Source: Patescibacteria group bacterium (GTDB lineage Bacteria; Patescibacteriota; UBA1384; XYA2-FULL-43-10). Taken from it: a stretch of DNA of 32,000 nucleotides. Below the pieces are notes generated by a model. That model searched no databases. It was not told the DNA's origin and saw only the letters and a program-made list of their open reading frames with translations. Of the stretch, positions 1 through 32,000 are shown in pieces (positions within the stretch are counted from its first letter, which is position 1; the number at the start of each line of letters is the position of its first letter). Made by a program: the position numbers and the translations under genes. The stretch spans positions 30,001 through 62,000 of the forward strand of contig JBAYVT010000004.1 in assembly GCA_041674405.1 (NCBI GenBank). Reading direction: 5' to 3'.

Positions 1-281
1 TAAATTTCATTTCTGACTTTAAGCTCAACAGCTATTTTCCCTGCCACAAGGAAATCTAAATAATATTTACCGACTTTTTTACCGTTGAATGTAACAAATC
101 CGTATTTCTCACGCTGAAATTCAAGTTGTTTTTTTGCAAGTGACTCTGATAACGCATTCTGATAGGTTTTTTCAGACAGCCCATATCCTAGCGCCTTATA
201 CACCTCGAAAGCACATCCAATAATATTTCTGGTCAGTTCTATCTCAGGATATTCGTCATTATCAAATCGATTTATATTCAT
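1..281 (-). CDS. GxxExxY-family protein (PD-(D/E)XK nuclease-like), C-terminus cut by window edge
   Basis: Absent from the ORF track because there is no stop in the window. Hand translation from the ATG at 281-279 gives MNINRFDNDEYPEIELTRNIIGCAFEVYKALGYGLSEKTYQNALSESLAKKQLEFQREKYGFVTFNGKKVGKYYLDFLVAGKIAVELKV. It contains the family-defining G-x-x-E-x-x-Y (GLSEKTY) and a D...VELK nuclease-like core. Confidence 0.7.
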   Translation of the reverse strand, partial: MNINRFDNDEYPEIELTRNIIGCAFEVYKALGYGLSEKTYQNALSESLAKKQLEFQREKYGFVTFNGKKVGKYYLDFLVAGKIAVELKVRNEI

Positions 282-288
282 TTCCCCC

Positions 289-360
289 TTCTGTGTTTTT
301 CTGTGGACCGTTTTTCTGTGACCGTCCCTTCCGTGTTCTTCTGTGGGTTGTGCTTCTGTG
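289..360. repeat. Array of six same-orientation TTCTGTG/TTCCGTG heptamers (CACAGAA on the minus strand)
   Basis: Heptamers start at 289, 299, 314, 329, 339 and 354, spaced 10/15/15/10/15 bp. The array fills the spacer between the ndk stop (366) and the GxxExxY gene start (281). Confidence 0.8.
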
Positions 361-365
361 ACCGT

Positions 366-977
366 CTACTCGTTGAACATCACGCTATGATCTGACCGCT
401 TATATTCATCATGAATATCTTCATCAGAAAACCAATGGGTAATCTCATGCTCGGCCTCTTCTGGCGTTTCCGAAGCATGCATGATGTTCTTAATTGCCCG
501 ACCTTCTAGGTTTGCAGCCGCAGGTGAGTCTACTGAAAAATCTCCCCTCACAGTGCCAATTTCAGCCTTGGACGGAAGGGTATTACCAGCAATTTTGCGC
601 ACCATATCAATAGCGTGCACACCCTCGACAATCATTGCAACAACAGGAGCATCAAGGAGATAATCAACCAACCATTTTCGAACCATTTTTCCGGCTTCTT
701 TCTTTGAATCGGTGCCCATCATTTCTTTTGGATCGATGCCATATTCCTCAAAGACCGTAAAACCTTTGTGCCCGAGCCTTTCTATCCAGGCTTCGTCCTT
801 TGGGTAATGATTATCGATGTGTTCAAGTGATGGCTTGACCATTTTAAGAGCAACGATTTTCAGCCCGCGATTCTCAAGCCGTTTAATTACTTCGCCAACC
901 AATCCCCTCTGTACCCCGTCCGGCTTGACTAGTACGAGCGATCTTTGAATCGCAATCTTTAATTTCTTTTCCGCCAT
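366..977 (-). CDS. ndk: Nucleoside diphosphate kinase, long form
   Basis: RSLVLVKPDGVQRGLVGEVIKRLENRGLKIVALKM is the classic NDK N-terminal signature. The catalytic His context is NIMHASET. At 203 aa it is longer than the usual 140-150 aa. Confidence 0.9.
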   Translation of the reverse strand: MAEKKLKIAIQRSLVLVKPDGVQRGLVGEVIKRLENRGLKIVALKMVKPSLEHIDNHYPKDEAWIERLGHKGFTVFEEYGIDPKEMMGTDSKKEAGKMVRKWLVDYLLDAPVVAMIVEGVHAIDMVRKIAGNTLPSKAEIGTVRGDFSVDSPAAANLEGRAIKNIMHASETPEEAEHEITHWFSDEDIHDEYKRSDHSVMFNE

Positions 978-985
978 AAGTTCTC

Positions 986-2257
986 CTATCCATTTAAAAT
1001 TTTCTTAAGCTTCTTGTCGTCAAGAAAAGGCCCGACAACAGACACCAACATTTTATCAAAGTTGATGTATTTTTTCGCCACCCGTATTACGTCTTTGGCC
1101 GTTACTTCTTCAAATTTGGCAATGACTTCCTCGGGCGCCATGAGCTTTTCATGGATTATTTCCATCCGCATCAGCGATTCTGCCAAATTTTCCGAATCTT
1201 CCATTCCGATCGATATCGCACTTTTCATAAGTTCTTTAGCGCGCTTTATTTCCTCGTCTTTTGGGCCATCTTTGACAATTTTCCGGTATTCATTGATTAT
1301 CGCCCTGGATGCTTTCTCGATATTTTCATGCGCAACATTGGCAAGGGTAACCAGCGACCCAGCATCGGAGTATGCGATGTGCTCAGTCTCAGCTGCATAT
1401 GCCAGACCTAGTTTTTCTCTTACTTCAACAAACATTCTGGAGCTGGATGATCCGCCCAATATTTCCGCCAAGATTTTAAACGCATATCTATCTTCCAAAT
1501 CCCTGAGTCCAGGACCGGCAAAACCGATTATTAAATTCGTTTGCTCTGTTTTTCTTTGCCCGGAAACCTCTCTTGCAACATCAAGTGTACCCGATGTAAT
1601 AATTTCAGATTTTTTGCCACTTTTCGCTGTAAAATACTTTTCAGCCTCACAGACAACTTTTTCTTCTGTAAGATTGCCAAGGTTACCGCATATGACGACC
1701 ACAATATTCTCGGCAATGTAATGATCCTGCTCAAATTCCAATAGCTCTTCGTGTTTGATTTTTCGCACAGATTCAACGGTGCCTGCAATTCTTCGTCCAA
1801 GTGATTTTTCTGTAAAAATATTTTCTTCGAAAAGTTCAATCACTTCTTCCATTGGTCTATCTTTGTGCATCTTGATATCTTCGATCACAACGTTTTTTTC
1901 GCGGTTAAACTCTTCTTTGGAATTTATCGGATTGATCAAATTATCTGAGAGGTAATCAAGGACCTCAACCAAGTGATCGGAAGATATTTTGACATGATAA
2001 GCCGTAAGCTCCTTATCGGTATAAGCGTTATAAATGCCGCCGATATCGTTGATAAAGTCGTTCACCTTAGAAGGAGTGGGGCGTTTTTTCGATCCCTTGA
2101 AGCTCATGTGCTCAATAAAATGGGAAACTCCCGACAAATTCTCCGGTTCATACCGGCTGCCGACAGCAACGCCAACCATCACCGCCACCGCATTTGTTTC
2201 TTCCCGTGGGGCAATAATCAGCCGAACTCCATTTTTGAGCGTGTATTTCTTGAACAA
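986..2257 (-). CDS. M16-family (pitrilysin/insulinase-like) zinc peptidase
   Basis: HFIEHMSFKG carries the inverted zincin motif HxxEH near the N-terminus. The 423-aa two-lobe size fits the family. Confidence 0.85.
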   Translation of the reverse strand: MFKKYTLKNGVRLIIAPREETNAVAVMVGVAVGSRYEPENLSGVSHFIEHMSFKGSKKRPTPSKVNDFINDIGGIYNAYTDKELTAYHVKISSDHLVEVLDYLSDNLINPINSKEEFNREKNVVIEDIKMHKDRPMEEVIELFEENIFTEKSLGRRIAGTVESVRKIKHEELLEFEQDHYIAENIVVVICGNLGNLTEEKVVCEAEKYFTAKSGKKSEIITSGTLDVAREVSGQRKTEQTNLIIGFAGPGLRDLEDRYAFKILAEILGGSSSSRMFVEVREKLGLAYAAETEHIAYSDAGSLVTLANVAHENIEKASRAIINEYRKIVKDGPKDEEIKRAKELMKSAISIGMEDSENLAESLMRMEIIHEKLMAPEEVIAKFEEVTAKDVIRVAKKYINFDKMLVSVVGPFLDDKKLKKILNG

Positions 2258-2258
2258 T

Positions 2259-2603
2259 TTATTTCTTCGAATTATTTATGCTTGGCAGATCTGATAGAGC
2301 AATAATATCCAATGCAATTTCTTCGTAAGGATGATTTTCCTTAATGACTTCTAGCGCTTTTTCAATGTCAGATTTAGGACAGATGAATTCCAGTTTCACC
2401 TCTTCGGCTTCCTCAATTTTTCCAACTTCACCAATCGCCGGATCTGCGCCTTTGAGGGGCCGAAAATATCCTTTGCCCTCTGATATGAATGAACAATAAT
2501 CATAATTGCCCATTTTGCCAATACCGGCTTTGCCGAGAGCAAGTCGTAATTGTTCAATGTGATTTTTTGGCACGAAAACATAGATTTTAACAAATTGATT
2601 CAT
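2259..2603 (-). CDS. Small PII-like-fold protein resembling the Nif3/YqfO insert domain (COG3323-like)
   Basis: 114 aa. The pattern KIYVFVPKNHIEQLRLALGKAGIGKMGNYDYCSF...GYFRPLKGADPAIGEVGKIEEAEEVKLEF is recalled from that family. An AGGAG SD precedes the ATG at 2603. Confidence 0.5.
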   Translation of the reverse strand: MNQFVKIYVFVPKNHIEQLRLALGKAGIGKMGNYDYCSFISEGKGYFRPLKGADPAIGEVGKIEEAEEVKLEFICPKSDIEKALEVIKENHPYEEIALDIIALSDLPSINNSKK

Positions 2604-2619
2604 GACCTATCTCCTCTTA

Positions 2620-2727
2620 CGGAAAGCTCCGCCCGAAAAGTCCCTACGGGGCATTTCCCGACTCCTTCCCGTTTGAATCCCATCAAAAAGTCCAACCGCA
2701 TAGCCCGACGAATCGGGCGACGTGGAA
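2620..2727 (-). repeat. tRNA-Ser-trailing conserved element, copy 1
   Basis: The minus-strand sequence directly after the CCA of tRNA-Ser(UGA) is ttCCACGTcGCCCGATTcgTCGGGCTATGCGG...ATTcaAACGGGAAGGaGTCGGGAAA. It matches 14555-14624 block for block, and block 2 lies at 2654-2678. Confidence 0.7.
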
Positions 2728-2818
2728 TGGCGGAGAGAGTGGGATTCGAACCCACGAGAGCCTTGCAGCCCTACCTGTTTTCAAGACAGGCGCACTAGAC
2801 CAACTATGCGATCTCTCC
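2728..2818 (-). tRNA. tRNA-Ser (anticodon UGA)
   Basis: Reverse complement is GGAGAGA..CCTGT-CTTGAAA-ACAGG..long variable arm..GTGGG-TTCGAAT-CCCAC-TCTCTCC-G-CCA. All stems pair and CCA is encoded. Confidence 0.92.
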
Positions 2819-2819
2819 A

Positions 2820-2912
2820 TGGCGGAAGGTGTGGGATTCGAACCCACGTGGCGGCTTTTAGACCACCGACGGTTTAGCAAACCGTTCCCTTAAGCCTCTC
2901 GGGCAACCTTCC
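2820..2912 (-). tRNA. tRNA-Ser (anticodon GCU)
   Basis: Reverse complement is GGAAGGT..ACGGT-TTGCTAA-ACCGT..long variable arm..GTGGG-TTCGAAT-CCCAC-ACCTTCC-G-CCA. Only 1 nt (2819) separates it from the next tRNA. Confidence 0.92.
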
Positions 2913-3036
2913 ATTTACTTGACGATTCTAACAGAAAAATACTCTCGGAGCAACCGTTTTGTGCGCAAAATTCATATCTGGAGTATAATGCAATTATTGT
3001 AATTCTCTCGACTACGCTCGAGATAAAGGAGGCTAT

Positions 3037-3267
3037 ATGAGCGAAGTTAAATTAGGCAAATATAGACATTTCAAAGGCATGATTGTCGATGTCATCGGCA
3101 TTGCACTCCACAGCGAAACGATCGAGGAGATGGTTGTTTACAACCACCCCGATCCGGTGAAGGGCAAAGACGCCAATACGATGTGGGTCCGCCCGAAAGC
3201 GATGTTTCTAGAAACCGTTGAGAAAGACGGCAAAACTATCCCGCGATTTGAATACATTGGGGGGTAA
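3037..3267 (+). CDS. DUF1653-family protein
   Basis: GKYRHFKG...ALHSETIEEMVVY...WVRPKAMFLE matches the remembered DUF1653 pattern. An AAGGAGG SD lies upstream. Confidence 0.7.
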   Translation: MSEVKLGKYRHFKGMIVDVIGIALHSETIEEMVVYNHPDPVKGKDANTMWVRPKAMFLETVEKDGKTIPRFEYIGG

Positions 3268-3692
3268 TGCAAACAAGATTTTATAAAAATGAAGATTATG
3301 AATCTGTCAAATCAATTCTTTCGGAAGCAGATATGTTCGACGAGGTTTGGGATAGCAAACAACATCTCGCAAAAAAGATTCAATTAGAAGCCAAGGGCAT
3401 TCTCTTAGCCGTAGAAAATAAGGAAATCATCGGCTGCATTTATGTAAATCGTAATCCTTGGGCTTGTTTTCTGTATCGGTTAGCAGTGAGAAAACAATAT
3501 CGCAAAAAAGGGGCAGGAACGCTTTTGATTGAGACTGCTACCAACATGCTGCAAGAGGAAGGTGTTGAAGAAGTCGCAATTTATGTTGATTCCTCGAATG
3601 AAGATCTTCAAAATTTTTATGAAAAACGCGGATTTATCAAGGGCGGTCTTTATAGATGCATGTATAAAAAGCTTGATGGTGAAGACGAATGA
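3267..3692 (+). CDS. GNAT-family N-acetyltransferase
   Basis: LAVRKQYRKKGAGTLLIETA is the acetyl-CoA-binding Q/RxxGxG/A-type motif. The start overlaps the upstream stop (TAATG). Confidence 0.8.
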   Translation: MQTRFYKNEDYESVKSILSEADMFDEVWDSKQHLAKKIQLEAKGILLAVENKEIIGCIYVNRNPWACFLYRLAVRKQYRKKGAGTLLIETATNMLQEEGVEEVAIYVDSSNEDLQNFYEKRGFIKGGLYRCMYKKLDGEDE

Positions 3693-4264
3693 AAGTCCTC
3701 TTAATCGACAACAATACCAAGCATTTGAAAGAGCTCCGTGATCTTATCGAAGGTTGCGGGCATACTTCGGATACGATCAAATACACCGAGGCCAGCTCCG
3801 CAATCGCAGACCGATACGATCTCTCGATAATCACCGGTGGCCATCTTCTGGCGATTCCGAACCATAAGGAAGATTTGGCCCCGCAAATTGCGATGATCAA
3901 AGACATGCAGAAGCCGCTTCTGGGAATCTGTCACGGATTTCAACTCATAGCCTACACTTTCGGCGCCAAGCTTCACTACCGCACCGAACGGCTCAAAGGA
4001 ATCATCGAGGTCAATGTCTCTAAAACCGATCCTATCTTCGGTGAACTTACGAAGTTCGACGCGTTTGTGTCACACAAATATTACATCATGCGTCTGCCGA
4101 AAGAGCTTATCGAATTAGCGAGATCAAAATACAATATCGAGGCATTAAAACACAATAATCGGCCAATTTATGGCTTTCAGTTTCACCCTGAAGTAATAAC
4201 CCCGGGCAACACCAGCGGCCAAATATTGATCAATCTTTTTCGTGAAATTGAAAAACGCTCGTAA
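3689..4264 (+). CDS. Class I glutamine amidotransferase-like protein
   Basis: LLGICHGFQL is the nucleophile elbow with Cys, and YGFQFHPEV is the His/Glu region. It has an ATGA overlap with the upstream GNAT gene. Confidence 0.8.
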   Translation: MKVLLIDNNTKHLKELRDLIEGCGHTSDTIKYTEASSAIADRYDLSIITGGHLLAIPNHKEDLAPQIAMIKDMQKPLLGICHGFQLIAYTFGAKLHYRTERLKGIIEVNVSKTDPIFGELTKFDAFVSHKYYIMRLPKELIELARSKYNIEALKHNNRPIYGFQFHPEVITPGNTSGQILINLFREIEKRS

Positions 4265-4296
4265 TTTCTATTTTTCATCAAATTTTTATTACTTTT

Positions 4297-4324
4297 TTGA
4301 CAGAATCTTCAAAAGTTTTATAAT
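4297..4324 (+). promoter_or_regulatory. Sigma70-type promoter TTGACA-N16-TATAAT
   Basis: TTGACA at 4297-4302 and TATAAT at 4319-4324, about 30 nt upstream of the 4354 start. Confidence 0.6.
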
Positions 4325-4353
4325 GGAAGTAGCTATTATTTCTCGGAGGGATT

Positions 4354-4860
4354 TTGGCAAACGACCCAAAAACCACAGCTCCCAAGATTGACTTGTCCAA
4401 CGAGAAGCCGCTTTTTCAGTGGAAAGCAAATGAATTTGCGGAATATTCCAAAAATTCTTCTTGGTATCTATTGGTGATCGTGGTTGCGATTGCAATTGCA
4501 GCCGTGTTTTGGTGGCTTAAGAACTGGACTGCCATCGGAGTTGTAGCGGCAGCGGCTATTGCCCTCATTGCACAAGCCAAGACCAAGCCGAAAAGTGTAT
4601 CTGTCCAGCTATTTAGGGAAGGTATTGTTGTAAATAATAAAGTCTATCCTTATGATTCCTTAAAATCTTTTTGGATTATTTCCGGAGACCATCCGGTTTT
4701 TCGGCTCGAGCAAACCGGGTTTCTAAGGCCGCACATCAATGTGCCTATTGCCGAAGAAGATCCAGCACAGATTCAGCTTTTTTTGGCAAAATTTTTACCT
4801 GAAAACGAGAAAAAAGGCGAGGATATTGCCGATATCATCCAGAGATGGACGCGATTCTAA
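4354..4860 (+). CDS. Hypothetical membrane protein (two adjacent TM helices)
   Basis: WYLLVIVVAIAIAAVFWWL and AIGVVAAAAIALIA are hydrophobic helices. The start is TTG, preceded by GGAGGG. No family was recognised. Confidence 0.5.
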   Translation: MANDPKTTAPKIDLSNEKPLFQWKANEFAEYSKNSSWYLLVIVVAIAIAAVFWWLKNWTAIGVVAAAAIALIAQAKTKPKSVSVQLFREGIVVNNKVYPYDSLKSFWIISGDHPVFRLEQTGFLRPHINVPIAEEDPAQIQLFLAKFLPENEKKGEDIADIIQRWTRF

Positions 4861-4920
4861 AGAAGTTAAAAGTGGAAAGTATAAAAAAATGCACAGGAGA
4901 GTGCTTTTTTGTTTGGTTTT

Positions 4921-5550
4921 CTAAAGAGGCTTTAATTCGTCCTTAAATCTTTCAATCATAAATTTAAGATCAGGAGTGAAAGAATCTGGATTTTTATCGA
5001 TCTCGTGCAAAAGTTCGTCCATTGAGAAAACTTCTATTCCACACGATTCTCCGTCGACAAATTTCAACACACCATTATAATAGCCGATGTAATAACAAGT
5101 AATATACGGCTGAATGAATTTTTTACCATCAATTGAAGTTCTCTCTGAATCCAAATCTGCCGGCCCGAGCAATTTTTTAACGAGTCCAATAACTTCAAGA
5201 TTTGTGGATTTCACAGCTTTTGAAAAATCCTCGTCGCTAATTACTGCGACTGGAATCCCAAGTTCCTCGGCACATTCACGAACGACCGTGATCTCCCAGT
5301 GTCCCCCGGAGCTAAGATGCCCCCCTACTGTCTTGTCGTATAGCCCAGGGTTTTCAGGTTTTATTCGGCTTCTCTTTTGCAAATAAATCCTGCCGTCCGT
5401 GTTCAGAAGAAGTAGTCTGATAGATTTAACCCTACTAGAGACTTTTCCCGTCTTTTCAAACTCTTCTTTGCTTTCAATAAAGTATTTCTTCCGGTCTTCA
5501 ACCCTAAGTAGGTTGCCTTCGAGATCATATATATCTAATTTCTCAGCCAT
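4921..5550 (-). CDS. NUDIX hydrolase family protein
   Basis: GGHLSSGGHWEITVVRECAEELGI fits the Nudix box GX5EX7REUXEEXGU. Confidence 0.8.
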   Translation of the reverse strand: MAEKLDIYDLEGNLLRVEDRKKYFIESKEEFEKTGKVSSRVKSIRLLLLNTDGRIYLQKRSRIKPENPGLYDKTVGGHLSSGGHWEITVVRECAEELGIPVAVISDEDFSKAVKSTNLEVIGLVKKLLGPADLDSERTSIDGKKFIQPYITCYYIGYYNGVLKFVDGESCGIEVFSMDELLHEIDKNPDSFTPDLKFMIERFKDELKPL

Positions 5551-5592
5551 ATTGATTCCATAATATTAACTTCGGCCTCTGATTTTGAGTTA

Positions 5593-5668
5593 TGGTACGC
5601 CCGGCAGGAATTGAACCTGCGACCTTCTGGACCGCAACCAGACGCTCTATCCACTGAGCTACGGGCGC
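5593..5668 (-). tRNA. tRNA-Arg (anticodon GCG)
   Basis: Reverse complement is GCGCCCG-TA-GCTC..TCTGG-TTGCGGT-CCAGA..GCAGG-TTCAATT-CCTGC-CGGGCGT-A-CCA. It is 76 nt with a G1-U72 wobble. Confidence 0.88.
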
Positions 5669-5743
5669 AAACACGCATTATATTAGCATTATTTTAAGAT
5701 TATTTCTAGACTTTCCACTTTGCACTTTTCACTTGAAACTATT

Positions 5744-6444
5744 TTATCCGTGCGCCACTACAACGCCGTACACTTTCTTCGCCCCGGCGGCCTTTAGAAC
5801 TTTCGCACATTCGTTTAAGGTTGTTCCGGTAGTCGCAACATCATCAATCAATAAAACGTTTTTTCCGTGCACAAATTCATCGTCTTCAACGCGAAAAACC
5901 CCTGTAAGATTAGAAAGCCTTTCGTTTCGCTTAAGGGTAGCTTGGGGTTTTTGATCTTTTATTCTTGATAGCGCATCACAGCCGGGAATTCCAAGCTTAT
6001 TTGAAACGTATTTTCCGATCAATTCTGACTGGTTGAATCCCCTTTCTGCCTTCCGTTTCAGCGAGAGTGGAACTGATACAATTACACAATTATCGGGTAT
6101 AGCTTCGAGCAATAATCGCTCTACCAACAATTCTCCGAGTATGCCGGCAAGGTCGACAAATCCTGAATATTTTAAGTGATGAATAATTTCCTTTGTCGGT
6201 CCCGCGTCATAAGTCGCAGCCGACATAATGCCATTTATCATAAAACCCAGGTTTTTTTGCAGTTGAGACAATACGAGCCAAATTTGATGATTTTACCGCA
6301 TTCCGGACAAGTCGATGTGGCGATTTTTTCGATTTTACTGGCACAACCAAAACACAAATGATTGCCATATTTGCCACAAGAAATACATTTTTTCGGATAA
6401 AATATGTCAATGATCGTATTTAGATATTGTCTGGTTAAACCCAT
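5744..6444 (-). pseudogene. comFC: ComF-family phosphoribosyltransferase (ComFC-like) split by a frameshift in an A7 run
   Basis: The N-terminal Cys-rich part (MGLTRQYLNTIIDIFYPKKCISCGKYGNHLCFGCASKI...CPECGKII..YCLNCKK) is in one frame and stops at 6238. The PRTase part (LLIDDVATTGTTL) is in another frame, 5744-6271. The two frames meet at tgcAAAAAAAcctgg (A-run 6253-6259). Confidence 0.75.
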
Positions 6445-6569
6445 ACATATATAATTAATGTTTTGCTGTTGACTAGTTTTTTTTACTGATTTACAATTAC
6501 ATTGTATATTATAATTGAATATCGCAATTATTCTGGATATCCTGAGGATTTGCCGCTCAAAGGAGGGAA

Positions 6570-6938
6570 ATGACAGAGGAGGACAAAAATGACTGGGCGG
6601 ATGGCGAAAGTGAAGGACAACTAGCAATAGATGTCTATCATGACGACCAAGCCGTATATATTTTGGCGCCAATAGCCGGTGTCAAGGCTTCTGATGTTGA
6701 CATTTCCATCACAGATGAGGTTGTTACCATACGCGGCGAACGAAGCCCCGGTCACGATACCGGAGACGAAAAACATTTTACAAAAGAGTGCTATTGGGGG
6801 CCATTTTCCCGATCTTATGTTATGCCTATTGCGGTCGCTTCCGAAAAAGCAAAGGCAATACTTAAAGACGGCCTTCTTAAAATTGTGATTCCAAAAGACG
6901 AAAAAGTTAAAACAAAAATAATAAAAGTTGAGGAATAG
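6570..6938 (+). CDS. Hsp20/alpha-crystallin small heat-shock protein
   Basis: AIDVYHDDQAVYILAPIAGVKASDVDISITDEVVTIRGER...LKDGLLKIVIPK is the alpha-crystallin domain pattern. An AAGGAGGG SD lies upstream. Confidence 0.85.
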   Translation: MTEEDKNDWADGESEGQLAIDVYHDDQAVYILAPIAGVKASDVDISITDEVVTIRGERSPGHDTGDEKHFTKECYWGPFSRSYVMPIAVASEKAKAILKDGLLKIVIPKDEKVKTKIIKVEE

Positions 6939-6976
6939 TTCACAATTAGTAGTTTGTAGTCCTTGGTTTGCTAATT

Positions 6977-7012
6977 AATTACCGCTTGGAGCTTGGCGGT
7001 AATTTGTGTTTT
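6977..7012 (+). terminator. Rho-independent terminator after hsp20
   Basis: AATTACCGC (6977-6985) pairs with GCGGTAATT (6996-7004), followed by TTGTGTTTT. Confidence 0.7.
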
Positions 7013-7077
7013 AATTAAGGTGTGATGGTTTTCCCTACTGACTACGGACTACCCCCTAATGACTAAAAGGAGTTTTT

Positions 7078-7953
7078 ATGAAAATTCGCAAAGCCGTTAT
7101 TCCGGCAGCAGGTTACGGAACAAGATTTTTGCCGGCAACCAAATCTATCCCAAAAGAAATGCTGCCGATTGTCGACAAACCAACCATTCAGTATGTGATC
7201 GAAGAGGCTGTTGAGTCAGGAATAGAAGATATCATTATCGTCACCGGTAGTACCAAGAGAGCAATCGAGGACCACTTCGACCACAGCCTGGAACTTGAAG
7301 GACAACTACAAAAAGCGGGAAAGATAGATCAATTAGAACAAATCCAAAAAATTGCCAGGATGGCGAATTTTATTTACGTGCGCCAGAAAGGGGCTTACGG
7401 TAATGGTACGCCTGTTCTTAACGCAGAGCACATCATAGGAAATGAGCCTTTTGCAGTTCTTTGGGGCGATGAGTTTATTGCTGGTAATCCTCCGCGATTG
7501 AAACAGTCGATAGAAGTATTTGACGAGTTTAAGAGGCCAGTTATTTCAGCTGTTCGAGTCGAAAAAAAGGAAGATCTGTCCCGTTATGGCATTGGCGATG
7601 TAACGCTGGTAAGAGACAATATCTTCGAAATTAACGAGATAGTCGAAAAGCCTGATCCGGACAAAGCGCCGTCAAATTTAGCCACGCATGGAGCCTACAT
7701 CCTAACTCCAGATATTTTTGATGCTTTAAAGAGTCAGAAACCTGGAAAAGGCGGTGAAATTTGGTTAGTAGATGGAATAAATGAACTTAAAAAGAAGGGT
7801 CCGATCTATGCCTGCGAAATTAAGGGCGGCAAATATTATGACTGCGGGAATATTACAGAATATCTAAAGACCAATGTCGAGCTTGCCTTGAAGCGCCCGG
7901 ATCTCCAGGAGGAATTTGGGGAATTTATAAAAGAAACTGCCTCGAAATTGTAA
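7078..7953 (+). CDS. galU: UTP-glucose-1-phosphate uridylyltransferase
   Basis: KAVIPAAGYGTRFLPATKSIPKEMLPIVDKPTIQYVIEEA is the canonical GalU N-terminus. Confidence 0.9.
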   Translation: MKIRKAVIPAAGYGTRFLPATKSIPKEMLPIVDKPTIQYVIEEAVESGIEDIIIVTGSTKRAIEDHFDHSLELEGQLQKAGKIDQLEQIQKIARMANFIYVRQKGAYGNGTPVLNAEHIIGNEPFAVLWGDEFIAGNPPRLKQSIEVFDEFKRPVISAVRVEKKEDLSRYGIGDVTLVRDNIFEINEIVEKPDPDKAPSNLATHGAYILTPDIFDALKSQKPGKGGEIWLVDGINELKKKGPIYACEIKGGKYYDCGNITEYLKTNVELALKRPDLQEEFGEFIKETASKL

Positions 7954-8034
7954 AAGTGGTTGTTTTGTACAAAATGTTGTATCATGTTATCAGATACATT
8001 GATAGATGTCCTTGTTTATAAAAGGTGAGGGGAT

Positions 8035-9414
8035 ATGGAAATTAAAGCTGGGTTTTTGAAAAAAATCAGTCTAGTTCTCTCGATTTTGCTTTTAGCCATT
8101 CTTACATCAGGGTGCTCCATAAGATCTACGGGCACAACAGAATCAAAAGTTATAACCATATGGGGCTTTGAAGATGAGGATACTTGGAAGCCAACAATAG
8201 ACGAACTATCCCAAGGAAGCCTAAACGGATACGAAATAAACTACGTCAAAAAAACTCTCGACGCCAACTATGAGAATGATTCTTTGAATTCAATTATGTC
8301 TGGCCAAGGGCCAGATGTTTGGGCCATGCCAGCAGATTGGGTTTATCGACACAAAGACAAGCTGGCACCCATGCCAGATGATATGTTGAAAGACATTGAC
8401 CTGGATAATAAATTCGTCCCAGCCATCAAACAATCTCTTGATTTTGACGGGAAGCTTTATGGGCTTTCGCCGGTTGTTAACACCTTAATGCTGTATATAA
8501 ACAAATCAGTTACCGCCCAAGTTCTTTCCGAATTTAATCAATCCGATGCCGCGACTAATGCCGAACAAGCCGATAAGGTAAATACTCTCCTAAACTCAAC
8601 TCCGCAGACCTGGACCGAATTTGCCGACTTTGCAAATCTTGTTACCAAGAAAAATGGCGACCAAATTGTAAGAAGCGGTGTTGCCCTGGGTACAAGCCAG
8701 AACGTCACGATCTCCGAAGACCCTCTGTATGCGATGATGCTCCAAAATGGCACAGCCATGACATCTAACGACTTGCAAACCGCTACGTTTAACTTGCCTT
8801 CTTCGGGAGGATCAGACATACCGGGAAAAAGAGCTCTAGACTTCCTTGCAAGTTTTTCCAAACCGGGTTCTGCCAACTATTCCTGGAATGGAAGCATGCC
8901 GAAAGACATCGAGGCATTTGCAACCGGCAAAACTGCGATGGTATTTGCGTATGAATCTTTTGCGAATTACATGGATCAAAATTACCCAAATGTTGAATAT
9001 TCACAGTCGGCCCTTCCTCAAATTGGCGGGGCAGATGAAAAGATTGTGGATTTTGCGCGATTTAACGCCTTGGTGGTACCAGGATTAACAAAGTTTCCAC
9101 AAGAGGCATGGGAAGTTGTTTCTGCTGTTTCTACCGAACATGCTACCGATTTTTCTAGTGCACTAAAAATTACGACTTCACAAAAAGACAATGCTATGAT
9201 CAAAGTCCTGAAAGACCGGGCGGGAAACTCTGACGTCGGCAGCTTTCAGGCCCAAACCGCTGTTACATGGAACAAGGGGAGGTACCCACTAAATATCGAT
9301 AGCATTTTTACAACAATGATCAACAATGTTTCGTCAAGCGGACAAGATACAAAAGCCGCTCTCGACACAGCAGCATCACAGGTTACGCAAATATTAAGAA
9401 AAACCACATGGTAA
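8035..9414 (+). CDS. Extracellular solute-binding lipoprotein (ABC-type, family-1-like), orphan
   Basis: The signal peptide has the lipobox LTSGC. Size is 459 aa, with sugar-SBP-like motifs (ITIWGFEDED, GPDVWAMPADWV). No permease or ATPase gene is adjacent. Confidence 0.6.
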   Translation: MEIKAGFLKKISLVLSILLLAILTSGCSIRSTGTTESKVITIWGFEDEDTWKPTIDELSQGSLNGYEINYVKKTLDANYENDSLNSIMSGQGPDVWAMPADWVYRHKDKLAPMPDDMLKDIDLDNKFVPAIKQSLDFDGKLYGLSPVVNTLMLYINKSVTAQVLSEFNQSDAATNAEQADKVNTLLNSTPQTWTEFADFANLVTKKNGDQIVRSGVALGTSQNVTISEDPLYAMMLQNGTAMTSNDLQTATFNLPSSGGSDIPGKRALDFLASFSKPGSANYSWNGSMPKDIEAFATGKTAMVFAYESFANYMDQNYPNVEYSQSALPQIGGADEKIVDFARFNALVVPGLTKFPQEAWEVVSAVSTEHATDFSSALKITTSQKDNAMIKVLKDRAGNSDVGSFQAQTAVTWNKGRYPLNIDSIFTTMINNVSSSGQDTKAALDTAASQVTQILRKTTW

Positions 9415-9767
9415 AAATCAAAAAAACAAAAAAAACTGCTTTAATTTTCGCCGCCACCACATTGATCTCTGTGCTGCCCGGGTTTGCCAGCGCATTTACC
9501 ACCGGAGTTGCAATAAATGGCAAAACAACTTTCTCCAGTTATATGGACTGGATGAAATCAATTTTTGGCTTTGCCATGAAACTTGGAGCGGTTTTAACTA
9601 CCCTAATGATACTCTATGCCGCAATCAAATATATCACCTCGCAAGGCAATTCTAGTGCTACCAATGAAGCAAAGGACATAATTATCGGCAGCCTGTCCGG
9701 CTTCGCCATGCTGCTTCTCATTTATTTAATTCTTAATGTTTTGGGGCTAAAAAGCTTTGCGTTTTAG
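9408..9767 (+). CDS. VirB2/TrbC-like (T4SS-pilin-like) small membrane protein 1
   Basis: A signal peptide (PGFASA/FT) is followed by a two-TM hairpin, LMILYAAIKYITSQGNSSATNEAKDIIIGSLSGFAMLLLIYLI. The start overlaps the SBP stop (ATGGTAA). Confidence 0.65.
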   Translation: MVKIKKTKKTALIFAATTLISVLPGFASAFTTGVAINGKTTFSSYMDWMKSIFGFAMKLGAVLTTLMILYAAIKYITSQGNSSATNEAKDIIIGSLSGFAMLLLIYLILNVLGLKSFAF

Positions 9768-9776
9768 TTAGTTAAA

Positions 9777-11975
9777 ATGAAAAGTTATAAATTCATAAAA
9801 TCCATTTCTCGATACCTCATAGTTTTTGCTGTTTTTGCAACCGCTACCTCCGCCATGGTTTTTGCTGTGCAAAATAACCAGGTGGGCGCGGACACAACAA
9901 CAGGTGTCAATTCCGCTGCCACTTCTGGAACAAGCAGCACGGGAGTCTCATCCGGAAAGGATTCCTCAGACGCTAAAAAAACTATTTCCGCTACCCCTAA
10001 CTACAAAGTTGTTAAGTCATCTTCCGGTACCTCCGCCAAGATGGTCTTGGTTTCGGTCACAAATGAAGAAATTACTGGAGCTGATTATACAAACTCCACC
10101 ACCAGCTATGGCATTACAAAATCCAAAGACAGCGCTACATGCGAAAACATACTTTCCCTTGATGAATATTGTTACATTTTGACCTACAACCAAGAGTGGA
10201 TCAAGCCTTCGGTCATTGATCCGATAAGCCCATCCTGGATATTTCTTGAAGAAATAAAGGGCCGCGCGACCACAGCAAGTGACTCATCTTCTCTCACCAT
10301 TATTAACAATGCCGAAGCCAGTTTTGCTTCGACTGCGCTCCAGAAATGGGACGGAGTAGATCTCTCGCAAATATCTCAGGGCGACGGGCAGATTATCATT
10401 CGATCAGAGGCTTTTTTCGATGCACTTGACGCAGATAAATTGACCTCAACCGGGTCTTATGTCACCTATTCGGCACCACAAGACAAGAAAACCTCCAGTG
10501 GAACAACTTCGAAACAGCTCATTGTGAAACTGGCACCAGCGTATCCGGATGCAAAAGCTGAATCGCTATGGATGGACGCAATTGATTTCACTTTGGGATC
10601 TGTAATTATCCCCTGGCAAGAAACCTTTCATGTGGATTTGTCGGACAAAAAATTAGCGCTTGAGAATCATCGAAAGGCATATGCAAACTATGCTGATGTG
10701 GCATCGTCAAAAACAGATGTGAACGGAACAGCCTTGAAAATTTCCGGCCCGCAAAAAATCATTATTGGCACCGATGGCTCGGCAAAAACAGACGGCGGTT
10801 TCAGTGTCACCATTGATCCTACCAAATTTACCAAACCCGAGAGAGGATACAAAACCCAGGTGTATATTAAGCCAACTGTCAAAAATGGGGATGCTGTTTT
10901 CACTTATTTACAATCTACCGATCCGGCCGCAACGTCATTTCCCTTTACTTGGTCTGCGATTGCCACAAATCCTTATGCCACCTCTATTCTCGCCGATGGT
11001 TCAGTAAAAACATATGACGATAGTGAGATCAAAGCTAATGGAATAATGTCTTACGAAAAAAATTATCCGCAGTCATACACCGTCACCGCCATCACATACA
11101 ATCAAGATGATTCGGAAAAAGAGAGAGTCGTTATGACTTTCGATACGATCGGCGATTCTTCATTTACCGAAGCACCGAAGGTTGGTTCGGGCAATATCAC
11201 AAATGGGCATATCTCGATTTCTGTCCCACAAAACACATTCACTAAAGCTGACAGGCAGCCAGTTCATTACACGATTCAGCTCGCAGATACAAACAATCCT
11301 AAAAAAATGAAAAAGATTGTTGTCTGGACATGCGGAGGAACAGCATCTGCAACAATAGCAGGGGATTCAAGCAACTGCGTCGGCACAGGAAATATCGAGC
11401 AAACAATCGCTGCATTTATAATGAGCGACATTCGCCCAGCCGACAAGCCAACCTGGAAAGAACTTGCATATGATGAAAACGGAGAGGCTACTCTTCAGGG
11501 CGATTGGGATATTTCGGGTACAAATGTCGGCACATTTTCCTTGATGGCCAAGGCACATAGTGCCAATTCGGATGATTCGGGCGGTATGGCTTCATATGTT
11601 CCCGGCAGCAAAGTTGCCGTCACCGTGAGCATAACCGATTCGAAACTCAATGATGGAGGTGGTTTAGATACTAAGTTTACCGACCTCCTCAAGCTCGGGA
11701 AAAAAGCATCATCAAATGCCAGAGGGTCTTCAATTACAGACTTAACAGGGGCAGCCACCAGGGTTGTAAATATAATTTTGTCTGCCCTCAGTGCGATTTG
11801 CGTGTTGGCAATAATAATCGGCGGAATACAATACATCTCATCAGGGGGAGATCCGGCCAAAGCTGAAAAGGGCAAAAAAACTGTTATCTATGCTGTTTAT
11901 GGAATCGTTTTAGCAATATTAGGATTTTTTATTGAATATGTGGTTATTGACTTAATTCACCAAATACTAAAATGA
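9777..11975 (+). CDS. Large Ser/Thr-rich surface protein with a C-terminal VirB2/TrbC-like pilin module
   Basis: It has an N-terminal signal/anchor, the low-complexity stretch TTTGVNSAATSGTSSTGVSSG, about 640 aa of unrecognised ectodomain, then ICVLAIIIGGIQYISSGGDPAKAEKGKKTVIYAVYGIVLAILGFF, which is paralogous to the three small neighbours. Confidence 0.6.
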   Translation: MKSYKFIKSISRYLIVFAVFATATSAMVFAVQNNQVGADTTTGVNSAATSGTSSTGVSSGKDSSDAKKTISATPNYKVVKSSSGTSAKMVLVSVTNEEITGADYTNSTTSYGITKSKDSATCENILSLDEYCYILTYNQEWIKPSVIDPISPSWIFLEEIKGRATTASDSSSLTIINNAEASFASTALQKWDGVDLSQISQGDGQIIIRSEAFFDALDADKLTSTGSYVTYSAPQDKKTSSGTTSKQLIVKLAPAYPDAKAESLWMDAIDFTLGSVIIPWQETFHVDLSDKKLALENHRKAYANYADVASSKTDVNGTALKISGPQKIIIGTDGSAKTDGGFSVTIDPTKFTKPERGYKTQVYIKPTVKNGDAVFTYLQSTDPAATSFPFTWSAIATNPYATSILADGSVKTYDDSEIKANGIMSYEKNYPQSYTVTAITYNQDDSEKERVVMTFDTIGDSSFTEAPKVGSGNITNGHISISVPQNTFTKADRQPVHYTIQLADTNNPKKMKKIVVWTCGGTASATIAGDSSNCVGTGNIEQTIAAFIMSDIRPADKPTWKELAYDENGEATLQGDWDISGTNVGTFSLMAKAHSANSDDSGGMASYVPGSKVAVTVSITDSKLNDGGGLDTKFTDLLKLGKKASSNARGSSITDLTGAATRVVNIILSALSAICVLAIIIGGIQYISSGGDPAKAEKGKKTVIYAVYGIVLAILGFFIEYVVIDLIHQILK

Positions 11976-12283
11976 TGCATAAAATTATTTCTATCGCTAT
12001 GGCTGCGGATGACCTTAAGCTGCCGGAGAAATCTGGTGGCACAGAGGCTGATCTTGGCACTGTTCTTGGCTTTCTTGAAAAAATTATTTCTATTGCCATG
12101 GATATCGCCATAATCCTCGGTGTTATTATGATTTTTGTTTCCGCCTTTATATATGCAAGCTCTTTCGGCGAAGAATCCAAGGCAGAAACTGCCAAAAAGA
12201 CTCTTTTGTGGGCAGTTATCGGAACAGGCGTAGCATTCTTGGCAAAGATTATTGTTGACAACCTTGATCTGCTTTTGGGTTAG
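11972..12283 (+). CDS. VirB2/TrbC-like (T4SS-pilin-like) small membrane protein 2
   Basis: IMIFVSAFIYASSFGEESKAETAKKTLLWAVIGTGVAFLA is the same two-TM module. It has an ATGA overlap with the upstream gene. The segment KIISIAM occurs twice. Confidence 0.6.
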   Translation: MMHKIISIAMAADDLKLPEKSGGTEADLGTVLGFLEKIISIAMDIAIILGVIMIFVSAFIYASSFGEESKAETAKKTLLWAVIGTGVAFLAKIIVDNLDLLLG

Positions 12284-12300
12284 CGCATCAATAATGTTAT

Positions 12301-12329
12301 TTGACAAGCAAAAAATATGTGCTTAAAAT
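12301..12329 (+). promoter_or_regulatory. Sigma70-type promoter TTGACA-N17-TAAAAT for the last pilin-like gene
   Basis: TTGACA at 12301-12306 and TAAAAT at 12324-12329. A GGAGGG SD precedes the ATG at 12367. Confidence 0.6.
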
Positions 12330-12366
12330 TGTTCTTAGTGGACTTAAATAATAAGACGGAGGGCGA

Positions 12367-12684
12367 ATGAATTTAGTAGAAAAGGCGTACGCGGTTAGCA
12401 AAAACCAGTGGACTGGTTTGCTAAACCCAACAGCCACCACTTCGGGAAACTGGCAAGATATTGTTAATAACGTTATTAACATTGTCTTGATGGTAGCTGG
12501 TGCATTAGCGGTTATTTATCTAATCTATTCTGGCATTCTCTACATTACTGCGGCAGGTAATCCGGATTCAGCCAAAAAGGGTCAGCAAGGCATTATCAAT
12601 GCTGTGATCGGTATTGTGATCATCGTTGCCGCATTCTTCATCGTCAGAGCAGCAATGGGTCTTGCTGGGCAAGCTACAAAATAA
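12367..12684 (+). CDS. VirB2/TrbC-like (T4SS-pilin-like) small membrane protein 3, with its own promoter
   Basis: ALAVIYLIYSGILYITAAGNPDSAKKGQQGIINAVIGIVIIVAAFFIV is the cleanest copy of the shared module. Confidence 0.65.
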   Translation: MNLVEKAYAVSKNQWTGLLNPTATTSGNWQDIVNNVINIVLMVAGALAVIYLIYSGILYITAAGNPDSAKKGQQGIINAVIGIVIIVAAFFIVRAAMGLAGQATK

Positions 12685-12694
12685 GATCAATTGG

Positions 12695-14359
12695 TTAATC
12701 TTTCGTTACGCGCCAGACTTCTTCTGCAGTCGTAACGCCCGATAAAACTTTTGAAAGTCCGTCCTGTTCCATGGTAATCATGCCTGAAGACAGGGCGGCT
12801 TTTGTAAATTCCGAGAGTCCGGCTTTTTCGAATAATAGTTTATCGATTGACTCGTTTGGAACAAGCACTTCAATAATTACTTGCCGGCCAGAAAACCCGA
12901 CATTTCTACATTTTCCACATCCTTTTCCGCGTTTTAGCTTGGGAGCGGCACTTGATAACAAATTTTGGGATGCAGGATCCAATAATTTTTGAATAGGCAA
13001 CAAAGAGTCTTGAATTTCTTTCCAGACTTCAGGGCTGGGAGTATATTCCTCGGCACAAGCCGGGCATATTCTGCGCACGAGCCGCTGAGCCATAACCAAG
13101 TTTATTGATCCTGACAAGAGGAATGGTTTTACGCCAATATCAAGCAATCGGACAAAAACTCCGGGTGCAGAGTTGGCGTGAATAGTAGAGAGCAGCAAAT
13201 GGCCCGTCATGGCAGCCTGTATCGCAATTTCCGCCGTTTCGGTGTCTCTTACCTCCCCTACCATTAAAATGTCAGGATCTTGGCGCAGAGAGGCTCTAAG
13301 ACCCAAGGCGAAGGTATATCCCTCCTCTTTTTCAACCTGGCTCTGCTCCACACCGGGAATGTGATACTCGACAGGATCCTCAAGAGTGATTATTTTTACA
13401 TTTGACTTATTGAGCTCATGTAAAATTGCATAAAGCGTAGAGGATTTACCTGAACCGGTCGGTCCAGAAGTTAGAATCATCCCATGCGGCTTCGAAATTG
13501 CTGCCTCGATTACAGATAGCGCATCGGGCCTTATGCCCAAGTTCTTTAGGCTCAAGATTGACCCAGTTTGGCGGAGCAATCGGATTACAACGCTCTCTCC
13601 GTCAGCTGAAGGTAAGGTAGACACTCTTAAATCGATTGGCTCCTCTCCAAACTTGAAAGAAAACCTGCCGTCCTGCGGTTCGATGGCATTATCCATTTTT
13701 AGTTTCGATAAAAATTTTATTCTGGATAAAAGTGACTTATACTGGGACATCGGAAGAGACACGACGTTTTGCAAAACCCCGTCAATTCTGTATCGAATAA
13801 TGAATTCTTTTTCTGTCGGCTCAAGGTGGATATCTGATGCATTTGTTTTTGCTGCTCCGGTCATAATTACCTCGAGGAGATGGGTAGTTGATACGCTTCT
13901 GGCGACACTGGCAGCTGATTCTAAATCTTTAATCTCTTCCGTAAAGTTTTGCCCGGATTCTTTCGTTTCTTCGGCTTTCTTTTTTTCCTCTTTTTCTTTG
14001 TTTTCATAAGCCAGAATGCCGTAAAACAGGCTTGCTTTCGAAATTAATGATTTCACAAATTTCAATTTCGATGTTCTCTCAAGCTCGGCTAGATAAGATG
14101 CCATGGCATCATCCGAAGGGTTGGCTGTGCCAATTTTTACCGTAGACCCGATCTTTAAGTAAGGAATAATTTGAAACCTCAAGGCGATTTCCTTTGAAAT
14201 CAAATTTAAAATCTCCGGCGCAATCGGATAATTTGAGAGATTTATATATGGCAAATTCAGCTTTTTTGCCAATTCTTGGGTATGTCTCTCCTCCTGCTCG
14301 CGGTTGAGGTAAAAAATTGTCTTATTAAGATCAGGCAAGTTCCCTCCGGTCAAAAACAA
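12695..14359 (-). CDS. PilB/GspE-family secretion/pilus assembly ATPase
   Basis: It has an N-terminal T2SSE_N-like domain, Walker A GPTGSGKSST, the Asp/His box region, and a tetracysteine CPAC...CGKC motif. The start (TTG at 14359) is uncertain. Confidence 0.88.
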   Translation of the reverse strand: MFLTGGNLPDLNKTIFYLNREQEERHTQELAKKLNLPYINLSNYPIAPEILNLISKEIALRFQIIPYLKIGSTVKIGTANPSDDAMASYLAELERTSKLKFVKSLISKASLFYGILAYENKEKEEKKKAEETKESGQNFTEEIKDLESAASVARSVSTTHLLEVIMTGAAKTNASDIHLEPTEKEFIIRYRIDGVLQNVVSLPMSQYKSLLSRIKFLSKLKMDNAIEPQDGRFSFKFGEEPIDLRVSTLPSADGESVVIRLLRQTGSILSLKNLGIRPDALSVIEAAISKPHGMILTSGPTGSGKSSTLYAILHELNKSNVKIITLEDPVEYHIPGVEQSQVEKEEGYTFALGLRASLRQDPDILMVGEVRDTETAEIAIQAAMTGHLLLSTIHANSAPGVFVRLLDIGVKPFLLSGSINLVMAQRLVRRICPACAEEYTPSPEVWKEIQDSLLPIQKLLDPASQNLLSSAAPKLKRGKGCGKCRNVGFSGRQVIIEVLVPNESIDKLLFEKAGLSEFTKAALSSGMITMEQDGLSKVLSGVTTAEEVWRVTKD

Positions 14360-14464
14360 AAGTCAAAAATATGCAAATTTAGTTCAATTATAGAACACCC
14401 GGACAAATAATACCAATGGACAATTTCGGGCAAAGATGATAATGTTTGAGTCTGAAGACCTTAC

Positions 14465-14554
14465 GGTGAGGTGCTAGAGTGGTTGAATAGGCCGGTCTCG
14501 AAAACCGGTATGCCCGCAAGGGTATCGTGGGTTCAAATCCCACCCTCACCGCCA
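14465..14554 (+). tRNA. tRNA-Ser (anticodon CGA)
   Basis: GGTGAGG..CCGGT-CTCGAAA-ACCGG..long variable arm..GTGGG-TTCAAAT-CCCAC-CCTCACC-G-CCA. Confidence 0.92.
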
Positions 14555-14646
14555 TCCCACGTTGCCCGATTTATCGGGCTATGCGGGATGAAGAACAGAA
14601 TTTGAACGGGAAGGGGTCGGGAAACGGGAGTTTCCCGCTTCGGAAA
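14555..14646 (+). repeat. tRNA-Ser-trailing conserved element, copy 2
   Basis: tcCCACGTtGCCCGATTtaTCGGGCTATGCGG...ATTtgAACGGGAAGGgGTCGGGAAA (block 2 at 14600-24), then the hairpin GGGAAAC-GGGA-GTTTCCC. It parallels 2620-2727 on the minus strand. Confidence 0.7.
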
Positions 14647-14675
14647 AAACTAAAAACCGAGGGTTTTTAGAAGCT

Positions 14676-14726
14676 TGTCTCGAGGAACCGAGAGGCGAAG
14701 CGCTCGAAATCCCACCCTCACCGCCA
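14676..14726 (+). pseudogene. Degenerate duplicate of the 3' half of tRNA-Ser(CGA)
   Basis: A perfect 20-nt repeat, AAATCCCACCCTCACCGCCA, occurs at 14707-14726 and at 14535-14554. Upstream, GTCTCGA echoes the anticodon-loop region. There is no 5' half and no T-stem partner. Confidence 0.75.
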
Positions 14727-14751
14727 TTTGACGAGTTTATATCTCCAACTG

Positions 14752-14784
14752 AAAAAGCCGGCGCAAACTTCACGCCGACTTTTT
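14752..14784 (-). terminator. Hairpin terminator downstream of the GC-rich methyltransferase gene
   Basis: AAAAAGCCGGCG (14752-63) pairs with CGCCGACTTTTT (14773-84) with one mismatch. A/T runs on both sides make it potentially bidirectional. Confidence 0.65.
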
Positions 14785-14797
14785 AGTTCCTCACCTC

Positions 14798-15517
14798 CTA
14801 TTTCACCGCGCAGATTATGTCGTAGTTGGGCTCTGCCGCAAGGTTTGGTCTCAAGACTCTCTTCACCCCTAGCCCCCGAACAAGCCCTTCCATTTCGTTT
14901 GGCGCAAGCAAATACGAAAGTGAGCGGTTCTGGAACTGCTGCCCGCGAACGATACCCTTCCCCTCTATCACCCGCGTTCGCCGAAACCAATCGTGGGTGA
15001 TGTCAACCGCCATGCTGTAGCCGAGGAAGGAAAGGTTCAGGTGACCACCACCCTGATCAATCTCGTGCTGTGAGATCGTGTCGAGGTAGAGAAGTCCGCC
15101 GCTTTTTAAGGCAGCGAGCATTTCTTTTAGGCTTCTTCCGATCTCCATGCGACACCGACCAGGATCGAAGATATCGCCCTTCCCCCAGCCCCCCACGTTT
15201 GTTAAGCTGTTACCTCTGCATATCACAGCGTCGAAAGTCCTGGCCAGCTCGCGAGCCTTCCGCCAATCCAGTTTGCGAAACTCAATCGCCGGATGGCTGT
15301 GGCGAGCAGTGGCGATGTCGATCATCTCTTCGTCCGCATCGATCCCGACCCCTGTAAAGCCGCGCTCTGCTAAACCGTGCAGCACATGCCCACCGCCGCA
15401 TCCACACTCGATGATTGTTCTGACGCCGAGTTCCCGCAGTAAATCCGCTAGTTCTTTGATGAACTCCGAGCCATACATCAGCTCGGACAAGATTACCCAC
15501 TGCTGTGACAGAGTCAC
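14798..15517 (-). CDS. Class I SAM-dependent methyltransferase, glycine/sarcosine-N-methyltransferase-like (GC-rich)
   Basis: Motif I is IIECGCGGGHVLHGLAERGF. FDAVICRGNSLTNV and LKSGGLLYLD resemble the remembered GNMT-type post-I/III motifs. The GTG start overlaps the upstream stop (GTGA). Confidence 0.75.
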   Translation of the reverse strand: MTLSQQWVILSELMYGSEFIKELADLLRELGVRTIIECGCGGGHVLHGLAERGFTGVGIDADEEMIDIATARHSHPAIEFRKLDWRKARELARTFDAVICRGNSLTNVGGWGKGDIFDPGRCRMEIGRSLKEMLAALKSGGLLYLDTISQHEIDQGGGHLNLSFLGYSMAVDITHDWFRRTRVIEGKGIVRGQQFQNRSLSYLLAPNEMEGLVRGLGVKRVLRPNLAAEPNYDIICAVK

Positions 15518-16158
15518 GTGCCTTCAACCTCCTTCATCATGATCACTCGCAGGCCTCCTGTTGCTGCGTCCTCCGGAATAAAATCCGGAGCTATCCAGAG
15601 AAACTTACCCCCAAGCCGGTAGTAGAAGGCCAAGAGCGGGTCGAGGCAAAGTTCGCGATCAGTAGGAAAGGGCCCTCCCGCGAGATGTCGATCTATCGCC
15701 TCCTTGAACGCGGGCCTTTGTCTAATCCCTTCTCTTGGGCTTCCATTGTAGGAGGCCGGCCTCCCGTCAGCTATTCCAAGGATGCAACCATCCGACTTAA
15801 TTCGACCAAGCATAGCTTGCGCCAGTAATACTGCTGTGCGGGCATTGCGATACTTATCCTGCACGTTGAGGTTGTAGACGAAGGCACAATCATGGCTGGT
15901 CTCCATCGGCATCGTCGAGAACTCCCCAAAGTTTCTGGAAAATGCTTTGGGATCACTCGGATAAAACCGGGAGTAGGAAAAGCAGATTTTCCCAACCAGC
16001 TCCCCGTCCAGTCTGGCCCCAAGCATGATGTGTCCAAGGCGCAGCCGCTGCTCGATCAGCTCACGGCTGGCGCGCAGATAGGGCGGGAACGACAGGTTCT
16101 CGTCTTCGAGGATTTCGTCCAAATCCTCGAAAGACAACTCGACTATCATCGTGTCCAT
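15514..16158 (-). CDS. GNAT-fold acyltransferase-like protein (GC-rich), start revised
   Basis: The track ORF runs to 16299, but its first 47 codons lie in the AT-rich spacer. The ATG at 16158 (MDTMIVELSFEDL) is preceded by AAAGGAGG. The central VYNLNVQDKYRNARTAVLLAQAM resembles a GNAT beta4-alpha3 region. The family assignment is tentative. Confidence 0.5.
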   Translation of the reverse strand: MDTMIVELSFEDLDEILEDENLSFPPYLRASRELIEQRLRLGHIMLGARLDGELVGKICFSYSRFYPSDPKAFSRNFGEFSTMPMETSHDCAFVYNLNVQDKYRNARTAVLLAQAMLGRIKSDGCILGIADGRPASYNGSPREGIRQRPAFKEAIDRHLAGGPFPTDRELCLDPLLAFYYRLGGKFLWIAPDFIPEDAATGGLRVIMMKEVEGT

Positions 16159-16193
16159 AATGTCTCGCCTCCTTTGGATTCTTCGAAACAAAA

Positions 16194-16223
16194 AATTATC
16201 CCTCCGTCTTGGCAGGATGTCAA
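16194..16223 (-). promoter_or_regulatory. Sigma70-type promoter TTGACA-N18-ATAATT for the GC-rich two-gene operon
   Basis: On the minus strand, TTGACA is the complement of 16218-16223 and ATAATT is the complement of 16194-16199. The promoter lies in the divergent spacer shared with the TrmB-like regulator gene. Confidence 0.55.
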
Positions 16224-16308
16224 TAATTTGCACAGGGATTTTGTTAGTGATATCCTTTAATCGAGATTGTTTTATTAAAATGTTGTCAAAGTTTTTCACA
16301 AATAAGTT

Positions 16309-17067
16309 ATGAACTTACAGGCAATTTTAGAGGAATTCGGGCTTTCCAAACGCCAGGCCAGCGTCTATCTGGCAAATTTGGAGTTGGGAGAGGCGAGTGT
16401 TGCTCAAATTGCCGAAAAAGCTCAAATCGAGCGTACTGGCACCTACTACGTTATAGAATCGCTGTGCGGCAAAGGCCTTATCGTCGAGATTGAGCGAGGC
16501 AAAAAAGATTTTTTTGTCGCCATCGAGCCAAAAGAGCTGCTATCAATTGCAAAAAGAAGAGAAAAGTTGATATTAGAACACCTGCAGGAATTTGAGGCCT
16601 TTTCGAATATCTCCTCGGAGAAACCTCATGTCCGCCTTTACACCGGAATCAACGGAATAAAAACGGTTTTTTTAAAAACAATTGAGAAACCAAAAATACA
16701 GATGCTGGGCTTTTCACCCTACAGAACAGCCGAGAAAACCGCCTGGTACAACGGCAAAGAGTATGTGGAATGGGGTTTGGACTATATCAGGAAACGAGCC
16801 TCCAGAAGGATTTTCGCTCGCACCATCGCTGAAGATACACCGGAATCACAAGCGCGCAAGGGGAGAGACGCTGAAGAACTGCGGGAAACACGTCTGGTTC
16901 CACACGATAAATTCCTGTTCACCAACGAAATAGCCATCCTCGACGATTGGGTCGCGGTAATTTCATACAAAGAGATGGCTGCGCTTGTAATTGAATCAAA
17001 AGAATTTACTAAAACAATGAGATCAATTTTTGAACTAGCATGGGATGGAGCGGAAAAATATTTGTAG
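16309..17067 (+). CDS. TrmB-family transcriptional regulator
   Basis: The N-terminal winged helix, LEEFGLSKRQASVYLANLELGEASVAQIAEKAQIERTGTYYVIESLCGKGLI, is typical of TrmB-type regulators. Confidence 0.75.
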   Translation: MNLQAILEEFGLSKRQASVYLANLELGEASVAQIAEKAQIERTGTYYVIESLCGKGLIVEIERGKKDFFVAIEPKELLSIAKRREKLILEHLQEFEAFSNISSEKPHVRLYTGINGIKTVFLKTIEKPKIQMLGFSPYRTAEKTAWYNGKEYVEWGLDYIRKRASRRIFARTIAEDTPESQARKGRDAEELRETRLVPHDKFLFTNEIAILDDWVAVISYKEMAALVIESKEFTKTMRSIFELAWDGAEKYL

Positions 17068-17119
17068 CCCAACGGATATTTCAGTTAATAATTTTTGACT
17101 TGCAATTTTGATTTTTGAG

Positions 17120-17599
17120 CTATTTAAGTTGGAGCGCGTCTCCAATTTTTATATTATTTTGAGAAACTATACCCGCCTTAAGTTCCAGAACCTCATTTAT
17201 ATCCGAATCCGGAACATAATTCGTAAGCTTATCTTCTGGCTCAACCGGAACATTTTCAACGATGCCTTTTACAATCCAGTCCTTCATCCAGACAATATCG
17301 ATTGGAAATTTCATCCCCTTCATCCAGAATGAGGGTTTGCCATAATTGTCAAAATAAAACAGCATCCCCTCATTGTCTTTTATATGATCGAATGCGGACA
17401 ATCCCATTTCGCGTTCAATTTGAGTCCTTGCCTCATAAACACTAAGCTCATGCCCCGAGATCACGATATCACGTTTGTTTAATTCGGTTTCGGCAATATT
17501 TTTAGGAGTCCTGATTTTCAAAAGAACAAAAGCAACGATCGATAACATAATTACGATCCATAAAATTCCTGAGGTTTTTGTATGTGTTGGGCGAGACAA
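17120..17599 (-). CDS. DUF192-family protein with an N-terminal membrane anchor
   Basis: MLFYFDNYGKPSFWMKGMKFPIDIVWM matches the remembered DUF192 core. The N-terminal TM is ILWIVIMLSIVAFVLL. Confidence 0.75.
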   Translation of the reverse strand: MSRPTHTKTSGILWIVIMLSIVAFVLLKIRTPKNIAETELNKRDIVISGHELSVYEARTQIEREMGLSAFDHIKDNEGMLFYFDNYGKPSFWMKGMKFPIDIVWMKDWIVKGIVENVPVEPEDKLTNYVPDSDINEVLELKAGIVSQNNIKIGDALQLK

Positions 17600-17644
17600 A
17601 GGTCGCTACGCTCCAAATTACAATGATAAATTACAAACAAATTG

Positions 17645-17680
17645 TAAATCAAAAAATCACAATGCTCAAATTGTGATTTT
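17645..17680 (-). terminator. Rho-independent terminator after jag
   Basis: AAAATCACAAT (17653-63) pairs with ATTGTGATTTT (17670-80) in an 11-bp stem. A T-run follows on the minus strand. Confidence 0.75.
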
Positions 17681-17714
17681 CCATGTCTAATTCGTGTGTT
17701 TAATCTTGTAGTTC

Positions 17715-18227
17715 CTACTGCTTGTTTGATTTTTTCGGTTTAATTACAATTCTTCTGTCTTGGCCGGTACCGATTGATTCTGATTCTACATCGGCAATAT
17801 TGGAAACAACCATGTGCACAATCCTTCTTTCGTATGAAGACATTGGGCTTAGCTCTTCGGATATTCCCGTGGCAAGCACTTGAAATGCTTTTTCCCGTGC
17901 ATGTTTTTTGGTGCCTTCAATCCTTTTGTCGCGATATCCGTCTATGTCAATAACCAGAGATTTGTTGTGCTGAGCGATTTCCTTTCCCATTATTGAGCGC
18001 AGAATATGCTGAAAAGACTCCAAGCCCTCCCCCCCTTTGCCAATTAGCAGAGCCGGCGATTCTAGGTTGAAGTTCATAAAAACTATATTGTCTTTAAATG
18101 TAACAATGGGATCAGCATCAAAGCCCATTAGGTCTAGGAGATTTTTTGAGTTGTCTTTAATTTTTAGGATCAATTCTTCCATTCTTGTCCTTCGATTTAA
18201 GTCTGCTGCAAAAGAATAATACCGCAC
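17715..18227 (-). CDS. jag: Jag/KhpB-type KH plus R3H RNA-binding protein
   Basis: The R3H region is MSSYERRIVHMVV. Its position directly after yidC is canonical. The start is uncertain: GTG at 18227 or ATG at 18182. Confidence 0.8.
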   Translation of the reverse strand: MRYYSFAADLNRRTRMEELILKIKDNSKNLLDLMGFDADPIVTFKDNIVFMNFNLESPALLIGKGGEGLESFQHILRSIMGKEIAQHNKSLVIDIDGYRDKRIEGTKKHAREKAFQVLATGISEELSPMSSYERRIVHMVVSNIADVESESIGTGQDRRIVIKPKKSNKQ

Positions 18228-18256
18228 CCACCCAATTGAATCAATGCCCGTGCCGG

Positions 18257-19141
18257 CTATTTCTTTTCGCGTATGGTAATCGACACGCCTTTTTTCTTGT
18301 CCTGTTTATCAAGCCGGCCCTGCATTACCTTTGTCATTAAGTCTTTTTTTGCTGGTTTTTCGGCTTTATTTTCTTTGGGTTCATCAATCTGTACAGGACT
18401 TAATTCAGCCGAATTTTCGTTTTTAGTTTTTAGTTTTTCGTTCCGGATGTTTGTATTCACGTAATACTGCTGGCCGATGCTAAAAATTGTAGTGATAATC
18501 CAGTAAATCACCAAAGCCGCGGGAACAGACCGGGCGATGAAAATGGTGATTAGGGGAAAAAGAAATATCATCTGTTTGTTCATCATTGCCATCGGATCAT
18601 TCTTTTGTGTAGGAGAAGCCTTTGGAAGAGTCATCCACGAAAGTAACATCTGCGTGGCACCGGCAATAATCGGCAGAATCCACAAATCGTGCAGTGCCAG
18701 ATTAAACCCTAAAAATACCGTGTGCAAGGCTTCTGGGCGCGGCGTAAAGGAGTACAAAAGGTCATACCGAGAAGTATCAAGGCCGATTTGGAATACTTGA
18801 TATAGAATAATGATGATTGGAAGCTGAATTAAGAGAGGCAAACACGAGCCCCAAGGGGACGTCCCCTCTTCTTTGTAGAGCCTCATCATTTCCTCATTCA
18901 TTTTTTTCGGATCATCTTTGTGTTTCGTCCTGATTTCATTCATCTTTGGCTGAACCGCTTGCAGCTTTACACTCGCTTTTGCCGCCTTAAGGGAGCTTGG
19001 CAACAGAATCAAACGGATAATGATCGTTAAAATGACAATAGACCAACCCACAGAACCGCCCGTTGCCCATGCGAAAAAGATTAGAAGATTATAAAACGGA
19101 ATATAGAGCACTGCTCTAAAAATTTCTTTAATAAAACTCAT
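18257..19141 (-). CDS. yidC: Membrane protein insertase YidC
   Basis: GWSIVILTIIIRLILLPSSLKAAKASVKLQAVQPKMNEIRTKH is the YidC/Oxa1 core, and the protein is multi-TM. Confidence 0.9.
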   Translation of the reverse strand: MSFIKEIFRAVLYIPFYNLLIFFAWATGGSVGWSIVILTIIIRLILLPSSLKAAKASVKLQAVQPKMNEIRTKHKDDPKKMNEEMMRLYKEEGTSPWGSCLPLLIQLPIIIILYQVFQIGLDTSRYDLLYSFTPRPEALHTVFLGFNLALHDLWILPIIAGATQMLLSWMTLPKASPTQKNDPMAMMNKQMIFLFPLITIFIARSVPAALVIYWIITTIFSIGQQYYVNTNIRNEKLKTKNENSAELSPVQIDEPKENKAEKPAKKDLMTKVMQGRLDKQDKKKGVSITIREKK

Positions 19142-19279
19142 TAAGTTCCTTATTGTTACATTGCTAAATGGTTAAATTGTTATTTTTCAAGTTTGTCATT
19201 TGTATATTTTATCAAGTAATTTATTGATCGCGGAAGCTTTTGTAAGTGCTCCAAAAATAAAACAATTTAACAATGCGGG

Positions 19280-19513
19280 CTATTTGACTTCGTCAATTCC
19301 GCCACCACTCCATGGATTACATCTTAAAACGCGCCAAAACGCAAGTGCAAGGCCCTTTCCGGCCCCGTATTTCATCACCGCTTGGCGGCCATATTCCGAA
19401 CAATGCGGAGTATATTTGCAATATCCGCCTGAAAATCTTGCCGAAAACCAACCGGTGTCAGGAGACAATGTCCGCTGATATAATTCAATAATTTTTATAA
19501 CAATCTTTTTCAT
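19280..19513 (-). CDS. yidD: Membrane protein insertion efficiency factor YidD
   Basis: YQRTLSP...CKYTPHCSEYGRQAVMKYG...LRCNPWSGGGIDEV is the YidD signature. It has an ATGA overlap with rnpA. Confidence 0.9.
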   Translation of the reverse strand: MKKIVIKIIELYQRTLSPDTGWFSARFSGGYCKYTPHCSEYGRQAVMKYGAGKGLALAFWRVLRCNPWSGGGIDEVK

Positions 19514-19851
19514 TTAATTACATTTGCTCTTTTTAAGCCCTCTATTATCTGTAGTTTAATTTTTCCGTAATTATATGGCAGGGGAAAGTCTTGTTTAACC
19601 ATAATCGCTACATCAAAGCCTTGGTTTATCTGTGGCCAAGTTTCTTGCACAATGGCTCTCAGGCGTCTTCGAAGGGCATTGCGGCGGCTTGCCCTTTTAT
19701 CAATCTTGTTTGAAACAACAAATCCAAACCGGGATTTGTCCCGCCCCTTTGCAACACGAAAAACGAGGTTTTCTGTATAAATCGGTTTGGATGATTTAAA
19801 AATCTTCTGAAAATCTTTATTGGTTCGAAGTCTGTTTTGTTTTGGAAGCAT
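19510..19851 (-). CDS. rnpA: Ribonuclease P protein component
   Basis: MLPKQNRLRTNKDFQKIFK...FGFVVSNKIDKRASRRNALRRRLR is the RnpA pattern. Confidence 0.88.
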   Translation of the reverse strand: MLPKQNRLRTNKDFQKIFKSSKPIYTENLVFRVAKGRDKSRFGFVVSNKIDKRASRRNALRRRLRAIVQETWPQINQGFDVAIMVKQDFPLPYNYGKIKLQIIEGLKRANVIK

Positions 19852-19879
19852 GAGCCGATTTTAGCACAAATATGAGCTT

Positions 19880-19924
19880 AATACGAATAAACACAGAGAC
19901 AGCCACCTCGATGCGAGATGGCTG
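19880..19924 (-). terminator. Hairpin terminator downstream of the GC-rich secreted-protein gene
   Basis: CAGCCACCTCG (19900-10) pairs with CGAGATGGCTG (19914-24) in an 11-bp stem with one mismatch. A T-rich tract follows on the minus strand. Confidence 0.5.
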
Positions 19925-19953
19925 CCCTGAAAGTCCCTCCAGGTTGTTGGTCG

Positions 19954-20466
19954 CTAGAAGCGGCCGATGTTGTACTGGGCGCAGACGCTGTCGTCCTGCC
20001 CATCCACGCAGAGCCGGTATAGCCCTGATGCGCGGCCGGACTTCCAACAGAACTGGATGGTCTGGTAGGGCTTGCACCCCGCCTGGTATTTCACATACCC
20101 CATCGCATCCAGGCCCCTCACGATCTTGACCGGCGGCGTCGTAACGTCCGCCCGCCACGGGTCGTATCCCCACACACGAAGACACGAATTCCAGGGGTTG
20201 ACCTCGGCGCCGAGCCTCAGCCGCTCATTGTCCGTCCTGGCAAGCCAGAGGACATCGGCCGGCTTGTACCCTGCCATCAGCAGAGTGTAGGGCCCGTCCA
20301 CCTGCTGTTCGGCGTAGAACCACGCCGAACCGCGAGCAACGGTCACGGTTGCAGCCGTGTACTCGCCTTGGACGAACACACCCGGAGACACCGACACCTC
20401 GTCCGCGAAAGCGACCGAGACGGACAAAGCCAACATTGCGATCAGAACAGCGGTAATAGCGCGCAT
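19954..20466 (-). CDS. Secreted Cys/Trp-rich hypothetical protein (GC-rich)
   Basis: The signal peptide is MRAITAVLIAMLALSVSVAFA/DE. The mature protein is about 149 aa with 5 Cys. An AGGAGG SD lies 6 nt before the ATG. No family was recognised. Confidence 0.65.
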   Translation of the reverse strand: MRAITAVLIAMLALSVSVAFADEVSVSPGVFVQGEYTAATVTVARGSAWFYAEQQVDGPYTLLMAGYKPADVLWLARTDNERLRLGAEVNPWNSCLRVWGYDPWRADVTTPPVKIVRGLDAMGYVKYQAGCKPYQTIQFCWKSGRASGLYRLCVDGQDDSVCAQYNIGRF

Positions 20467-20512
20467 GTTTGCGCCTCCTGTACCCGAAATTGTACGCCTG
20501 ATACCGACAATT

Positions 20513-20541
20513 CAATATATACTATTTCTCATCAATTGTCA
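20513..20541 (-). promoter_or_regulatory. Sigma70-type promoter TTGACA-N17-TATATT for the GC-rich secreted-protein gene
   Basis: On the minus strand, TTGACA is the complement of 20536-20541 and TATATT is the complement of 20513-20518, with an exact 17-nt spacer. Confidence 0.6.
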
Positions 20542-20553
20542 ATCTTCTCGAGC

Positions 20554-20580
20554 ACAAAAAAAGAACCCGTGGGGCTCCCA
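20554..20580 (-). terminator. Rho-independent terminator after rpmH
   Basis: The minus-strand RNA GAGCCC-CAC-GGGTTC includes a G-U pair that only works on this strand, followed by TTTTTTT. Confidence 0.6.
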
Positions 20581-20646
20581 AATACATGATTAAATGGTTA
20601 TATTATTATTCTCAACAATTTAGCAATACAGCAATTTAGCAATTTA

Positions 20647-20784
20647 TTAGGCTGAAAGTTTCGCTCTGCCTTTCGCTCGGCGGTTTGCAAGAACATTTCT
20701 GCCGGCACGAGAAGCCATGCGCGAGAAAAACCCGTGTTTCTTTGCCCTTCTTCTTTTGTTTGGTTGGTATGTGCCTTTTTTCAT
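20647..20784 (-). CDS. rpmH: 50S ribosomal protein L34
   Basis: [45 protein letters not shown] is 45 aa. The track ORF (to 20940) is an upstream read-through extension. Confidence 0.92.
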
Positions 20785-20974
20785 AAGATCATTCTTCAAA
20801 AATAAAAACACCGAAATCGTGTTTGACTTAAGTAAAGTACCATAATTAATAGTTAAAGTCAACGATTTAGAGATAGTGGCTTTGCCCAGTGAAGAGCCCG
20901 AAACTGAACGAAGTGAATTTTGGAGTGTCTTCACGGACAAAGCAATACAATATATGCGTGCAGGAGTAAGGGTC

Positions 20975-21021
20975 TTAGGGGGCTAGAGGGCTGCCCCGCA
21001 ATTAAGCCCTCTGCCCCCTAA
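20975..21021. other. Long GC-rich imperfect palindrome/hairpin in the rpmH-dnaA spacer
   Basis: TTAGGGGGC-t-AGAGGGCT (20975-92) pairs with AGCCCTCT-GCCCCCTAA (21005-21). That is 17 bp with a 1-nt bulge and a 12-nt loop. Confidence 0.7.
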
Positions 21022-21114
21022 TATAATGGCTATTTTATTTGTAGGTTTCTCGGCAAGCTCGAAATGACAAGTGTATTTGAGATTGTCTGCCGTACTACGT
21101 CAGACAAGGCATTA

Positions 21115-21139
21115 ATCCCGAGCTTGTCGAGGGATTGAC
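21115..21139 (+). repeat. 25-bp direct repeat, copy 1 (ATCCCGAGCTTGTCGAGGGATTGAC)
   Basis: It is exactly identical to 21210-21234 and contains an internal 6-bp stem, AATCCC/GGGATT. A degenerate inverted relative lies at about 21047-21063. Confidence 0.8.
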
Positions 21140-21209
21140 TCATTCGACTGTGCTCAGAGTCAATCCAAAAACTTTGAGTAATTTATCACCATTATAGCCA
21201 CAGCAATTT

Positions 21210-21234
21210 ATCCCGAGCTTGTCGAGGGATTGAC
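21210..21234 (+). repeat. 25-bp direct repeat, copy 2
   Basis: It is exactly identical to 21115-21139 and sits 6 nt upstream of a perfect DnaA box. Confidence 0.8.
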
Positions 21235-21240
21235 ACACCC

Positions 21241-21249
21241 TGTGGATAA
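21241..21249 (-). promoter_or_regulatory. Perfect DnaA box (TGTGGATAA, complement of TTATCCACA) upstream of dnaA
   Basis: This is an exact 9-mer. The extended context CACCCTGTGGATAAC recurs at about 21587-21602 (inside dnaA) and at 23024-23040 (CACCCTGTGGAAAAC). Confidence 0.75.
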
Positions 21250-21293
21250 CTTGATATAGTTTTTACATAAGATTAATTGCCTTAAGGAACTGA

Positions 21294-22682
21294 ATGGACC
21301 TGGTCGAAATTTGGCGAAATTCATTAGGTGAACTCGAAGTGTCCATATCACGGGCCAATTTCACGACGTGGTTTAAAAATACTTTTATTCTCGACTTCAA
21401 AAAGGGCATTTTAACAATCGGGGTGCCAACTTTTTTTGTTGAGGATTGGCTCAAGAAAAAATATTTGTCCGAAATTGAAAAGGCACTAGCTCACCAGATC
21501 AGCGAGGAAATAAAACAAATAAAGTTTAAGGTTGCCACCCCTTCCACAGAGCAAGTAGTCAGGTTTGAAAAAGACAAAGTTGTCCACACCCCTGTGGATA
21601 ACAAGGAGGCTATTAAACCGACTCACATCGTTCAGACTTTAACAGAAAATTCGACACTAAATGACTATTATAGATTCGACAATTTTGTTGTAGGCTCATC
21701 CAACCAATTGGCATACGCTGCTGCCGACGCGGTTTCAAAAACCCCTGGAATTGTTTACAATCCTTTATTCATTTATGGCGATTCAGGTCTCGGCAAAACT
21801 CACCTAATGCAAGCCATCGGGCATCACGTCCTTTCAAAAAATCCAAACAAACGCATCCTTTATGTTAGTTCGGAAACTTTTGTTAATGATTATATTTCGG
21901 CTGTTGAGTCTGGTTCTGGAAAAGCAAAAGATTTCAAAAACCGTTATCGCAACGTCGATGTCCTTTTAATTGACGATATTCAATTTTTATCAGGCAAAGA
22001 GGGGACACAAGAAGAATTTTTTCACACCTTTAATCATTTACACCAAAACAAGAAACAAGTTGTCCTTACCGCTGACCGCACCCCGAAAGCAATTAAAGGG
22101 CTTGAGAGGCGCTTACAAACGCGTTTTGAGGGTGGAATGGTAGCTGACATCGGATTACCGGATTTAGAAACAAGAGCGGCAATTCTGCGACAGAAAGCCA
22201 AAGTTCAAAACTTTGAAGTGCCGGATGATGTCATCAACCATATTGCAGAAAATATTAAATCATCGGTCCGCGAGCTCGAAGGAGCATTGACTAAAATTTT
22301 TGCATTTTGCAATCTAAAACAATGCGAACCAAATATGTCGGTGGCTTCAGAAATATTAGGTAATATTATTGAAGACAGAAGAACCACTATTACTCCAGAT
22401 CTAATCATCCGAGAAATATGCAAATATTTTCATGTCCCTGTTGAGGATTTACTTGGCAGAAAAAGAAATAAAGAGATTGTGCGGCCAAGGCAGGTTGCAA
22501 TGTATCTTTTGCGCCACGAGGCATCACTTTCTTTTCCGGAAATTGGGCGGGAAATGGGAGGAAAAGACCACACTACTATTATGCATGGATGCACGAAGGT
22601 AGAGAGTGAAATATCACAAGACTTAAGGTTAAAAGATGAAATATCAAATATTAAAAACAAAGTTCATCTGGTAGTTTCTTAA
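21294..22682 (+). CDS. dnaA: Chromosomal replication initiator protein DnaA
   Basis: Walker A is GDSGLGKTHL, followed by LLIDDIQFL, the sensor regions and the C-terminal DNA-binding helix (RPRQVAMYLLR...DHTTIMH). Confidence 0.95.
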   Translation: MDLVEIWRNSLGELEVSISRANFTTWFKNTFILDFKKGILTIGVPTFFVEDWLKKKYLSEIEKALAHQISEEIKQIKFKVATPSTEQVVRFEKDKVVHTPVDNKEAIKPTHIVQTLTENSTLNDYYRFDNFVVGSSNQLAYAAADAVSKTPGIVYNPLFIYGDSGLGKTHLMQAIGHHVLSKNPNKRILYVSSETFVNDYISAVESGSGKAKDFKNRYRNVDVLLIDDIQFLSGKEGTQEEFFHTFNHLHQNKKQVVLTADRTPKAIKGLERRLQTRFEGGMVADIGLPDLETRAAILRQKAKVQNFEVPDDVINHIAENIKSSVRELEGALTKIFAFCNLKQCEPNMSVASEILGNIIEDRRTTITPDLIIREICKYFHVPVEDLLGRKRNKEIVRPRQVAMYLLRHEASLSFPEIGREMGGKDHTTIMHGCTKVESEISQDLRLKDEISNIKNKVHLVVS

Positions 22683-23118
22683 TTTTCCACATCGGTTTGG
22701 AAATAAAAACAGATATTTATTGTAATAACATTAATAATAAGGCCTGTGGATAGTGTGGAAATCTTTAAAAAATGTTTATCACTTTAACAATTTCAATAAA
22801 TATCCTGTGAATTAATTAGTGCACAAGCTGTGTCTTTCCTGTGAAAAAAGCTTTGTAAGTTGTTTATAACTTTTTCAATAAATTTTATCTTTGGAATAAT
22901 TCACATAAATATCCACAATTTTCCACAAGAAAAATCTCAGTTATCCACATATCACAAACAAGAAATAAGAAATAAGAAATGTGGTACTACAAAATTAGCC
23001 ATTAACCAAAACCAAAATTATCCACCACCCTGTGGAAAACATCAAAAGTAAATATCAAGCAAAAACCAATACATTATCTAATTAACCAGCCAATCAATTA
23101 ACTAAGAATAGAGGAAAA
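22683..23118. other. Candidate oriC (dnaA-dnaN spacer with a DnaA-box cluster and AT-rich tracts)
   Basis: Boxes: TTTTCCACA 22683-91; TGTGGATAG 22745-53; TGTGGAAAT 22754-62; ATATCCACA 22909-17; TTTTCCACA 22919-27; perfect TTATCCACA 22941-49; TTATCCACC 23018-26; TGTGGAAAA 23031-39. There is also (AAGAAAT)x3 at 22960-80. Confidence 0.75.
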
Positions 23119-24222
23119 ATGAAAGCGACAATATTACAATCGAATTTTTCAAAAGCAATTAATGTGGTTTCTCGTGTGGTTGGAACCCGCACAACGTTGC
23201 CAGTTTTAAACAATATTCTGCTTTCGATAGATAAAGGAAAAATCAAACTATCGGCAACCGATTTGGAGGTTGCTATCACAACCCAGGTTATCGGAAAAAT
23301 TGATGATTCGGGAAAGGTTACAATTCCAGCGAGACTCTTGTCCGATTTTGTCCACAATAACAGCGATGAGCAGATTTCTATTGAAACAAAAGATCTTTCC
23401 GTAAATTTGAGATCAGACAGATTTGAGGCAACAATCCAAGGTATTGATGCCGATGAATTCCCTACAATCCCCGATATGGACAAAGATGCTTTCTGTGAAC
23501 TTGCCGGGAAAGACTTAATTGATGTACTTAAAAAGGTCACTATATCCGCTGCAAATGATGAAACACGGCCGGTGCTAGCTGGTGTTTATATGAAATTTGA
23601 GGGAAAATCAGCAATTTTTGCTGCCACGGATTCATACAGACTGTCAGAAAAAAAGATTGCCCTTTCCAAGGAAGTAGAAAAAAAAGAAATCATTGTGCCG
23701 GCCCGAACCATGAATGAGCTACTTCGAATTCTTTCCGGTGAAATGGTGGAGAAAGTTAAATTAATCGCAGAAGAAAACCAAATTTCATTTGTGGTTGCCG
23801 ATACCCAGATCGTGTCGAGACTGATTGAGGGCAATTTCCCAAATTACGAACAGATTATTCCGAAGAGCTCGAAAATTAATGTTAAAGCCCCGACAAGCGA
23901 AACTCTTTCTGCTATTAAAATGTCGGCTCTTTTTGCCAAAGACATGGCAAACAACATCAAAATCATATGCAACAAAGATGGTATGACCGTAAAATCGGCA
24001 ACAACCGGCGCCGGATCGACAACATCACATGTGAAGGCAAATGTTTCCGGAGGTGAAATCGAGGTATCATTCAACGCCAGGTATCTTTTGGATGTGATAA
24101 ATATTCTTCCCGATGAAGACATTGTCCTAAGCTTTAATGATGAGGCGTCAGCCGGGGTTATTAAATCGGAAAAAGACAAAGAATTTGTCTATCTCGTCAT
24201 GCCACTAAGGACAGAACAATAA
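23119..24222 (+). CDS. dnaN: DNA polymerase III beta sliding clamp
   Basis: It is 367 aa, sits after dnaA, and has the typical three-domain pattern (PVLNNILL...LSATDLEVAI...; C-terminal YLVMPLR). Confidence 0.93.
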   Translation: MKATILQSNFSKAINVVSRVVGTRTTLPVLNNILLSIDKGKIKLSATDLEVAITTQVIGKIDDSGKVTIPARLLSDFVHNNSDEQISIETKDLSVNLRSDRFEATIQGIDADEFPTIPDMDKDAFCELAGKDLIDVLKKVTISAANDETRPVLAGVYMKFEGKSAIFAATDSYRLSEKKIALSKEVEKKEIIVPARTMNELLRILSGEMVEKVKLIAEENQISFVVADTQIVSRLIEGNFPNYEQIIPKSSKINVKAPTSETLSAIKMSALFAKDMANNIKIICNKDGMTVKSATTGAGSTTSHVKANVSGGEIEVSFNARYLLDVINILPDEDIVLSFNDEASAGVIKSEKDKEFVYLVMPLRTEQ

Positions 24223-24236
24223 TAGGAAATTTCATC

Positions 24237-24342
24237 CACAGAAACTTCACGCAGAAAAGCACAGAAAAACATTCCCGGTAGCCTGTTTCTCCGGAGAGAT
24301 TGGGGTTAAAGGTTCCGTGTGATTCTGTGTAATAATTCTGTG
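24237..24342. repeat. Dyad-symmetric 3+3 array of CACAGAA-type heptamers
   Basis: Forward copies lie at 24237-43, 24250-56 (CGCAGAA) and 24260-66. Reverse copies lie at 24313-19 (TTCCGTG), 24323-29 and 24336-42. All three pairs are symmetric about 24289.5, and the arms match at 20/30 positions. Confidence 0.8.
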
Positions 24343-24358
24343 AGGTAAATACATTGCA

Positions 24359-25420
24359 ATGATATCTCGCTTGAAACTTGAAAACTATCGAAACTACGGC
24401 AAATTTGAGCTTGTCCTCGATAAATCCACTGTTCTTGTCGGCTTGAATGGCGTGGGGAAGACCAACATCCTCGAGGCTGTTGGTCTTTTATCATTTGGCA
24501 GGTCGTTTCGCGAAGAAGACAAGAAAAACTTAGTCAAATTCGATGCAGATTACGCTCGCATTACAGGTGACGAACTTACGCTGTATTTGCAGAAAAATCC
24601 ACGACTTTTAGCCGCGGCCAAGGAGCGCGGAGTCAAAAAAAAGATGTCCGAATTTATCGGCACACTCTTAACAGTCGTGTTTTCGCCCGAAACTATAGAG
24701 ATAATTACCGGCTCGCCGGCCGAGAGGCGCCGCTTTCTTGATGTCATGATCTCTCAGGTTGAGCGGGAATATCTTCTGGCGCTTTCCGTCTACAACAAAG
24801 TCCGTAAACAGCGGAACCACTTATTGCAGCGGATCGGGGCGGGTGAGGCGTCCGAAACCGAGCTAAAATTCTGGGACGGAGAGCTTGTCAAGAGCGCCGA
24901 AATTATCAACGCGAGTAGGCGGGAGGCGGTAGTGTTTATCAATAAAATTTTGCCCGATTTTTACGCCAATATTTCCGGAGAGAAAGGGGAGCAGCCTAAG
25001 GTTGTTTATCACTGCAAATCGGGTGACGATTTGGCTGCGAAACTCGCTGAAAATTGGCGCCGCGAGGTGGCGTATGGAGCGACAATTTACGGCCCACACA
25101 GGGATGATCTCGAGTTCTATCTAGACACGCGCAATATGGCAAATTTTGCCTCGAGAGGCGAGATAAGATCGGCGATTCTGGCGCTCAAAGTCGCCGAACT
25201 CGAATTTTTAGAAAAGCATGTGAACGATCGGGCTGATCGGGAAGAGAAATATGCCTCCCCGATCCTCCTCCTAGACGATATTTTTTCCGAATTTGACCCG
25301 ATTCGCCGCGAGCATTTAGGAGCCCTTATTTTGAAGTATCAATCGCTGATAACAACGACAGAAAAAGCGCACCTATCAGCCGAGCTTCTAAAAAATTCTA
25401 AAATAATTGAGTTAAAATAA
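24359..25420 (+). CDS. recF: DNA replication and repair protein RecF
   Basis: The N-terminus is LKLENYRNY...VLVGLNGVGKTNILEA (Walker A). The signature/Walker B region is ILLLDDIFSEFD. Confidence 0.92.
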   Translation: MISRLKLENYRNYGKFELVLDKSTVLVGLNGVGKTNILEAVGLLSFGRSFREEDKKNLVKFDADYARITGDELTLYLQKNPRLLAAAKERGVKKKMSEFIGTLLTVVFSPETIEIITGSPAERRRFLDVMISQVEREYLLALSVYNKVRKQRNHLLQRIGAGEASETELKFWDGELVKSAEIINASRREAVVFINKILPDFYANISGEKGEQPKVVYHCKSGDDLAAKLAENWRREVAYGATIYGPHRDDLEFYLDTRNMANFASRGEIRSAILALKVAELEFLEKHVNDRADREEKYASPILLLDDIFSEFDPIRREHLGALILKYQSLITTTEKAHLSAELLKNSKIIELK

Positions 25421-25424
25421 TATT

Positions 25425-25697
25425 ATGGACAAGATTGAGAAGTTATTGATGGGTGCTCTCAACAAGAAGGGGCTTGCTGGAGCGGCTACAAGCTCGCATG
25501 CCTGTTTTTTGGCCGAAAAATGGGGAAAGGGGCGGCTCAAAGCCATATCCTGCTCTCGGGGGATTCTGAAGGTCTCTGTGAGCTCATCCGCTGCTGCCCA
25601 GGAACTCTCTATGGACGAAGAAGAATTGCTCTCTCATATCAATGTTAAGATGGGTCGAGAATGCGTTAAGCGTTTACGTATAATCAACTCTGATTAA
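25425..25697 (+). CDS. DUF721 (DciA-like) protein
   Basis: It is 90 aa, sits directly after recF, and GILKVSVSSSAAAQELSMDEEELLSHIN fits the remembered DUF721 pattern. Confidence 0.65.
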   Translation: MDKIEKLLMGALNKKGLAGAATSSHACFLAEKWGKGRLKAISCSRGILKVSVSSSAAAQELSMDEEELLSHINVKMGRECVKRLRIINSD

Positions 25698-25754
25698 ACG
25701 CGAAAGAGCCGCGTTGATCTTGAAGCCCCGCGATTTCCAATCGCGAGGCGTATT

Positions 25755-25780
25755 CAGCCAAAAAAGATTGGCTGATTTTT
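25755..25780 (+). terminator. Rho-independent terminator after the DUF721 gene
   Basis: CAGCCA (25755-60) pairs with TGGCTG (25769-74), followed by ATTTTT. Confidence 0.6.
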
Positions 25781-25860
25781 GGTACCGCAGGGCGAGTGGG
25801 AGAGTGATTTAAGGATATCAAAATTCTAATTGTAAATGTCAAATAATTATCCACAGAACC

Positions 25861-25889
25861 TTGACTTTGGGGCAGTATTGTGGTATATT
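25861..25889 (+). promoter_or_regulatory. Sigma70-type promoter TTGACT-N17-TATATT (with TGg extended -10) for the GC-rich CsgG-like gene
   Basis: TTGACT is at 25861-66 and TATATT at 25884-89. A perfect DnaA box, TTATCCACA (25846-54), lies 6 nt upstream of the -35. Confidence 0.6.
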
Positions 25890-25972
25890 GGAGCGTTCGA
25901 TAATAATCCTTAGGGCGCACAGCTGCGATTAGCGCAGGCGTCCAAGGTACTGATTGTCAGGAGGTGGCAGAC

Positions 25973-26893
25973 ATGCGTCTGTCCACGATAATTGGGTTAG
26001 CTATGATGTTGGTGTCGGGGGCGTTCGCGGGAGAGATCGCAGTCTGCCCGCAGCCTACCCCTCAGAGACTGGCGATCGCGCCGGTCTCTGCCTCGTCCCT
26101 TGGCCAGTTCGAGTGGTGGGTGGACGAAGAGGAGGCGGCCGGCCTGGTCGAGGAGCGAGCCTATGAGGTCGCTCCCTGCATTCTGGCCGCCTACAACATG
26201 GAGCTGGTAGAGCGGAAGATGCTCGGGATCGCAGAGGCCGAGCAGGCCTTGGCAGAGGATCCGTACATGGACCCCACTACCTTCGAGCAGCCTGGCCAGG
26301 GCGTCGGCGCCAACTGGCTCCTGGTGGTTACGGTCACCAGGATGAGCGTGGAGGATAAGTCCGTGGACGTTGAGATCCGCGGCAACTCCTATCACGCTGA
26401 GAAGTCCATGATAACGGTCTGGCTGCAGGCGCGGATCGTCAATGTGGGGACGAAAGTCGTGTCACCCGCGCTATCGATTCGCAAGAACTGCACGATCACG
26501 ACTGACCAGCAGCTCAGCCTGCAGAGCGGCGAGTGGGATCTGGGCGGTGATCAGCGGACGGACATCGTGACCGATGCCGTCTATAAGATCACCGACTCTG
26601 GTCTTGCCGAGCTCTTGGGGCAGCTGCTGCCCAAGCTTGGCATCAGGACTGGGGCGCAAGCCGGATTCCGGTACGACCCGCAGACGGGCGAACGCATTTC
26701 GGTGATTGAGCAGACATACATCTGCCCGAACCCGAGATGCAACCGGATCTCGCCGAAAGGAGCGAACTTTTGCCCCTACTGCGGCGCCAGGTTGGACCGG
26801 CCCTGCGAACCCGCACCGGCAATCGAAAGGGCGCGGCCCTGTGAGCCGCCACCAGCCGCTAACCGCGACAAGGTGAACCACGCCGGCGGATAG
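25973..26893 (+). CDS. Secreted CsgG/LpoB-like-fold protein with a C-terminal zinc ribbon and Pro-rich tail (GC-rich), start revised
   Basis: The ATG at 25973 lies 8 nt after CAGGAGG; the track used a GTG at 25964. The signal peptide is MRLSTIIGLAMMLVSGAFA. MELVERKMLGIAEAEQAL...GANWLLVVTVTRMSVEDK...ITVWLQARIVNVGT parallels the CsgG-family pattern. The zinc ribbon is CPNPRCNRISPKGANFCPYCGARL. Confidence 0.55.
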   Translation: MRLSTIIGLAMMLVSGAFAGEIAVCPQPTPQRLAIAPVSASSLGQFEWWVDEEEAAGLVEERAYEVAPCILAAYNMELVERKMLGIAEAEQALAEDPYMDPTTFEQPGQGVGANWLLVVTVTRMSVEDKSVDVEIRGNSYHAEKSMITVWLQARIVNVGTKVVSPALSIRKNCTITTDQQLSLQSGEWDLGGDQRTDIVTDAVYKITDSGLAELLGQLLPKLGIRTGAQAGFRYDPQTGERISVIEQTYICPNPRCNRISPKGANFCPYCGARLDRPCEPAPAIERARPCEPPPAANRDKVNHAGG

Positions 26894-26917
26894 CCGGCAC
26901 CAAGGAGGAGAAGTACC

Positions 26918-26954
26918 AAAGGAGCGCCCTTAACCGGGCGCTTCCTTTGTGTTT
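26918..26954. terminator. Strong hairpin terminator between convergent genes
   Basis: AAAGGAGCGCCC (26918-29) pairs with GGGCGCTTCCTTT (36-48) with a 1-nt bulge, followed by GTGTTT. Confidence 0.7.
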
Positions 26955-26975
26955 AAATAGGTTATTAGTTTTTAG

Positions 26976-29900
26976 TTAAAATCCGACATGTGTATACGCG
27001 GTAGTCTGTGGATTTGCCCACATGCCAGCCTTGGTGCCGTTACACAAGCCGTTTGTTTGCCCGCCGCCAGTGACATTTTTACATATGGTATCTGATGTAA
27101 GTGCTGACCAAGCATTTACATCTTCCCAACGGCCGGTCATGACCTGGGTTGGGACGAGCTTTTGATCATCTGTACTTGATGGCATGTCGTATAAGTTTTG
27201 GATGAATTTATTGGCCTTGTATTGTGCAGCCTCAATTATCTTTCTCTCTCTGGTTTTACTGTCTATACCATTCCATACCCCGAGATTTCCGTTGTCCACT
27301 ATATCGGGTGATGGTGGTGATTCGATGCTAGGATAATAACCATCAGCTGTACACAAGTATTCAACTTTGTAAACACCAAAGAGGTTATTGTAAAGGATAA
27401 TTGCCACATCAATTGCTGCTTGTATCCAGTTGCCATACAGAAAGCTGATAGTGGCATCCAGAAGAAGCGATAAGGTGCCAGGAGCAAGTCCGAGCTGCTC
27501 GTCCCATTTTGCCAATGTGTCGCCCAGAACAAGCCTTGCCGCATAAGAGATTGCCGCAGCCTTGGCATTTGCAAGATTGGCACCAGAAGCCCCGCTTCCG
27601 CCGGACGCAGCAAATGCCTGCTCTGCCTGTTTAAAGTTCTGGTACAAATTATAAAGATTTTGGCTTGTGCCTGGCGGCAGACCAAATGTCTTGTCAACAA
27701 ATCCGCCAACAAAGTTTAGGGCAAACGATGGGCCCCCATAAATGTCTGCTAGAGATTGAAGCTTATTTCCAGCTATTGATAGTGCCCCTTCTAAGCTTCC
27801 AGTCTGAAGAAATCCAAGAATACCACCGAATGTGCCTTGGCCGAAATCGACCCCAAAAATCGAGGCTGCCTTACCTGTAATGTAATTATCTATTGTGTTA
27901 ACGAGAGTTCCGTCGGCAGTGGCTGATCCCAAAAGGCCATTCAAAGCGCTCTTAAAGTCAAAGCTGTTCGGATCAGAAATAAAATTTTGTAGTGTTCCCA
28001 AGAATCCGCCCGGAAGAAAATCTATTCCGAGGTCATTCCGGATTAAGCCCTCGGCATATTCAAGTAGGGTAGTTGTCCGCGTCCAATCATTCCCCTGAAA
28101 CATGCTGCGGGCAAAATCGGCAGGAATATTCGGATCCAGCCTGTGCAAGGCTAAATCAATTGATTTATACTCCACTCCCTGGCTCCAAATATTTGTAGCA
28201 AAGTCGATTGCTGCTTGCCCAGCGTTTAAGACATCAAGCGCTCGAGTATTGCCAATTCGAACATTTAGAAGGCTGTCAATTGCCGCCCCTGTATCAATCC
28301 CAGCAGTAATGCGCAATCCATTGTCAACTTGAAGATTTAGAATCGGCGCACTTGAAGTATCCGATGCACCCGGGAAATTAAGGCCAATGTTAATAATCCC
28401 GTTTGGAGGCCCAAGGTTAGATGATGTAGTAGAATCGGACAATATCCCGGTTGAAACGTTGAAGGTGGCGTTACCGGCGGCGATCGTCCAGTTGTAACTA
28501 GAATTAGTCAGCTGGTTCCATCTTTGTTGCTCTGCTGCCAGGCGAACGGCAATTTCCTGTGTTAAATCTCCATATACCAATCGCGTTAGATCGCTAAAAT
28601 TAAACTTGAATGAATTTAGGGCATTTATTGCGTTGTCGTATGTTTCAAATATTCCCAAATTGAAGGGCAATCCGTCTTTGCCGGAATACATTTGGGGGAT
28701 ATTCATGACTGCACCTAGGAGCTGAATCGGCCTAAAATCCCCATAGAGAATTTGCTGGAAAGTTGAAGAGTCAAACCCGTCCATGTTTAGGAGATTTTTG
28801 AGAGAATATTCCAGGTTGCCGGCAATATCTTTGATCGTGAAATTAACTTGCAAATCTTTAAAAGCGTCCCCGACAAGTGTGTTTAACTGTCCCCCGATCG
28901 TGGACTTGAGGCAAGATTCCGTATCTCCACTGCCGCCAAATATCGAGAGCCCGCATCTTATGTCCGGATTGCCCAAGATCAATGTCTTGAATACTGAAGT
29001 CAATCCTAAACTGCTGTCAAATGCCTCGGCACCAAAGGATATTAATCTGTTAAAAGTTGTCTGAGGGTCTTGCAGAATTGTGGCCATGGTGCCTTCCGGC
29101 AAACCGGCTTTTTTATCCAGATTCCAAGAGAAAATATTGTTTAATGTACCATAAAGATCACCCATGTTATCGCCGGGATCTTTGATCCAGGTGATGAGAT
29201 TGTTTATGTCGCCATCTGTTATTTGCCTGTCGCTGCCGTCTTGTAGCCCGAGTCCTTTTATCAAACCCGAAATCAAATTGTTCTGAGTTGCGGCATCAGT
29301 AACCTGGCGTACGTATTGGTTTATCGGGAAAATCTCACCCAGGCTTCCCGCGGTTGGCGAGGCAAGAAGCTTGACTGTTGTGCCATCCGGCAGCCCGAGA
29401 TTGCGATCCAGAAAAGATAATCTGCCAACGAAGTTGTTCCACGAAGGTTCGTTCTGGCTAAATAAGGTGGCAATTGTATCCGAATTAAATCCACCGGTGC
29501 TTCCTTTTGAGACCAGGGAATCAATTGTCTTTTGTAATGCATCATTCACTCCGGTCCAGTTAGTGCCTAAGGCCTGGTAATAAGTTACAACGGAGTTTAG
29601 TTTTTGATAAAAGCTGTTTCCTGCATTCACATTAAAGAAATTTTCACCCATAGACTTTAATTCTGCATTTACAACACTGATCTCTTCTTGGCTTACCGGA
29701 ATTTGGAACGCTTCGGCAAATTTAACAACCCCGACATTCTTTGCAACACCCAAAATATTTCCGCTTTTTAGCGACCCAGCCGGTAATCCGAGCAGTGACT
29801 CTGCTTTATTTGACCCAACACTGCTACCGGTGAACAAAGAAGCCAAGTCAAGGTTGCCTGTGCCAATAGAGTTACCGATAAGATTAGTTGATATTTGAGT

Positions 29901-32000
29901 GGCTGCGCACTTTCTTGCGCTTGCATTATCATTGTTTAGGAGCCCCGAAGCGGTACCTTTTTGCAGATTGAGGCTAGAATCTAGAATTGAGCTGCCGATT
30001 TTTGCGAATACGCTCTTTGAATTGCCGTTAAATATATTGAAGATATCGTCAGCGGTCAATCTTCCGGATCCTATTTGTGTTCCGATAGATTGGTTTACAG
30101 AAGATGCGGCAAGCTTGTCGACTATGTTGTAGCCAGAAACCTTTAGGTAGTCGAGCGGGACTTGCCCACCGGAGCTATTTTTATTCTGCCTTGAAAATAC
30201 CGCTTCGCTTTCTTCAGTCGAGATATTTAGCCCGAAGTCCAAAATCTTTTCAAATTGGATAAGATTAGCATCGCTAAATGGCTTGGACGATGTATTATCA
30301 GAAACAAATGTGTCTAGGGCAGCTTTTATTTTATCAGCACTTCCATAATCCTTTAGGAAGTCTTTTGCCGCGGCAATTCCTTCGGCAGAAAATTGTGGCG
30401 GGAATGACCTAAAATAATTTTCGAGGTAAGAAGGAACTCCGCTGCCTGTTTGTGAAGCTCCTTTAGATATGTCCAAAGATAACAAATAAACTGCGTTTGC
30501 AATTTCGTCAGTATAATTTATTTTTTTATCATCGTTTGCGCTCTTGTATTCACTAGCAGCAGAATATGTGCTAAATATATGTTCGCCGGCTTTGTCGAAA
30601 TACACGTAGCTATTGTCTGGTATGGTCGTGCCTGCGATATCGACATTTTGTATGGGCTGGCAGGGATTGTCAGGCGTTGCTGCTGCCATTAAGTAATTGT
30701 TGTGGTCGACGAAGTAAATTTGGTTAACCCCAGGATTGTCATTTCCTCCCTTGTGTGTCATAAACGCCTTAATCGCTGCTTCGGAAACATGCATTTTTGT
30801 TGCCAAAAGCCTGATAGTATCGCTGTCAGCTTCCGATTGGTCATATCCACCGATTTGTTGTCCGGTGATAAATTTCTCGGTCGTCCCGGCCGGCAGCTTG
30901 CTTTTCACGTCATTCGCAATCGCCTTGGAGCGAGCCGAAGACCACGCGCTGAAGCTGTTGTTCATAAGGTCATCAAGATCAAATCCCTTTAGTCCCATGC
31001 CCGATGCAAGAATATTGTTTGCTTTGCTCCGGCTTATTTTCAATTTGTTTACCATGCCGTCACGAAGGTCTGCCAAAGATTTTGGTGACGACAGATCAGA
31101 TCCTGTTAAAATTGAGCTTCCGGCAACTCCAGCTTGCTCCTCAAGAGCTGCTGAACCGATGGCACGGAAAAAAATGTCTTTGAAACTTTGGCTGTTCTTT
31201 GCTTGGTCATTGTTTTTTGCCAGAGCCAGTGCGTCCGAAGCATATTTTAGGGCCTTTGAAGAGATCCCCAAGCTGCCGCTTAGTTTAGCTGAGGCAGCGC
31301 CAGATACTAAATCTTGCAAAGTAGTTTTTCCGGACAGGAACGAAACCAGGTCTCCCAATCCAAGCTTGGAGCCACCCAGATCGATGGAGGAAAACTTAAT
31401 ATCACTCAAGTGCAAATCTTCAATCTTAAAATCCGCCTGCTCGTTTCCAGTGGTGATCTCATATGCAGATTTTGTGATATCTTGTACATTCTGCATTACG
31501 CCATTGAGCTGGTGCAGATAATCGGAAAATGTTCCGTCATTGCTTGAAAGGCCTTCGGAGAGATCTGTAGATCCGGAAAATACCGGGGAGCTTGCTTCGT
31601 TAATGATACTGCCAATCGCGATTGCGGCTGTTGTTGTGTCTCCGCCTCCCGGGTTTGCATCAGCCTTTTCGGCAGCGGTCGCGAACACAGACAAAGCCTG
31701 TTTTAGAGCGTCATCCTTTGCTTTTATTGTGCTATTTAATTTGTCTGATACTGCGCTTGAAGCAGACGTATAACTTTGTATTCGTTGATTTAGAGTGTTC
31801 AGTGTGGACTTAATGCCGTTGATTCGGTCGGTATAATATGCCTGATCGCGAACATTTTTATTTTCTAATACATTTGAATTGTTTGCTTCTTGTGTTTTTT
31901 TATCGTCATAGCCCGAAGTCTCAAGTGCTTGCCTTAAGTTTTTTTGCCCTATTTTTTTGAAAGTACCGGCCGGGTCTGATCCTATGCCAAATAAATTTGC
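26976..32000 (-). CDS. Giant hypothetical surface-type protein (at least 1674 aa in window), N-terminus beyond the window
   Basis: The track starts it at a TTG (31694). Checked triplet by triplet, the frame has no stop from 31695 to 32000 and no Met there, so the gene continues upstream. It is Gly/Ser/Asn/Leu-rich, and no catalytic motif was recognised. Confidence 0.7.
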   Translation of the reverse strand, partial: ANLFGIGSDPAGTFKKIGQKNLRQALETSGYDDKKTQEANNSNVLENKNVRDQAYYTDRINGIKSTLNTLNQRIQSYTSASSAVSDKLNSTIKAKDDALKQALSVFATAAEKADANPGGGDTTTAAIAIGSIINEASSPVFSGSTDLSEGLSSNDGTFSDYLHQLNGVMQNVQDITKSAYEITTGNEQADFKIEDLHLSDIKFSSIDLGGSKLGLGDLVSFLSGKTTLQDLVSGAASAKLSGSLGISSKALKYASDALALAKNNDQAKNSQSFKDIFFRAIGSAALEEQAGVAGSSILTGSDLSSPKSLADLRDGMVNKLKISRSKANNILASGMGLKGFDLDDLMNNSFSAWSSARSKAIANDVKSKLPAGTTEKFITGQQIGGYDQSEADSDTIRLLATKMHVSEAAIKAFMTHKGGNDNPGVNQIYFVDHNNYLMAAATPDNPCQPIQNVDIAGTTIPDNSYVYFDKAGEHIFSTYSAASEYKSANDDKKINYTDEIANAVYLLSLDISKGASQTGSGVPSYLENYFRSFPPQFSAEGIAAAKDFLKDYGSADKIKAALDTFVSDNTSSKPFSDANLIQFEKILDFGLNISTEESEAVFSRQNKNSSGGQVPLDYLKVSGYNIVDKLAASSVNQSIGTQIGSGRLTADDIFNIFNGNSKSVFAKIGSSILDSSLNLQKGTASGLLNNDNASARKCAATQISTNLIGNSIGTGNLDLASLFTGSSVGSNKAESLLGLPAGSLKSGNILGVAKNVGVVKFAEAFQIPVSQEEISVVNAELKSMGENFFNVNAGNSFYQKLNSVVTYYQALGTNWTGVNDALQKTIDSLVSKGSTGGFNSDTIATLFSQNEPSWNNFVGRLSFLDRNLGLPDGTTVKLLASPTAGSLGEIFPINQYVRQVTDAATQNNLISGLIKGLGLQDGSDRQITDGDINNLITWIKDPGDNMGDLYGTLNNIFSWNLDKKAGLPEGTMATILQDPQTTFNRLISFGAEAFDSSLGLTSVFKTLILGNPDIRCGLSIFGGSGDTESCLKSTIGGQLNTLVGDAFKDLQVNFTIKDIAGNLEYSLKNLLNMDGFDSSTFQQILYGDFRPIQLLGAVMNIPQMYSGKDGLPFNLGIFETYDNAINALNSFKFNFSDLTRLVYGDLTQEIAVRLAAEQQRWNQLTNSSYNWTIAAGNATFNVSTGILSDSTTSSNLGPPNGIINIGLNFPGASDTSSAPILNLQVDNGLRITAGIDTGAAIDSLLNVRIGNTRALDVLNAGQAAIDFATNIWSQGVEYKSIDLALHRLDPNIPADFARSMFQGNDWTRTTTLLEYAEGLIRNDLGIDFLPGGFLGTLQNFISDPNSFDFKSALNGLLGSATADGTLVNTIDNYITGKAASIFGVDFGQGTFGGILGFLQTGSLEGALSIAGNKLQSLADIYGGPSFALNFVGGFVDKTFGLPPGTSQNLYNLYQNFKQAEQAFAASGGSGASGANLANAKAAAISYAARLVLGDTLAKWDEQLGLAPGTLSLLLDATISFLYGNWIQAAIDVAIILYNNLFGVYKVEYLCTADGYYPSIESPPSPDIVDNGNLGVWNGIDSKTRERKIIEAAQYKANKFIQNLYDMPSSTDDQKLVPTQVMTGRWEDVNAWSALTSDTICKNVTGGGQTNGLCNGTKAGMWANPQTTAYTHVGF

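What the first reader, a model, noticed from the sequence alone, without database searches (positions are those of the whole stretch)
8035..14359. Orphan solute-binding lipoprotein translationally coupled to four VirB2/TrbC-like pilin-module genes, convergent with a PilB/GspE ATPase
Four consecutive genes (9408-9767, 9777-11975, 11972-12283 and 12367-12684) end in the same two-TM module. Its loop motif is Y-(I/A)-(T/S)-(S/A)-x-G-(N/D/E)-x(4-6)-A-(K/E), which I recognise as the VirB2/TrbC-type 'T4SS pilin' architecture abundant in CPR genomes.

Several genes overlap:
- The first pilin-like gene overlaps the stop of a sugar-SBP-like lipoprotein (ATGGTAA at 9408-9414). That lipoprotein has no ABC permease or ATPase partner.
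- The third overlaps the second (ATGA).
- The fourth has its own strong promoter, which makes it a candidate major subunit.

No VirB4, VirD4, VirB6 or prepilin peptidase gene is present. The only motor nearby is a PilB/GspE-family ATPase, a type II/IV-pilus-type motor rather than a T4SS-type one, on the opposite strand. None of the four proteins has a type IV prepilin G/FxxxE leader.

The combination suggests an uncharacterised surface filament or adhesion module, possibly with the SBP as a tip or receptor component.
Basis: partly seen in the sequence, partly recalled or inferred. Interest (0 to 1): 0.65.

Follow-up and report, generated by a model that had tools for sequence, protein, structure and literature searches.

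The report
Sugar-binding lipoprotein heading T4SS pilin operon
Four pilus-subunit genes of the already described type IV secretion system of an ultrasmall (Patescibacteria) bacterium share an operon with a sugar-binding-type surface lipoprotein that has no transporter partner; this pairing holds across most of the phylum, seems unpublished, and gives a testable lead to what this poorly understood machine recognises.

Summary
An SBP_bac_1 lipoprotein (8035-9414) overlaps the first of four genes (9408-12684). Each of the four ends in a two-TM module that passes Pfam's cut-off for PF18895 (T4SS_pilin). A PilB/GspE ATPase converges on them.

- **Not a new filament.** The genes are the known VirB2-like pilin array of the Patescibacteria MPF-FATA-type T4SS (PMC12102498; Wang 2023).
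- **"No VirB4/VirB6" is a window artefact.** VirB4, a TrsD-like protein, PrgI/VirB3, a candidate VirB6-like protein and wall hydrolases lie 14 kb away, across oriC.
- **The SBP link is real and widespread.** GalU-SBP-pilin array recurs in about 87% of 39 loci sampled from about 36 families, and in 6 of 29 it runs straight into VirB6L-PrgI-TrsD(-VirB4).
- **The SBP is an orphan.** The family occurs in 319/401 sampled genomes, MalFG-type permeases in 63/401, and none in this genome. Its model is MalE-like, closest to oligosaccharide binders.
- **The four pilins are fixed subunit types,** not interchangeable variants.
- **PilB is probably not the motor.** It is a distinct short paralogue, adjacent only in this class.

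I found no paper describing the SBP link. The scan itself has noted it before on other DNA (122 notes in at least 121 genomes). Best reading: a glycan-recognising accessory of the T4SS pilins; its role is inferred.

The parts
5744..6271 (-). ComF-family phosphoribosyltransferase; syntenic flank of the block
   Evidence: TIGR00201 comF, E 1e-29, below its cut-off; Pribosyltran. Conserved upstream within the order (25/27) but in only 2/33 of the phylum sample. ComF also sits beside the pilin array in Southlakia.
6570..6938 (+). Hsp20 small heat-shock protein; syntenic flank, followed by a terminator-like hairpin at 6977-7004
   Evidence: PF00011, 57 bits. Hairpin found. Upstream of the SBP in 32/32 loci of the order and 4/33 of the phylum sample. 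Hsp20 also adjoins the pilin array in Southlakia ML1 (SEML1_0020).
7078..7953 (+). galU (UTP-glucose-1-phosphate uridylyltransferase); probable first gene of the transcription unit
   Evidence: TIGR01099, 336.5 bits against a cut-off of 326.8. No promoter- or terminator-like site in the 81-bp gap to the SBP. Directly upstream of the SBP in 35/35 (order), 39/41 (distant set) and 25/36 (phylum sample) loci.
8035..9414 (+). Orphan MalE-like (CUT1-type) solute-binding lipoprotein; conserved lead gene of the pilin array
   Evidence: PF01547, 40.9 bits. Lipobox G26-C27 invariant. AF2 model pLDDT 90.7, pTM 0.86. Best Foldseek PDB hits are all oligosaccharide-binding SBPs, E about 1e-20. No BPD_transp_1 permease in the genome.
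9408..9767 (+). Pilin type 1 (119 aa): signal peptide plus a two-TM VirB2-like module; its start overlaps the SBP stop by 7 nt
   Evidence: PF18895, 30.9 bits. Three hydrophobic segments. Its best hit in 31/32 other loci of the order is the first gene of the array.
9777..11975 (+). Pilin type 2 (732 aa): signal peptide, Ser/Thr-rich linker, fast-evolving ectodomain of about 500 aa, then a C-terminal VirB2-like module
   Evidence: PF18895, 40.3 bits at residues 657-715. The ectodomain is 25-27% identical within the family, where the SBP is 47-51%. No homologue of residues 30-650 at E<=1e-5 among the scored candidates. AF2 model poor, pLDDT 55. Best hit elsewhere is the long fusion gene in 24/32 loci.
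11972..12283 (+). Pilin type 3 (103 aa): two-TM module; ATGA overlap with type 2
   Evidence: PF18895, 37.6 bits. In one family of the order its counterpart is the second module of a two-module fusion of about 780 aa.
12301..12329 (+). Promoter-like site before pilin type 4
   Evidence: TTGACA-17-TAAAAT, 11 of 12, the best match in 6900-14600. A GGAGG ribosome-binding site lies 6 nt before the ATG. This is a consensus match only.
12367..12684 (+). Pilin type 4 (105 aa): the most conserved subunit and candidate major subunit
   Evidence: PF18895, 46.0 bits, the best of the four. Best hit elsewhere is the last gene of the array in 27/32 loci, at a median 56% identity.
12695..14359 (-). Short PilB/GspE-family ATPase (554 aa): a third, PilC-less paralogue convergent on the array
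   Evidence: T2SSE, 412 bits, plus an MshEN N-domain. Below the NCBIfam equivalog cut-offs for GspE and PilB. The genome's two complete T4P clusters lie on C5 and C6. Array-adjacent PilBs form a 99/99 clade that excludes those paralogues.
26976..32000 (-). 3' part of a 2429-aa surface-protein gene; last gene of the T4SS core cluster, which continues 15 kb past the window end (C39-like and M15 peptidases, TolB-like propeller, VirB4, TrsD-like, PrgI, 496-aa protein, 904-aa polytopic candidate VirB6-like protein, 630-aa protein)
   Evidence: ORFs on contig C4:56976-77329. Pfam and NCBIfam: VirB4 NF045971 at 358.5 bits against a cut-off of 325, P-loop_TraG, PrgI PF12666, TrsD NF041427 (weak), Peptidase_C39_2, Peptidase_M15_4.

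Best explanation
**What the four genes are.** Genes 9408-12684 encode four distinct, anciently diverged VirB2-like (PF18895) membrane or pilus subunits. They belong to the chromosomal, monoderm-type (MPF-FATA-like) type IV secretion system of a Berkelbacteria-type Patescibacterium.

**Where the machine is.** The genes for the energising and channel parts are 14 kb away, on the other side of the replication origin. They are VirB4 with a separate TrsD-like N-domain protein, PrgI/VirB3, a polytopic candidate VirB6-like protein and cell-wall hydrolases.

**How it probably works (by analogy with VirB2 systems; inferred).**
- The subunits insert in the membrane with both ends outside and the Lys-rich loop inside.
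- The VirB4/VirB3/VirB6 platform extracts them and builds a pilus or conduit.
- Type 4 (own promoter, most conserved) would be the major subunit.
- Type 2, with its fast-evolving ectodomain of about 600 aa on the outward-facing N-terminus, would be a minor, adhesin-bearing subunit.

**The SBP.**
- Shown: it is a lipid-anchored, MalE-like, oligosaccharide-binder-type protein. It has no ABC permease in this genome or in most of the phylum. It is the conserved lead gene of the pilin operon, together with galU.
- Inferred: it works with the pilins as a glycan-recognising accessory at the cell surface. The most likely role is recognising a cell-wall or surface glycan of the host, or of the cell's own envelope, at the site where the T4SS or pilus is built or engages.

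**PilB.** The convergent PilB is a separate short paralogue that is a neighbour by descent. There is no evidence that it drives these pilins.
For: - **Pilin identity.** All four pass the PF18895 gathering score. Each has two TM helices and a Lys-rich loop.
- **T4SS core on the same contig.** VirB4 (NF045971, 358.5 bits against 325), PrgI (PF12666), TrsD-like protein, hydrolases.
- **Physical continuity elsewhere.** The array runs directly into VirB6L-PrgI-TrsD(-VirB4) in L100, L120, L122, L127, L139, L142, L150, L153, L158 and L161.
- **Published system.** VirB2-like arrays of 2-11 genes, origin proximity, essential in Southlakia. T4SS pilins are among the most highly expressed unknown genes in metatranscriptomes.
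- **Fixed subunit types.** Positional orthologues are 38-56% identical (medians), against 21-34% between paralogues in this genome.
- **SBP adjacency.** It holds in every locus of the order where the contig continues (35/35), in 40 of 42 such loci of the distant set (3 more end within 86 bp of the SBP) and in 34/39 of the phylum sample.
- **Tight junction.** Overlap or a gap of 30 bp or less in 60-70% of loci.
- **Most durable adjacency in the block.** SBP-pilin 87%, GalU 69%, Hsp20 12%, ComF 6%.
- **Orphan status.** SBP family in 319/401 sampled genomes, BPD_transp_1 in 63/401 and 0 in this genome.
- **Fold.** pLDDT 90.7; top PDB matches bind manno-, beta-1,2-gluco-, cello- and malto-oligosaccharides and cyclodextrins.
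Against: - No direct evidence that the SBP touches the pilins or the T4SS.
- PF18895 pilins occur in 393/401 sampled genomes, including families that lack the SBP entirely (f18 13/13, f25 10/10, f26 12/12).
- Southlakia's essential array has no SBP, so the SBP is not a universal T4SS part.
- Five of 39 sampled lineages keep one SBP copy but have their arrays elsewhere. In three of these the SBP sits between a glycosyltransferase and an O-antigen-ligase-like membrane protein.
- galU is nearly as tightly linked to the SBP, which fits an envelope-glycan role as well.
- Whether any Patescibacteria T4SS builds a pilus has not been shown.
- The 904-aa protein is called VirB6-like from its position and topology only; it has no profile hit.
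- Promoter and operon structure are predicted, not measured.
Confidence: 0.7

Rival explanations
1. The SBP is an envelope-glycan factor that works with GalU, not with the pilins. In this reading it is a lipoprotein that binds or chaperones a UDP-glucose-derived surface glycan or glycolipid, comparable in principle to orphan SBP-like lipoproteins that guide glycolipid synthesis in actinobacteria (from memory; not tested). Its place before the pilins would then be an old, co-expressed 'envelope' gene string without physical cooperation.
For: - galU lies directly upstream in 25/36 phylum-sample loci and in nearly all closer ones.
- It is a true GalU by TIGR01099.
- In L154, L172 and L174 the SBP homologue sits between a glycosyltransferase and an O-antigen-ligase-like polytopic protein, with the pilin arrays elsewhere.
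- SBP-less lineages still have pilins.
Against: - The SBP-pilin junction is more durable than the GalU-SBP junction (87% against 69%).
- That junction is often an overlap, suggesting translational coupling.
- In ten loci the string continues straight into T4SS core genes.
- No glycan-synthesis genes other than galU are in the block here.
Confidence: 0.2
2. One reading: a self-standing, uncharacterised filament or adhesion module. It would be built from the four pilin-like proteins, possibly powered by the adjacent PilB/GspE ATPase, with the SBP as a tip or receptor, and independent of any T4SS.
For: - PilB converges on the array in every locus of the order and in several neighbouring lineages.
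- The array-adjacent PilBs are a distinct orthologous clade with no PilC beside them.
- VirB11, the T4SS traffic ATPase of diderm systems, belongs to the same ATPase superfamily (weak NCBIfam hits).
Against: - A complete monoderm T4SS core is on the same contig, and it follows the array directly in other lineages, where there is no PilB.
- PilB lies within 10 kb in only 2/29 phylum-sample loci.
- It is on the opposite strand, so it is not co-transcribed.
- No known PilB acts on VirB2-type subunits; they lack the prepilin leader.
Confidence: 0.05
3. The four pilin genes are an antigenic- or host-range-variation repertoire of interchangeable major subunits, as PMC12102498 suggests for such arrays by analogy with Bartonella and Anaplasma.
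For: - Paralogues are very divergent, 21-34% identical, like the 25% average in the paper.
- The type 2 ectodomain evolves fast.
- Array length varies from 3 to 16 genes across the phylum.
Against: - Within the order each position has its own orthologue. P1 matches the first gene in 31/32 loci, P4 the last in 27/32, and P2 the long fusion in 24/32.
- Those orthologues are more similar across genera than paralogues are within this genome.
- The architectures differ: signal peptide or none, ectodomain or none.
- Types 2 and 3 are fused into one protein in one family. That makes sense for parts that work together, not for alternatives.
Confidence: 0.1

Closest known systems
VirB2-like pilin arrays of the Patescibacteria MPF-FATA-type T4SS (Quinonero-Coronel et al. 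2025, PMC12102498; Ca. Southlakia epibionticum SEML1_0014-0019, Wang et al. 2023, PMC10633639)
   Same: - PF18895 modules in tandem, with low identity between paralogues.
- Chromosomal, close to dnaA.
- Same T4SS core set: VirB4, TrsD-like, PrgI/VirB3, VirB6-like, peptidoglycan hydrolases.
- No relaxase seen nearby and no VirD4-type protein by PF02534.
- Even Hsp20, ComF and tRNA-Ser flank the array in both organisms.
   Different: - Here the array is split from the core by 14 kb that contains oriC.
- It is headed by galU and an orphan solute-binding lipoprotein, which Southlakia lacks. I found this lipoprotein in neither the two primary papers and their held supplements nor the review PMC12857230.
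- One member carries a large ectodomain.
- A short PilB converges on the array.
CUT1-type ABC-importer substrate-binding proteins (MalE and oligosaccharide SBPs, e.g. PDB 4r9g, 5ysb, 2zyo, 7x0l)
   Same: - SBP_bac_1 profile match.
- Lipoprotein anchor, as in monoderm SBPs.
- Two-lobe type II fold with confident model agreement (TM 0.6-0.79).
- The most conserved sequence blocks are the canonical N-lobe blocks.
   Different: - No MalFG-type permease in the genome or in at least 256 of the 319 sampled genomes that carry the family.
- Only 15-21% identity to any solved SBP.
- Encoded in an operon with T4SS pilins instead of transporter genes.
Agrobacterium VirB2 / RP4 TrbC / F TraA conjugative pilins
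   Same: - Small proteins with two hydrophobic helices joined by a short basic loop.
- Sub-threshold TrbC PF04956 matches, up to 25.5 bits.
- Encoded with a VirB4-family ATPase system.
   Different: - The TrbC profile cut-off (27.9 bits) is not reached.
- The host is a monoderm, whose T4SSs normally have no pilin.
- There are four fixed types rather than one major pilin plus VirB5.
- Two members lack a recognisable leader.
- Pilus formation is unproven.
Type IV pilus (T4P) systems
   Same: A PilB/GspE-family ATPase lies next to the array. The genome has two complete T4P clusters elsewhere.
   Different: - The four proteins have no G/FxxxE prepilin leader.
- There is no PilC, PilM or PilD at this locus.
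- The ATPase is convergent and is a neighbour only in this class.

Membership tests
Pfam PF18895 T4SS_pilin | Profile match at or above the gathering score (26.6 bits) | tested here: met
   30.9, 40.3, 37.6 and 46.0 bits for the four proteins. Confirmed on DNA.
Pfam PF18895 T4SS_pilin | Two hydrophobic helices joined by a short charged loop | tested here: met
   Hydropathy segments and the loop consensus Y.TS.GDP.KAe.AKk over 144 modules.
Pfam PF18895 T4SS_pilin | Encoded with a VirB4-type T4SS | tested here: met
   VirB4, PrgI and a TrsD-like protein lie 14 kb away on the same contig. They are directly adjacent to the array in ten related loci.
Pfam PF18895 T4SS_pilin | Polymerises into a T4SS-dependent pilus | not testable with these tools
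   Needs cryo-ET or biochemistry. Still unproven for any Patescibacterium.
TrbC/VirB2 pilin (Pfam PF04956) | Profile match at or above the gathering score (27.9 bits) | tested here: not met
   Best scores are 25.5, 24.0, 17.0 and 10.2 bits. These are related but below the cut-off, so I file the genes under PF18895, not TrbC.
Patescibacteria 'VirB2 array' (PMC12102498) | 2-11 VirB2-like genes in tandem or separated by one gene, with low mutual identity, in a VirB4-bearing Patescibacteria genome | tested here: met
   Four tandem genes, 21-34% mutual identity, VirB4 present. Taxon from the record titles of orthologous loci: Berkelbacteria / Patescibacteria.
MPF-FATA-type T4SS (VirB4 of the CD1110 family) | VirB4 ATPase at or above the NCBIfam cut-off, with PrgI/VirB3 and TrsD-like neighbours | tested here: met
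   NF045971, 358.5 bits against 325. PF12666 PrgI, 38.9 bits against 27. NF041427 TrsD is weak: 34 bits, below its cut-off of 200.
MPF-FATA-type T4SS (VirB4 of the CD1110 family) | VirB6-family polytopic channel protein | tested here: inconclusive
   The 904-aa multi-TM protein has no Pfam or NCBIfam hit. Its homologues hold the same place between the array and PrgI in related loci.
ABC importer substrate-binding protein (CUT1, SBP_bac_1) | SBP_bac_1 profile match and a two-lobe type II SBP fold | tested here: met
   40.9 bits against 26. AF2 pLDDT 90.7. Foldseek E about 1e-20 to oligosaccharide SBPs.
ABC importer substrate-binding protein (CUT1, SBP_bac_1) | Cognate MalFG-type permease (BPD_transp_1) and ATPase with which it imports solute | tested here: not met
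   No PF00528 match in the 98.7%-complete genome, while controls gave 14/14. Family-wide: SBP in 319/401 genomes, permease in 63/401. It has the fold but cannot be filed as a working ABC-importer component.
Type IV pilus system | Class III prepilin leader (G/FxxxE) on the subunits, and PilC/PilD with the ATPase | tested here: not met
   No such leader in any of the four proteins. PilC and PilD are only in the clusters on C5 and C6.
PilB/GspE secretion ATPase | T2SSE domain; equivalog-level match to PilB or GspE | tested here: inconclusive
   T2SSE, 412 bits. TIGR02533, 477 bits against 630, and TIGR02538, 470 bits against 676, are both below their cut-offs. It is a family member; the subtype is undetermined.

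The most novel reading that the evidence does not exclude
The orphan MalE-like lipoprotein is a true working part of the Patescibacteria T4SS and gives the machine glycan specificity. It could mark the host cell-wall polysaccharide where the pilus or channel engages. More radically, it could capture host-derived oligosaccharides and hand them to the T4SS/VirB6 channel instead of to an ABC permease. That would be an SBP-dependent but ABC-independent uptake route, in line with the published speculation that this T4SS imports nutrients (PMC11665869).
Probability: 0.25. Interest if true: 0.8.

Novelty: new variant of a known kind. Interest (0 to 1): 0.55.

Why it matters
The T4SS is essential for the epibiotic life of the one Patescibacterium tested genetically, yet its function is described as completely unknown (PMC11665869).

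Three results here bear on that question.
- **A possible ligand-binding part.** A ligand-binding protein is wired into the pilin operon in about 80% of sampled genomes of the phylum and has no transporter to serve. It can be expressed and screened for ligands without cultivating the organism. That would give the first biochemical clue to what the machine recognises or moves.
- **A hetero-oligomeric structure.** The array is a fixed set of distinct subunit types. That argues for a hetero-oligomeric structure rather than the antigenic-variation model proposed so far.
- **An annotation trap.** These SBPs should not be read as evidence of sugar import in metabolic reconstructions of Patescibacteria.

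Tried and rejected
- **VirB4 by PF03135 (CagE_TrbE_VirB).** No hit in the genome. The VirB4 turned up through weak AAA_10 hits and was then confirmed with NCBIfam. One of the AAA_10 hits was FtsK.
- **VirD4 by PF02534.** None in the genome.
- **TrbC/VirB2 PF04956.** Below its cut-off for all four proteins.
- **Homologues of the 732-aa ectodomain (residues 30-650) in the 5.8-billion-protein collection.** None at E<=1e-5. The search scored only the 8000 candidates sharing most words, probably swamped by Ser/Thr-rich words.
- **AF2 model of the 732-aa protein from nine orthologues.** pLDDT 55, pTM 0.37. I ran no fold search because the matches would be meaningless.
- **SBP terms in the 2025 T4SS paper and its held supplements.** No occurrence. 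The same held for Wang 2023 and four further literature searches. Figures and closed-access papers were not searched.
- **PilB as the motor.** Rejected as the main reading on the grounds of strand, distribution and phylogeny.
- **Order-level synteny alone as evidence of coupling.** Rejected, because the housekeeping flanks are conserved as well at that depth. I replaced it with the phylum-level adjacency-decay comparison.

Full report
**1. What is in the sequence**

The window is G000:C4:30001-62000 of a 929-kb genome in 7 contigs, 98.7% complete and about 42% GC. Orthologous loci come from MAGs titled Candidatus Berkelbacteria or Patescibacteria group. The window carries yidC, dnaA, dnaN and recF, so it is chromosomal and spans the replication origin.

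- The 459-aa product of 8035-9414 matches SBP_bac_1 (40.9 bits against a cut-off of 26). It has a signal peptide ending in a lipobox; Gly26 and Cys27 are invariant in 33 orthologues.
- The four downstream products (119, 732, 103 and 105 aa) each match PF18895 T4SS_pilin above the gathering score. TrbC/VirB2 PF04956 stays just below its own cut-off.
- These are the only four PF18895 modules in the genome.
- The overlaps ATGGTAA (SBP stop and pilin 1 start) and ATGA (pilin 2 stop and pilin 3 start) are in the sequence.
- The best promoter-like match in 6900-14600 is TTGACA-17-TAAAAT at 12301-12329, just before pilin 4. A terminator-like hairpin follows hsp20. Nothing promoter- or terminator-like lies between galU and the SBP.
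- Pilins 1 and 2 have N-terminal signal peptides. Pilins 3 and 4 have a hydrophilic N-terminus of about 30 aa. None has a type IV prepilin leader.
- The convergent 554-aa protein is a PilB/GspE-family ATPase (T2SSE, 412 bits).

**2. The missing T4SS motor is on the same contig**

PF03135 found no VirB4. Weak AAA_10 hits led to a 619-aa ORF at C4:67704-69563, 5.7 kb past the window end. It passes the NCBIfam cut-off for the CD1110-family VirB4-like conjugal ATPase (358.5 bits against 325).

Around it, all on the minus strand from C4:56976 to 77329, lie the following:
- a 2429-aa surface protein whose 3' part is window 26976-32000;
- a C39-like cysteine peptidase and an M15 peptidase;
- a TolB-like propeller;
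- VirB4 and a 369-aa TrsD-like (VirB4 N-domain) protein;
- PrgI/VirB3 (PF12666);
- a 496-aa protein, a 904-aa polytopic protein (a candidate VirB6-like protein by position and topology only) and a 630-aa protein.

This is the gene set described for the Patescibacteria T4SS. It has the same order as SEML1_0004-0013 of Ca. Southlakia epibionticum, which also follows dnaA-dnaN-recF. The pilin array ends 14.3 kb from this cluster, with oriC in between. No VirD4-type protein was found with PF02534.

**3. What is already known**

- Quinonero-Coronel et al. 2025 (PMC12102498) searched 3,035 Patescibacteria genomes with PF18895 and PF04956. They found VirB2-like proteins in 1,948 VirB4-bearing assemblies and 441 'VirB2 arrays' of 2-11 genes with about 25% mutual identity. 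They noted proximity to dnaA and suggested antigenic or host-range variation.
- Wang et al. 2023 (PMC10633639) showed that the six-gene array and the T4SS core are essential in Southlakia.
- A 2025 review calls these the only monoderm T4SSs with VirB2-like pilins; whether they build pili is open.
- A 2024 perspective calls the T4SS function 'completely unknown' and mentions effector delivery or nutrient or nucleotide uptake.
- T4SS pilins are among the most highly expressed unknown genes in Patescibacteria metatranscriptomes.

So the array as such is a known kind. None of these papers, nor their held supplements, mentions a solute-binding protein, and only a further search touched PilB. Four more full-text searches found nothing on such a link.

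**4. The SBP-pilin link is conserved far beyond this genome**

- **Within the order.** The SBP orthologue is single-copy in 41 of 44 genomes of the order, at 37-51% identity. I fetched 20 kb around 40 of them. Wherever the contig continues, the block is ComF<, Hsp20>, GalU>, SBP>, 3-5 pilin genes>, <PilB. Because the housekeeping flanks are conserved too, this alone does not show coupling.
- **More distant relatives.** A profile of 33 SBPs (A1) found 408 related stretches in one-genome-per-species contigs. All of the best 80, down to 27% identity and including Doudnabacteria and other lineages, show GalU-SBP-array where the contig goes on.
- **Phylum sample.** In an even sample of 401 genomes the SBP family is present in 319. 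I fetched 40 loci from about 36 families. A same-strand PF18895-like array starts within 400 bp of the SBP stop in 34 of 39.
- **Decay control.** Under matching criteria GalU is upstream in 25/36, Hsp20 in 4/33 and ComF in 2/33; PilB is downstream in 2/29. The SBP-pilin junction is thus the most durable adjacency of the block, which is what selection for co-expression predicts.
- **Tight junction.** It is an overlap or a gap of 30 bp or less in 21/35, 24/40 and 24/34 loci of the three sets.
- **Continuity with the core.** In L100, L120, L122, L127, L139, L142, L150, L153, L158 and L161 the array continues directly into VirB6-like, PrgI, TrsD and, where the contig allows, VirB4. There the SBP is physically the first gene of a T4SS locus.

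**5. The SBP is an orphan with an oligosaccharide-binder fold**

- No BPD_transp_1 (MalFG-type permease) exists in this genome; the controls gave 14/14.
- In the same 401-genome sample the permease family occurs in 63 genomes against 319 for the SBP. At least 256 sampled genomes therefore carry the SBP without such a permease.
- The AF2 model from A1 is confident (pLDDT 90.7, pTM 0.86).
- Its best Foldseek matches in the PDB (E about 1e-20, TM 0.6-0.79, 15-21% identity) are all oligosaccharide-binding SBPs: manno-oligosaccharide CpMnBP1, a beta-1,2-gluco-oligosaccharide binder, cyclodextrin and maltodextrin binders, and the cello-oligosaccharide binder CbpB.
- A profile search of PDB sequences agrees.
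- The most conserved blocks of the family (WGFEDED.W and GPDVWAMPNDWVYRH) are the canonical N-lobe blocks. That they line the cleft is my inference; I could not map them on coordinates.

**6. Limits of the link**

- PF18895 is in 393/401 sampled genomes, including three large families that lack the SBP altogether (13/13, 10/10, 12/12). Southlakia has no SBP. The SBP is therefore an accessory of many, not all, of these systems.
- Five of the 39 sampled loci have no array after the SBP. Those genomes each keep one SBP copy and have arrays elsewhere.
- In three of those five the SBP sits between a glycosyltransferase and an O-antigen-ligase-like polytopic protein. Together with the galU link (TIGR01099 above cut-off), this keeps alive the rival that the SBP serves envelope-glycan biology.

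**7. The four pilins are fixed types**

Within the order, each window module's best hit in another locus sits at a characteristic position:
- pilin 1 matches the first gene in 31/32 loci;
- pilin 2 matches the long fusion gene in 24/32;
- pilin 4 matches the last gene in 27/32, at a median 56% identity, the most conserved;
- pilin 3 matches a middle gene (19) or the second module of a two-module fusion of about 780 aa found in one family (13).

Paralogues within the window are only 21-34% identical.

The type 2 ectodomain is 25-27% identical within the family, where the SBP is 47-51%. It has no detectable homologues outside, and its model is poor (pLDDT 55). The model suggests only a disordered Ser/Thr-rich linker, a mixed alpha/beta-rich region and the helical hairpin.

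Distinct architectures, positional orthology and an occasional fusion of types 2 and 3 argue for parts that work together. I read type 4 as the major subunit and type 2 as an adhesin-bearing minor subunit. They do not look like interchangeable antigenic variants.

**8. PilB**

The genome has two complete T4P clusters elsewhere: PilB-PilC on C6, and PilB-PilT-PilC-PilD on C5. The window's PilB is a third, PilC-less copy.

Array-adjacent PilBs (505-570 aa) from the order and from neighbouring lineages form a 99/99 clade that excludes the two paralogues of about 840 aa. It is a distinct orthologue whose position was inherited. It is convergent, confined to this class and its neighbours, and absent where the T4SS core follows the array. 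I see no evidence that it drives the PF18895 proteins, though its function is open.

**9. Mechanism, with status**

Shown:
- the family identities;
- the presence of a T4SS core on the contig;
- phylum-wide SBP-array adjacency and tight junctions;
- the orphan status and fold of the SBP;
- fixed subunit types.

Inferred from established VirB2 biology (my knowledge of Agrobacterium VirB2 and F TraA):
- membrane insertion with both termini outside and the basic loop inside;
- extraction and polymerisation by the VirB4/VirB3/VirB6 platform;
- an outward-facing N-terminus, so that the type 2 ectodomain would decorate the structure.

Inferred from context: the SBP acts as a glycan-recognising accessory of the pilins or T4SS. 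My estimates are about 0.85 that the four genes are T4SS subunits of the known kind, about 0.6 that the SBP cooperates functionally with them, and lower for any specific role.

**10. Novelty and the scan's own record**

The array is already known. The conserved orphan SBP as lead gene appears undescribed in the literature I could search, so I rate this a new variant of a known kind.

The scan has noted the same SBP-array coupling before on other DNA: 122 notes in at least 121 genomes. Their follow-ups reached the same reading. I consulted these only after my own analysis of the link. One of them, on fixed subunit types, prompted the test.

- the phylum-scale counts (SBP 319, permease 63, pilin 393, each of 401);
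- the adjacency-decay control;
- the ten loci with direct continuity into the T4SS core;
- the split architecture around oriC in this order;
- the short-PilB clade;
- the glycosyltransferase and ligase context of the exceptions.

**11. Not done**

No multimer modelling was available.

Noticed in passing
window 26976-32000 (-), continuing to C4:77329 (L008): The T4SS core cluster starts inside the window with a 2429-aa surface protein. It continues with C39-like and M15 peptidases, a TolB-like propeller, VirB4, a TrsD-like protein, PrgI, and unannotatable proteins of 496, 904 (polytopic) and 630 aa. The gene order parallels SEML1_0004-0013 of Southlakia.
   Followed up: partly
window 12695-14359 (-): Third, PilC-less, short (554 aa) PilB/GspE paralogue with an MshEN-type N-domain. 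Its orthologues (505-570 aa) form a clade apart from the T4P-linked PilBs of about 840 aa and keep their place beside the pilin array throughout this class. Function unknown.
   Followed up: partly
L024, L026-L028, L032, L034, L037, L041, L043, L045 (second gene of the array): In one family of the order the long fusion protein (about 600-800 aa) carries two PF18895 modules. The second is the counterpart of this window's separate third pilin gene, so types 2 and 3 are naturally fused there.
   Followed up: partly
G001:C16:9809-10334, G006:C1:15244-15766, G007:C53:10538-11057, G004:C3:2279-2809: Several members of the same family have a second, two-gene PF18895 array (about 110-120 aa plus about 425-440 aa) at another locus. 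This genome lacks it, having only four modules in all.
   Followed up: no
L154, L172, L174: In three distant lineages the single SBP homologue is not followed by pilins. It lies between a glycosyltransferase and an O-antigen-ligase-like protein with 8 or more TM segments, whose start overlaps the SBP end in L174. This hints at a link between this SBP family and surface-glycan assembly.
   Followed up: partly
window 5744-6938 and 14465-14554, compared with Southlakia SEML1_0019-0022: Hsp20, ComF and a tRNA-Ser flank the pilin array both here and in the distantly related Saccharibacterium Southlakia. The array is in the opposite orientation relative to Hsp20, which points to an old origin-proximal neighbourhood rearranged by inversion.
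   Followed up: no
L170 (G272:C4), downstream of the SBP: An exceptionally long array: 16 consecutive PF18895-type genes after the SBP, one of them with four modules in a single 427-aa protein.
   Followed up: no
window 14728-16308, 19852-20646, 25964-26893: GC-rich stretches (0.51-0.61 against a background of 0.42) interrupt the origin region between the pilin array and the T4SS core. Other reports of this scan already deal with them.
   Followed up: no

Follow-up and report, generated by a model that had tools for sequence, protein, structure and literature searches.

In the 32,000-nucleotide stretch analysed here (the window), three GC-rich blocks (B1, B2 and B3, with four genes in all) are surrounded by AT-rich core genes close to the origin of replication in a Patescibacteria chromosome. 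They are genuine autonomous accessory transcription units. We regard them as moron-like accessory cassettes drawn from a gene pool that is restricted to ultra-small prokaryotes and persistently high in GC, a reading to which we give roughly an even chance of being right. It builds on the composition, architecture, real junctions, derived insertion and homologue distribution of the blocks, and adds functions, a regulation, a mode of insertion and a reason for the sustained GC that we infer.

Composition and boundaries of the blocks

Compared with the 26 native genes of the window (GC 0.423, sd 0.028, maximum 0.480; GC3 0.423, sd 0.058), the four outlier genes deviate strongly in GC and GC3: 0.554 and 0.650 for the B1 methyltransferase gene (z=4.7), 0.544 and 0.628 for the B1 GNAT-like gene (z=4.3), 0.626 and 0.795 for B2 (z=7.2) and 0.626 and 0.792 for B3 (z=7.3). 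The GC outliers reported in a first-pass annotation are thus confirmed by computation, although its range of about 60-65% G+C holds for B2 and B3 (both 62.6%) and not for B1 (about 55%). In the called frames the block ORFs follow GC3 > GC1 > GC2, which identifies them as coding; third positions are enriched in G as well as in C (G3 and C3), and amino-acid usage is shifted (R/(R+K) 0.69 vs 0.31; GARP/FYMINK 1.3-1.7 vs 0.72). Block composition is a generalised GC pressure, not one favoured codon class.

The compositional change at the boundaries is as sharp as had been claimed, being completed within about 60 nt at the four edges seen in 60-nt bins: from 0.45 (bin 16108) to 0.30 (16228) upstream of B1, from 0.53 (20430) to 0.33 (20490) upstream of B2, and, for B3, from 0.28 (25795) to 0.58 (25915) upstream and from 0.62 (26875) to 0.35 (26935) downstream. 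No GC3 gradient towards the blocks was found in the flanking rnpA, dciA, recF, giant gene and TrmB, and an abrupt step with no such gradient fits the insertion of pre-formed DNA.

Architecture and genomic setting of the cassettes

The gene orders rpmH-rnpA-yidD-yidC-jag and dnaA-dnaN-recF-dciA agree with the origin-proximal location first assigned to the blocks (Table 1). Each block has the architecture previously described for it, i.e. a near-consensus sigma-70 promoter, an AGGAGG 7-8 nt 5' of the start codon and a hairpin; those of B2 and B3 were called by the terminator scan, that of B1 was read from the sequence and uncalled by the scan. Native promoters of the same style do exist (12/12 at 4297-4324, 11/12 at 12301-12329). 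Among related cassettes, near-consensus promoters were found at L099 (TTGACA-17-TATACT, with Shine-Dalgarno and hairpin), L103 (TTGACA-17-TATATT), L104 (TTGACA-17-TACAAT) and L003 (12/12), with weaker matches at L102 (9/12) and L101 (8/12). The description of the blocks as self-contained transcription units of foreign-looking composition, with integrase and transposase absent, is supported.

Table 1. Positions of the blocks, their signals and neighbouring features in the window
Feature	Position	Strand	Details
tRNA-Ser (anticodon CGA)	14465..14554	+	ARAGORN; Rfam tRNA 59 bits
Direct repeat copy 1	14535-14555	+	last 21 nt of tRNA-Ser
Direct repeat copy 2	14707..14727	+	AAATCCCACCCTCACCGCCAT; exact, 172 nt downstream of copy 1, abuts B1
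B1 terminator-like hairpin	14752..14784	-	GCCGGCG...CGCCGAC; read from sequence
B1 gene 2, class I SAM-dependent methyltransferase	14798..15517	-	239 aa; Pfam Methyltransf_25/23/31/11, 2e-12 to 6e-10
B1 gene 1, GNAT-like acyltransferase	15514..16158	-	214 aa; Pfam Acetyltransf_1 1e-3, just under cut-off
B1 Shine-Dalgarno	~16167-16174	-	AAAGGAGG; sequence
B1 promoter	TTGACA 16223-16218; GATAAT 16200-16195	-	17-nt spacer; 11/12, scan
Palindromic operator-like site	16283..16301	.	TTGTCAAAGTTTTTCACAA; 8 nt 5' of TrmB start codon
TrmB-family transcription regulator	16309..17067	+	252 aa; GC 0.445 (native-like); Pfam TrmB 2.6e-13
rnpA (RNase P protein), native	19510..19851	-	parted from rpmH by B2; Pfam Ribonuclease_P, contig annotation
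B2 intrinsic terminator	19897..19927	-	14-bp stem, 8 GC pairs; scan
B2 gene, exported protein	19954..20466	-	170 aa; signal peptide VAFA|DEV, all-beta, 5 Cys, end ...YNIGRF
B2 AGGAGG	20474-20479	-	sequence
B2 promoter	TTGACA 20542-20537; TATATT 20519-20514	-	17-nt spacer; 11/12, scan
rpmH terminator-like hairpin	20579-20561		terminator scan
rpmH (ribosomal protein L34), native	20647..20784	-	translation
Probable oriC, dnaA-dnaN spacer	22683..23039	.	26-31% GC, 7 DnaA-box-like sites
Perfect DnaA box	25847..25855	+	TTATCCACA; 5 nt 5' of B3 -35 hexamer
B3 promoter	25861-25889	+	TTGACT-17-TATATT with extended TG; 10/12, scan
B3 promoter to Shine-Dalgarno	25861..25966	+	5' UTR ~75 nt; Shine-Dalgarno AGGAGGTG (25959-25966); sequence
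B3 gene	25973..26893	+	306 aa; N-terminal signal/anchor GAFA|GEI, alpha/beta region, C-terminal zinc ribbon, Pro-rich tail
B3 intrinsic terminator	26921..26944	+	GGAGCGCCC...GGGCGCTTC; scan
Giant native protein gene	26976..32000	-	2429 aa in source contig, extends past window

The B1 methyltransferase gene begins at a GTG in a 4-nt overlap with the GNAT stop, and the block would be a translationally coupled two-gene operon with the GNAT-like acyltransferase first and the SAM methyltransferase second. All NCBIfam matches of the methyltransferase fell below their cut-offs; the GNAT-like protein has 15 homologues of 39-55% identity, several with a precomputed PF00583 match, and the family shares the invariant motifs GKICFSY and DGRPxSYNGS. 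The B1 hairpin is bounded by A5 and T5 and could therefore act bidirectionally. A TrmB-family gene is divergent to the pair in the window as well as in L094 and L096, where the promoter is kept as ATTGAC[AT]-N17/18-GATAAT and perfect palindromes occupy the matching position (TTGTTAAAACTTTTAACAA and TTGTTAAATAATTTAACAA, respectively). The conserved palindrome is a putative operator through which the regulator would control B1. The TrmB proteins (47-51% identity between the window and L094/L096, 62% between the latter two) have diverged in step with the GNAT-like and methyltransferase genes. B1 is a conserved TrmB-GNAT-methyltransferase module; its promoter and operator, both AT-rich, have homologous counterparts in each of the three genomes. 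Between them, its two enzymes probably add acyl and methyl groups to a small molecule or an envelope component.

Overlooked in the first-pass annotation, an exact 21-nt repeat of the tRNA-Ser(CGA) 3' end adjoins B1; shuffled sequences predict 0 matches, and no third copy was detected at up to 7 mismatches. The 151-nt spacer between the copies folds better than shuffles (z = -3.2) and matched no Rfam family. The second copy is an att-like scar, whose location beside B1 would point to an old integrase-mediated event.

The B2 product was modelled by AlphaFold2 (pLDDT 76) as a meander of 13 strands, with no fold or profile match in Pfam, PDB or viral folds. A word-indexed search returned the self-match alone, and an exhaustive search of 1.84 billion representative proteins retrieved 4 clusters including three true weak relatives, family members being 24-32% identical to each other at the amino-acid level. 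These relatives (P0007 in L099, P0008 in L102 and P0010 in L101; GC 0.57-0.63, GC3 0.70-0.78) are single GC-rich genes in genomes of 35-42% GC, with neighbours of 0.33-0.45. Since rpmH and rnpA are adjacent in 22/22 comparison loci and separated by B2 in the window, B2 is not ancestral there. It would be transcribed from a constitutive promoter and exported by Sec as a disulfide-containing all-beta protein. An outer-membrane protein was considered but did not reach significance, there being no Pfam or PDB match, TM-scores of at most 0.38 and 5 Cys, which would be unusual for an outer-membrane barrel.

The B3 zinc ribbon gives weak Pfam matches and the AlphaFold2 model of the protein is unreliable (pLDDT 46). 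Relatives (GC 0.61-0.63) were found solely in sibling genomes, where they occupy the same position, a site marked by the C-terminal 75 aa of the giant protein (67-71% identity in L093, L103 and L104): L093 has a homologue of 50% identity, L103 one of 28% over the C-terminal 100 aa, and L104 is empty, with a 66-bp spacer between dciA and the giant gene. The terminator stem is kept in L093 (GAGCGCCCC...GGGCGCTC); conservation of the DnaA box does not extend to the region preceding the L103 homologue. Comparison of the window with L093 gives B3 a dS of ~1.3 and a dN of 0.45, compared with >2.5 and 0.20 for the flank; at so low a dS, its GC may stem from a very GC-rich ancestor and an amelioration that is still incomplete. 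The B3 product, with its C-terminal zinc ribbon, would be exported or anchored and evolves very fast, and both B2 and B3 are probably cell-surface or host-contact factors gained, lost or replaced between relatives. Synteny (22/22 contiguous loci; L104 empty) upholds the view that both are additions to a conserved order, and neither is flanked by target-site duplications, terminal repeats or attC-like sites. An unrecognised cassette-insertion mechanism, as also suggested in the first-pass annotation, is a possibility. For B1 and B3, homologues of the same composition lie at the same positions in relatives, a result that the first-pass annotation had named as counting against its interpretation.

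Origin of the cassettes

The cassette families are small and, as far as seen, confined to low-GC ultra-small prokaryotes; as they comprise only 4, 4 and 16 clusters, their absence from high-GC genomes is judged from few contexts, which cover a minority of the GNAT homologues. They are GC-rich at every inspectable locus of the Patescibacteria-like genomes examined (the hosts of L094, L096, L099, L101 and L102 being assigned by gene content and GC, not marker phylogeny), which suggests that high GC is a long-lived property of the pool rather than the mark of a fresh transfer from a high-GC host. In L094 and L096 the GNAT and methyltransferase genes have GC 0.50-0.54, against about 0.37-0.42 for their neighbours; across the three genomes four-fold sites of the pair are 0.20-0.33 identical (0.24-0.28 expected by chance) and GC3 is 0.57-0.65, against 0.35-0.47 in the co-diverged TrmB. 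The GNAT family is GC-rich in some genomes, not all: the pair on L105, an archaeal-type contig of 30% GC, has GC3 of 0.14-0.21, and homologues P0020-P0025 show an AT-type amino-acid composition. Other Patescibacteria are the source of most detectable horizontal transfer into Patescibacteria, and there is some exchange with DPANN archaea (PMC12455944), which fits the presence of the pair on L105. No source of GC-rich DNA was found inside the Patescibacteria gene pool. Over a residence as long as the divergences imply, neutral amelioration should have eroded GC3, yet something keeps GC3 high.

This sustained GC would also be expected if the blocks were lineage-specific native genes, passed on vertically, in which GC was raised and held in place, either by GC-biased gene conversion at surface-protein loci prone to recombination, a process proposed for bacteria (PMC4450053), or by selection on strongly promoted transcripts, e.g. 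for stable mRNA or for escape from AU-directed cleavage. We consider this possible but doubtful. GC-richness outlasts saturated divergence in families whose members are merely 24-32% identical, the joint rise of G3 and C3 with the amino-acid shift is predicted by biased gene conversion, and B3 combines fast evolution (dN) with presence/absence and allele replacement among relatives. Furthermore, the GC-rich stretch covers the transcribed unit from 5' UTR through terminator, beyond the ORF, and nearly all cassettes examined, except those of L102 and L101, have a near-consensus promoter. However, GC is ordinary in native genes with consensus promoters (the pilin at 12367-12684 and the ORF at 4354-4860), the steps are abrupt with no GC3 gradient in the five flanking genes, which conversion tracts should have reached, and B2 breaks a near-universal gene pair. 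A 20-point GC excess is, in addition, far above the effects reported for gene conversion in bacteria.

That the genes were recently captured from a donor of high GC, perhaps a diderm and perhaps the host of an episymbiont, and then wired to local promoters, is improbable. Raised GC1, GC2 and GC3, Arg over Lys and GARP enrichment are what long residence at 60-65% GC would produce, and the abrupt steps, the gene pairs broken by B2 and B3 and the lower dS of B3 relative to its flank agree with it, as do the exported all-beta meanders with a terminal aromatic residue in the B2 family and the beta-barrels (VDAC, FABP) that are the top-probability, though non-significant, Foldseek matches of B2. Nonetheless, no homologue in a high-GC context was retrieved from 5.8 billion clustered and 1.84 billion representative proteins, the same samples included; all inspected B2 and B3 relatives are in low-GC DNA, B1 is kept as a unit with its AT-rich regulator, operator and promoter in three genomes at saturated synonymous sites, and the outer-membrane idea for B2 lacks significance (TM-scores, Cys content). 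With relatives solely in low-GC ultra-small microbes, the capture favoured in the first-pass annotation is unsupported.

The sharp GC steps and the textbook promoter and Shine-Dalgarno signals might raise the suspicion of a chimera from assembly or binning, or of an insertion by engineering or contamination, but this reading is effectively refuted already and merits hardly any credence, since independent assemblies reproduce each of the six junctions at 100% identity (at least 4, from at least 2 SRA runs: MEGAHIT contig ERZ27247358 and Logan contigs of SRR6484325 and SRR22315508 for the three blocks, JGI contig 3300037067 for B2 and a 151,610-bp NCBI MAG contig for B3), the same site is occupied by homologous cassettes in diverged relatives, and promoters of this type also serve native genes.

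We therefore return to moron-like accessory cassettes. Searches of phages, plasmids, IMG/VR, PHROGs and PADLOC matched only generic methyltransferase or HTH domains. In their organization the blocks resemble phage morons, with which they share an own promoter, ribosome binding site, ORF(s) and terminator, a deviant GC content and the wedging between conserved genes.

Composition and expression signals of the blocks

The four genes of blocks B1 (a methyltransferase and a GNAT-like gene), B2 and B3 (one gene each) deviate strongly from the native genes (n=26; mean GC 0.423, sd 0.028; mean GC3 0.423, sd 0.058), with z values of 4.3-7.3 for GC and 3.5-6.4 for GC3, the excess reaching about +20 points in GC and +37 points in GC3. 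The 60-65% GC claimed for the blocks in the first-pass annotation holds for B2 and B3 (62.6%) and was overstated for B1 (about 55%). At the block edges the compositional steps fall within about 60 nt, and no GC3 gradient toward the blocks was found in the flanking genes. G3 and C3 are both raised, and the order GC3 > GC1 > GC2 in the called frames, together with the absence of any Rfam RNA family there, identifies the blocks as coding genes; structured RNA was rejected because Rfam returned only tRNAs in the window and nine related loci and GC3 lies far above GC2. The block proteins themselves bear the imprint of GC pressure, with arginine in place of lysine (R/(R+K) 0.69 vs 0.31) and a GARP/FYMINK ratio of 1.3-1.7 vs 0.72.

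Each block carries its own promoter, Shine-Dalgarno (SD) sequence and hairpin terminator, and its description as a self-contained cassette was correct, as was the remark that native genes share the promoter type (one of them scoring 12/12; see table). The promoters of B1 and B2 score 11/12 and that of B3 10/12 plus TG, AGGAGG stands 7-8 nt before each start codon, and the terminators of B2 and B3 were called by scan, that of B1 being seen by reading the sequence. A further SD-like motif (AGGAGGTGA, GGAGG or AAGGAGG) lies 0-35 nt past the stop codon, ahead of the terminator, in all three window cassettes and two relatives vs 2 of 23 native genes. The motif is not followed by an ORF and may merely reflect GC-rich 3' UTRs of the cassettes.

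Features of the window and of related loci, with composition for some of them
Feature	Locus	Position (strand)	GC/GC3	Remarks
Type IV secretion/pilus cluster	window	7078-14359
Native promoter, 12/12	window	4297-4324
tRNA-Ser(CGA) 3' end, last 21 nt	window	14535-14555
Exact copy of the 21 nt	window	14707-14727
B1	window	14798-16158 (-)
B1 methyltransferase gene	window		0.554/0.650
B1 GNAT-like gene	window		0.544/0.628
TrmB gene	window	16309-17067 (+)
B2	window	19954-20466 (-)	0.626/0.795
DnaA box upstream of dnaA	window	21241-21249
dnaA-dnaN spacer	window	22683-23039		seven DnaA-box-like sites
Perfect DnaA box	window	25847-25855
B3	window	25973-26893 (+)	0.626/0.792
Giant gene	window	26976-32000 (-)
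Post-stop SD-like motif, B1	window	14787-14800
Post-stop SD-like motif, B2	window	19937-19941
Post-stop SD-like motif, B3	window	26903-26909
Post-stop SD-like motif	L093	about 857-866
Post-stop SD-like motif	L099	about 3142-3170
B2 relative	L099		0.57/0.70	surroundings 0.33-0.37; TTGACA-17-TATACT, SD, hairpin
B2 relatives, two tandem genes	L101		0.61 and 0.63 (GC)	surroundings 0.41
B2 relative	L102		0.615/0.73	surroundings about 0.38; divergent from TrmB regulator
TrmB paralogue with GC-rich gene	L094	11336-15336
TrmB paralogue with GC-rich gene	L096	5106-6868
TrmB paralogue with GC-rich gene	L102	5004-6537
TrmB paralogue with GC-rich gene	L104	10927-12433
GNAT-methyltransferase pair	L105	7882-9112	GC3 0.14-0.21
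GC-rich segment	L001	12976-13550
Cys-rich lipoprotein gene	L003	7554-8585
Tandem repeat	L103	2290-2354

Genomic setting and the individual blocks

The window is contained in ENA contig ERZ27247358:k141_1092591 (158 kb) and is also carried by the NCBI MAG "Patescibacteria group bacterium" (proteins MFA7244259 to MFA7244272). None of the 185,579 species-representative genomes compared has a DnaA more than 48% identical to that of the window; Berkelbacteria, Doudnabacteria and Magasanikbacteria match best, so that there is no close relative among them. The origin region reads rpmH-[B2]-rnpA-yidD-yidC-jag on one side and, on the other, dnaA, a 26-31% GC spacer and dnaN-recF-dciA-[B3]; the dnaA-dnaN spacer is the probable oriC. 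Upstream lie type IV pilus/secretion genes, clustered and including T4SS_pilin domain proteins and a PilB-like ATPase, and tRNA-Ser(CGA).

In B1 the GNAT-like gene is followed, with a 4-nt overlap, by a class I SAM methyltransferase gene. The methyltransferase exceeds the Pfam gathering threshold (PF13649, 48.1 bits vs a cut-off of 27; four related models pass too) and no NCBIfam equivalog reaches its cut-off, while the GNAT-like protein falls just under that of Acetyltransf_1 (19.8 bits, cut-off 20.7), has no match among PDB sequences and has fifteen homologues (39-55% identity), 7 of the 15 with a precomputed PF00583 hit. The pair recurs on two related contigs, L094 (929 kb) and L096 (196 kb), likewise divergent from a TrmB-family regulator and within a wider gene context that differs from the window. 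The TrmB-B1 intergenic region is homologous in the three genomes, with a conserved palindrome adjoining the TrmB start (TTGT[TG]AAA...TTT[AG]ACAA) and a conserved B1-type promoter (ATTGAC[AT]-N17/18-GATAAT). The L094 and L096 pairs have GC 0.50-0.54 and GC3 0.57-0.63, most of their neighbours 0.37-0.42 and 0.30-0.46; in comparisons of the three genomes, identity at the four-fold sites of the pair does not exceed chance, with GC3 still high, and the TrmB gene has co-diverged with the pair yet keeps a low GC3 (0.35-0.47). The GNAT-methyltransferase family is not always GC-rich, since several other GNAT homologues have an AT-type amino-acid composition and L105 (Logan DRR463595) carries the pair without TrmB on a 30% GC contig, where its composition is native. 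Because the neighbours on L105 are archaeal-type (OapB, OapC, PAC2, ArgRS), the operon appears to be common to ultra-small bacteria and archaea. We infer that B1 is a TrmB-controlled acylation-plus-methylation operon whose target would be a small molecule or an envelope component.

B1 also adjoins an exact duplication of the last 21 nt of tRNA-Ser(CGA), 172 nt downstream of the original; only 151 nt separate the two copies, and B1 is situated just beyond them. No third copy that would bracket B1 was found at up to 7 mismatches, nor any tyrosine or serine integrase between pilB and the DUF192 gene. The tRNA-Ser repeat segment (14535-14727) looks like the remnant of an element integrated at a tRNA att site. 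The enclosed spacer holds several hairpins and folds better than shuffled sequences (z=-3.2), with no Rfam match.

B2 sits between rpmH and rnpA, with separate terminator-like or promoter-like signals for rpmH, B2 and rnpA. The two flanking genes are contiguous in 22/22 other loci in which both were detected, supplied by the DnaA search and all from genomes more distant than siblings (gap between matched segments 0-249 nt, 513 nt in one case), and B2 is therefore a derived insertion. Its 170-aa product has a signal peptide (VAFA|DEV) and five cysteines, and AlphaFold2 predicts a 13-strand beta meander (pLDDT 76). The product matches nothing in Pfam, NCBIfam, PDB sequences, PDB folds or viral folds; the model has no significant match in PDB or BFVD (Foldseek empty at E≤1e-3), and profile searches of the B2 and B3 families against PDB sequences returned only noise. 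A word-indexed search of 5.8 billion clusters retrieved B2 itself only. Exhaustive HMMER over 1.84 billion representatives yielded, beside low-complexity noise, three true weak relatives (P0007, P0008 and P0010; 24-32% identity), all with a signal peptide and all encoded by GC-rich genes embedded in low-GC DNA (3/3). If B2 were an outer-membrane beta-barrel protein, a closed transmembrane barrel and a C-terminal beta-signal with an aromatic last residue would be expected; that residue is F or W in each of the four proteins of the family, but the alternating hydrophobic pattern is clear only in P0008. Within the 37% GC Berkelbacteria locus L001, a 51% GC segment includes a short ORF whose last residues, ...GDLGLKIAF, look like a beta-strand C-terminus. 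The segment is possibly a degraded GC-rich cassette, and the B2-family HMM does not pick it up.

The B3 product (306 aa) combines a signal/anchor sequence, an alpha/beta region and a zinc ribbon (weak Pfam hits) with a Pro-rich tail; its AlphaFold2 model is too poor for fold assignment (pLDDT 46), and a CsgG/LpoB-like N-terminal domain, seen by eye and backed by no tool, is not claimed. The sole database homologue, P0003 (50% identity), is encoded on the JGI contig L093 at 61% GC, with the terminator stem kept, and adjoins the homologous C-terminus of the giant protein encoded next to B3 (71% identical to that of the window in amino acids, 73% in nucleotides). A scan of JGI metagenomes with this conserved C-terminus as query recovered two further relatives, L103 and L104. 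At the same site L103 has a 244-aa gene of 63% GC with signal peptide, zinc ribbon and a TTGACA-17-TATATT promoter, 28% identical to the C-terminal region of B3 (E=4e-4); in L104 only 66 bp separate the giant gene from dciA, so that the site is empty. Comparison of the three relatives defines the B3 locus as a hotspot that is occupied, replaced or empty and whose occupant evolves fast (window vs L093: B3 dN 0.45, dS about 1.3; flanking gene dN 0.20, dS above 2.5). Incomplete amelioration from a very GC-rich ancestor is possible for B3.

Several side observations concern this site. The giant gene encodes a 2429-aa product without Pfam match and continues past the window end; a premature start (ORF truncated at 31694) was discarded as a window-edge artefact, the frame being open to position 32000. 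The B3 -35 hexamer is preceded, at a distance of 5 nt, by a perfect DnaA box (TTATCCACA); another is found upstream of dnaA, besides the cluster in the dnaA-dnaN spacer. The box before B3 hints at DnaA-dependent control of this gene, and no such box precedes the L103 homologue. In L103 a unit of about 14 nt (CTACTCACTACCAT-like) is present in at least 5 tandem copies between dciA and the cassette promoter, with more low-complexity repeats (tagatgttag...) on the other flank; repeats of this type are absent from the window.

GC-rich genes with near-consensus promoters and no Pfam match recur in related loci. In four of them TrmB paralogues of native low GC are divergently paired with small GC-rich genes lacking a Pfam match, an arrangement that suggests a regulator-cassette association in those genomes. 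Among the loci returned by the DnaA search of the 185,579 species genomes was L003 (Magasanikbacteria MAG JBDROX010000003.1), in which a gene for a 343-aa Cys-rich lipoprotein, 59% GC in a 44% GC genome and with a 12/12 consensus promoter, directly follows rpmH-rnpA-yidD, origin-proximal as well and in a different class of the phylum. PADLOC and PHROGs gave generic methyltransferase and HTH hits, none phage-specific, tblastn searches with B2 and B3 in 50,697 records of phages and 72,556 of plasmids retrieved nothing, and neither did an IMG/VR scan with B3; a defence-system or phage origin was rejected on these results. B2 and B3 are flanked by no target-site duplications or terminal inverted repeats, the units share no terminal repeat or attC-like sequence, and the window annotation contains no integrase-like ORF; that no integrase or transposase accompanies the blocks had been noticed at first reading.

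Origin and significance of the cassettes

Weighing the evidence on donor, conversion and expression selection together with the literature, we favour, with moderate confidence, the reading of the blocks as moron-like accessory cassettes drawn from a phylum-internal pool. According to published work, most detectable horizontal transfer into Patescibacteria comes from within the phylum, and DPANN archaea take part in some exchange (PMC12455944), which fits such a pool. B2 and B3 would be exported, variable, fast-evolving proteins, plausibly with a role at the surface of the cell or at its interface with the host.

It can be speculated further, as a reading we consider unlikely, that the GC-rich cassettes of Patescibacteria form a distinct class of mostly exported ORFans with near-consensus promoters, often TrmB-adjacent, whose high GC is functionally maintained and which move between conserved sites by an undescribed recombinase-independent mechanism. 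High GC would then be an actively maintained property of the transcription unit and not a scar of transfer; it could be due to selection on mRNA stability, to escape from AU-directed RNases or toxins or, most speculatively, to tuning to a high-GC host, either for expression there or for interacting with it.

Capture from a high-GC donor, as first proposed for the blocks, is unsupported: no relative of the blocks was found in high-GC DNA, for B2 and B3 the searches returned no homologues at native high GC in a donor lineage, and the GNAT contexts inspected are low-GC. Relatives occur only in low-GC ultra-small prokaryotes, and B1 and B3 are shared with relatives in which relative position and composition are alike. 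For a fresh import that had not yet ameliorated, the B1 module and the B2 family have diverged too deeply. All of this argues against such an origin. In L104 the B3 site is empty, but L093 and L103 carry B3 homologues there.

Diffuse gene conversion in place could also have raised block GC. GC-biased gene conversion hotspots have been advanced as a hypothesis for bacteria (PMC4450053), and the blocks resemble them in locally raised GC3, in the GARP shift and in fast protein evolution at variable loci; the large magnitude of the excess, the sharp borders and the absence of flank gradients argue against this process. Against simple expression-linked selection stands the finding that GC is ordinary in other genes with strong promoters; translational selection favouring C-ending codons was rejected on the same ground and because G3 and C3 rise equally. 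An assembly or engineering artefact is excluded by junctions reproduced in independent read sets and assemblies: exact-protein look-up recovered the same genes and both flanks in four further sources (Logan SRR6484325, Logan SRR22315508, JGI 3300037067 and a second NCBI contig of 151.6 kb), and in the comparison, which took in L082, L083, L084, L088, L090 and L092, the B2 junctions were 100% identical by blastn and identical proteins and gene order surrounded B1 and B3.

Compositional islands are routinely taken as fresh transfers and their donor guessed from GC, a shortcut that fails for these blocks. Their families were seen only in low-GC ultra-small prokaryotes and, in the Patescibacteria-like genomes inspected, remain GC-rich across deep divergence, some at the same chromosomal position. 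If general, this pattern would define a recognisable accessory pool of Patescibacteria that consists of exported ORFan proteins together with a regulator-linked modification operon. The genes of this pool would likely work at the surface of the cell or where it meets the host, the least understood side of these uncultured episymbionts. It would also pose a puzzle of base composition, namely what makes a gene of 500-900 bp keep a GC3 of about 0.8 when that of its genome is about 0.4, and would call for caution in pipelines for HGT detection and in tools for MAG decontamination that remove segments of this kind as contaminants.

Comparison with known systems

Like integron gene cassettes, the blocks are single-gene units inserted without a recombinase of their own and followed by an imperfect hairpin; unlike them, they have their own promoters, are scattered and not arrayed, have no IntI gene or attI site, and end in ordinary GC-rich stems with T-runs sharing no attC-like sequence. 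Duplication of a tRNA 3' end is the usual footprint of integrase-mediated insertion, and B1 adjoins such a duplication; set against tRNA-targeted integrative islands, the integrase is absent and the repeat pair leaves B1 outside. The TrmB family (Pfam PF01978) comprises archaeal sugar regulators. B1 resembles TrmB-regulated operons in its divergent pairing with a TrmB-domain protein across a palindrome conserved in three genomes, but the putatively regulated genes are GNAT-like and methyltransferase genes instead of sugar transport or metabolism genes, and TrmB paralogues adjoin other GC-rich ORFan genes in L094, L096, L102 and L104. With horizontally acquired islets the blocks share atypical composition, accessory distribution and abrupt borders; they differ in being GC-rich and not AT-rich relative to the host, in having no detectable donor lineage and in a composition un-ameliorated despite saturated synonymous divergence.

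Products of phage morons are often exported or envelope proteins, as are lambda lom and bor. Morons, as defined in HK97 and HK022, carry their own promoter and terminator and a GC content unlike that of their neighbours (PMC3594210). The blocks lie in the origin-proximal core of the chromosome (rpmH/rnpA, dciA) and not in a phage or prophage, their neighbours being rpmH, rnpA, dnaA, dnaN, recF and dciA with no phage genes nearby; like morons, they consist of one or two genes of deviant GC with own promoter and terminator, B2 and B3 each separating two genes that are direct neighbours in relatives. In architecture, the phage moron is the nearest known counterpart of these chromosomal blocks.

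What the first reader, a model, noticed from the sequence alone, without database searches (positions are those of the whole stretch)
14728..16308. GC-rich GNAT-like plus GNMT-like methyltransferase operon next to a tRNA-Ser, divergent from a TrmB-type regulator
Two translationally coupled GC-rich genes (GTGA overlap at 15514-15517) lie here.
- The downstream product has a class I SAM-binding motif and blocks that I recall from glycine/sarcosine N-methyltransferases (FDAVICRGNS, GGLLYLD, and a C-terminal ...YDIICAVK).
- The upstream product looks GNAT-fold, but I cannot place it in a family.

An acyl/acetyl-transferase plus an N-methyltransferase suggests a two-step small-molecule modification, such as a compatible solute, metabolite tailoring or detoxification. 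That would be unexpected in a metabolically reduced genome.

The operon shares a 150-bp divergent control region (16159-16308) with a TrmB-family regulator of intermediate G+C. It begins immediately after a duplicated tRNA-Ser 3' end.
Basis: partly seen in the sequence, partly recalled or inferred. Interest (0 to 1): 0.65.

Follow-up and report, generated by a model that had tools for sequence, protein, structure and literature searches.

The report
Acquired acyltransferase–methyltransferase–regulator gene island
A tiny-genome (Patescibacteria) bacterium has picked up, next to a serine tRNA gene, a rare three-gene unit: a regulator plus two enzymes of unknown target that most likely add an acyl group and a methyl group to the same amine compound. 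The unit is also found in ultra-small archaea, and in some genomes the two enzymes are fused into one protein.

Summary
Two minus-strand genes overlap by GTGA: a 239-aa class I methyltransferase (14798-15517) and a 214-aa GNAT-fold protein (15514-16158). They lie divergent from a TrmB-type regulator (16309-17067) and just past a 21-nt copy of the tRNA-Ser(CGA) 3' end.

- **Insertion:** Same-family relatives have YidC-Jag-DUF192-tRNA-Ser-PilB with nothing in between, so about 2.5 kb is inserted here. The GNAT-like gene was found in 0 of 40 relatives and in 1 of 400 other Patescibacteria, where it is fused to the methyltransferase.
- **Spread:** The pair recurs, adjacent or fused, in Berkelbacteria, Pacearchaeota and Nanoarchaeota, usually with an HTH regulator.
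- **GNAT-like protein:** Its nearest structures are PKS-loading GNAT decarboxylases (CurA, GphF, SxtA). At CurA's catalytic His389 it has the canonical acyltransferase Tyr, and Gly at Thr355, so I read it as an acyltransferase, not a decarboxylase.
- **Methyltransferase:** It falls in the fold group of GNMT, GSMT, CypM and TylM1, mostly amine N-methyltransferases. It fails the GSMT model (44 vs 350 bits) and lacks the carboxylate-binding Arg.

The substrate is unknown. This is a new subfamily pair of known enzyme kinds.

The parts
14465..14554 (+). tRNA-Ser(CGA). Its 3' end faces the inserted genes.
   Evidence: ARAGORN and Rfam RF00005 at 59 bits. The same tRNA sits between DUF192 and PilB in relatives.
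14555..14628 (+). tRNA trailer element, with a hairpin at 14553-14590. It is shared with the trailer of tRNA-Ser(UGA) at 2727->~2650 and is probably native rather than cargo.
   Evidence: Alignment; inverted repeat I6.
14535..14555 (+). Direct repeat, copy 1: the last 20 nt of the tRNA plus 1 nt.
   Evidence: family D2, 100% identity.
14707..14727 (+). Direct repeat, copy 2: an att-like scar. It lies in the 3' UTR of the methyltransferase operon. It does not flank the genes.
   Evidence: Relatives carry only one copy.
14650..14670 (-). Terminator-like hairpin followed by a T-run, downstream of the methyltransferase gene.
14798..15517 (-). Class I SAM-dependent methyltransferase, 239 aa, in the GNMT/GSMT/CypM/TylM1 fold group.
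15514..16158 (-). GNAT-like protein ('GNATL'), 214 aa. It has a CurA/GphF/SxtA-like scaffold with the canonical general-acid Tyr179 and invariant Asp131.
16168..16174 (-). AAGGAGG ribosome-binding site, 9 nt upstream of the GNATL ATG.
   Evidence: Sequence; conserved in four loci.
16195..16223 (-). Sigma-70-like promoter TTGACA-17-GATAAT for the GNATL-methyltransferase operon. The TTGAC of its -35 hexamer is invariant in four related loci.
16281..16302 (.). Conserved 22-nt block TTTGTGAAAAACTTTGACAACA (read on the minus strand) next to the TrmB start. It is a candidate operator or TrmB promoter element.
   Evidence: Alignment of four intergenic regions.
16309..17067 (+). TrmB-family winged-helix regulator, 252 aa. 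Its C-terminal half is unassigned.
   Evidence: PF01978 at 50.1 bits. It is 47-59% identical to the regulators beside the pair in L001, L003 and L005.
14629..17119 (.). The insertion relative to same-family genomes: terminator, tRNA-end repeat, methyltransferase, GNATL, control region and TrmB. The left edge is uncertain and lies between 14555 and 14707.
   Evidence: Synteny in L032, L033, L019 and L018; absence in relatives.

Best explanation
**What it is.** A small, horizontally acquired, self-contained module has been inserted at the 3' side of tRNA-Ser(CGA). It consists of a TrmB-type regulator divergently transcribed from a two-gene operon.

**The first enzyme (GNATL).** It is a GNAT-fold acyltransferase built on the extended scaffold of the PKS-loading and malonyl-CoA-decarboxylase GNATs, but it carries canonical acyl-transfer residues. 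Tyr179 sits in the general-acid position, Asp131 at the end of strand beta5 is the likely general base, and the Thr/His decarboxylase dyad is absent.

**The second enzyme.** It is a SAM-dependent methyltransferase of the GNMT/GSMT/CypM/TylM1 fold group. It keeps the amine-contacting Asn of the GNS motif but lacks the carboxylate-clamping Arg.

**How it most likely works.** The two enzymes act on one and the same amine-bearing substrate. That substrate is most likely a small metabolite or amino-sugar/polyamine-type compound scavenged from the environment or a host. One enzyme N-acylates it from an acyl thioester and the other methylates it. TrmB switches the operon in response to a ligand.

**Shown:**
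- the gene structures, the folds and the residue substitutions;
- the coupling of the two enzymes, by fusion and by conserved adjacency;
- the insertion and the rarity of the module.

**Inferred:**
- the acyl-transfer and N-methyl chemistry, the shared substrate, and regulation by TrmB.

**Unknown:**
- the identity of the substrate.
For: **Insertion**
- Four same-family genomes have DUF192-tRNA-Ser(CGA)-PilB with 9-400 bp between DUF192 and the tRNA, against 2565 bp here.
- GNATL was found in 0 of 40 relatives and in 1 of 400 other Patescibacteria.
- The two enzyme genes are G+C-rich relative to the genome.
- The 21-nt duplicate of the tRNA end occurs only in this genome.

**Coupling of the two enzymes**
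- 14 of 30 GNATL loci, this window among them, have an intact cognate methyltransferase immediately downstream or fused, and a 15th has it split into two ORFs.
- Fusions of 453-488 aa exist, including a 488-aa fusion in another Patescibacteria genome.
- The two genes overlap by 4 nt.

**Regulator**
- TrmB lies next to the pair in 10 loci, and an HTH_10 regulator takes its place in L009 and L011.
- The intergenic promoter and operator-like blocks are conserved across four loci despite only about 50% protein identity.

**GNATL chemistry**
- The AF2 model has pLDDT 90.3. The best Foldseek hits are SxtA-DC, GphF and CurA GNATL (TM 0.74-0.80), against 0.55-0.60 for ordinary GNATs.
- The profile's best PDB sequence hits are SxtA (E 3e-4) and CurA (E 2e-3), with GphF fifth at E 0.05.
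- The alignments place CurA Thr355 on Gly132 and, through the GphF alignment and CurA numbering, His389 on invariant Tyr179.
- PMC3701320 states that this His corresponds to the general-acid Tyr of canonical GNATs.
- bioRxiv 10.1101/2025.03.07.642089 states that all GNAT decarboxylases need the His plus a Ser/Thr.
- In other bacteria, GNATL relatives sit beside PaaK-like acyl-CoA ligases, which suggests acyl-thioester donors.

**Methyltransferase chemistry**
- The AF2 model has pLDDT 90.4.
- Foldseek hits are GNMT, GSMT, CypM (TM 0.78), CgnL, CcbJ, CalS10 and TylM1, which are N-methyltransferases, and PsmD/SeMT/SgMT, which are C-methyltransferases.
- The invariant GNS motif puts Asn103 on MpGSMT Asn134, the residue that contacts the substrate amine.
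Against: - No substrate, product or activity is known for any member of either family.
- The GNATL P-loop (Q/RxxGxG/A) is poorly conserved; only Arg104 is invariant. CoA binding is therefore not demonstrated.
- Pfam Acetyltransf_1 scores 19.1 bits, below its 20.7 cut-off, for this member.
- The residue mapping rests on HMM alignments at about 20% identity, not on a superposition of coordinates.
- The same methyltransferase fold group also contains C-methyltransferases (PsmD, SeMT).
- The methyltransferase occurs without GNATL in one archaeon (L007). GNATL occurs with a P450 instead of a methyltransferase in Proteobacteria. The partnership is therefore not obligatory.
- The host genome shows no MetK, CoaE or Pta, so both cofactors would have to be scavenged.
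- The island has no integrase, and the repeats do not flank the genes, so the route of acquisition is unclear.
Confidence: 0.55

Rival explanations
1. Peptide or protein N-terminal tailoring. The methyltransferase methylates the alpha-amine of a peptide or protein, as CypM does for cypemycin and CgnL for crocagin. GNATL acylates the same or a neighbouring amine of that peptide or protein. This would be a RiPP-like or protein-maturation function.
For: - The highest TM-scores for the methyltransferase are to CypM (0.78) and CgnL (0.74-0.76).
- Weak NCBIfam hits go to RiPP methyltransferases ApyS and the daptide methyltransferase.
- Second-tier fold hits for GNATL are N-alpha-acetyltransferases (RimI, Ard1, Naa50).
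- Small ORFs follow or precede the pair in some loci (55 aa in L005).
Against: - No conserved small precursor-like ORF accompanies the pair across loci.
- The 62-aa ORF in L011 is best explained as a truncated GNATL C-terminus (P0144-like hit).
- No protease, cyclase or transporter partners recur.
- Acetylation and methylation of one alpha-amine exclude each other.
- Family pI values are mostly neutral to acidic, with no sign of a macromolecule-binding surface.
Confidence: 0.15
2. Detoxification or self-protection. The pair inactivates an amine-containing toxic metabolite or antibiotic met in the host-associated niche, by N-acylation and methylation. This would resemble phosphinothricin or arsinothricin N-acetyltransferases and aminoglycoside acetyltransferases. 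TrmB would act as the sensor.
For: - The module is a rare, patchy, horizontally spread accessory unit.
- It is self-contained, with its own promoter, terminator and regulator.
- Fold neighbours include AAC(6'), ArsN and phosphinothricin acetyltransferases.
Against: - These resistance enzymes are only second-tier fold hits (TM about 0.55).
- There are no homologues on 72,556 plasmids.
- The PADLOC hit is only to a generic methyltransferase core.
- A two-step modification is unusual for resistance.
- In DPANN genomes the pair has host-like composition and housekeeping neighbours, which suggests long residence.
Confidence: 0.15
3. Free-standing analogue of a PKS loading module. As in SxtA, GphF and AprA, the methyltransferase C-methylates a malonyl thioester and the GNAT-like protein decarboxylates it. 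The result is a propionyl or branched acyl unit.
For: - GNATL's best structural and sequence matches are exactly these decarboxylase domains, which act together with a methyltransferase domain.
- A weak profile hit goes to an AprA-MT2/ACP/GNAT megasynthase (P0189).
- The host genome does contain carrier proteins and a PPTase, in an NRPS cluster.
Against: - Both dyad residues essential for decarboxylation are replaced in every family member: Thr355 by Gly or Ala, and His389 by Tyr. CurA Arg404 is Ile or Leu.
- The methyltransferase is not of the AprA/SxtA type. It gives no PF23525 hit, and 7uci is not among its PDB sequence hits.
- The domain order is reversed (GNAT then methyltransferase).
- Other genomes carrying the pair have no condensation domains.
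Confidence: 0.05
4. Glycine-betaine-type compatible-solute synthesis. The methyltransferase is a GSMT/SDMT-like enzyme that methylates glycine or sarcosine.
For: - The best NCBIfam hit is GlySarMtaseBact, and the best PDB sequence hits are GSMT (E 5e-7) and GNMT.
- The GNS motif is shared.
Against: - The score is 44 bits against a cut-off of 350.
- MpGSMT Arg167, which forms the salt bridge to the substrate carboxylate, aligns with Ile148.
- The N-terminal region is about 28 residues shorter.
- There is no second methyltransferase (SDMT) in the module.
- The GNAT partner has no role in betaine synthesis.
Confidence: 0.03

Closest known systems
GNAT-like decarboxylase domains of PKS loading modules: CurA GNATL (PDB 2REE/2REF), GphF (6MFC) and SxtA MT-DC (7UCI). 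More distantly, malonyl-CoA decarboxylase.
   Same: - They share the extended ~200-residue GNAT scaffold (TM 0.74-0.80).
- They share the N-terminal LE..(C/S)(W/F)......AS motif, the (R)..Y motif after strand beta5, and the DPxLxF(H/Y)...PED C-terminal motif.
- They are functionally paired with a methyltransferase.
   Different: - GNATL is free-standing or fused N-terminal to a different type of methyltransferase, and it is not part of a megasynthase.
- The catalytic Thr/Ser is Gly or Ala, and the catalytic His is Tyr, the canonical GNAT general acid.
- CurA Arg404 is Ile or Leu, and there is an extra invariant Asp131.
Canonical GNAT N-acetyltransferases (RimI, Ard1/Naa10, AAC(6')).
   Same: - They share the core fold.
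- A Tyr occupies the general-acid position (PMC3701320).
- An acidic residue lies near the end of strand beta5.
   Different: - The TM-score is only about 0.55-0.60.
- GNATL carries about 50 extra residues, as an insertion at 62-90 and a C-terminal extension.
- The P-loop motif is weak.
- It scores below the Pfam Acetyltransf_1 threshold.
Glycine N-methyltransferase (GNMT) and glycine/sarcosine N-methyltransferase (MpGSMT, 5HIM/5GWX).
   Same: - They share the Rossmann core plus a beta-sheet lid.
- They share the FDA(V/I)(I/V)C.GNS motif, with the amine-contacting Asn.
- These are the best sequence hits in the PDB.
   Different: - The protein is not a family member: 44 bits against a cut-off of 350.
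- The carboxylate-clamp Arg is Ile148.
- The N-terminal gate helix is shorter and has its own conserved LS.EW motif.
Natural-product amine N-methyltransferases: CypM (7WZG), CgnL (7PD7), TylM1 (4OQD), CalS10 (6UK5) and CcbJ (4HGZ).
   Same: This group gives the best overall structural superposition (CypM, TM 0.78). The enzymes are similar in size and have the same lid architecture.
   Different: - Sequence identity is only 16-20%.
- None of them is known to be partnered or fused with a GNAT.
- Their substrates (peptide N-terminus, NDP-amino sugars) are not evidenced here.
tRNA-associated genomic islets.
   Same: The module is inserted at the 3' side of a tRNA gene. There is a 21-nt duplicate of the tRNA 3' end. 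Relatives lack it, and its cargo has a deviant composition.
   Different: There is no integrase. The repeat copies are 172 nt apart (start to start) and do not bracket the cargo. The regulator gene has host-like G+C.

Membership tests
GNAT superfamily (fold) | beta1-alpha1-alpha2-beta2-beta3-beta4-alpha3-beta5-alpha4-beta6-beta7 fold with a V-shaped beta4/beta5 cleft | tested here: met
   The AF2 model has pLDDT 90.3 with this order of elements. Foldseek gives probability 1.0 to hundreds of GNAT structures.
GNAT superfamily (Pfam PF00583) | Score at or above the gathering threshold (20.7 bits) | tested here: not met
   The window protein scores 19.1 bits. Several homologues and fusion proteins do pass.
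PKS-loading / MCD GNAT decarboxylases | Extended GNAT scaffold closest to CurA, GphF and SxtA | tested here: met
   These are the top five Foldseek hits, with TM 0.74-0.81. SxtA and CurA are the best profile-to-PDB hits at E 3e-4 and 2e-3; GphF is fifth at E 0.05.
PKS-loading / MCD GNAT decarboxylases | Catalytic His (CurA His389), essential for decarboxylation | tested here: not met
   The position aligns with invariant Tyr179. The requirement is stated in PMC3701320 and in bioRxiv 10.1101/2025.03.07.642089.
PKS-loading / MCD GNAT decarboxylases | Catalytic Thr/Ser (CurA Thr355) | tested here: not met
   The position aligns with Gly132, which is Ala in one homologue.
PKS-loading / MCD GNAT decarboxylases | Embedded in a megasynthase next to an ACP | tested here: not met
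   The protein is a free-standing 214-aa product. Fusions are only to a methyltransferase or an MBL domain.
GSMT/SDMT (NCBIfam NF051855) and GNMT | Score at or above the curated cut-off (350 bits) | tested here: not met
   The score is 44.3 bits and covers only residues 24-148.
GSMT/SDMT and GNMT | Arg that forms a salt bridge to the substrate carboxylate (MpGSMT Arg167, at the end of beta5) | tested here: not met
   The phmmer alignment pairs LDQRNY with LDTISQ, which places the Arg on Ile148. The role of Arg167 is taken from PMC5146677.
GSMT/SDMT and GNMT | Asn of the GNS motif contacting the substrate amine (MpGSMT Asn134) | tested here: met
   Asn103 is invariant in 23 family members and aligns with the GNS motif of GSMT.
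GSMT/SDMT and GNMT | N-terminal gate helix carrying the catalytic Tyr (MpGSMT Tyr26, GNMT Tyr21) | tested here: inconclusive
   The N-terminal region is about 28 residues shorter. It does have a conserved helix (LS.EW..LS, residues 3-14), whose equivalence I could not test.
Class I SAM-dependent methyltransferases | Rossmann fold with the E/DxGxGxG motif and an acidic residue after beta2 | tested here: met
   Five Pfam methyltransferase models score above threshold. ECGCGxG and Asp60 are invariant.
TrmB family regulators | N-terminal TrmB winged-helix domain (PF01978) | tested here: met
   50.1 bits against a cut-off of 25.6, over residues 7-75.
TrmB family regulators | Full-length sugar-sensing TrmB/TrmBL equivalogs | tested here: not met
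   The NCBIfam TrmB models score 14-27 bits against cut-offs of 500-650, and only over the N-terminal ~100 residues.
Integrase-mediated tRNA-targeting genomic island | Integrase gene, and direct repeats that flank the cargo | tested here: not met
   No integrase ORF lies in 14555-17119. The repeats are at 14535 and 14707 only, and no third copy lies near 17068-17119.
Known anti-phage defence systems (PADLOC) | Match to a defence-system component model | tested here: not met
   GNATL gives no hit. The methyltransferase matches only the methyltransferase core of mad2. TrmB matches only generic HTH parts of CasR and Csa3.

The most novel reading that the evidence does not exclude
GNATL would be a previously undescribed enzyme family that links canonical GNAT acyltransferases to the PKS-loader and malonyl-CoA-decarboxylase branch. 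It has the CurA-type scaffold but still carries the ancestral general-acid Tyr. Together with its dedicated, sometimes fused, methyltransferase it would make an N-acyl, N-methyl metabolite not yet known. The module would be exchanged between ultra-small bacteria (CPR) and ultra-small archaea (DPANN) because it serves their shared host-dependent lifestyle. In CPR hosts the two enzyme genes, but not their regulator, would be actively kept G+C-rich for an unknown reason.
Probability: 0.25. Interest if true: 0.6.

Novelty: new variant of a known kind. Interest (0 to 1): 0.42.

Why it matters
- **An unnamed, testable module.** This two-enzyme unit has no name and no Pfam or NCBIfam family model for its GNAT half. 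Fusion and adjacency link the two enzymes across bacteria and archaea with the smallest known genomes. Any accessory chemistry there is likely to concern the interaction with a host or the environment.
- **A question in enzyme evolution.** The GNAT half shows how the decarboxylase branch of the GNAT superfamily relates to ordinary acyltransferases. It has the same scaffold but Tyr in place of His, so it is a natural test of which residues set the reaction type.
- **A compact experimental system.** The unit is small (2.5 kb) and comes with its own promoter, ribosome-binding site, terminator and regulator, so it can be expressed and assayed directly.
- **A limit on what can be claimed.** If the function proves to be routine amine tailoring, the find is a useful annotation rather than a discovery.

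Tried and rejected
1. **Membership of GSMT/GNMT.** Rejected on the score and on the missing carboxylate-clamp Arg.
2. **Decarboxylase function for GNATL.** I considered this after the Foldseek result and rejected it because the Thr/His dyad is replaced.
3. **Link to the host's own NRPS cluster.** Four other genomes that carry the pair have no condensation domains.
4. **Defence system or plasmid cargo.** PADLOC and the plasmid tblastn search were negative.
5. **A classical integrase island.**
   - There is no integrase and no flanking repeat at the TrmB end.
   - No tRNA lies next to the pair in 14 other loci.
6. **mRNA hyper-structure as the reason for the high G+C.** Mean z-scores are only -0.5 to -0.7 for the two genes, against -2.1 for the G+C-rich gene at 25964-26893.
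7. **A nucleic-acid substrate.**
   - No RNA-methyltransferase fold neighbours appear among the top hits.
   - Family pI values are mostly neutral to acidic.
8. **Literature.** Searches for the gene combination found nothing relevant.
10. **Methyltransferase phylogeny.** I did not build a tree against reference GSMT/SDMT/GNMT sequences, because no tool supplies those sequences. I used the curated HMM cut-off and the residue tests instead.
Full report
**1. Observation**

ORF listing shows two minus-strand ORFs, at 14798-15517 (239 aa) and 15514-16299 (up to 261 aa), and a plus-strand ORF at 16309-17067.

- **Overlap.** The minus-strand sequence around 15517 reads GAA GGC ACG TGA / GTG ACT CTG. 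The stop of the upstream gene and the GTG start of the downstream gene therefore overlap as GTGA.
- **Methyltransferase start.** The GTG start is real. The N-terminus M-T-L-S-Q-Q-W matches the conserved M(T/S)LS(Q/K)EW of 22 homologues.
- **Start of the upstream gene.** It most likely starts at ATG 16158, giving 214 aa.
  - Homologues are 199-226 aa and align from there.
  - A TTGACA-17-GATAAT promoter lies at 16223-16195, inside the longer reading frame.
  - An AAGGAGG site lies 9 nt before that ATG.
- **Motifs and composition.** The quoted motifs are present. G+C is 55.4% and 54.4% for the two genes (GC3 65% and 63%), 44.5% for the regulator gene and 43.9% for the window.
- **tRNA.** tRNA-Ser(CGA) is at 14465-14554. 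An exact 21-nt copy of its 3' end is at 14707-14727, with none expected by chance.

**2. The three genes are an insertion**

- **Synteny in relatives.**
  - In genomes of the same family the order is YidC-Jag-DUF192-tRNA-Ser(CGA)-PilB. Only 9 to 400 bp separate DUF192 from the tRNA (L032, L019, L018, L033).
  - Here 2565 bp separate them, and that stretch holds the methyltransferase, the GNAT-like gene and TrmB.
- **Rarity.** A profile of the GNAT-like protein found nothing in 40 relatives of the same family and order, 33 of them at least 90% complete. It found one hit in 400 other genomes of the phylum.
- **The repeat.** The tRNA-end duplicate occurs only in this genome.
- **No classical island features.**
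  - The stretch has no integrase.
  - No further repeat lies at the TrmB end.
  - The second repeat copy lies between the methyltransferase stop and its terminator (14670-14650).
  - I therefore call it a scar of recombination at the tRNA, not a bracketing att pair.
- **The trailer.** The first ~75 nt after the tRNA resemble the trailer of tRNA-Ser(UGA) elsewhere in the window. They are probably native.

**3. The pair is one functional unit with a regulator**

- **Shared contigs.** Homologues of the methyltransferase (37 found, 39-50% identical) and of the GNAT-like protein (7 found, 43-55% identical) lie on the same contigs.
- **Gene neighbourhoods.** These show GNAT-like gene then methyltransferase, adjacent or overlapping, in several genomes:
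  - a Berkelbacteria chromosome (L001/L021);
  - two further contigs, one with bacterial-type neighbours (L005) and one with surface-polysaccharide neighbours and no taxon label (L003);
  - a complete Pacearchaeota genome (L004/L022);
  - a Nanoarchaeota genome (L027);
  - a contig with archaeal-type neighbours (L009).
- **Counts.** Of 30 loci with the GNAT-like gene, 14 (this window among them) have an intact cognate methyltransferase downstream or fused, and a 15th (L046) has it split into two ORFs.
- **Fusions.**
  - An exhaustive profile search gave 196 relatives. Six of them, 453-488 aa long, are GNAT-like plus class I methyltransferase fusions.
  - The single other Patescibacteria hit is a 488-aa fusion whose junction runs straight from the GNAT C-terminus into ISLSKEW.
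- **Regulator.**
  - A TrmB gene lies beside the pair in 10 loci.
  - In two loci with archaeal-type neighbours (L009, and L011, where only a GNATL fragment remains) an HTH_10 regulator takes its place.
  - The window's TrmB is 47-59% identical to those of L001, L003 and L005, about as diverged as the enzymes.
- **Control region.** The four intergenic regions share a 22-nt block next to the TrmB start, the -35 TTGAC of the operon promoter, and the ribosome-binding site.
- **Tree.** The window's GNAT-like protein falls in a supported clade (98/89) with L003, L005, L001, L034 and L035. All have the methyltransferase and, where the contig reaches that far, a divergent TrmB. The Pacearchaeota and Nanoarchaeota sequences lie outside that clade, and a proteobacterial group forms a clade of its own.

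**4. The GNAT-like protein**

- **Weak by sequence.** Pfam gives only a sub-threshold Acetyltransf_1 hit (19.1 against 20.7 bits). NCBIfam and PDB sequence searches with the single protein give nothing.
- **Clear by structure.**
  - An AlphaFold model from a 10-sequence alignment is confident (pLDDT 90.3).
  - Its best PDB matches are the GNAT-like decarboxylase domains of polyketide loading modules: SxtA MT-DC, GphF and CurA (TM 0.74-0.81).
  - Ordinary acetyltransferases reach only 0.55-0.60.
  - The family profile also finds SxtA and CurA as its two best PDB sequence hits, with GphF fifth (E 3e-4, 2e-3 and 0.05).
- **Residue mapping.** The alignments put CurA Thr355 on Gly132 and CurA Arg404 on Ile194. 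Through the shared DPxLxF(H/Y) motif they put His389 on Tyr179, which is invariant in the family.
- **What the literature says about those positions.**
  - The His plus Ser/Thr dyad is essential in all known GNAT decarboxylases (bioRxiv 10.1101/2025.03.07.642089; PMC3701320).
  - PMC3701320 also states that this His occupies the position of the general-acid Tyr of canonical GNATs.
- **Reading.**
  - The family therefore has the decarboxylase-type scaffold but the acyltransferase-type residue. It also has an invariant Asp131 at the end of strand beta5, where canonical enzymes often place their base. That last point is my inference.
  - I conclude that it is an acyltransferase, not a decarboxylase.
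- **Supporting context.** In Proteobacteria and Phycisphaerae, relatives sit next to one or two PaaK-like acyl-CoA ligases (6 loci). In the proteobacterial clade a P450 also follows the gene (6 loci). This fits an acyl-thioester donor.

**5. The methyltransferase**

- **Sequence searches.** Only generic class I Pfam models match. The best NCBIfam model is the bacterial glycine/sarcosine N-methyltransferase, at 44 bits against a cut-off of 350. The best PDB sequence hits are GSMT (5e-7) and GNMT.
- **Structure.** The model (pLDDT 90.4) matches a fold group with a beta-sheet lid:
  - N-methyltransferases: GNMT, GSMT, CypM (best TM, 0.78), CgnL, CcbJ, CalS10 and TylM1;
  - indole C-methyltransferases: PsmD, SeMT and SgMT.
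- **Substrate residues.** In MpGSMT, Asn134 contacts the substrate amine, and Arg167 with Tyr206 holds the carboxylate (PMC5146677). Here the Asn is invariant (Asn103 in CRGNS), but the Arg position is Ile148. The N-terminal gate region is about 28 residues shorter.
- **Reading.** The enzyme resembles an amine N-methyltransferase. It is not a glycine/sarcosine enzyme.

**6. Mechanism proposed**

TrmB controls a two-gene operon from the shared 150-bp region. The products, which are a single polypeptide in some organisms, act on one amine-bearing substrate. GNATL transfers an acyl group from a thioester, with Tyr179 as acid and Asp131 as base. The methyltransferase transfers a methyl group from SAM to a nitrogen, positioned by Asn103.

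- **Shown:** the anatomy, the folds, the substitutions, the coupling and the insertion.
- **Inferred:** both chemistries, the shared substrate and the regulation.
- **Unknown:** the substrate.

The host genome gave no hit for MetK of either type, CoaE or Pta, although acetate kinase is present. SAM and CoA thioesters would presumably be scavenged, as is usual for such organisms.

**7. Rivals**

- **Peptide or protein N-terminal tailoring (0.15).** It rests on the CypM and CgnL similarity, but no recurrent precursor or partner genes were found.
- **Detoxification (0.15).** It fits the patchy spread but has no direct support.
- **SxtA-like methylation and decarboxylation of a malonyl unit (0.05).** The replaced dyad, the different methyltransferase type and the lack of carrier systems in other genomes with the pair contradict it.
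- **Betaine synthesis (0.03).** It fails the family tests.
- **Defence system or plasmid cargo.** PADLOC and plasmid searches were negative.

**8. Composition puzzle**

- **The pattern.**
  - In three CPR-type lineages (this window, Berkelbacteria L001, and L005) the two enzyme genes have GC3 of 57-65% against 40-44% G+C in the flanks.
  - The accompanying TrmB has host-like G+C (37-45%).
  - In L003 and in the DPANN genomes the pair matches its host.
- **Why it is odd.** The proteins of these lineages are only about 50% identical. A simple 'recent arrival from a G+C-rich donor' does not explain why the enzyme genes alone stay G+C-rich.
- **What I tested.** mRNA folding does not explain it (mean z -0.5 to -0.7). 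I leave it unexplained.
- **Related notes.** Earlier notes of this scan describe other G+C-rich cassettes in this genome. My profile confirms peaks at 20001-20500 and 26001-27000.

**9. Verdict**

The feature is real and its anatomy was correctly seen. Membership of the glycine N-methyltransferase family is rejected.

- **Novelty.** It is a new subfamily pair of known enzyme kinds, on a small acquired island shared between CPR bacteria and DPANN archaea.
- **Interest.** Moderate. The fusion evidence and the scaffold-versus-residue contrast in the GNAT half make it a good, cheap target for biochemistry, but nothing shown so far lies outside known enzyme chemistry.

Noticed in passing
L053 = G000:C1:156000-175900 (own genome, another contig); genes at L053 3598-18121: This 929-kb Patescibacteria genome carries a non-ribosomal peptide synthetase cluster. 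It comprises an HDAC-like amidohydrolase, a 2077-aa NRPS (A-T-C-A-T-C), a 984-aa C-T-C protein, an Sfp-type PPTase, a class-III aminotransferase, a TehB-like methyltransferase and a CN-hydrolase. To my knowledge NRPS clusters are unusual in such reduced genomes. It is not linked to the pair studied here.
   Followed up: partly
window 14798-16158 vs 16309-17067; L001 7349-8735 vs 6437-7201; L005 5336-6801 vs 4414-5175: In three CPR-type lineages the two enzyme genes keep GC3 at 57-65% while the co-travelling TrmB gene and the flanks are at 37-45% G+C. This holds even though the proteins are only about 50% identical between lineages. It is not explained by mRNA structure.
   Followed up: partly
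window 14555-14628 (+) and 2727->~2650 (-): The trailers of two different tRNA-Ser genes share about 75 nt: a GCCCGA...TCGGGC hairpin followed by AACGGGAAGG.GTCGGGAAA. This is a possible shared processing or terminator element, or a recombination substrate.
   Followed up: partly
L032 8670-8759, L018 905-995 vs L019 1372-1461, L033 7754-7843 and window 14465-14554: The tRNA-Ser(CGA) gene lies between DUF192 and PilB in all of these genomes, but its orientation differs. It is on the same strand as its neighbours in two relatives and on the opposite strand in two others and in this genome. The site looks recombination-prone.
   Followed up: no
L026 3772-9316; L041, L042, L044, L045, L049 (around 5000-8300): In Thiobacillus and in related, mostly unlabelled metagenome contigs, the GNAT-like gene is followed by a cytochrome P450 (best models TxtE-like and cyclodipeptide-associated). 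It is flanked by one or two PaaK/DVU_1553-type acyl-CoA ligases. This is an uncharacterised, natural-product-like cluster.
   Followed up: partly
P0103 (467 aa); L023 6870-7457: Other partners of the GNAT-like domain are an N-terminal metallo-beta-lactamase-fold domain fused to it and a cysteine-dioxygenase-type cupin downstream in a Phycisphaerae genome. Both hint at thiol or amino-acid chemistry.
   Followed up: no
L011 5816-6004; L046 1605-2333: The module shows signs of decay in some genomes. One has a 62-aa remnant where the GNAT-like gene should be, upstream of an intact methyltransferase. Another has the methyltransferase split into two ORFs.
   Followed up: no
L004 2817-4529, L030 3577-5448, L048 5635-7383, L026 12210-12626: An arginyl-tRNA synthetase gene lies within 0.1-5.5 kb of the GNAT-like gene in four loci. 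L030 and L048 are syntenic relatives, so this may be inheritance rather than function.
   Followed up: no
window 19954-20466 and 25964-26893: Two further G+C-rich genes (62% and 60-63% G+C in 500-nt windows) lie in the same origin-proximal region. The second has a strongly structured mRNA (mean z -2.1). Earlier reports of this scan cover them.
   Followed up: partly
own genome G000 (whole): No match was found to MetK (bacterial or archaeal type), CoaE or Pta, while acetate kinase is present. The organism apparently depends on imported SAM and CoA.
   Followed up: partly

What the first reader, a model, noticed from the sequence alone, without database searches (positions are those of the whole stretch)
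19852..20581. A foreign secreted-protein cassette splits the rpmH-rnpA pair
rpmH followed directly by rnpA is one of the most conserved gene adjacencies in bacteria. Here about 800 bp separate rpmH (stop at 20647) from rnpA (start at 19851). rpmH has its own terminator (20554-20580).

The gap holds a complete GC-rich cassette, made of a promoter at 20513-41, an AGGAGG SD, a CDS at 19954-20466 and a hairpin at 19900-24.

The CDS encodes a 170-aa signal-peptide protein with 5 Cys and many Trp/Tyr. I recognise no family for it.

rnpA must then use a new promoter. A TGcTAAAAT extended -10-like element lies about 6 nt upstream of its ATG on the minus strand (19858-19866).
Basis: partly seen in the sequence, partly recalled or inferred. 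Interest (0 to 1): 0.7.

Follow-up and report, generated by a model that had tools for sequence, protein, structure and literature searches.

The report
GC-rich secreted beta-barrel cassette splitting rpmH-rnpA
In an uncultured Patescibacteria (CPR) genome, a self-contained GC-rich gene sits between two genes that are normally adjacent (rpmH and rnpA); it encodes an exported protein of a very rare, unnamed family predicted to be a small membrane-type beta-barrel, which is unexpected in a phylum thought to have no outer membrane.

Summary
rpmH (20647-20784) and rnpA (19510-19851) are 795 bp apart. In 87 surveyed loci the median gap is 59 bp and the largest is 506 bp, and none holds a gene.

The gap contains a complete transcription unit: an 11/12 sigma-70 promoter, an AGGAGG ribosome-binding site, a 170-codon ORF and a 14-bp hairpin. 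Four independent assemblies are 100% identical across both junctions.

The ORF is a real gene. Five distant homologues exist, and dN/dS among the closer ones is about 0.2. It matches no curated family. With a 5-sequence alignment, AlphaFold gives a 12-13-strand beta meander (pLDDT 80). Its best fold matches are transmembrane beta-barrels, but these are weak (TM 0.45-0.54).

- All six members have a signal peptide and end in F or W.
- The polar strand face is more conserved than the hydrophobic face.

"Foreign" is only partly supported:

- All six members sit in AT-rich Patescibacteria-like contigs, and all are equally GC-rich (GC3 0.62-0.80).
- No GC-rich donor was found among about 15 billion proteins.
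- The nearest relative by RnpA also has a family member directly upstream of rnpA.

I read it as a moron-like cassette for an OMP-like exported barrel whose GC-richness is a family trait. Function and origin remain inferred.

The parts
20647..20784 (-). rpmH (ribosomal protein L34, 45 aa)
   Evidence: Pfam Ribosomal_L34, E 2.9e-20
20551..20579 (-). Intrinsic terminator of rpmH: 8-pair stem 20579-20561 followed by a T-run
   Evidence: Terminator scan; sequence
20514..20542 (-). Cassette promoter TTGACA-17-TATATT, 11 of 12 matches
   Evidence: Promoter scan, best site in 19400-21300. Equivalent near-consensus promoters (10-12 of 12) lie upstream of 6 of 8 related cassettes.
20467..20507 (-). Inferred leader of about 41 nt, already GC-rich. 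The Shine-Dalgarno AGGAGG is at 20474-20479, 7 nt before the ATG.
   Evidence: Sequence. The transcription start is inferred, not measured.
19954..20466 (-). ORF170 (NCBI MFA7244266.1, 'hypothetical protein WC080_03215'). Exported 149-aa all-beta protein, predicted small meander beta-barrel. GC 0.626, GC3 0.795.
   Evidence: ORF; identity and accession; family; dN/dS about 0.2 in relatives; AlphaFold pLDDT 79.6; Foldseek matches; strand-face conservation
20404..20466 (-). Signal peptide (21 aa, ...VAFA|DE). It is not a lipobox.
   Evidence: Read from the translation. All six family members have an equivalent N-terminus. No signal-peptide predictor was available.
19897..19927 (-). 3' hairpin of the cassette (14 pairs, 8 G-C) followed by CTGTGTTTAT. 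Likely an intrinsic terminator with a weak U-tract.
   Evidence: Terminator scan; RNAfold -29 kcal/mol with context. A strong hairpin follows all 8 related cassettes.
19858..19866 (-). TGcTAAAAT extended -10-like element ending 6 nt before the rnpA ATG. Candidate promoter for a leaderless rnpA-yidD-yidC-jag transcript.
   Evidence: Sequence. rnpA has no SD (best 3 of 6). L008 has TAAGAT 6 nt before its rnpA start. Function is inferred only.
19510..19851 (-). rnpA (RNase P protein, 113 aa)
   Evidence: Pfam Ribonuclease_P, E 1.6e-21
17715..19513 (-). Downstream genes of the conserved cluster: yidD 19280-19513 (4-nt overlap with rnpA), yidC 18257-19141, jag/R3H 17715-18182
   Evidence: Pfam YidD; 60KD_IMP and R3H from the gene table of L001
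25862..26950 (+). Sister cassette of the same build and the same composition. TTGACT-17-TATATT promoter, AGGAGG, 306-aa signal-peptide protein with a C-terminal zinc ribbon (CDS 25973-26893; GC 0.627, GC3 0.79), then a hairpin.
14750..16235 (-). Third, milder GC-rich island (GC3 0.63-0.65). TTGACA-17-GATAAT promoter, AGGAGG, GNAT-like 214-aa protein plus a 239-aa SAM methyltransferase, then a terminator. It is divergent from a TrmB-family regulator (16309-17067).

Best explanation
**Shown.** The rpmH-rnpA spacer holds a real, self-contained expression unit. It consists of a near-consensus sigma-70 promoter, a short GC-rich leader with a perfect AGGAGG, a 170-codon ORF and a strong hairpin. The ORF belongs to a tiny, unnamed protein family of six members, and dN/dS among the closer members indicates purifying selection. 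The members whose contigs are long enough to judge lie among Patescibacteria-type genes. Each member is a GC-rich island (GC3 0.62-0.80) in AT-rich DNA (33-44% GC).

**Inferred, protein.** After Sec export and signal-peptide cleavage, the 149-aa product folds into a small closed meander beta-barrel of about 12 strands. Its variable hydrophobic face points outward and its conserved polar or charged face points inward, and it ends in an aromatic residue. That describes a membrane-embedded, porin- or OMP-like barrel. It most likely acts at the cell surface or at the symbiont-host interface as a channel or anchor.

**Inferred, transcription.** rpmH transcription stops at its own terminator. The cassette is transcribed on its own. 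rnpA-yidD-yidC-jag is re-initiated from the TGcTAAAAT element abutting the rnpA ATG, giving a leaderless mRNA, possibly helped by read-through of the weak-tailed hairpin.

**Inferred, origin.** The unit resembles a phage 'moron' placed in a core operon. Its GC-richness is better explained as a maintained trait of a cassette family that resides in, or moves among, these Patescibacteria than as one recent import from a GC-rich organism.
For: **The unit and its signals**
- All signals are present at the stated coordinates.
- The junctions are identical in four assemblies.
- The adjacency is broken here only: 795 bp against a median of 59 and a maximum of 506 in 87 loci, none with a gene in the gap.

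**It is a coding gene**
- Homologues P0005, P0006, P0008, P0009 and P0010 were found.
- dN/dS is 0.19-0.25 with dS saturated at 1.4-1.7.
- There is no Rfam hit even at E <= 1.

**Fold**
- AlphaFold with a 5-sequence alignment gives pLDDT 79.6 and pTM 0.66, with 13 consecutive strands and no helix.
- The best PDB matches are a designed transmembrane barrel (8uzl, E 3.4e-4), porins, NanC (TMq 0.54), VDAC and Omp33.
- The best viral-library matches include phage proteins named autotransporter beta-domain, opacity protein and outer membrane beta-barrel, alongside uncharacterised ones.
- Across the predicted strands, one face is 74% hydrophobic with mean identity 0.48. The other face is 40% polar or charged with mean identity 0.60 and carries most of the invariant strand residues, including Y15, Y30, E32, R56, D58, R63, G65 and D86 (Mann-Whitney p = 0.01).
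- All six members end in F or W. P0006 and P0010 end in I/V-x-Y-x-L/I-x-W.

**GC-richness is a family trait**
- All six members exceed their flanks by 17-25 GC points.
- GC3 tracks flank GC (r = 0.81, p = 0.052, n = 6).
- No homologue in a GC-rich context was found among 1.84 billion representatives.
- The best RnpA match, L008, also has a member directly 5' of rnpA.
- Between L005 and L008, homology covers only the 5'UTR, the CDS and the 3' hairpin; the flanks are unrelated.
Against: **Fold and membrane insertion**
- The structure rests on a 5-sequence alignment. TM-scores are only 0.45-0.54 with large rmsd, and FABP/CRBP soluble barrels score similarly (TM 0.43-0.47, rmsd about 5 A).
- I could not inspect coordinates, so 'hydrophobic side out' is deduced from conservation, not seen.
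- Patescibacteria are thought to lack an outer membrane (PMC12102498). No BAM machinery could be looked for in 32 kb, so where such a barrel would insert is unknown.
- ORF170 itself lacks the clean alternating beta-signal of P0006 and P0010.

**Transcription**
- No expression data exist. The transcription starts, termination and a leaderless rnpA are all inferred.

**Origin**
- The 'maintained GC' argument rests on six sequences and a borderline correlation.
- No close relative with an empty site was found (best DnaA identity 48-49%), so the insertion boundaries and its age are not fixed.
Confidence: 0.5

Rival explanations
1. The cassette is a recent horizontal import from a GC-rich organism, for example the symbiont's host, that happened to land between rpmH and rnpA. 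Its GC-richness is un-ameliorated donor composition.
For: - GC is 0.626 and GC3 0.795, against about 0.44 and 0.42 for the background.
- The compositional edges are sharp.
- A second cassette 5.5 kb away has virtually the same composition (0.627 / 0.79), as if from one donor.
- A gene is absent from this position in 87 other loci.
- Horizontal transfer into Patescibacteria is documented (PMC12455944).
Against: - No donor-side homologue exists. phmmer against 1.84 billion representatives of about 15 billion proteins returns only relatives in AT-rich Patescibacteria-like contigs. That collection includes assemblies of the same sequencing runs that carry these contigs.
- Six members, diverged beyond synonymous saturation, all keep a high GC3.
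- The closest RnpA relative has a member at the same place.
- There are no hits in phage, plasmid or IMG/VR collections.
- No integrase, terminal inverted repeats or target-site duplication flank the cassette.
Confidence: 0.3
2. The same cassette, but the protein is a soluble, secreted ligand-binding beta-barrel (FABP/lipocalin-like 'beta-clam'), for example one that scavenges lipids or other hydrophobic nutrients from a host, rather than a membrane-embedded barrel.
For: - Foldseek aligns FABP/CRBP structures with TM 0.43-0.47 and the lowest rmsd of the list, about 5 A.
- The conserved internal Arg and Tyr residues are reminiscent of FABP carboxylate-binding residues (own knowledge).
- Patescibacteria are thought to lack an outer membrane (PMC12102498) and generally lack lipid synthesis (own knowledge), which makes a soluble carrier attractive.
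Against: - The model has no helix. FABPs have a helical lid and lipocalins a C-terminal helix (own knowledge).
- With 12-13 strands the barrel is wider than 8-10-strand soluble barrels.
- The polar face, not the hydrophobic face, is the conserved one, the opposite of a hydrophobic-core protein.
- A strictly conserved C-terminal F or W has no role in that fold.
- The best E-values go to transmembrane barrels.
Confidence: 0.25
3. Nothing biological. The ORF is a chance open frame in a GC-rich non-coding RNA or spacer, or the block is a chimeric assembly.
For: - GC-rich DNA gives long chance ORFs, and several overlapping ORFs of 72-122 aa occur in other frames here.
- In AT-rich genomes, GC-rich blocks are often RNA genes (own knowledge).
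Against: - Four assemblies are identical across the junctions.
- Protein-level homologues have dN/dS of about 0.2.
- The order GC3 > GC1 > GC2 fits this reading frame.
- The start has a perfect SD at the correct spacing and a signal peptide.
- There is no Rfam match at E <= 1.
- The CDS folding z-score is only -0.8 to -1.3.
Confidence: 0.02

Closest known systems
Phage 'morons' (Hendrix/Juhala concept: autonomous promoter-gene-terminator units inserted between two conserved genes; own knowledge)
   Same: It has its own strong promoter and its own terminator hairpin. It is a single gene with base composition unlike its neighbours. It sits between two genes that are adjacent in relatives.
   Different: - It is not in a prophage. 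It sits in the ori-proximal core cluster dnaA | rpmH-rnpA-yidD-yidC-jag of a Patescibacteria chromosome.
- No phage, plasmid or IMG/VR relatives were found.
- The deviant composition is shared by all diverged family members.
Small monomeric outer-membrane beta-barrels of diderm bacteria (12-strand KdgM/NanC porins, PDB 2wjq; 8-strand OmpX/OmpW class)
   Same: - Signal peptide and an all-beta hairpin meander.
- Amphipathic strands of 8-10 residues with short turns.
- A conserved polar lumen face and a variable hydrophobic face.
- A C-terminal F or W.
- These proteins are among the top fold matches.
   Different: - No sequence similarity to any OMP family.
- TM-scores of 0.54 at most.
- Only 149 residues, far smaller than NanC (about 205 aa).
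- The host phylum is thought to be monoderm, with no known BAM.
De novo designed transmembrane beta-barrels (TMB10_163, PDB 8uzl)
   Same: This is the best Foldseek hit (E 3.4e-4). It has the same size class (about 140 aa) and a minimal-loop meander barrel.
   Different: It is an artificial protein. The similarity is purely architectural (12-15% identity, TM 0.46).
Canonical rpmH-rnpA(-yidD-yidC) operon (PMC10941002)
   Same: The gene order rpmH ... rnpA-yidD-yidC-jag next to dnaA is kept. A terminator after rpmH is also known from E. coli (own knowledge).
   Different: A whole foreign-looking transcription unit separates rpmH from rnpA. rnpA has no SD and appears to need its own, possibly leaderless, promoter.
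Integron gene cassettes
   Same: Single-gene units of deviant composition with a hairpin-forming 3' end.
   Different: Each unit has its own promoter. There is no attC consensus, no integrase and no array; the cassettes are dispersed.

Membership tests
Outer-membrane beta-barrel proteins (BAM substrates) | N-terminal Sec signal peptide cleaved by signal peptidase I | tested here: met
   MRAITAVLIAMLALSVSVAFA|DE. Equivalent N-termini occur in all six members. This is read by eye; no predictor was available.
Outer-membrane beta-barrel proteins (BAM substrates) | Closed antiparallel barrel with an even number of amphipathic strands, hydrophobic outside and polar inside | tested here: inconclusive
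   The AlphaFold model (pLDDT 79.6) has 13 DSSP strands, or 12 if 84-95 is one strand kinked at a Pro-Pro. Top Foldseek hits are transmembrane barrels, but with TM 0.45-0.54. The polar face is more conserved than the hydrophobic face (p = 0.01). Coordinates could not be inspected.
Outer-membrane beta-barrel proteins (BAM substrates) | C-terminal beta-signal ending in an aromatic residue | tested here: met
   The terminal residue is F or W in 6 of 6 members. A canonical alternating pattern is seen in P0006 and P0010. It is shifted or partial in ORF170 (…QYNIGRF), P0005, P0008 and P0009.
Outer-membrane beta-barrel proteins (BAM substrates) | Sequence membership of a known OMP family | tested here: not met
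   No Pfam or NCBIfam hit for ORF170. No Pfam hit for any family member even at E <= 10. No PDB sequence hit for the family profile.
Outer-membrane beta-barrel proteins (BAM substrates) | The organism has an outer membrane and BamA/Omp85 | not testable with these tools
   Only 32 kb of the genome is available and it contains no such gene. The literature proposes that Patescibacteria have no outer membrane (PMC12102498).
Phage moron / autonomous inserted transcription unit | Own promoter and own terminator flanking a single gene | tested here: met
Phage moron / autonomous inserted transcription unit | Base composition different from the neighbours | tested here: met
   GC 0.626 against 0.436; GC3 0.795 against 0.32-0.55.
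Phage moron / autonomous inserted transcription unit | Lies between genes that are adjacent in relatives | tested here: met
   0 of 87 loci have a gene between rpmH and rnpA. CPR-titled loci have gaps of -4 to 134 bp.
Phage moron / autonomous inserted transcription unit | Resides in a prophage or phage genome | tested here: not met
   The neighbours are dnaA, rpmH, rnpA, yidD and yidC. There are no relatives in IMG/VR or GenBank phages.
Integron gene cassette | Promoterless ORF followed by an attC site, in an array next to intI | tested here: not met
   The cassette has its own promoter. The 3' hairpin has no R''/R' (RYYYAAC/GTTRRRY) cores when read by eye. There is no integrase in the window, and the cassettes are dispersed.
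FABP/lipocalin (calycin) soluble beta-barrels | 8-10-strand barrel with a helical element and a conserved hydrophobic interior | tested here: not met
   12-13 strands and no helix. The hydrophobic face is the less conserved one. The Foldseek TM-score is only 0.43-0.47.
rpmH-rnpA bicistronic unit | rnpA immediately downstream of rpmH (co-transcribed or in close proximity) | tested here: not met
   795 bp with a terminator, a promoter, a gene and a hairpin in between. The survey median is 59 bp.

The most novel reading that the evidence does not exclude
A Patescibacteria-specific family of minimal (about 150-aa, about 12-strand) transmembrane beta-barrels carrying a BAM-type C-terminal signal, made by a cell that has no outer membrane of its own. 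The protein would be exported to insert into the outer membrane of a diderm host, or into an unrecognised outer layer of the symbiont, as a nutrient conduit or anchor. It would be encoded on strongly expressed cassettes whose GC-rich composition, and in several members unusually stable mRNA folding, is actively maintained against the genome's AT bias rather than inherited from a donor.
Probability: 0.12. Interest if true: 0.85.

Novelty: new variant of a known kind. Interest (0 to 1): 0.55.

Why it matters
**If the protein is a membrane beta-barrel.** It would be one of the smallest natural ones. It would also be found in a phylum regarded as lacking an outer membrane. That bears directly on how ultra-small episymbionts contact and tap their hosts, and it gives a concrete, clonable candidate of 149 aa to test.

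**The compositional puzzle.** The family is so diverged that synonymous sites are saturated. Even so, every member sits about 20 GC points above its AT-rich genome, and no GC-rich donor is visible in about 15 billion proteins. This challenges the routine reading that deviant GC means recent transfer. It can be tested with population data.

**Practical points.**
- One of the most conserved gene adjacencies in bacteria can be interrupted without loss of the downstream essential genes, apparently by re-promoting rnpA.
- If none of this holds up, the finding reduces to an ordinary hypothetical secreted protein in an accessory cassette.

Tried and rejected
**Alternatives rejected**
- **Non-coding RNA.** Rfam gave nothing in the gap at gathering thresholds and nothing at E <= 1 for 19750-20700. 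The CDS folding z-score is -0.8 to -1.3.
- **Chimeric assembly.** Four assemblies are 100% identical. Strain variants of L005 and L008 keep their contexts.
- **Transposon, MITE or integron.** No flanking inverted or direct repeats beyond chance, no attC core, and no integrase or transposase in the window.
- **Prophage or plasmid origin.** No relatives in IMG/VR, GenBank phages or PLSDB.
- **Homology between ORF170 and the sister cassette protein.** None.
- **Homology between the L090 186-aa neighbour and the family.** Not significant.

**Searches that led nowhere**
- Single-sequence AlphaFold was useless (pLDDT 44.5).
- Looking for an empty-site relative through DnaA in GTDB genomes and JGI metagenomes failed. 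The best identity was 48-49%, so this lineage is essentially unsampled.
- The family profile found no further member in about 160 dnaA-region loci or elsewhere in the window.

**Hits discarded**
- The repetitive proteins P0002-P0004 and P0007 were judged compositional or repeat artefacts (many short stretches, no full-length match).
Full report
**1. What the window is.**
The window is the replication-origin region of an uncultured Patescibacteria (CPR) bacterium. NCBI names the ORF 'MAG: hypothetical protein WC080_03215 [Patescibacteria group bacterium]', accession MFA7244266.1, and it lies on a 158-kb contig.
- dnaA (21294-22682) and dnaN (23119-24222) are on the plus strand.
- A cluster of DnaA boxes lies between them at 22683-23039.
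- On the minus strand lie rpmH, the ORF in question, rnpA, yidD, yidC and jag.
- The rest of the window is ordinary small-genome housekeeping plus type IV pilin, secretion and giant surface-protein genes.

**2. Checking the observation.**
All stated features are present. rpmH is at 20647-20784 and rnpA at 19510-19851, so the spacer is 795 bp. From rpmH towards rnpA it contains:
- the rpmH terminator (20579-20561 plus a T-run);
- a TTGACA-17-TATATT promoter (20542-20514, 11 of 12 matches, the best in the region);
- AGGAGG 7 nt before the ATG at 20466;
- a 170-codon ORF ending at 19954;
- a 14-pair hairpin (19927-19897).

The ORF has GC 0.626 and GC3 0.795. Twenty-six other genes of the window, those outside the GC-rich islands, have GC3 0.32-0.55.

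The junctions are not an assembly artefact. ENA, JGI and two Logan assemblies from different samples are 100% identical to the window over 1-20 kb that span both edges.

**3. Is the split adjacency unusual?**
I fetched 160 loci around DnaA homologues from GTDB genomes and JGI metagenomes. In 87 of them, L34 and RnpA were both detected on one strand.
- The rpmH-rnpA gap has a median of 59 bp, a 95th percentile of 258 bp and a maximum of 506 bp.
- In the 14 loci titled as CPR lineages it is -4 to 134 bp.
- The four largest gaps are full of stop codons, so none of the 87 holds a gene.
- The literature agrees that rnpA is normally co-transcribed with or close to rpmH (PMC10941002).

The window's 795 bp with a gene inside is therefore a true exception.

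No close relative of this organism exists in either collection; the best DnaA identity is 48-49%. An 'empty site' comparison was therefore impossible.

**4. Is the ORF a gene, and what family?**
There is no Pfam or NCBIfam hit. A word-indexed search of 5.8 billion clusters found only the protein itself.

An exhaustive phmmer scan of 1.84 billion representatives found three full-length small relatives: P0005, P0006 and P0008. It also returned repetitive proteins that I regard as artefacts. A profile search added P0009 and P0010.

The six proteins are 170-191 aa long and 24-35% identical to ORF170. All have a signal peptide and all end in F or W.

Among the closer trio, dN/dS is 0.19-0.25 with dS saturated at 1.4-1.7, so these are real proteins under purifying selection. 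No member hits Pfam, and the family profile hits no PDB sequence. Rfam finds nothing in the region.

**5. Structure.**
A single-sequence AlphaFold run failed (pLDDT 44.5). With the five admissible sequences aligned, the mature 149-aa protein gave pLDDT 79.6 and pTM 0.66. The model has thirteen consecutive beta-strands of 4-10 residues joined by turns of 2-6 residues, with no helix.

Foldseek against the PDB ranks these first:
- a designed transmembrane barrel (8uzl, E 3.4e-4, TM 0.46);
- Rhodopseudomonas porin;
- NanC (TMq 0.54);
- VDAC and Omp33.

FABP/CRBP soluble barrels follow at TM 0.43-0.47. In the viral library the best matches are uncharacterised phage proteins, and several others are named autotransporter beta-domain, opacity protein or outer membrane beta-barrel. 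These scores are weak and show architecture, not homology.

To separate 'hydrophobic outside' from 'hydrophobic inside', I compared the two faces of each predicted strand across the family.
- The hydrophobic face is 74% hydrophobic, with interchangeable V/I/L/F/A/W and a mean identity of 0.48.
- The polar face is 40% charged or polar, with a mean identity of 0.60. It carries most of the invariant strand residues, including Y15, Y30, E32, R56, D58, R63, G65 and D86 (p = 0.01).

A conserved polar face with a variable hydrophobic face is the pattern of membrane barrels, not of soluble barrels with a hydrophobic core. The invariant C-terminal aromatic residue, and the canonical I/V-x-Y-x-L/I-x-W ending in P0006 and P0010, point the same way.

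I therefore favour an OMP-like membrane barrel at about 50-55%. The caveats are that I could not inspect coordinates and that Patescibacteria are thought to lack an outer membrane (PMC12102498).

**6. Is it foreign?**
The compositional contrast is real. But all six family members show it:

| Member | Gene GC3 | Flank GC |
|---|---|---|
| ORF170 (window) | 0.80 | 0.44 |
| P0006 | 0.73 | 0.39 |
| P0005 | 0.70 | 0.36 |
| P0009 | 0.62 | 0.33 |
| P0010 | 0.69 | 0.39 |
| P0008 | 0.78 | 0.37 |

Where the contigs are long enough to judge, the contexts are Patescibacteria-type housekeeping:
- P0006: pilMNO, T2SS-F, TrmB;
- P0005: RNase HII, L32, NusB, RNase III;
- P0009: TrmB and rnpA.

No member lies in GC-rich DNA, and none was found in phages or plasmids. 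GC3 even tracks flank GC (r = 0.81, p = 0.052, n = 6; suggestive only).

The RnpA of L008 is by far the best match to the window's RnpA: 46% identity and 107 bits, against at most 74 bits in about 160 other loci. L008 carries family member P0009 directly upstream of rnpA. So either the position is old or it is a preferred landing site.

Between L005 and L008, homology covers exactly the 5'UTR (about 45 nt), the CDS and the 3' hairpin. The flanks are unrelated. The unit that is inherited or moved is therefore the GC-rich module itself.

Such GC islands are rare. In 141 loci of at least 5 kb, protein-coding ORFan-type islands occur only in the window (2), in L005 (2) and in one other locus.

Together this makes a single recent import from a GC-rich donor the less likely reading (about 0.3). 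It favours a cassette family that resides in or circulates among these Patescibacteria with a maintained GC-rich composition. The maintaining force (selection on the mRNA, expression, or biased gene conversion) is unknown.

**7. How the locus most likely works.**
These steps are inferred.
- rpmH is monocistronic and ends at its terminator.
- The cassette is transcribed from its own near-consensus promoter. Promoters of 10-12 of 12 matches precede 6 of 8 related cassettes, and all 8 are followed by a strong hairpin.
- rnpA has no Shine-Dalgarno sequence. A TGcTAAAAT element ends 6 nt before its ATG. L008 has TAAGAT at the same distance.
- This geometry fits a leaderless rnpA-yidD-yidC-jag mRNA. 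Read-through of the hairpin, which has a weak U-tract, may add to it.

**8. Comparison with known systems.**
The architecture matches the phage 'moron' concept in everything except residence in a phage. It is not an integron cassette, because it has its own promoter, no attC and no integrase. The protein is OMP-like in architecture but belongs to no known OMP family by sequence. The FABP-like alternative fails on helix content and on the conservation pattern.

**9. Verdict.**

The finding is a new variant of a known kind: a moron-like accessory cassette with a new protein family. It has two intriguing but unproven aspects, an OMP-like barrel in a supposedly monoderm phylum and a family-wide GC-rich composition with no visible donor.

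Interest is 0.55.

Noticed in passing
window 25847-26950 (+): A second GC-rich cassette of the same design and the same composition as the finding (GC 0.627, GC3 0.79). It has a TTGACT-17-TATATT promoter, AGGAGG, and a 306-aa signal-peptide protein with a C-terminal zinc ribbon (NCBI MFA7244272.1), followed by a terminator hairpin. A perfect DnaA box TTATCCACA (25847-25855) lies just upstream of its -35 (25862).
   Followed up: partly
window 14750-17067: A third, milder GC-rich island (GC3 0.63-0.65). It has its own TTGACA-17-GATAAT promoter, AGGAGG and a terminator, and encodes a GNAT-like 214-aa protein and a SAM methyltransferase. It is divergent from a TrmB-family regulator (16309-17067). 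TrmB-like genes are also the divergent neighbours of family members P0006 (L005) and P0009 (L008).
   Followed up: partly
L005:10001-10537, L008:908-1429, L009:676-1218, L090:693-1268; window 25973-26512: The coding RNAs of four family members fold far better than dinucleotide shuffles: P0006 z = -6.0 to -6.7, and P0009, P0010 and P0008 about -3.8. The first 540 nt of the ORF306 coding sequence gives -2.9. ORF170 (-0.8 to -1.3), P0005 (-1.0) and AT-rich control genes (-1.6 to +1.4) do not. This is unexplained. It could relate to why these genes stay GC-rich.
   Followed up: partly
L005:9950-10600 vs L008:860-1490: The 5'UTR (about 45 nt, including GCCGGCGGGC) and the outer stem of the 3' hairpin (TCGTAAGAGC...GAGCCTCGCCTTATGA) are 85-100% identical between two cassettes whose synonymous sites are saturated (dS 1.4). 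The UTRs are therefore under sequence constraint beyond simple termination.
   Followed up: no
L090:136-1268: Family member P0008 is the second gene of a two-gene GC-rich island (GC 0.61-0.63). The first gene is another 186-aa signal-peptide, beta-rich protein that overlaps it by 4 nt. The island sits in AT-rich flanks next to a gene that looks like a HicB-type antitoxin by eye (weak Pfam DUF7387).
   Followed up: no
L005:12642-13490: The contig carrying P0006 has a second GC-rich gene (282 aa, GC 0.56, GC3 0.66, no Pfam hit) 2 kb downstream. Genomes that carry the family therefore seem to carry several GC-rich ORFan genes.
   Followed up: no
window 22683-23039: A cluster of seven DnaA boxes (TTATCCACA, at most 1 mismatch) lies between dnaA and dnaN. 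This is probably oriC, about 2.2 kb from the cassette. Overall there are 18 matches in the window against 7.5 expected.
   Followed up: no
window 5593-5668 (-): ARAGORN calls a tRNA-Arg with anticodon GCG. This is an unusual anticodon for bacterial arginine decoding (own knowledge).
   Followed up: no
L012:3557-4639: In a Magasanikbacteria MAG, a GC-rich (0.58 against 0.435) 361-aa gene with a lipoprotein-like signal (…LLVSC) lies about 1 kb from rpmH/rnpA. It is the only other ORFan-type GC island found in the dnaA-region survey.
   Followed up: no

What the first reader, a model, noticed from the sequence alone, without database searches (positions are those of the whole stretch)
25846..26954. 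GC-rich secreted CsgG/LpoB-like protein fused to a zinc ribbon, an apparent topological paradox
The 306-aa product has four parts:
- A clear Sec signal peptide.
- A middle region whose pattern resembles the CsgG/LpoB-like periplasmic alpha/beta fold (hydrophobic-x-(V/L)-E-R-x-x-L...E-Q-x-L, then G-A-x-(W/Y)-L-L-x-x-x-(V/I)-T).
- A classic four-Cys zinc ribbon, CPNPRC...CPYC.
- A Pro-rich tail with a duplicated RPCEP(A/P)PA segment.

Zinc ribbons are normally cytoplasmic, so one located after a signal peptide is odd. The hydrophobic N-terminus may instead be a signal anchor with the bulk of the protein inside the cell.

A CsgG-type envelope protein is also out of place in an organism that shows no outer-membrane genes in this window.
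Basis: partly seen in the sequence, partly recalled or inferred. Interest (0 to 1): 0.7.

Follow-up and report, generated by a model that had tools for sequence, protein, structure and literature searches.

The report
Exported CsgG-like zinc-ribbon protein, hyper-structured mRNA
A tiny-genome (CPR/Patescibacteria) bacterium with no outer membrane exports a divergent CsgG-type envelope protein ending in a four-cysteine metal knuckle, and the gene sits in a variable "slot" whose genes are kept unusually GC-rich and hairpin-rich across related genomes.

Summary
Window 25973-26893 (+) encodes a 306-aa protein with an MR-hydrophobic-AFA|G signal peptide, a CsgG/LpoB-type alpha/beta domain, a CX4C-X10-CX2C ribbon and a Pro-rich tail with duplicated RPCEP(A/P)PA. 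GC is 62.6% against about 43% around it.

The CsgG-like call is supported four ways: Foldseek top hit CsgG (E 9e-9), hhalign 96.7%, Pfam CsgG above cut-off in two orthologues, and phmmer E 2e-7 to true CsgG repeats. It is not a CsgG channel. There is no lipobox and no curli genes, and the hairpin matching CsgG TM1 is highly charged.

Every relative keeps the "MR + hydrophobic + AxA" N-terminus and has no later membrane segment, so the ribbon is most likely outside the cell.

New findings:
- The gene occupies a slot between dciA and a convergent giant surface-protein gene in related Patescibacteria MAGs (several labelled Berkelbacteria).
- Slot genes, from at least two detectably unrelated families, are always GC-rich (GC3 0.63-0.80 against about 0.45) although synonymous sites are saturated.
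- 13 of 15 slot coding sequences fold far better than synonymous shuffles (z -3.7 to -11.6; controls +0.5 to -2.8).
- 12 of 15 place the start codon in a stable hairpin.

The protein's function and the cause of the nucleotide anomaly are inferred, not shown.

The parts
25861..25889 (+). Sigma-70-type promoter, TTGACT-17-TATATT with TG (extended -10)
   Evidence: Other slot genes carry TTGACA / TGnTATAAT-type promoters.
25913..25943 (+). 5' leader hairpin (GGCGCA..CTGCG-ATTAG-CGCAG..GCGTCC). L003 has a matching hairpin with loop GATTA and a different stem sequence.
   Evidence: No Rfam family matches.
25959..25966 (+). Shine-Dalgarno AGGAGGTG, 6 nt before the ATG
25964..25986 (+). Hairpin with the start codon in its loop (GGCAGAC-AUGC-GUCUGUC, -13.5 kcal/mol)
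   Evidence: Similar hairpins of -6.9 to -21 kcal/mol, with different sequences, occur in 12 of 15 slot genes. Controls give 0 to -3.3.
25973..26893 (+). Coding sequence of 306 aa plus stop. GC 0.626, GC3 0.792. Folds at -444.5 kcal/mol against -390 for synonymous shuffles.
25973..26029 (+). Signal peptide, residues 1-19 (MR / 16-18 uncharged residues / AFA|G)
   Evidence: The pattern is conserved in all relatives.
26060..26647 (+). CsgG/FlgT-M/LpoB-type alpha/beta domain, residues about 30-225 (b1 a1 b2 a2, two long beta-hairpins, a3)
   Evidence: AF2 model; Foldseek against PDB and BFVD; hhalign; phmmer; Pfam on orthologues
26663..26707 (+). Conserved G-(W/F/Y)-x-(F/Y)-DP-x-T-G linker, residues 231-245
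   Evidence: Alignment A1. Slot relatives L013 and L026 have a longer C-terminal region here instead of a ribbon; in L013 it gives a sub-threshold Pfam FlgT_C match (18.5 bits against a cut-off of 27), and L026 gives no Pfam match.
26723..26794 (+). Zinc-ribbon-type knuckle pair C251/C256 ... C267/C270, residues 251-274
26795..26890 (+). Pro-rich, non-conserved tail with duplicated RPCEP(A/P)PA. AF2 pLDDT is below 50.
26921..26954 (+). Intrinsic terminator flanked by A- and T-tracts, shared with the convergent giant gene. L001 has a matching hairpin with a different stem sequence.
25425..25697 (+). dciA, the upstream border of the slot. It is the last gene of the dnaA-dnaN-recF-dciA block.
26976..32000 (-). 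Convergent giant gene, more than 1,670 codons, open to the window edge. It is the downstream border of the slot. In the complete L006 homologue (2,518 aa) there is an N-terminal signal and a C-terminal cluster of membrane helices.

Best explanation
The gene encodes a Sec-exported, non-lipidated envelope protein of a single-membrane Patescibacterium. It belongs to a very small lineage-specific family.

**Shown**
- The core is a divergent CsgG/FlgT-M/LpoB-type alpha/beta domain.
- A C-terminal Cys4 knuckle pair follows it. The fourth ligand is Asp in four relatives.
- The only membrane-type segment is a cleavable-looking N-terminal signal.

**Inferred**
- Domain and knuckle both lie outside the cell. 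The knuckle binds a metal there, which is feasible in the anoxic habitats these MAGs come from.
- Like the ring- or collar-forming relatives of this fold (CsgG, PelC, FlgT, LptE), the protein acts as a surface scaffold or dock rather than a pore. The likeliest partner is the membrane-anchored giant protein encoded convergently next to it.

**Shown for the gene itself**
- It is a self-contained unit with a strong promoter, 5' hairpin, perfect SD and terminator, sitting in a variable slot between dciA and the giant gene.
- Whatever gene occupies the slot is kept GC-rich.
- In most cases the mRNA is far more base-paired than codon usage explains, and the start codon sits in a hairpin.

**Inferred for the gene**
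- Selection acts on the mRNA, either for long life or for gated translation of a surface protein. The GC-richness follows from that selection, not from a recent transfer.

**How the confidence splits**
- Fold, export and 'not a pore': about 0.85.
- GC-richness maintained rather than a relic: about 0.8.
- Cause is selection at the mRNA level: about 0.4.
- Giant protein as partner: about 0.3.
For: **Fold**
- phmmer to P0007, a protein with two CsgG repeats (Pfam CsgG 235 bits): E 1.9e-7.
- Pfam CsgG is above cut-off in orthologues P0004 (22.8) and P0005 (25.0), against a cut-off of 20.8.
- hhalign of the family against true CsgG/LpoB repeats gives 96.7% probability, E 4e-10, over residues 31-121.
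- The AF2 core has pLDDT mostly 80-90. Foldseek's top PDB hits are CsgG 4uv2/4uv3 (E 9e-9), followed by HpaA, GNA1162, LptE, FlgT and PelC. The top viral hit is also annotated CsgG.

**Export**
- There is a single hydrophobic segment.
- MR + 13-22 uncharged residues + an AxA-type site is found in all 12 N-termini examined: the target, 10 slot-gene relatives and gene 2.

**Knuckle**
- It is conserved in the target, P0002-P0005, L009, L012, L017 and L025.
- A Cys3Asp variant, FCPxDG, occurs in four of them. This fits metal binding better than two disulfides.

**Not a pore**
- The 21 residues at the tip of the hairpin that aligns with CsgG TM1 carry 8 charged residues plus one His, against 3 in CsgG.
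- There is no lipobox and no curli genes nearby.

**Slot**
- The CsgG-like gene is convergent with homologous giant genes in all 6 loci that carry family members.
- Among loci recovered with the giant's C-terminus, the slot is filled in 9 and empty in 6 or more.

**Composition**
- GC is 0.61-0.65 against 0.43-0.47 in the flanks in every family locus.
- Third bases at conserved four-fold sites match no more often than chance in most pairs, yet GC4 stays at 0.62-0.89 against 0.37-0.53 in the giant gene, with one giant value of 0.67.
- Scoring 1.84 billion representative proteins with phmmer found only six related proteins (P0002-P0006, P0008); all sit next to a homologous giant gene, most flanked by AT-richer DNA.

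**RNA**
- Synonymous-shuffle z is -8.5 for the target and -3.7 to -11.6 in 13 of 15 slot genes. Eleven control segments give +0.5 to -2.8.
- Dinucleotide shuffles give z -7.1.
- Sense-strand excess beyond shuffles appears in 5 of 8 genes.
- Start-codon hairpins occur in 12 of 15.
Against: - No topology predictor and no experiment was available. Export rests on rules and conservation.
- The target's own Pfam ribbon score is below cut-off, and the ribbon's pLDDT is only 54-69.
- Metal binding, oligomerisation and interaction with the giant protein are untested. Convergent genes are not co-transcribed, so adjacency may only reflect a permissive insertion site.
- The slot is empty in several relatives, and an apparently unrelated protein family fills it in others. 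This weakens a specific pairing with the giant protein.
- The closest orthologue L001 (z -1.3), L014 (+0.1) and the second GC-rich gene (-1.05) lack excess folding. GC-richness and structure are therefore separable.
- Helices are not conserved in position.
- The target itself shows no sense/antisense asymmetry, so a DNA-level cause is not excluded for it.
- A start-codon hairpin of -13.5 kcal/mol argues against simple high expression.
Confidence: 0.5

Rival explanations
1. Recent horizontal transfer. The gene is a periplasmic CsgG-like gene captured from a GC-rich double-membrane donor. Its GC content and 'wrong' envelope context are leftovers of that origin, and it may be non-functional here.
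For: - GC is 0.63 against 0.43, with sharp borders at the gene.
- Codon usage looks like that of a GC-rich organism in all codon families.
- The slot is empty in some relatives.
- One orthologue, L012, is frameshifted.
Against: - Orthologues at 30-52% identity sit at the same place next to homologous giant genes, with broadly matching divergence.
- Synonymous sites are saturated, yet GC4 remains 0.62-0.89 in each lineage.
- The signal peptide and fold motifs are conserved.
- The promoter, SD and terminator are host-type.
- No donor-side homologue was found among 1.84 billion representatives or in the GTDB, metagenome and viral scans.
Confidence: 0.05
2. Signal anchor with a cytoplasmic bulk. 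The N-terminal helix is uncleaved and oriented N-out/C-in, or the protein is not membrane-targeted at all, so the zinc ribbon is cytoplasmic as usual.
For: - Zinc ribbons of this Pfam type are normally cytoplasmic (general knowledge).
- No paper in the library uses phrases such as 'periplasmic zinc ribbon' or 'extracellular zinc ribbon'.
- Some slot relatives (L013, L011, L014, L015) have a second, weakly hydrophobic Gly-rich segment after the signal. If that segment spans the membrane, their C-terminal parts would be inside.
Against: - Positive charge (MR or MKR) lies on the N-terminal side, and the following 15 residues are neutral or acidic in most members.
- Small residues at -3/-1 follow a 13-22-residue uncharged core in all 12 N-termini examined.
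- The target has no second hydrophobic segment.
- The CsgG-type fold is, as far as known, an extracytoplasmic fold.
Confidence: 0.07
3. A true CsgG-like beta-barrel pore. Subunits oligomerise and their long hairpins insert into a membrane, either the bacterium's own or a host cell's outer membrane. The pore would export the giant protein or attack the host.
For: - CsgG is the best structural match.
- Hairpin 1 (residues 115-157) aligns with CsgG TM1 and has nearly the same length, 40 against 42 residues.
- Patescibacteria are thought to live attached to host cells (general knowledge).
Against: - The tip of hairpin 1 is EDKSVDVEIRGNSYHAEKSMI, with 8 charged residues plus His in 21. CsgG has 3 in 21. 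The tip is polar and variable in all orthologues.
- There is no lipid anchor.
- There are no CsgE/F-like partners or outer-membrane assembly genes in the window.
- The bacterium's own envelope has no outer membrane (general knowledge, not tested).
Confidence: 0.08
4. The nucleic acid is the main selected product. The slot holds a GC-rich, hairpin-dense element that acts as RNA or as DNA near the replication-gene block. The open reading frames it carries are secondary passengers.
For: - The anomaly follows the slot, not the protein family. Family-2 genes L011 (z -5.8) and L015 (z -11.6) share it.
- Both strands of the target fold well, z -7.1 and -6.6.
- Perfect 10-12-bp palindromes lie inside the coding sequences.
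- Leaders and start-codon hairpins are conserved across families.
Against: - The proteins are clearly under protein-level constraint: 14 invariant columns, conserved signal peptides and a recognisable fold.
- No helix is conserved in position, and no Rfam family matches.
- L001, L014 and gene 2 are GC-rich without excess structure.
Confidence: 0.12

Closest known systems
CsgG, the curli secretion channel of E. coli (Pfam PF03783; PDB 4uv2, 4uv3)
   Same: - Same alpha/beta core with two long beta-hairpins, and the best structural match.
- Shared E-R-x-x-L ... E-Q-x-L and (A/L)R(I/V)VNV motifs.
- Two orthologues pass the Pfam cut-off.
- Both carry an N-terminal export signal.
   Different: - No lipobox Cys, no csgE/F/A/B neighbours, and (by general knowledge of the phylum) no outer membrane to sit in.
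- The TM1-equivalent hairpin is highly charged.
- It carries an extra C-terminal zinc-ribbon knuckle and a Pro-rich tail.
- The target's own sequence gives no Pfam CsgG hit.
FlgT (middle plus C-terminal domains), FlgO and tandem CsgG-domain proteins such as P0007
   Same: - P0007, the closest true CsgG-domain relative by sequence (E 1.9e-7), combines CsgG, FlgT_M and FlgT_C matches.
- Slot relative L013 has a C-terminal region with a sub-threshold Pfam FlgT_C match where the target has the ribbon.
- These proteins are scaffold or collar components, not pores.
   Different: - FlgT and FlgO belong to flagellar rings of double-membrane bacteria. No flagellar genes are present here.
- In the target the C-terminal module is a Cys4 knuckle.
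LpoB, the outer-membrane lipoprotein activator of PBP1b (PF13036)
   Same: Same superfamily. True repeats that match the target's family also match LpoB. It is a small envelope adaptor that works by binding a partner.
   Different: Neither the target nor its orthologues give a Pfam LpoB hit. There is no lipid anchor and no long disordered N-terminal linker.
Zn_Ribbon_1 (PF13240) and DZR-type zinc ribbons
   Same: C-x2-4-C ... F-C-P-x-C-G spacing. Orthologues pass the Pfam cut-off.
   Different: Here the ribbon lies C-terminal to an exported domain with no intervening membrane helix, so it is predicted to be outside the cell. The fourth ligand is Asp in four relatives.
mRNAs whose coding-sequence structure lengthens functional half-life (bioRxiv 10.1101/549022, 'mRNA structure regulates protein expression through changes in functional half-life'). 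By general knowledge, also the long-lived, 5'-hairpin-protected mRNAs of S-layer genes.
   Same: Strong promoter, 5' hairpin, strong SD, strong terminator and a heavily paired coding sequence for a surface protein.
   Different: - The size of the effect: GC3 raised by about 35 points and z down to -11.6.
- It is confined to one genomic slot and persists across saturated divergence.
- A stable hairpin lies over the start codon.
- No expression or half-life data exist for these genes.

Membership tests
CsgG family (Pfam PF03783) | Sequence match to the family profile above the curated cut-off | tested here: inconclusive
   The target gives no hit. Orthologues P0004 (22.8 bits) and P0005 (25.0) pass the 20.8 cut-off, while P0003 and P0006 are below it. 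hhalign to true repeats gives 96.7%.
CsgG family (Pfam PF03783) | ABD-like alpha/beta fold with extended beta-hairpins | tested here: met
   AF2 model from 7 sequences, with core pLDDT about 80-90. Foldseek's top hits are CsgG at E 9e-9, probability 1.0, about 205-218 aligned columns.
CsgG curli channel (function) | N-terminal lipobox Cys for a lipoprotein anchor | tested here: not met
   The predicted cleavage is AFA|GE. The IAVC at residues 22-25 has Val at -1 and is absent from the closest orthologue P0002.
CsgG curli channel (function) | Two amphipathic hairpins able to form a transmembrane barrel | tested here: not met
   The tip of the TM1-equivalent hairpin has 8 charged residues plus one His in 21, against 3 in CsgG. 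Its sequence is polar and variable in all orthologues. No multimer model could be made.
CsgG curli channel (function) | Curli operon context (csgE, csgF, csgA/B) and an outer membrane | tested here: not met
   The neighbours are dnaA, dnaN, recF, dciA and a giant ORF. No curli or outer-membrane assembly genes were seen among the window ORFs scanned. Absence of an outer membrane in Patescibacteria is general knowledge and was not tested.
LpoB (PF13036) | Profile match | tested here: not met
   No LpoB hit for the target or its orthologues at E up to 0.1-10.
Zinc ribbon (PF13240 Zn_Ribbon_1) | Two Cys knuckles with family spacing and a profile match above cut-off | tested here: inconclusive
   The target has CX4C-X10-CX2C and scores 20.6 bits against a cut-off of 25. 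P0004 scores 29.4 and L017 32.2, both passing.
Zinc ribbon (PF13240 Zn_Ribbon_1) | Metal (Zn) coordination by the four ligands | not testable with these tools
   Only indirect evidence. Cys3Asp variants in P0003-P0005 and L012 fit a metal site better than two disulfides.
Sec/SPase I signal peptide | Positive n-region, hydrophobic h-region of about 10-20 residues, small residues at -3/-1, and no further membrane segment | tested here: met
   Rule-based only. MR, then 18 uncharged residues, then AFA|G. The same pattern holds in all 12 N-termini examined: the target, 10 slot-gene relatives and gene 2. There is a single Kyte-Doolittle peak. SignalP and DeepTMHMM were not available.
Tat signal peptide | Twin-arginine motif (S/T-R-R-x-F-L-K) | tested here: not met
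   The n-region has a single Arg in the target and its orthologues.
Known structured RNA families (Rfam 15) | Covariance-model match in the leader or coding sequence | tested here: not met
   Only tRNAs match in the window. Nothing matches at E up to 1 in L002-L006.

The most novel reading that the evidence does not exclude
The interval between dciA and the giant surface-protein gene is a dedicated expression slot in related Patescibacteria (several MAGs are labelled Berkelbacteria). Whatever secreted-protein gene occupies it is driven, over long evolutionary time, to a GC-rich, hyper-base-paired mRNA with a hairpin over the start codon. At least two detectably unrelated protein families occupy it. 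This would be a previously undescribed class of very long-lived or translationally gated messages for surface proteins, perhaps released on host contact. The extracellular Cys4 knuckle would be one of their recurring modules.
Probability: 0.3. Interest if true: 0.8.

Novelty: new variant of a known kind. Interest (0 to 1): 0.68.

Why it matters
- **Reach of the fold.** It shows a CsgG/FlgT/LpoB-type envelope fold at work in a bacterium without an outer membrane, joined to a cysteine metal knuckle that is predicted to be outside the cell. I found no description of that combination. This widens what the fold and the knuckle can be used for, and gives a concrete candidate surface component of poorly understood symbiotic ultra-small bacteria.
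- **A composition anomaly that is maintained.** The gene is a clean natural example of a compositional anomaly that is not a transfer scar. GC3 is about 35 points above the genome, is kept in every lineage despite saturated synonymous sites, and is coupled to extreme mRNA folding.
- **Consequences if selection on mRNA structure is the cause.**
  - Island-calling methods that treat atypical GC as recent horizontal transfer would misread such genes.
  - The slot would be a compact model for how bacteria tune message lifetime or gate translation through the coding sequence itself.

Tried and rejected
**Searches that found nothing useful**
- PDB sequence searches with the protein and with the family profile found only ribbon-type hits, eL40 and RNF4. 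A rubredoxin-like match around FDPxTG had E 0.17 and is not significant.
- NCBIfam gave nothing useful.
- The word-indexed protein search found only two proteins with the single sequence and three with the profile.
- Pattern scans with the family alignment found nothing in GTDB genomes, metagenome contigs or viral contigs. The first alignment was too divergent to give search patterns. Using the giant protein's conserved C-terminus instead gave 18 + 5 loci.
- Rfam gave no family for the leaders or the coding sequence.
- Literature searches found nothing on CsgG in Patescibacteria, extracellular zinc ribbons, or GC-rich genes in this phylum.

**Ideas tested and dropped**
- Long antisense ORFs (25997-26395 and 26471-26881) lie in the frame that only closes on TTA, CTA or TCA sense codons. 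They are the usual by-product of high GC3, so I rejected them.
- A conserved specific RNA structure is rejected. Pairs of one orthologue's fold are kept in another at 0.38-0.57, against 0.36-0.44 for slid controls.
- A rod-like (viroid- or Obelisk-like) fold is rejected. The median pair span is 34 nt.
- Translational selection for C-ending codons only is rejected. G-ending codons rise just as much.
- A regional GC gradient from biased gene conversion gets weak support at best. recF and dciA have GC3 of about 0.53, but rnpA, next to the second GC-rich gene, has 0.34.

**Other**
- The second GC-rich gene has no homologues, and its single-sequence AF2 model is unreliable, pLDDT 44.5.
- The first attempt at the folding test timed out.
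Full report
**1. What is there**

The ORF list gives 25964..26893 (+) from a GTG.

- an extended -10 promoter, TTGACT-17-(TG)TATATT, at 25861-25889;
- a 5' leader of about 75 nt with a hairpin;
- the coding sequence;
- an intrinsic terminator at 26921-26944 followed by a T-tract.

GC is 0.626 and GC3 0.792. Ordinary genes of the window have GC3 of 0.32-0.55, and the GC step coincides with the coding sequence. The same junctions occur in independent assemblies: an NCBI MAG contig of 151 kb, a Logan/ENA contig of 158 kb and a JGI contig of 4.7 kb. NCBI labels the protein 'zinc ribbon domain-containing protein, Patescibacteria group bacterium' (MFA7244272.1), using a shorter start.

**2. Surroundings**

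The gene follows yidC, jag, rnpA, rpmH | dnaA, dnaN, recF, dciA. It is convergent with a giant ORF that has no Pfam match and stays open to the window edge. The window also holds a lipobox-bearing solute-binding protein, type IV secretion pilins and a T2SS/T4P-type ATPase.

**3. Family and fold**

The family is tiny. Scoring 1.84 billion representative proteins with phmmer found six relatives:

| Protein | E-value |
|---|---|
| P0002 | 4e-82 |
| P0003 | 6e-41 |
| P0004 | 8e-28 |
| P0005 | 2e-24 |
| P0006 | 5e-15 |
| P0008 | 2e-7 |

Just beyond them lie two true multi-repeat CsgG/LpoB proteins, P0007 (E 1.9e-7) and P0011. The target itself gives no Pfam CsgG hit, but four lines of evidence agree on the fold:
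- Orthologues P0004 and P0005 pass the curated cut-off.
- hhalign of the family against the true repeats gives 96.7% probability, E 4e-10, over residues 31-121.
- An AF2 model from the 7-sequence alignment shows b1-a1-b2-a2, two long beta-hairpins and a3, with core pLDDT of about 80-90.
- Foldseek's best PDB matches are CsgG 4uv2/4uv3 (E 9e-9, probability 1.0). HpaA, GNA1162, CT253, LptE, FlgT and PelC follow. The best viral-library match is also annotated CsgG.

**4. Not a CsgG channel**

- There is no lipobox. Cleavage is predicted at AFA|GE, and the nearby Cys25 is not conserved.
- There are no curli partners nearby.
- The hairpin that aligns with CsgG TM1 is almost the same length, 40 against 42 residues between the conserved flanks. 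Its tip, EDKSVDVEIRGNSYHAEKSMI, has 8 charged residues plus one His in 21, against 3 in CsgG. The tip is polar and variable in all orthologues.
- The nearest architectures are scaffold-type relatives. P0007 combines CsgG, FlgT_M and FlgT_C. Slot relatives L013 and L026 carry a longer C-terminal region where the target has its ribbon. In L013 that region gives only a sub-threshold Pfam FlgT_C match (18.5 against 27 bits), and L026 has no Pfam match.

**5. Topology**

- The target has one hydrophobic segment, residues 3-20.
- The target, 10 slot-gene relatives and the second GC-rich gene (12 N-termini in all) begin with MR (or MKR). A run of 13-22 uncharged residues follows, then a small-x-small site. 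The next 15 residues are neutral or acidic in most.
- There is no twin arginine, so a Tat route is unlikely.
- By the positive-inside rule and the -3/-1 rule this is a Sec signal, and everything after it, ribbon included, is exported.
- I could not run SignalP or DeepTMHMM, so this step is rule-based inference.

**6. The ribbon**

- C251-x4-C256 ... C267-x2-C270 scores 20.6 bits for Zn_Ribbon_1, below the cut-off of 25. The homologous segments of P0004 (29.4) and L017 (32.2) pass.
- The module is present in nine of the relatives examined. It is doubled in P0005 and absent in P0008.
- In P0003, P0004, P0005 and L012 the fourth Cys is Asp (FCPxDG). A Cys3Asp site is plausible for a metal. It would leave an unpaired Cys if the motif were only two disulfides. 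I therefore infer metal binding.
- Several source records come from anoxic settings, an anaerobic digester and deep Lac Pavin water. Reduced thiols can persist outside the cell there. This is inference.
- The Pro-rich tail is not conserved and is modelled as disordered.
- No paper in the library uses phrases such as 'periplasmic zinc ribbon' or 'extracellular zinc ribbon'.

**7. A variable slot**

- In every locus that encodes a family member, the gene is convergent with a homologous giant gene (26-70% identity). Where sequence is available, dciA lies upstream.
- The complete giant in L006 (2,518 aa) has an N-terminal signal and a C-terminal cluster of membrane helices. An M23 peptidase gene lies upstream of it.
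- Searching with the giant's conserved C-terminus recovered 18 GTDB loci, labelled Berkelbacteria, Saccharibacteria or Patescibacteria, and 5 metagenome loci.
- Between the giant's 3' end and dciA the content varies:

| Slot content | Loci |
|---|---|
| Target-family gene with a ribbon | L009, L012 (frameshifted), L017, L025 |
| Target-family gene with a longer C-terminal region instead of the ribbon | L013, L026 |
| Apparently unrelated signal-peptide family | L011, L014, L015 |
| Empty | L007, L010, L018, L019, L021, L028 |

- Promoters (TTGACA / TGnTATAAT) and parts of the leaders are shared across the different cargo genes.

**8. The GC-richness is maintained**

- In six family loci from different samples the gene has GC 0.61-0.65 and GC3 0.73-0.80. 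The flanks, and the giant gene in five of the six loci, are at 0.43-0.47; the short L001 giant fragment reads 0.49. The other slot genes have GC 0.58-0.65.
- At four-fold sites of conserved amino acids, orthologues share the third base about as often as chance in most pairs (0.26-0.40 against 0.29-0.37). The exceptions are window-L001 and window-L006. Synonymous sites are therefore saturated.
- Yet GC4 is 0.62-0.89 in every lineage, against 0.37-0.53 in the neighbouring giant gene, with one value of 0.67.
- Both G- and C-ending codons are raised in all codon families. The amino-acid composition is also shifted, with more Ala, Arg, Pro and Val and less Lys, Asn and Ile.
- No homologue outside this genomic context was found.
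- A recent transfer still awaiting amelioration does not fit these facts.

**9. The coding sequence is hyper-structured**

- The target folds at -444.5 kcal/mol. Shuffles that keep the protein and the codon usage give -390 +/- 6.5, so z = -8.5. Dinucleotide shuffles give z = -7.1.
- Synonymous-shuffle z-scores:

| Group | Genes and z |
|---|---|
| Slot genes with excess folding (13 of 15) | target -8.5, L003 -6.0, L004 -3.7, L005 -6.3, L006 -7.4, L009 -8.0, L012 -8.5, L013 -4.7, L017 -6.0, L025 -9.6, L026 -8.4, L011 -5.8, L015 -11.6 |
| Slot genes without it | L001 -1.3, L014 +0.1 |
| Eleven control genes or gene segments, including moderately GC-rich ones | +0.5 to -2.8 |

- The fold consists mostly of local hairpins, with a median pair span of 34 nt. 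Perfect 10-12-bp palindromes lie inside the reading frames.
- Helices are not conserved in position between orthologues.
- In 5 of 8 genes the sense strand gains more stability over shuffles than the antisense strand does (zD -2.7 to -6.2). This points to the RNA. The target itself shows no such asymmetry.
- Twelve of 15 slot genes place the start codon in or beside the loop of a hairpin of -6.9 to -21 kcal/mol, built from different sequences. The second codon, CGN (Arg), forms part of the stem. Eight control genes give 0 to -3.3.

**10. Synthesis**

Shown:
- the protein is a divergent CsgG-type domain with a conserved export signal and a conserved C-terminal Cys knuckle;
- the gene is a standalone unit in a variable slot;
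- slot genes keep a high GC3, and most have extreme mRNA folding and a start-codon hairpin.

Inferred:
- the protein is an extracellular scaffold or dock rather than a pore;
- it possibly serves the adjacent giant membrane-anchored protein;
- the knuckle binds metal outside the cell;
- the nucleotide anomaly reflects selection on the message, for long life or gated translation, with GC-richness as its consequence.

Weak points:
- no experimental or predictor-based topology;
- convergent neighbours need not be functional partners;
- the slot can be empty or hold another family;
- three GC-rich genes lack excess folding;
- a stable start-codon hairpin argues against simple high expression;
- a DNA-level or mutational cause (template switching, biased conversion) is not excluded.

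**11. Novelty**

The protein is a new variant of a known fold family: a new architecture, in a new envelope context, from a family of about a dozen known sequences. I know of no description of the maintained compositional and structural anomaly of the slot, and I found none in the searchable library. It rests on computation only.

Noticed in passing
window 19954-20466 (-): A second GC-rich standalone gene of 170 aa, with GC 0.626 and GC3 0.795, the same composition as the target. Its signal peptide is similar (MRAITAVLIAMLALSVSVAFA|DE). It has its own TTGACA/TATATA promoter, a CAGGAGG SD, a start-codon hairpin and a terminator. It is inserted between rpmH and rnpA. It has no homologue in 5.8 billion clusters, shows no excess mRNA folding (z -1.05), and its AF2 model is all-beta but unreliable.
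   Followed up: partly
L004 1-153, L005 about 470-616, L006 about 950-1096, L012 and L025 upstream of the slot gene: These loci share a leader of about 130 nt that starts right after TGCTATAAT (GGTCTTTTGGAGGTGA ... AGAGGAAC ... GCGCCCATCC ... GCCCACACCGGGC). It is conserved at the nucleotide level but not in reading frame, and no Rfam family matches. L013, L026, L011 and L014 share a second leader type (GCGTTCATGGGATAAGCGTTATGCTCCCAT) across two apparently unrelated cargo families.
   Followed up: partly
L011 6577-7176 (-), L014 6660-7145 (-), L015 3931-4440 (-): A second slot-gene family with no detectable sequence similarity to the target. It has a signal peptide, a Gly/His/Arg-rich stretch, a weakly hydrophobic Gly-rich segment and a C-terminal domain with W-V-T-D-P-N-T. 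There is no Pfam match. It is equally GC-rich, and L015 has the most extreme folding excess (z -11.6).
   Followed up: partly
L012 6716-7493 (-): The family member in MAG ADurb.Bin212 is split into two ORFs of 163 and 97 aa. This is either a frameshift or a sequencing error. P0006 is the N-terminal piece.
   Followed up: no
window 26976-32000 (-): The giant ORF has no in-frame stop up to the window edge, so the listed TTG start at 31694 is only the first start codon in the window and the protein is longer than 1,572 aa. Its C-terminal 175 residues are well conserved (CTADGYYP, AAQYKA, LVPxQ(V/I)MTGR...THxGF at the end) and follow a hydrophobic cluster. No Pfam family matches.
   Followed up: partly
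window about 20800-21290, between rpmH and dnaA: Probable oriC region. It has a TTATCCACA DnaA box near 21245 and a 24-nt element (GTCAATCCCTCGACAAGCTCGGGA, read on the minus strand) present twice about 90 nt apart.
   Followed up: no
window 14798-16299 (-): Two adjacent, moderately GC-rich genes: a methyltransferase with GC3 0.65 and a weak GNAT-like protein with GC3 0.59. Their folding excess is only mild (z -1.5 and -2.8). This may be an ordinary acquired pair.
   Followed up: partly
window 9408-11975 (+) and 12695-14359 (-): Two proteins with type IV secretion pilin domains (119 and 732 aa) lie next to a T2SS/T4P-type ATPase. This is surface-appendage machinery in the same window.
   Followed up: no
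L006 9654-9858: In the one locus with a complete giant gene, an M23 peptidase gene lies immediately upstream on the same strand. This hints at a link between the giant protein and cell-wall hydrolysis.
   Followed up: no

Follow-up and report, generated by a model that had tools for sequence, protein, structure and literature searches.

The window, a stretch of 32,000 nucleotides of a Patescibacteria genome (assembly GCA_041674405.1, contig JBAYVT010000004.1, positions 30,001 to 62,000), ends inside a giant gene on the minus strand. The minus-strand frame contains no stop over 26976..32000 (1674 codons within the window), and its last ~100 codons in the window are without Met. On the contig the ORF was followed across the window edge up to an ATG at window-equivalent position 34265, which gives a product of 2429 aa; the preliminary description had taken the TTG start of the ORF track (31694) for an artefact and the protein for larger than shown, correctly in both respects. 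The database gene call (2401 aa, from an internal ATG) is too short, because the 28 codons upstream of it are conserved in the closest relative and form a signal peptide, and conservation of this signal peptide rules out the internal ATG as well as the TTG as start. Integrity of the frame on re-sequencing, raised earlier as a point to check, was borne out by contigs from three metagenomes of independent origin, two from landfill and one from groundwater studies, which cover most of the gene with 0 indels and at most 1 substitution. An assembly artefact or a pseudogene is ruled out by these contigs and by the presence of the gene across genomes of the order. The residue composition of the product is S 10.3, L 9.9, G 9.0, A 8.9, N 7.7 and D 7.2%. 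Its features are listed in Table 1.

Table 1. Features of the giant gene and its product. Positions without prefix are window coordinates; parts beyond the window edge are given as coordinates on the extended locus L002 (minus strand).
Feature	Residues	Position	Strand	Basis or remark
Full giant gene		window-equivalent 26976..34265 = L002:2976-10265 = G000:C4:56976-64265	-	contig ORF
In-window portion of the gene	756-2429 + stop codon	26976..32000	-	
Predicted Sec-type signal peptide	1-33	L002:10167-10265	-	predicted site between VQA and LEE
Acidic low-complexity linker	~34-200	L002:9666-10166	-	sequence
Conserved N-terminal alpha/beta domain	~225-400	L002:9066-9593	-	SxHxxGxAxD motif, alignments
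Tandem array of six ~30-aa helix-cap repeats	477-684	L002:8214-8837	-	AF2 pLDDT above 90
Stretch earlier called coiled-coil-like	~823-858	31692..31799	-	least conserved segment
Repeat copy 7 (...DSSLNLQKGT...)	1419-1449	29919..30011	-	
Repeat copy 8 (ESLLGLPAGS)	1479-1509	29739..29831	-	
Repeat copy 9 (DRNLGLPDGT)	1613-1640	29346..29429	-	
Repeat copy 10 (DKKAGLPEGT)	1707-1737	29055..29147	-	
Repeat copy 11 (DKTFGLPPGT)	2181-2211	27633..27725	-	
Repeat copy 12 (DEQLGLAPGT)	2249-2275	27441..27521	-	extends into hydrophobic segment
Hydrophobic segment(s)	~2258-2297	27375..27494	-	hydropathy
Conserved C-terminal domain	2298-2429	26979..27374	-	CTADGYYP...QVMTGRxED...C...C...THVGF
GC-rich hairpin, then T-tract		26921..26944	+	1 found versus 0.6 expected (weak)

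The giant gene is the terminal gene of a T4SS operon of ~20 kb and is convergent to dnaN-recF-dciA; the earlier remark that it occupies the place where gyrB/gyrA usually follow recF is accordingly of no significance. Its start overlaps the upstream gene for a C39-like peptidase by 11 nt, and further upstream on the same strand lie genes for an M15_4 peptidase, a PEGA/propeller protein, VirB4, a TrsD-like protein, PrgI and large membrane proteins. This co-directional set near dnaA, which combines wall hydrolases with VirB4, PrgI/VirB3, TrsD-like and VirB6-like genes, is a chromosomal, origin-proximal T4SS cluster of the Gram-positive type (MPF-FATA-like), as described for Patescibacteria by Wang 2023 and Quinonero-Coronel 2025. 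T4SS pilin genes also lie in the locus. The cluster encodes neither a coupling protein nor a relaxase; PF02534 and PF03432 were not found in the genome, and the sole TraG-D_C signature lies on another contig. Distant relatives have the same gene order, and in all 40 genomes with both genes on one contig the C-terminus of the giant is encoded on the strand of VirB4, 7.6-14.4 kb further downstream. One distant relative, P0126, has no VirB4 within 10 kb upstream and is accompanied by peptidases and nearby pilin genes only.

The giant protein belongs to a real, unnamed family. Clustering at 50% leaves 264 representatives, mostly of 1400-3300 aa, of which 179 have E <= 1e-30; they can be aligned over the full length at 25-33% identity. 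The relatives are labelled Berkelbacteria. The gene is single copy and was found in 36 of the 43 other genomes of the order; class-wide, 155 of 162 genomes have VirB4 and only 70 the C-terminal domain of the giant, so that the T4SS can work without this family. Outside the home class, a profile of the N-terminal domain searched against a 401-genome sample of the phylum found only families f57 and f111. The full protein gave no meaningful match in Pfam, NCBIfam, PADLOC and PHROGs, and these four collections contained no toxin or enzyme domain for it beyond the LAS-like block described below; adhesin, SLT (lytic transglycosylase) and CHAP domains were likewise absent by Pfam and NCBIfam, and at sequence level the PDB yielded only chance-level matches, whether queried with the full-length protein or with a profile of either terminal domain. 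Five more ORFs of more than 2000 aa occur in the same genome.

The statement that the protein has no catalytic motif holds inside the window, whereas upstream of the window edge the N-terminal head domain carries the LAS/M15-type motif SxHxxGxAxD (S351, H353, D360), together with near-invariant D233, R235, D365 and Q395. The same motif, with conserved His and Asp and an upstream Arg, is shared by VanY, Peptidase_M15_4, the Streptomyces albus DD-peptidase (1lbu) and the LysB4 endolysin (6akv); profile-profile comparison shows this likeness locally, and structure search only weakly. The first two zinc ligands (H-x6-D block) are present in most family members (S351 in 108, H353 in 110 and D360 in 111 of 118), whereas no conserved third-ligand His ([DE]xxH or HxH) follows D360 in alignments of 11 or of 118 sequences; the upstream H256 occurs in 80/118 members only, and the true M15_4 neighbour has ...CDAMH... 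at its C-terminus. Comparison of the head block with the M15_4 family of the operon by hhalign gave P 1.3e-4 (controls 0.12-0.67). No LAS or Peptidase_MD model of Pfam was matched at gathering score (full protein, 0 matches at E <= 0.01), and among 11 head-domain sequences VanY was hit by 1 member (E 0.004) and M15_4 by 2 (E 0.12). ESM Atlas feature searches pointed weakly to M15 and Hedgehog for the N-terminal domain (0.80-0.83) and, for P0095, to VanY-type clusters of Saccharimonadota (0.77-0.83), all to be read as leads. It is doubtful whether the head is catalytic. The degenerate LytM factors EnvC and NlpD activate amidases; like them, the head would be a LAS-type fold that has lost part of its metal site and is encoded or acts together with active wall hydrolases, although EnvC and NlpD are of the M23 rather than the M15 type and have lost most ligands, whereas the giant head keeps two of three. 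By this analogy, a regulatory role of the head is possible.

The recurring motif noted earlier was recovered in all five quoted copies (residues 1493, 1624, 1721, 2195 and 2259), and in composition-preserving shuffles, the comparison proposed for it, the observed counts were far above chance and matched by 0 of 2000-5000 shuffles: GLPxG[ST] was observed 5 times (0.01 expected), DxxxGLPxGT 3 times (0.000 expected) and [DE]xxxGL[PA]xG[ST] 7 times in the full protein (0.005 expected) and 5 times in the window part (0.004 expected). The long, irregular intervals ascribed to it apply to the window part only; beyond the edge six more copies follow one another with a period of ~30 aa. The repeat unit of ~30 aa is modelled as one 16-residue helix plus a capping loop [DE]xxΦGLPxG[ST], is present in 12 copies, each at a position kept in relatives, and was found in no other protein of the same genome. 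In the AF2 model with the repeat array (pLDDT 85 overall, >90 within the array) the motif stands directly after a helix end in every case, and the GLPxG helix cap is confidently modelled as a new short repeat. A resemblance of 'GLPxG' to PG_binding_1 is rejected, as Pfam gave no match. Residues 1241-2429, modelled from 11 sequences with a pLDDT of 53, were used solely for helix content and gave no match in Foldseek; residues 761-1240 lie outside the models. Taken as modelled, the body of the protein is a very long all-alpha repeat rod.

Signal peptides of the Sec type with AxA-type sites are predicted in essentially all relatives, and the giant product is accordingly predicted to be exported by Sec via a cleavable signal peptide. 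The hydrophobic segment ahead of the C-terminal domain is weak in the giant itself, with a Kyte-Doolittle value of 1.5, whereas relatives have a strong one (median 1.79, maximum 2.5; >= 1.6 in 39 of 44 sequences), with a mean K+R count of 1.36 on its C-terminal and 0.14 on its N-terminal side; it is probably a membrane anchor. The ~38-residue stretch could alternatively form a hairpin, with the C-terminal domain then outside. Five or more TM helices, as in VirB6/TrbL, were not seen, only the N-terminal signal and one near-C-terminal region being above the hydropathy threshold. The Cys-containing end of ~130 aa pointed out in the preliminary description is a real domain, conserved more strongly than any other block of the family; it runs to the very C-terminus of the protein (THVGF here, THIGF in the family), and close relatives share C2305, C2395, C2408 and H2426 without variation. 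Pfam searches at E <= 10 assigned one member each to DUF637 and DUF3272, dismissed as chance, and the ESM Atlas search with this domain returned no features. Sortase anchoring is ruled out, as LP.TG is absent from the entire protein.

Because of the Sec signal peptides and the linkage to the T4SS cluster, an exported surface or host-interaction role, one of the roles first proposed, is the most plausible class; for toxin delivery, also proposed at first, the results speak neither for nor against. Within this class we tentatively favour, short of real confidence, the giant protein as the wall-engaging or host-contact (extracytoplasmic) arm of the T4SS. Beside the VirB3/VirB4/VirB6 core, the C-terminal end of the giant would be anchored in the membrane of the producer; from there the helical repeats would reach across the wall, and peptidoglycan stem peptides, either of the cell itself or of its host, would be bound or cut by the LAS-like head, jointly with the two dedicated upstream peptidases (M15_4 and C39-like), to which the gene is translationally coupled. 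The role of adhesin or wall breacher, left unassigned in surveys of Patescibacteria T4SSs, would thereby fall to the giant.

The closest parallel is offered by Candidatus Southlakia epibionticum ML1, in which the T4SS is essential for epibiotic growth and its cluster encodes SEML1_0007, an essential 1113-aa protein with a Hedgehog/DD-peptidase domain at 951-1105 (Wang et al. 2023, PMC10633639). Like the giant, SEML1_0007 is a large 'hypothetical' protein whose gene lies shortly downstream of VirB4 in an origin-proximal, relaxase-less Patescibacteria T4SS cluster beside recF; each of the two contains a LAS-type (DD-peptidase) element and has genes for PEGA and for cysteine peptidase or lysozyme next to it. 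The giant protein is, however, more than twice as long, its LAS-like block is N-terminal and without the third zinc ligand rather than C-terminal, and the GLPxG repeat body and THIGF C-terminal domain are its own; no sequence homology between the two was detected with the N-domain profile in the 401-genome phylum sample, and their Atlas feature similarity is a lead only. VirB1-type wall hydrolases of conjugative T4SSs in monoderms (PrgK of pCF10, TraG of pIP501) are comparable as exported, membrane-tethered, multi-domain MPF-FATA proteins that handle peptidoglycan for the channel (PMC12102498), but have about 400-900 aa and lytic transglycosylase, LytM or CHAP domains, whereas no SLT or CHAP domain was detected in the giant and its cluster encodes separate M15_4 and C39-like enzymes. 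PrgB-type adhesins of Gram-positive conjugation systems are likewise large surface proteins exported by Sec, with genes alongside a Gram-positive-type T4SS and a presumed part in mate or host contact; they differ in being beta-rich rather than all-alpha and in the LPxTG, adhesin, glucan-binding or Ig-like domains that the giant lacks. A 2025 survey found no PrgB homologues in Patescibacteria ('No adhesins such as PrgB' in their T4SS clusters; PMC12102498).

The same export signal, in a cluster with neither coupling protein nor relaxase, would also suit a T4SS cargo that is first exported by Sec and then pushed by the T4SS onto or into the host envelope, where the C-terminal hairpin would insert and the LAS-like head open the host wall. 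Pertussis toxin is Sec-exported before uptake by the coupling-protein-less Ptl system, toxin genes can lie in one operon with their T4SS (ptx-ptl), and the near-C-terminal hydrophobic segment with the invariant THIGF end could be an insertion or recognition element. The distant coupling-protein homologue of Southlakia, moreover, is reported to be non-essential (PMC12102498). We nevertheless consider a cargo unlikely: a single-copy protein conserved order-wide and over its full length would more usually be a component of the machine than an effector, a resident anchor of N-out/C-in orientation is favoured by the positive-inside bias, the searched collections (Pfam, NCBIfam, PADLOC, PHROGs) hold no toxin or enzyme domain for it apart from the LAS-like block, and passage of a folded helical protein of 2400 aa through a T4SS channel would be unprecedented.

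Strict order and strand relative to VirB4 in the 40/40 same-contig genomes and the translational coupling to a wall peptidase argue against a general surface adhesin or fibre that mediates attachment independently of the T4SS channel and is merely co-transcribed, as do the confinement of the repeat unit to this one protein of the genome and the lack of both known adhesin domains and an LPxTG sorting signal. Such a role is improbable, even though the long helical repeat rod with a middle of variable length (family 1400-3300 aa) and the five other ORFs of >2000 aa would fit it, as would the giant exported proteins that are common in CPR genomes and thought to make a fibrous surface (PMC8080830). 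Vampirococcus giant membrane proteins and the secretion-system-adjacent giants of Omnitrophota (bioRxiv 10.1101/2023.11.21.568195; PMC8080830) are similar in being very large and exported, in coming from small-celled, host-dependent or predatory bacteria, in following secretion-system genes and in their implication in cell-wall attack or attachment; they belong to other lineages with type II/IV-pilus-like secretion systems and other domain content, and no sequence relationship to the giant was found.

Well below these we place a 'harpoon', in which the giant would be the working end or substrate of the relaxase-less T4SS: once exported by Sec it would be passed to the T4SS and driven across both walls, with the host peptidoglycan opened by its LAS-like head together with the peptidases of the cluster; the hydrophobic hairpin and the THIGF domain would enter the host membrane, and the GLPxG-repeat body would serve as bridge or conduit feeding the epibiont. 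Some phage tape-measure proteins (T5 Pb2) combine a long helical body, a wall-peptidase-like block and a hydrophobic segment. The tape-measure idea of the preliminary description, spelled out here as a long helical ruler, muralytic at its head, by which the T4SS pilus or channel would be primed or its length determined, could draw on this combination, on the pilin genes in the locus and on several tape-measure proteins among the top non-significant viral Foldseek (BFVD) matches, and is yet very improbable, as those matches all have E > 0.29 and TM <= 0.13, Pfam gives none and PHROGs no tape-measure family (only the unrelated phrog_4952, E 0.082), a Sec signal peptide and a probable membrane anchor are unsuited to a tube-enclosed protein, and length varies more than two-fold across the family.

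For the chromosomal T4SS of Patescibacteria, which epibiotic growth requires in the single tractable species, which lacks a relaxase and a local coupling protein and for which neither cargo nor adhesin is known, the arm tentatively favoured here would come from a conserved, exported, operon-locked component that has no name in published surveys. The family offers a two-ligand LAS-like head, a new helix-cap repeat and a conserved C-terminal anchor domain that may serve for docking to the T4SS core. The signal peptide of the giant protein escapes automated gene calling, and the cluster's largest gene goes unnoticed in T4SS surveys that rely on Pfam. In the 82-nt gap separating the giant gene from the convergent gene for a 309-aa protein lies the hairpin of Table 1, which is terminator-like for the plus-strand gene and possibly bidirectional.

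The giant frame on the minus strand, whose stop lies at 26976-26978 and which is open for 1674 codons up to the window edge, was followed along the contig (the window is G000:C4:30001-62000; source genome 929 kb, 7 contigs, 98.7 % complete) and runs on to an ATG at window-equivalent 34265. The ORF is larger than the window shows, as the preliminary description had held, and since the frame continues past the TTG at 31694 as far as this ATG, the TTG is indeed an artefact and not the start. Contigs from 3 independent metagenomes (one from groundwater, one from a second landfill study and one from another landfill) cover most of the gene with 0 indels and ≤1 substitution, so that the frame, for which interruption on re-sequencing had been considered, was found intact over that part. 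The collection's gene call, P0003, takes an internal ATG as its start; the 28 codons upstream of it, which are kept in the closest relative P0022 (53 % identity across residues 1-120), are the signal peptide. The public 2401-aa call thus drops the signal peptide (L002:10182-10265, minus strand, just past the window edge), and because of this loss automated annotation may misjudge the location of the family. Signal peptides with a K/R-rich n-region, a hydrophobic core of 15-20 aa and an AxA-type site were found in ~40 relatives; in the giant protein cleavage is predicted from the sequence after residue 33, between VQA and LEE, and the signal peptide is followed by an acidic low-complexity stretch.

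Features of the giant gene, its protein and associated loci (L002, longer locus piece holding the full gene; G000:C5, another contig of the source genome)
Feature	Position	Strand	Remarks
Giant gene, full	L002:2976-10265 (window-equivalent 26976..34265)	-	2429 aa; ATG start at window-equivalent 34265
N-terminal domain	residues ~225-400		YLVxPK..GGAGH, variable acidic insert, SAHxxGQAxDIS
Tandem array, 6 repeat copies	residues 477-684, just outside window	-
Hydrophobic segment	directly ahead of C-terminal domain		~38 residues; Kyte-Doolittle 1.5 in giant protein
C-terminal domain			~130 aa; CTADGYYP ... AAQYKA ... QxMTGRxED ... C ... C ... THIGF
Peptidase_C39_2/C70 (AvrRpt2-like papain fold)	L002:10255-11313	-	352 aa; translationally coupled to giant gene
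Convergent gene, GC-rich	window 25964-26893	+	309 aa; zinc-ribbon matches alone in Pfam scan
PF18895 (T4SS_pilin), four matches	window 9549-12651	+	one inside a 735-aa open frame
TraG-D_C	G000:C5:43723-43908	-	26 bits, in an 860-aa frame; outside window

A word-based search recovered ten relatives, none with a Pfam domain and one labelled Candidatus Berkelbacteria, which measure 2444-3091 aa and align at 25-32 % identity across as much as 100 % of the length; an exhaustive profile search gave 264 representatives at E <= 1e-3 and 179 at <= 1e-30, nearly all of 1400-3300 aa. Conservation was maximal at residues 241-280, 361-400 and 2281-2429. All five motif instances quoted beforehand are present, and their recurrence exceeds chance: no composition-preserving shuffle equalled any observed count (GLPxG[ST], 5 observed versus 0.01 expected; DxxxGLPxGT, 3 versus 0.000; [DE]xxxGL[PA]xG[ST], 7 versus 0.005, with 5 versus 0.004 in the window part). 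An HMM seeded on the motif copies and iterated across the family defined a unit of ~30 aa (consensus LL..IGG..I[DE]..LGLP.GTF.G.L) with 12 copies in the giant protein, the 6 in-window ones scattered in contrast to the tandem array beyond the edge, and 6-9 detectable in each of the ten relatives; none was found in other ORFs of the source genome. Relatives keep [DE]-x-x-hydrophobic-[GSN]-[LIF]-x-x-G-[ST] at each of the 12 copy positions, which marks the copies as old, fixed structural elements. AF2 with 118 sequences gave a confident model including the N-domain (pLDDT 85, pTM 0.70), in which the motif always sits directly behind the C-terminus of a helix of ~16 residues; from the DSSP string it reads as a helix cap and turn. 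Residues 1241-2429 were modelled as almost all short helices (AF2, 11 sequences, pLDDT 53), with no fold match.

The Cys-containing C-terminal ~130 aa noted earlier proved to be a conserved domain, with C2305, C2395, C2408 and H2426 invariant among close relatives. It was present in 115/135 full-length members recovered via the N-terminal profile, stopped exactly at the protein C-terminus in 60/118 matches, and had no match in Pfam, PDB sequences or Atlas. The preceding hydrophobic segment has a family median Kyte-Doolittle value of 1.79 (>=1.6 in 39/44 sequences). A single N-out/C-in span is favoured because K+R residues are in excess after it (mean 1.36 versus 0.14 before; 38 sequences versus 2); the stretch, ~38 residues long and with Pro or Gly at its centre, could still form a hairpin.

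In the N-terminal domain D233 (116), R235 (111), S351 (108), H353 (110), D360 (111), D365 (114) and Q395 (118) are conserved among 118 sequences, H256 in just 80. Its SxHxxGxAxD is the H-x6-D zinc block known from LAS/M15 peptidases. Single-sequence Pfam scans gave sub-threshold matches to VanY, Peptidase_M15_4, Extensin-like_C and DUF5715, and hhalign against the operon's M15_4 enzyme family aligned exactly the 21-column block (probability 46-54 %, P 1.3e-4; reversed or shuffled controls P 0.12-0.67); nothing significant was obtained in Foldseek (PDB, BFVD) or Atlas. By motif the head is thus LAS-like, its M15 membership is not established, and catalysis looks doubtful: whereas the neighbouring true M15_4 ends ...CDAMH..., the canonical third zinc ligand is absent across the giant family.

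Upstream on the same strand lie, in order, 630-, 904- and 496-aa proteins without Pfam matches (the 904-aa one corresponding by position to a relative's TrbL/VirB6-like 940-aa protein), PrgI/VirB3, TrsD-like, VirB4 with a TraG P-loop, PEGA/beta-propeller, Peptidase_M15_4 and Peptidase_C39_2/C70-like genes; the stop of the last and the start of the giant overlap by 11 nt. This peptidase gene also precedes the giant in relatives, in some cases with an enlarged product of 520-800 aa, and its product may cut the wall or process the giant protein. Relatives show the order TrbL - x - PrgI - TraC-like - VirB4 - PEGA/propeller - peptidase(s) - giant, then recF-dnaN-dnaA; a 1405-aa member follows PrgI - TraC-like - VirB4 - YkuD, and upstream of a distant 3282-aa member there are just genes of the C39/C70 and NlpC/P60 types, its nearby T4SS pilin genes lying at a distance of 8-10 kb. 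Downstream, convergent to the giant, are the 309-aa zinc-ribbon gene, which lifts local GC to 0.54 against a background of ~0.43, dciA, recF and dnaN. Given the pilin matches, T4SS parts flank the dnaA-dnaN-recF block on both sides, as in Southlakia. Neither a PF02534 coupling protein nor a PF03432 relaxase was found in the source genome, whose sole coupling-protein-like signature, TraG-D_C, is far from the T4SS cluster.

Within the class, VirB4 occurred in 155/162 genomes and the giant's C-domain in 70/162 (families f1 4/7, f2 21/23, f3 11/12), nearly always single-copy and ending an open frame of 1800-3200 aa. In all 40 genomes with both on one contig (40/40) the C-domain lay 7.6-14.4 kb downstream of VirB4 on the same strand; elsewhere the two were on separate contigs. 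Outside the class, the N-domain was confined to f57 (6/6) and one f111 genome in a 401-genome phylum sample. The C-domain was not found in family f5 (G001-G019; 0/19), which seems to have a differing T4SS layout; its VirB4 lies in open frames of ~875-920 aa versus about 620 aa elsewhere.

For this exported, operon-locked protein of conserved architecture we tentatively infer, at not quite even likelihood, an extracytoplasmic T4SS arm that is membrane-anchored and wall-crossing: the C-terminal end would hold it in the producer's membrane, the helical repeat stalk would span the wall, and the distal, N-terminal LAS-like head would attach to peptidoglycan peptides or cleave them, be it in the producer's own wall or in that of the host, jointly with the two co-encoded peptidases. 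Degenerate LytM factors regulate hydrolases, and a similar role is conceivable by analogy if the head is non-catalytic. That the protein is instead Sec-then-T4SS cargo, for which the Ptl system offers a parallel, is unlikely, and a T4SS-independent adhesin or fibre is equally improbable. A tape-measure-like ruler is very unlikely.

The T4SS has been described before, and so has the theme of attaching large wall-peptidase proteins to it. The Southlakia system (SEML1_0006-0019, adjoining recF) is essential for epibiotic growth, resembles Gram-positive conjugative systems and has no recognisable relaxase or coupling protein (Wang et al. 2023, PMC10633639). Among its components are a PEGA protein, a protein of lysozyme/Cys-protease type and a 1113-aa protein that is itself essential and carries a Hedgehog/DD-peptidase domain at its C-terminus; no 2400-aa protein is given for it. 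A survey of Patescibacteria T4SS notes their position near dnaA and states that it detected no PrgB-like adhesins (Quinonero-Coronel et al. 2025, PMC12102498). Giant surface proteins of Vampirococcus are an analogy only, as are the Omnitrophota giant genes that follow secretion genes. No name for the giant family, for its repeat or for its C-terminal domain was found in the libraries and literature searched. Five more ORFs >2000 aa (4387, 4060, 3740, 2431 and 2083 aa; contigs C4, C2, C6 and C1, outside the window), none with the GLPxG repeat, were observed in the source genome, and with the giant gene the six occupy ~6 % of its 0.93 Mb.
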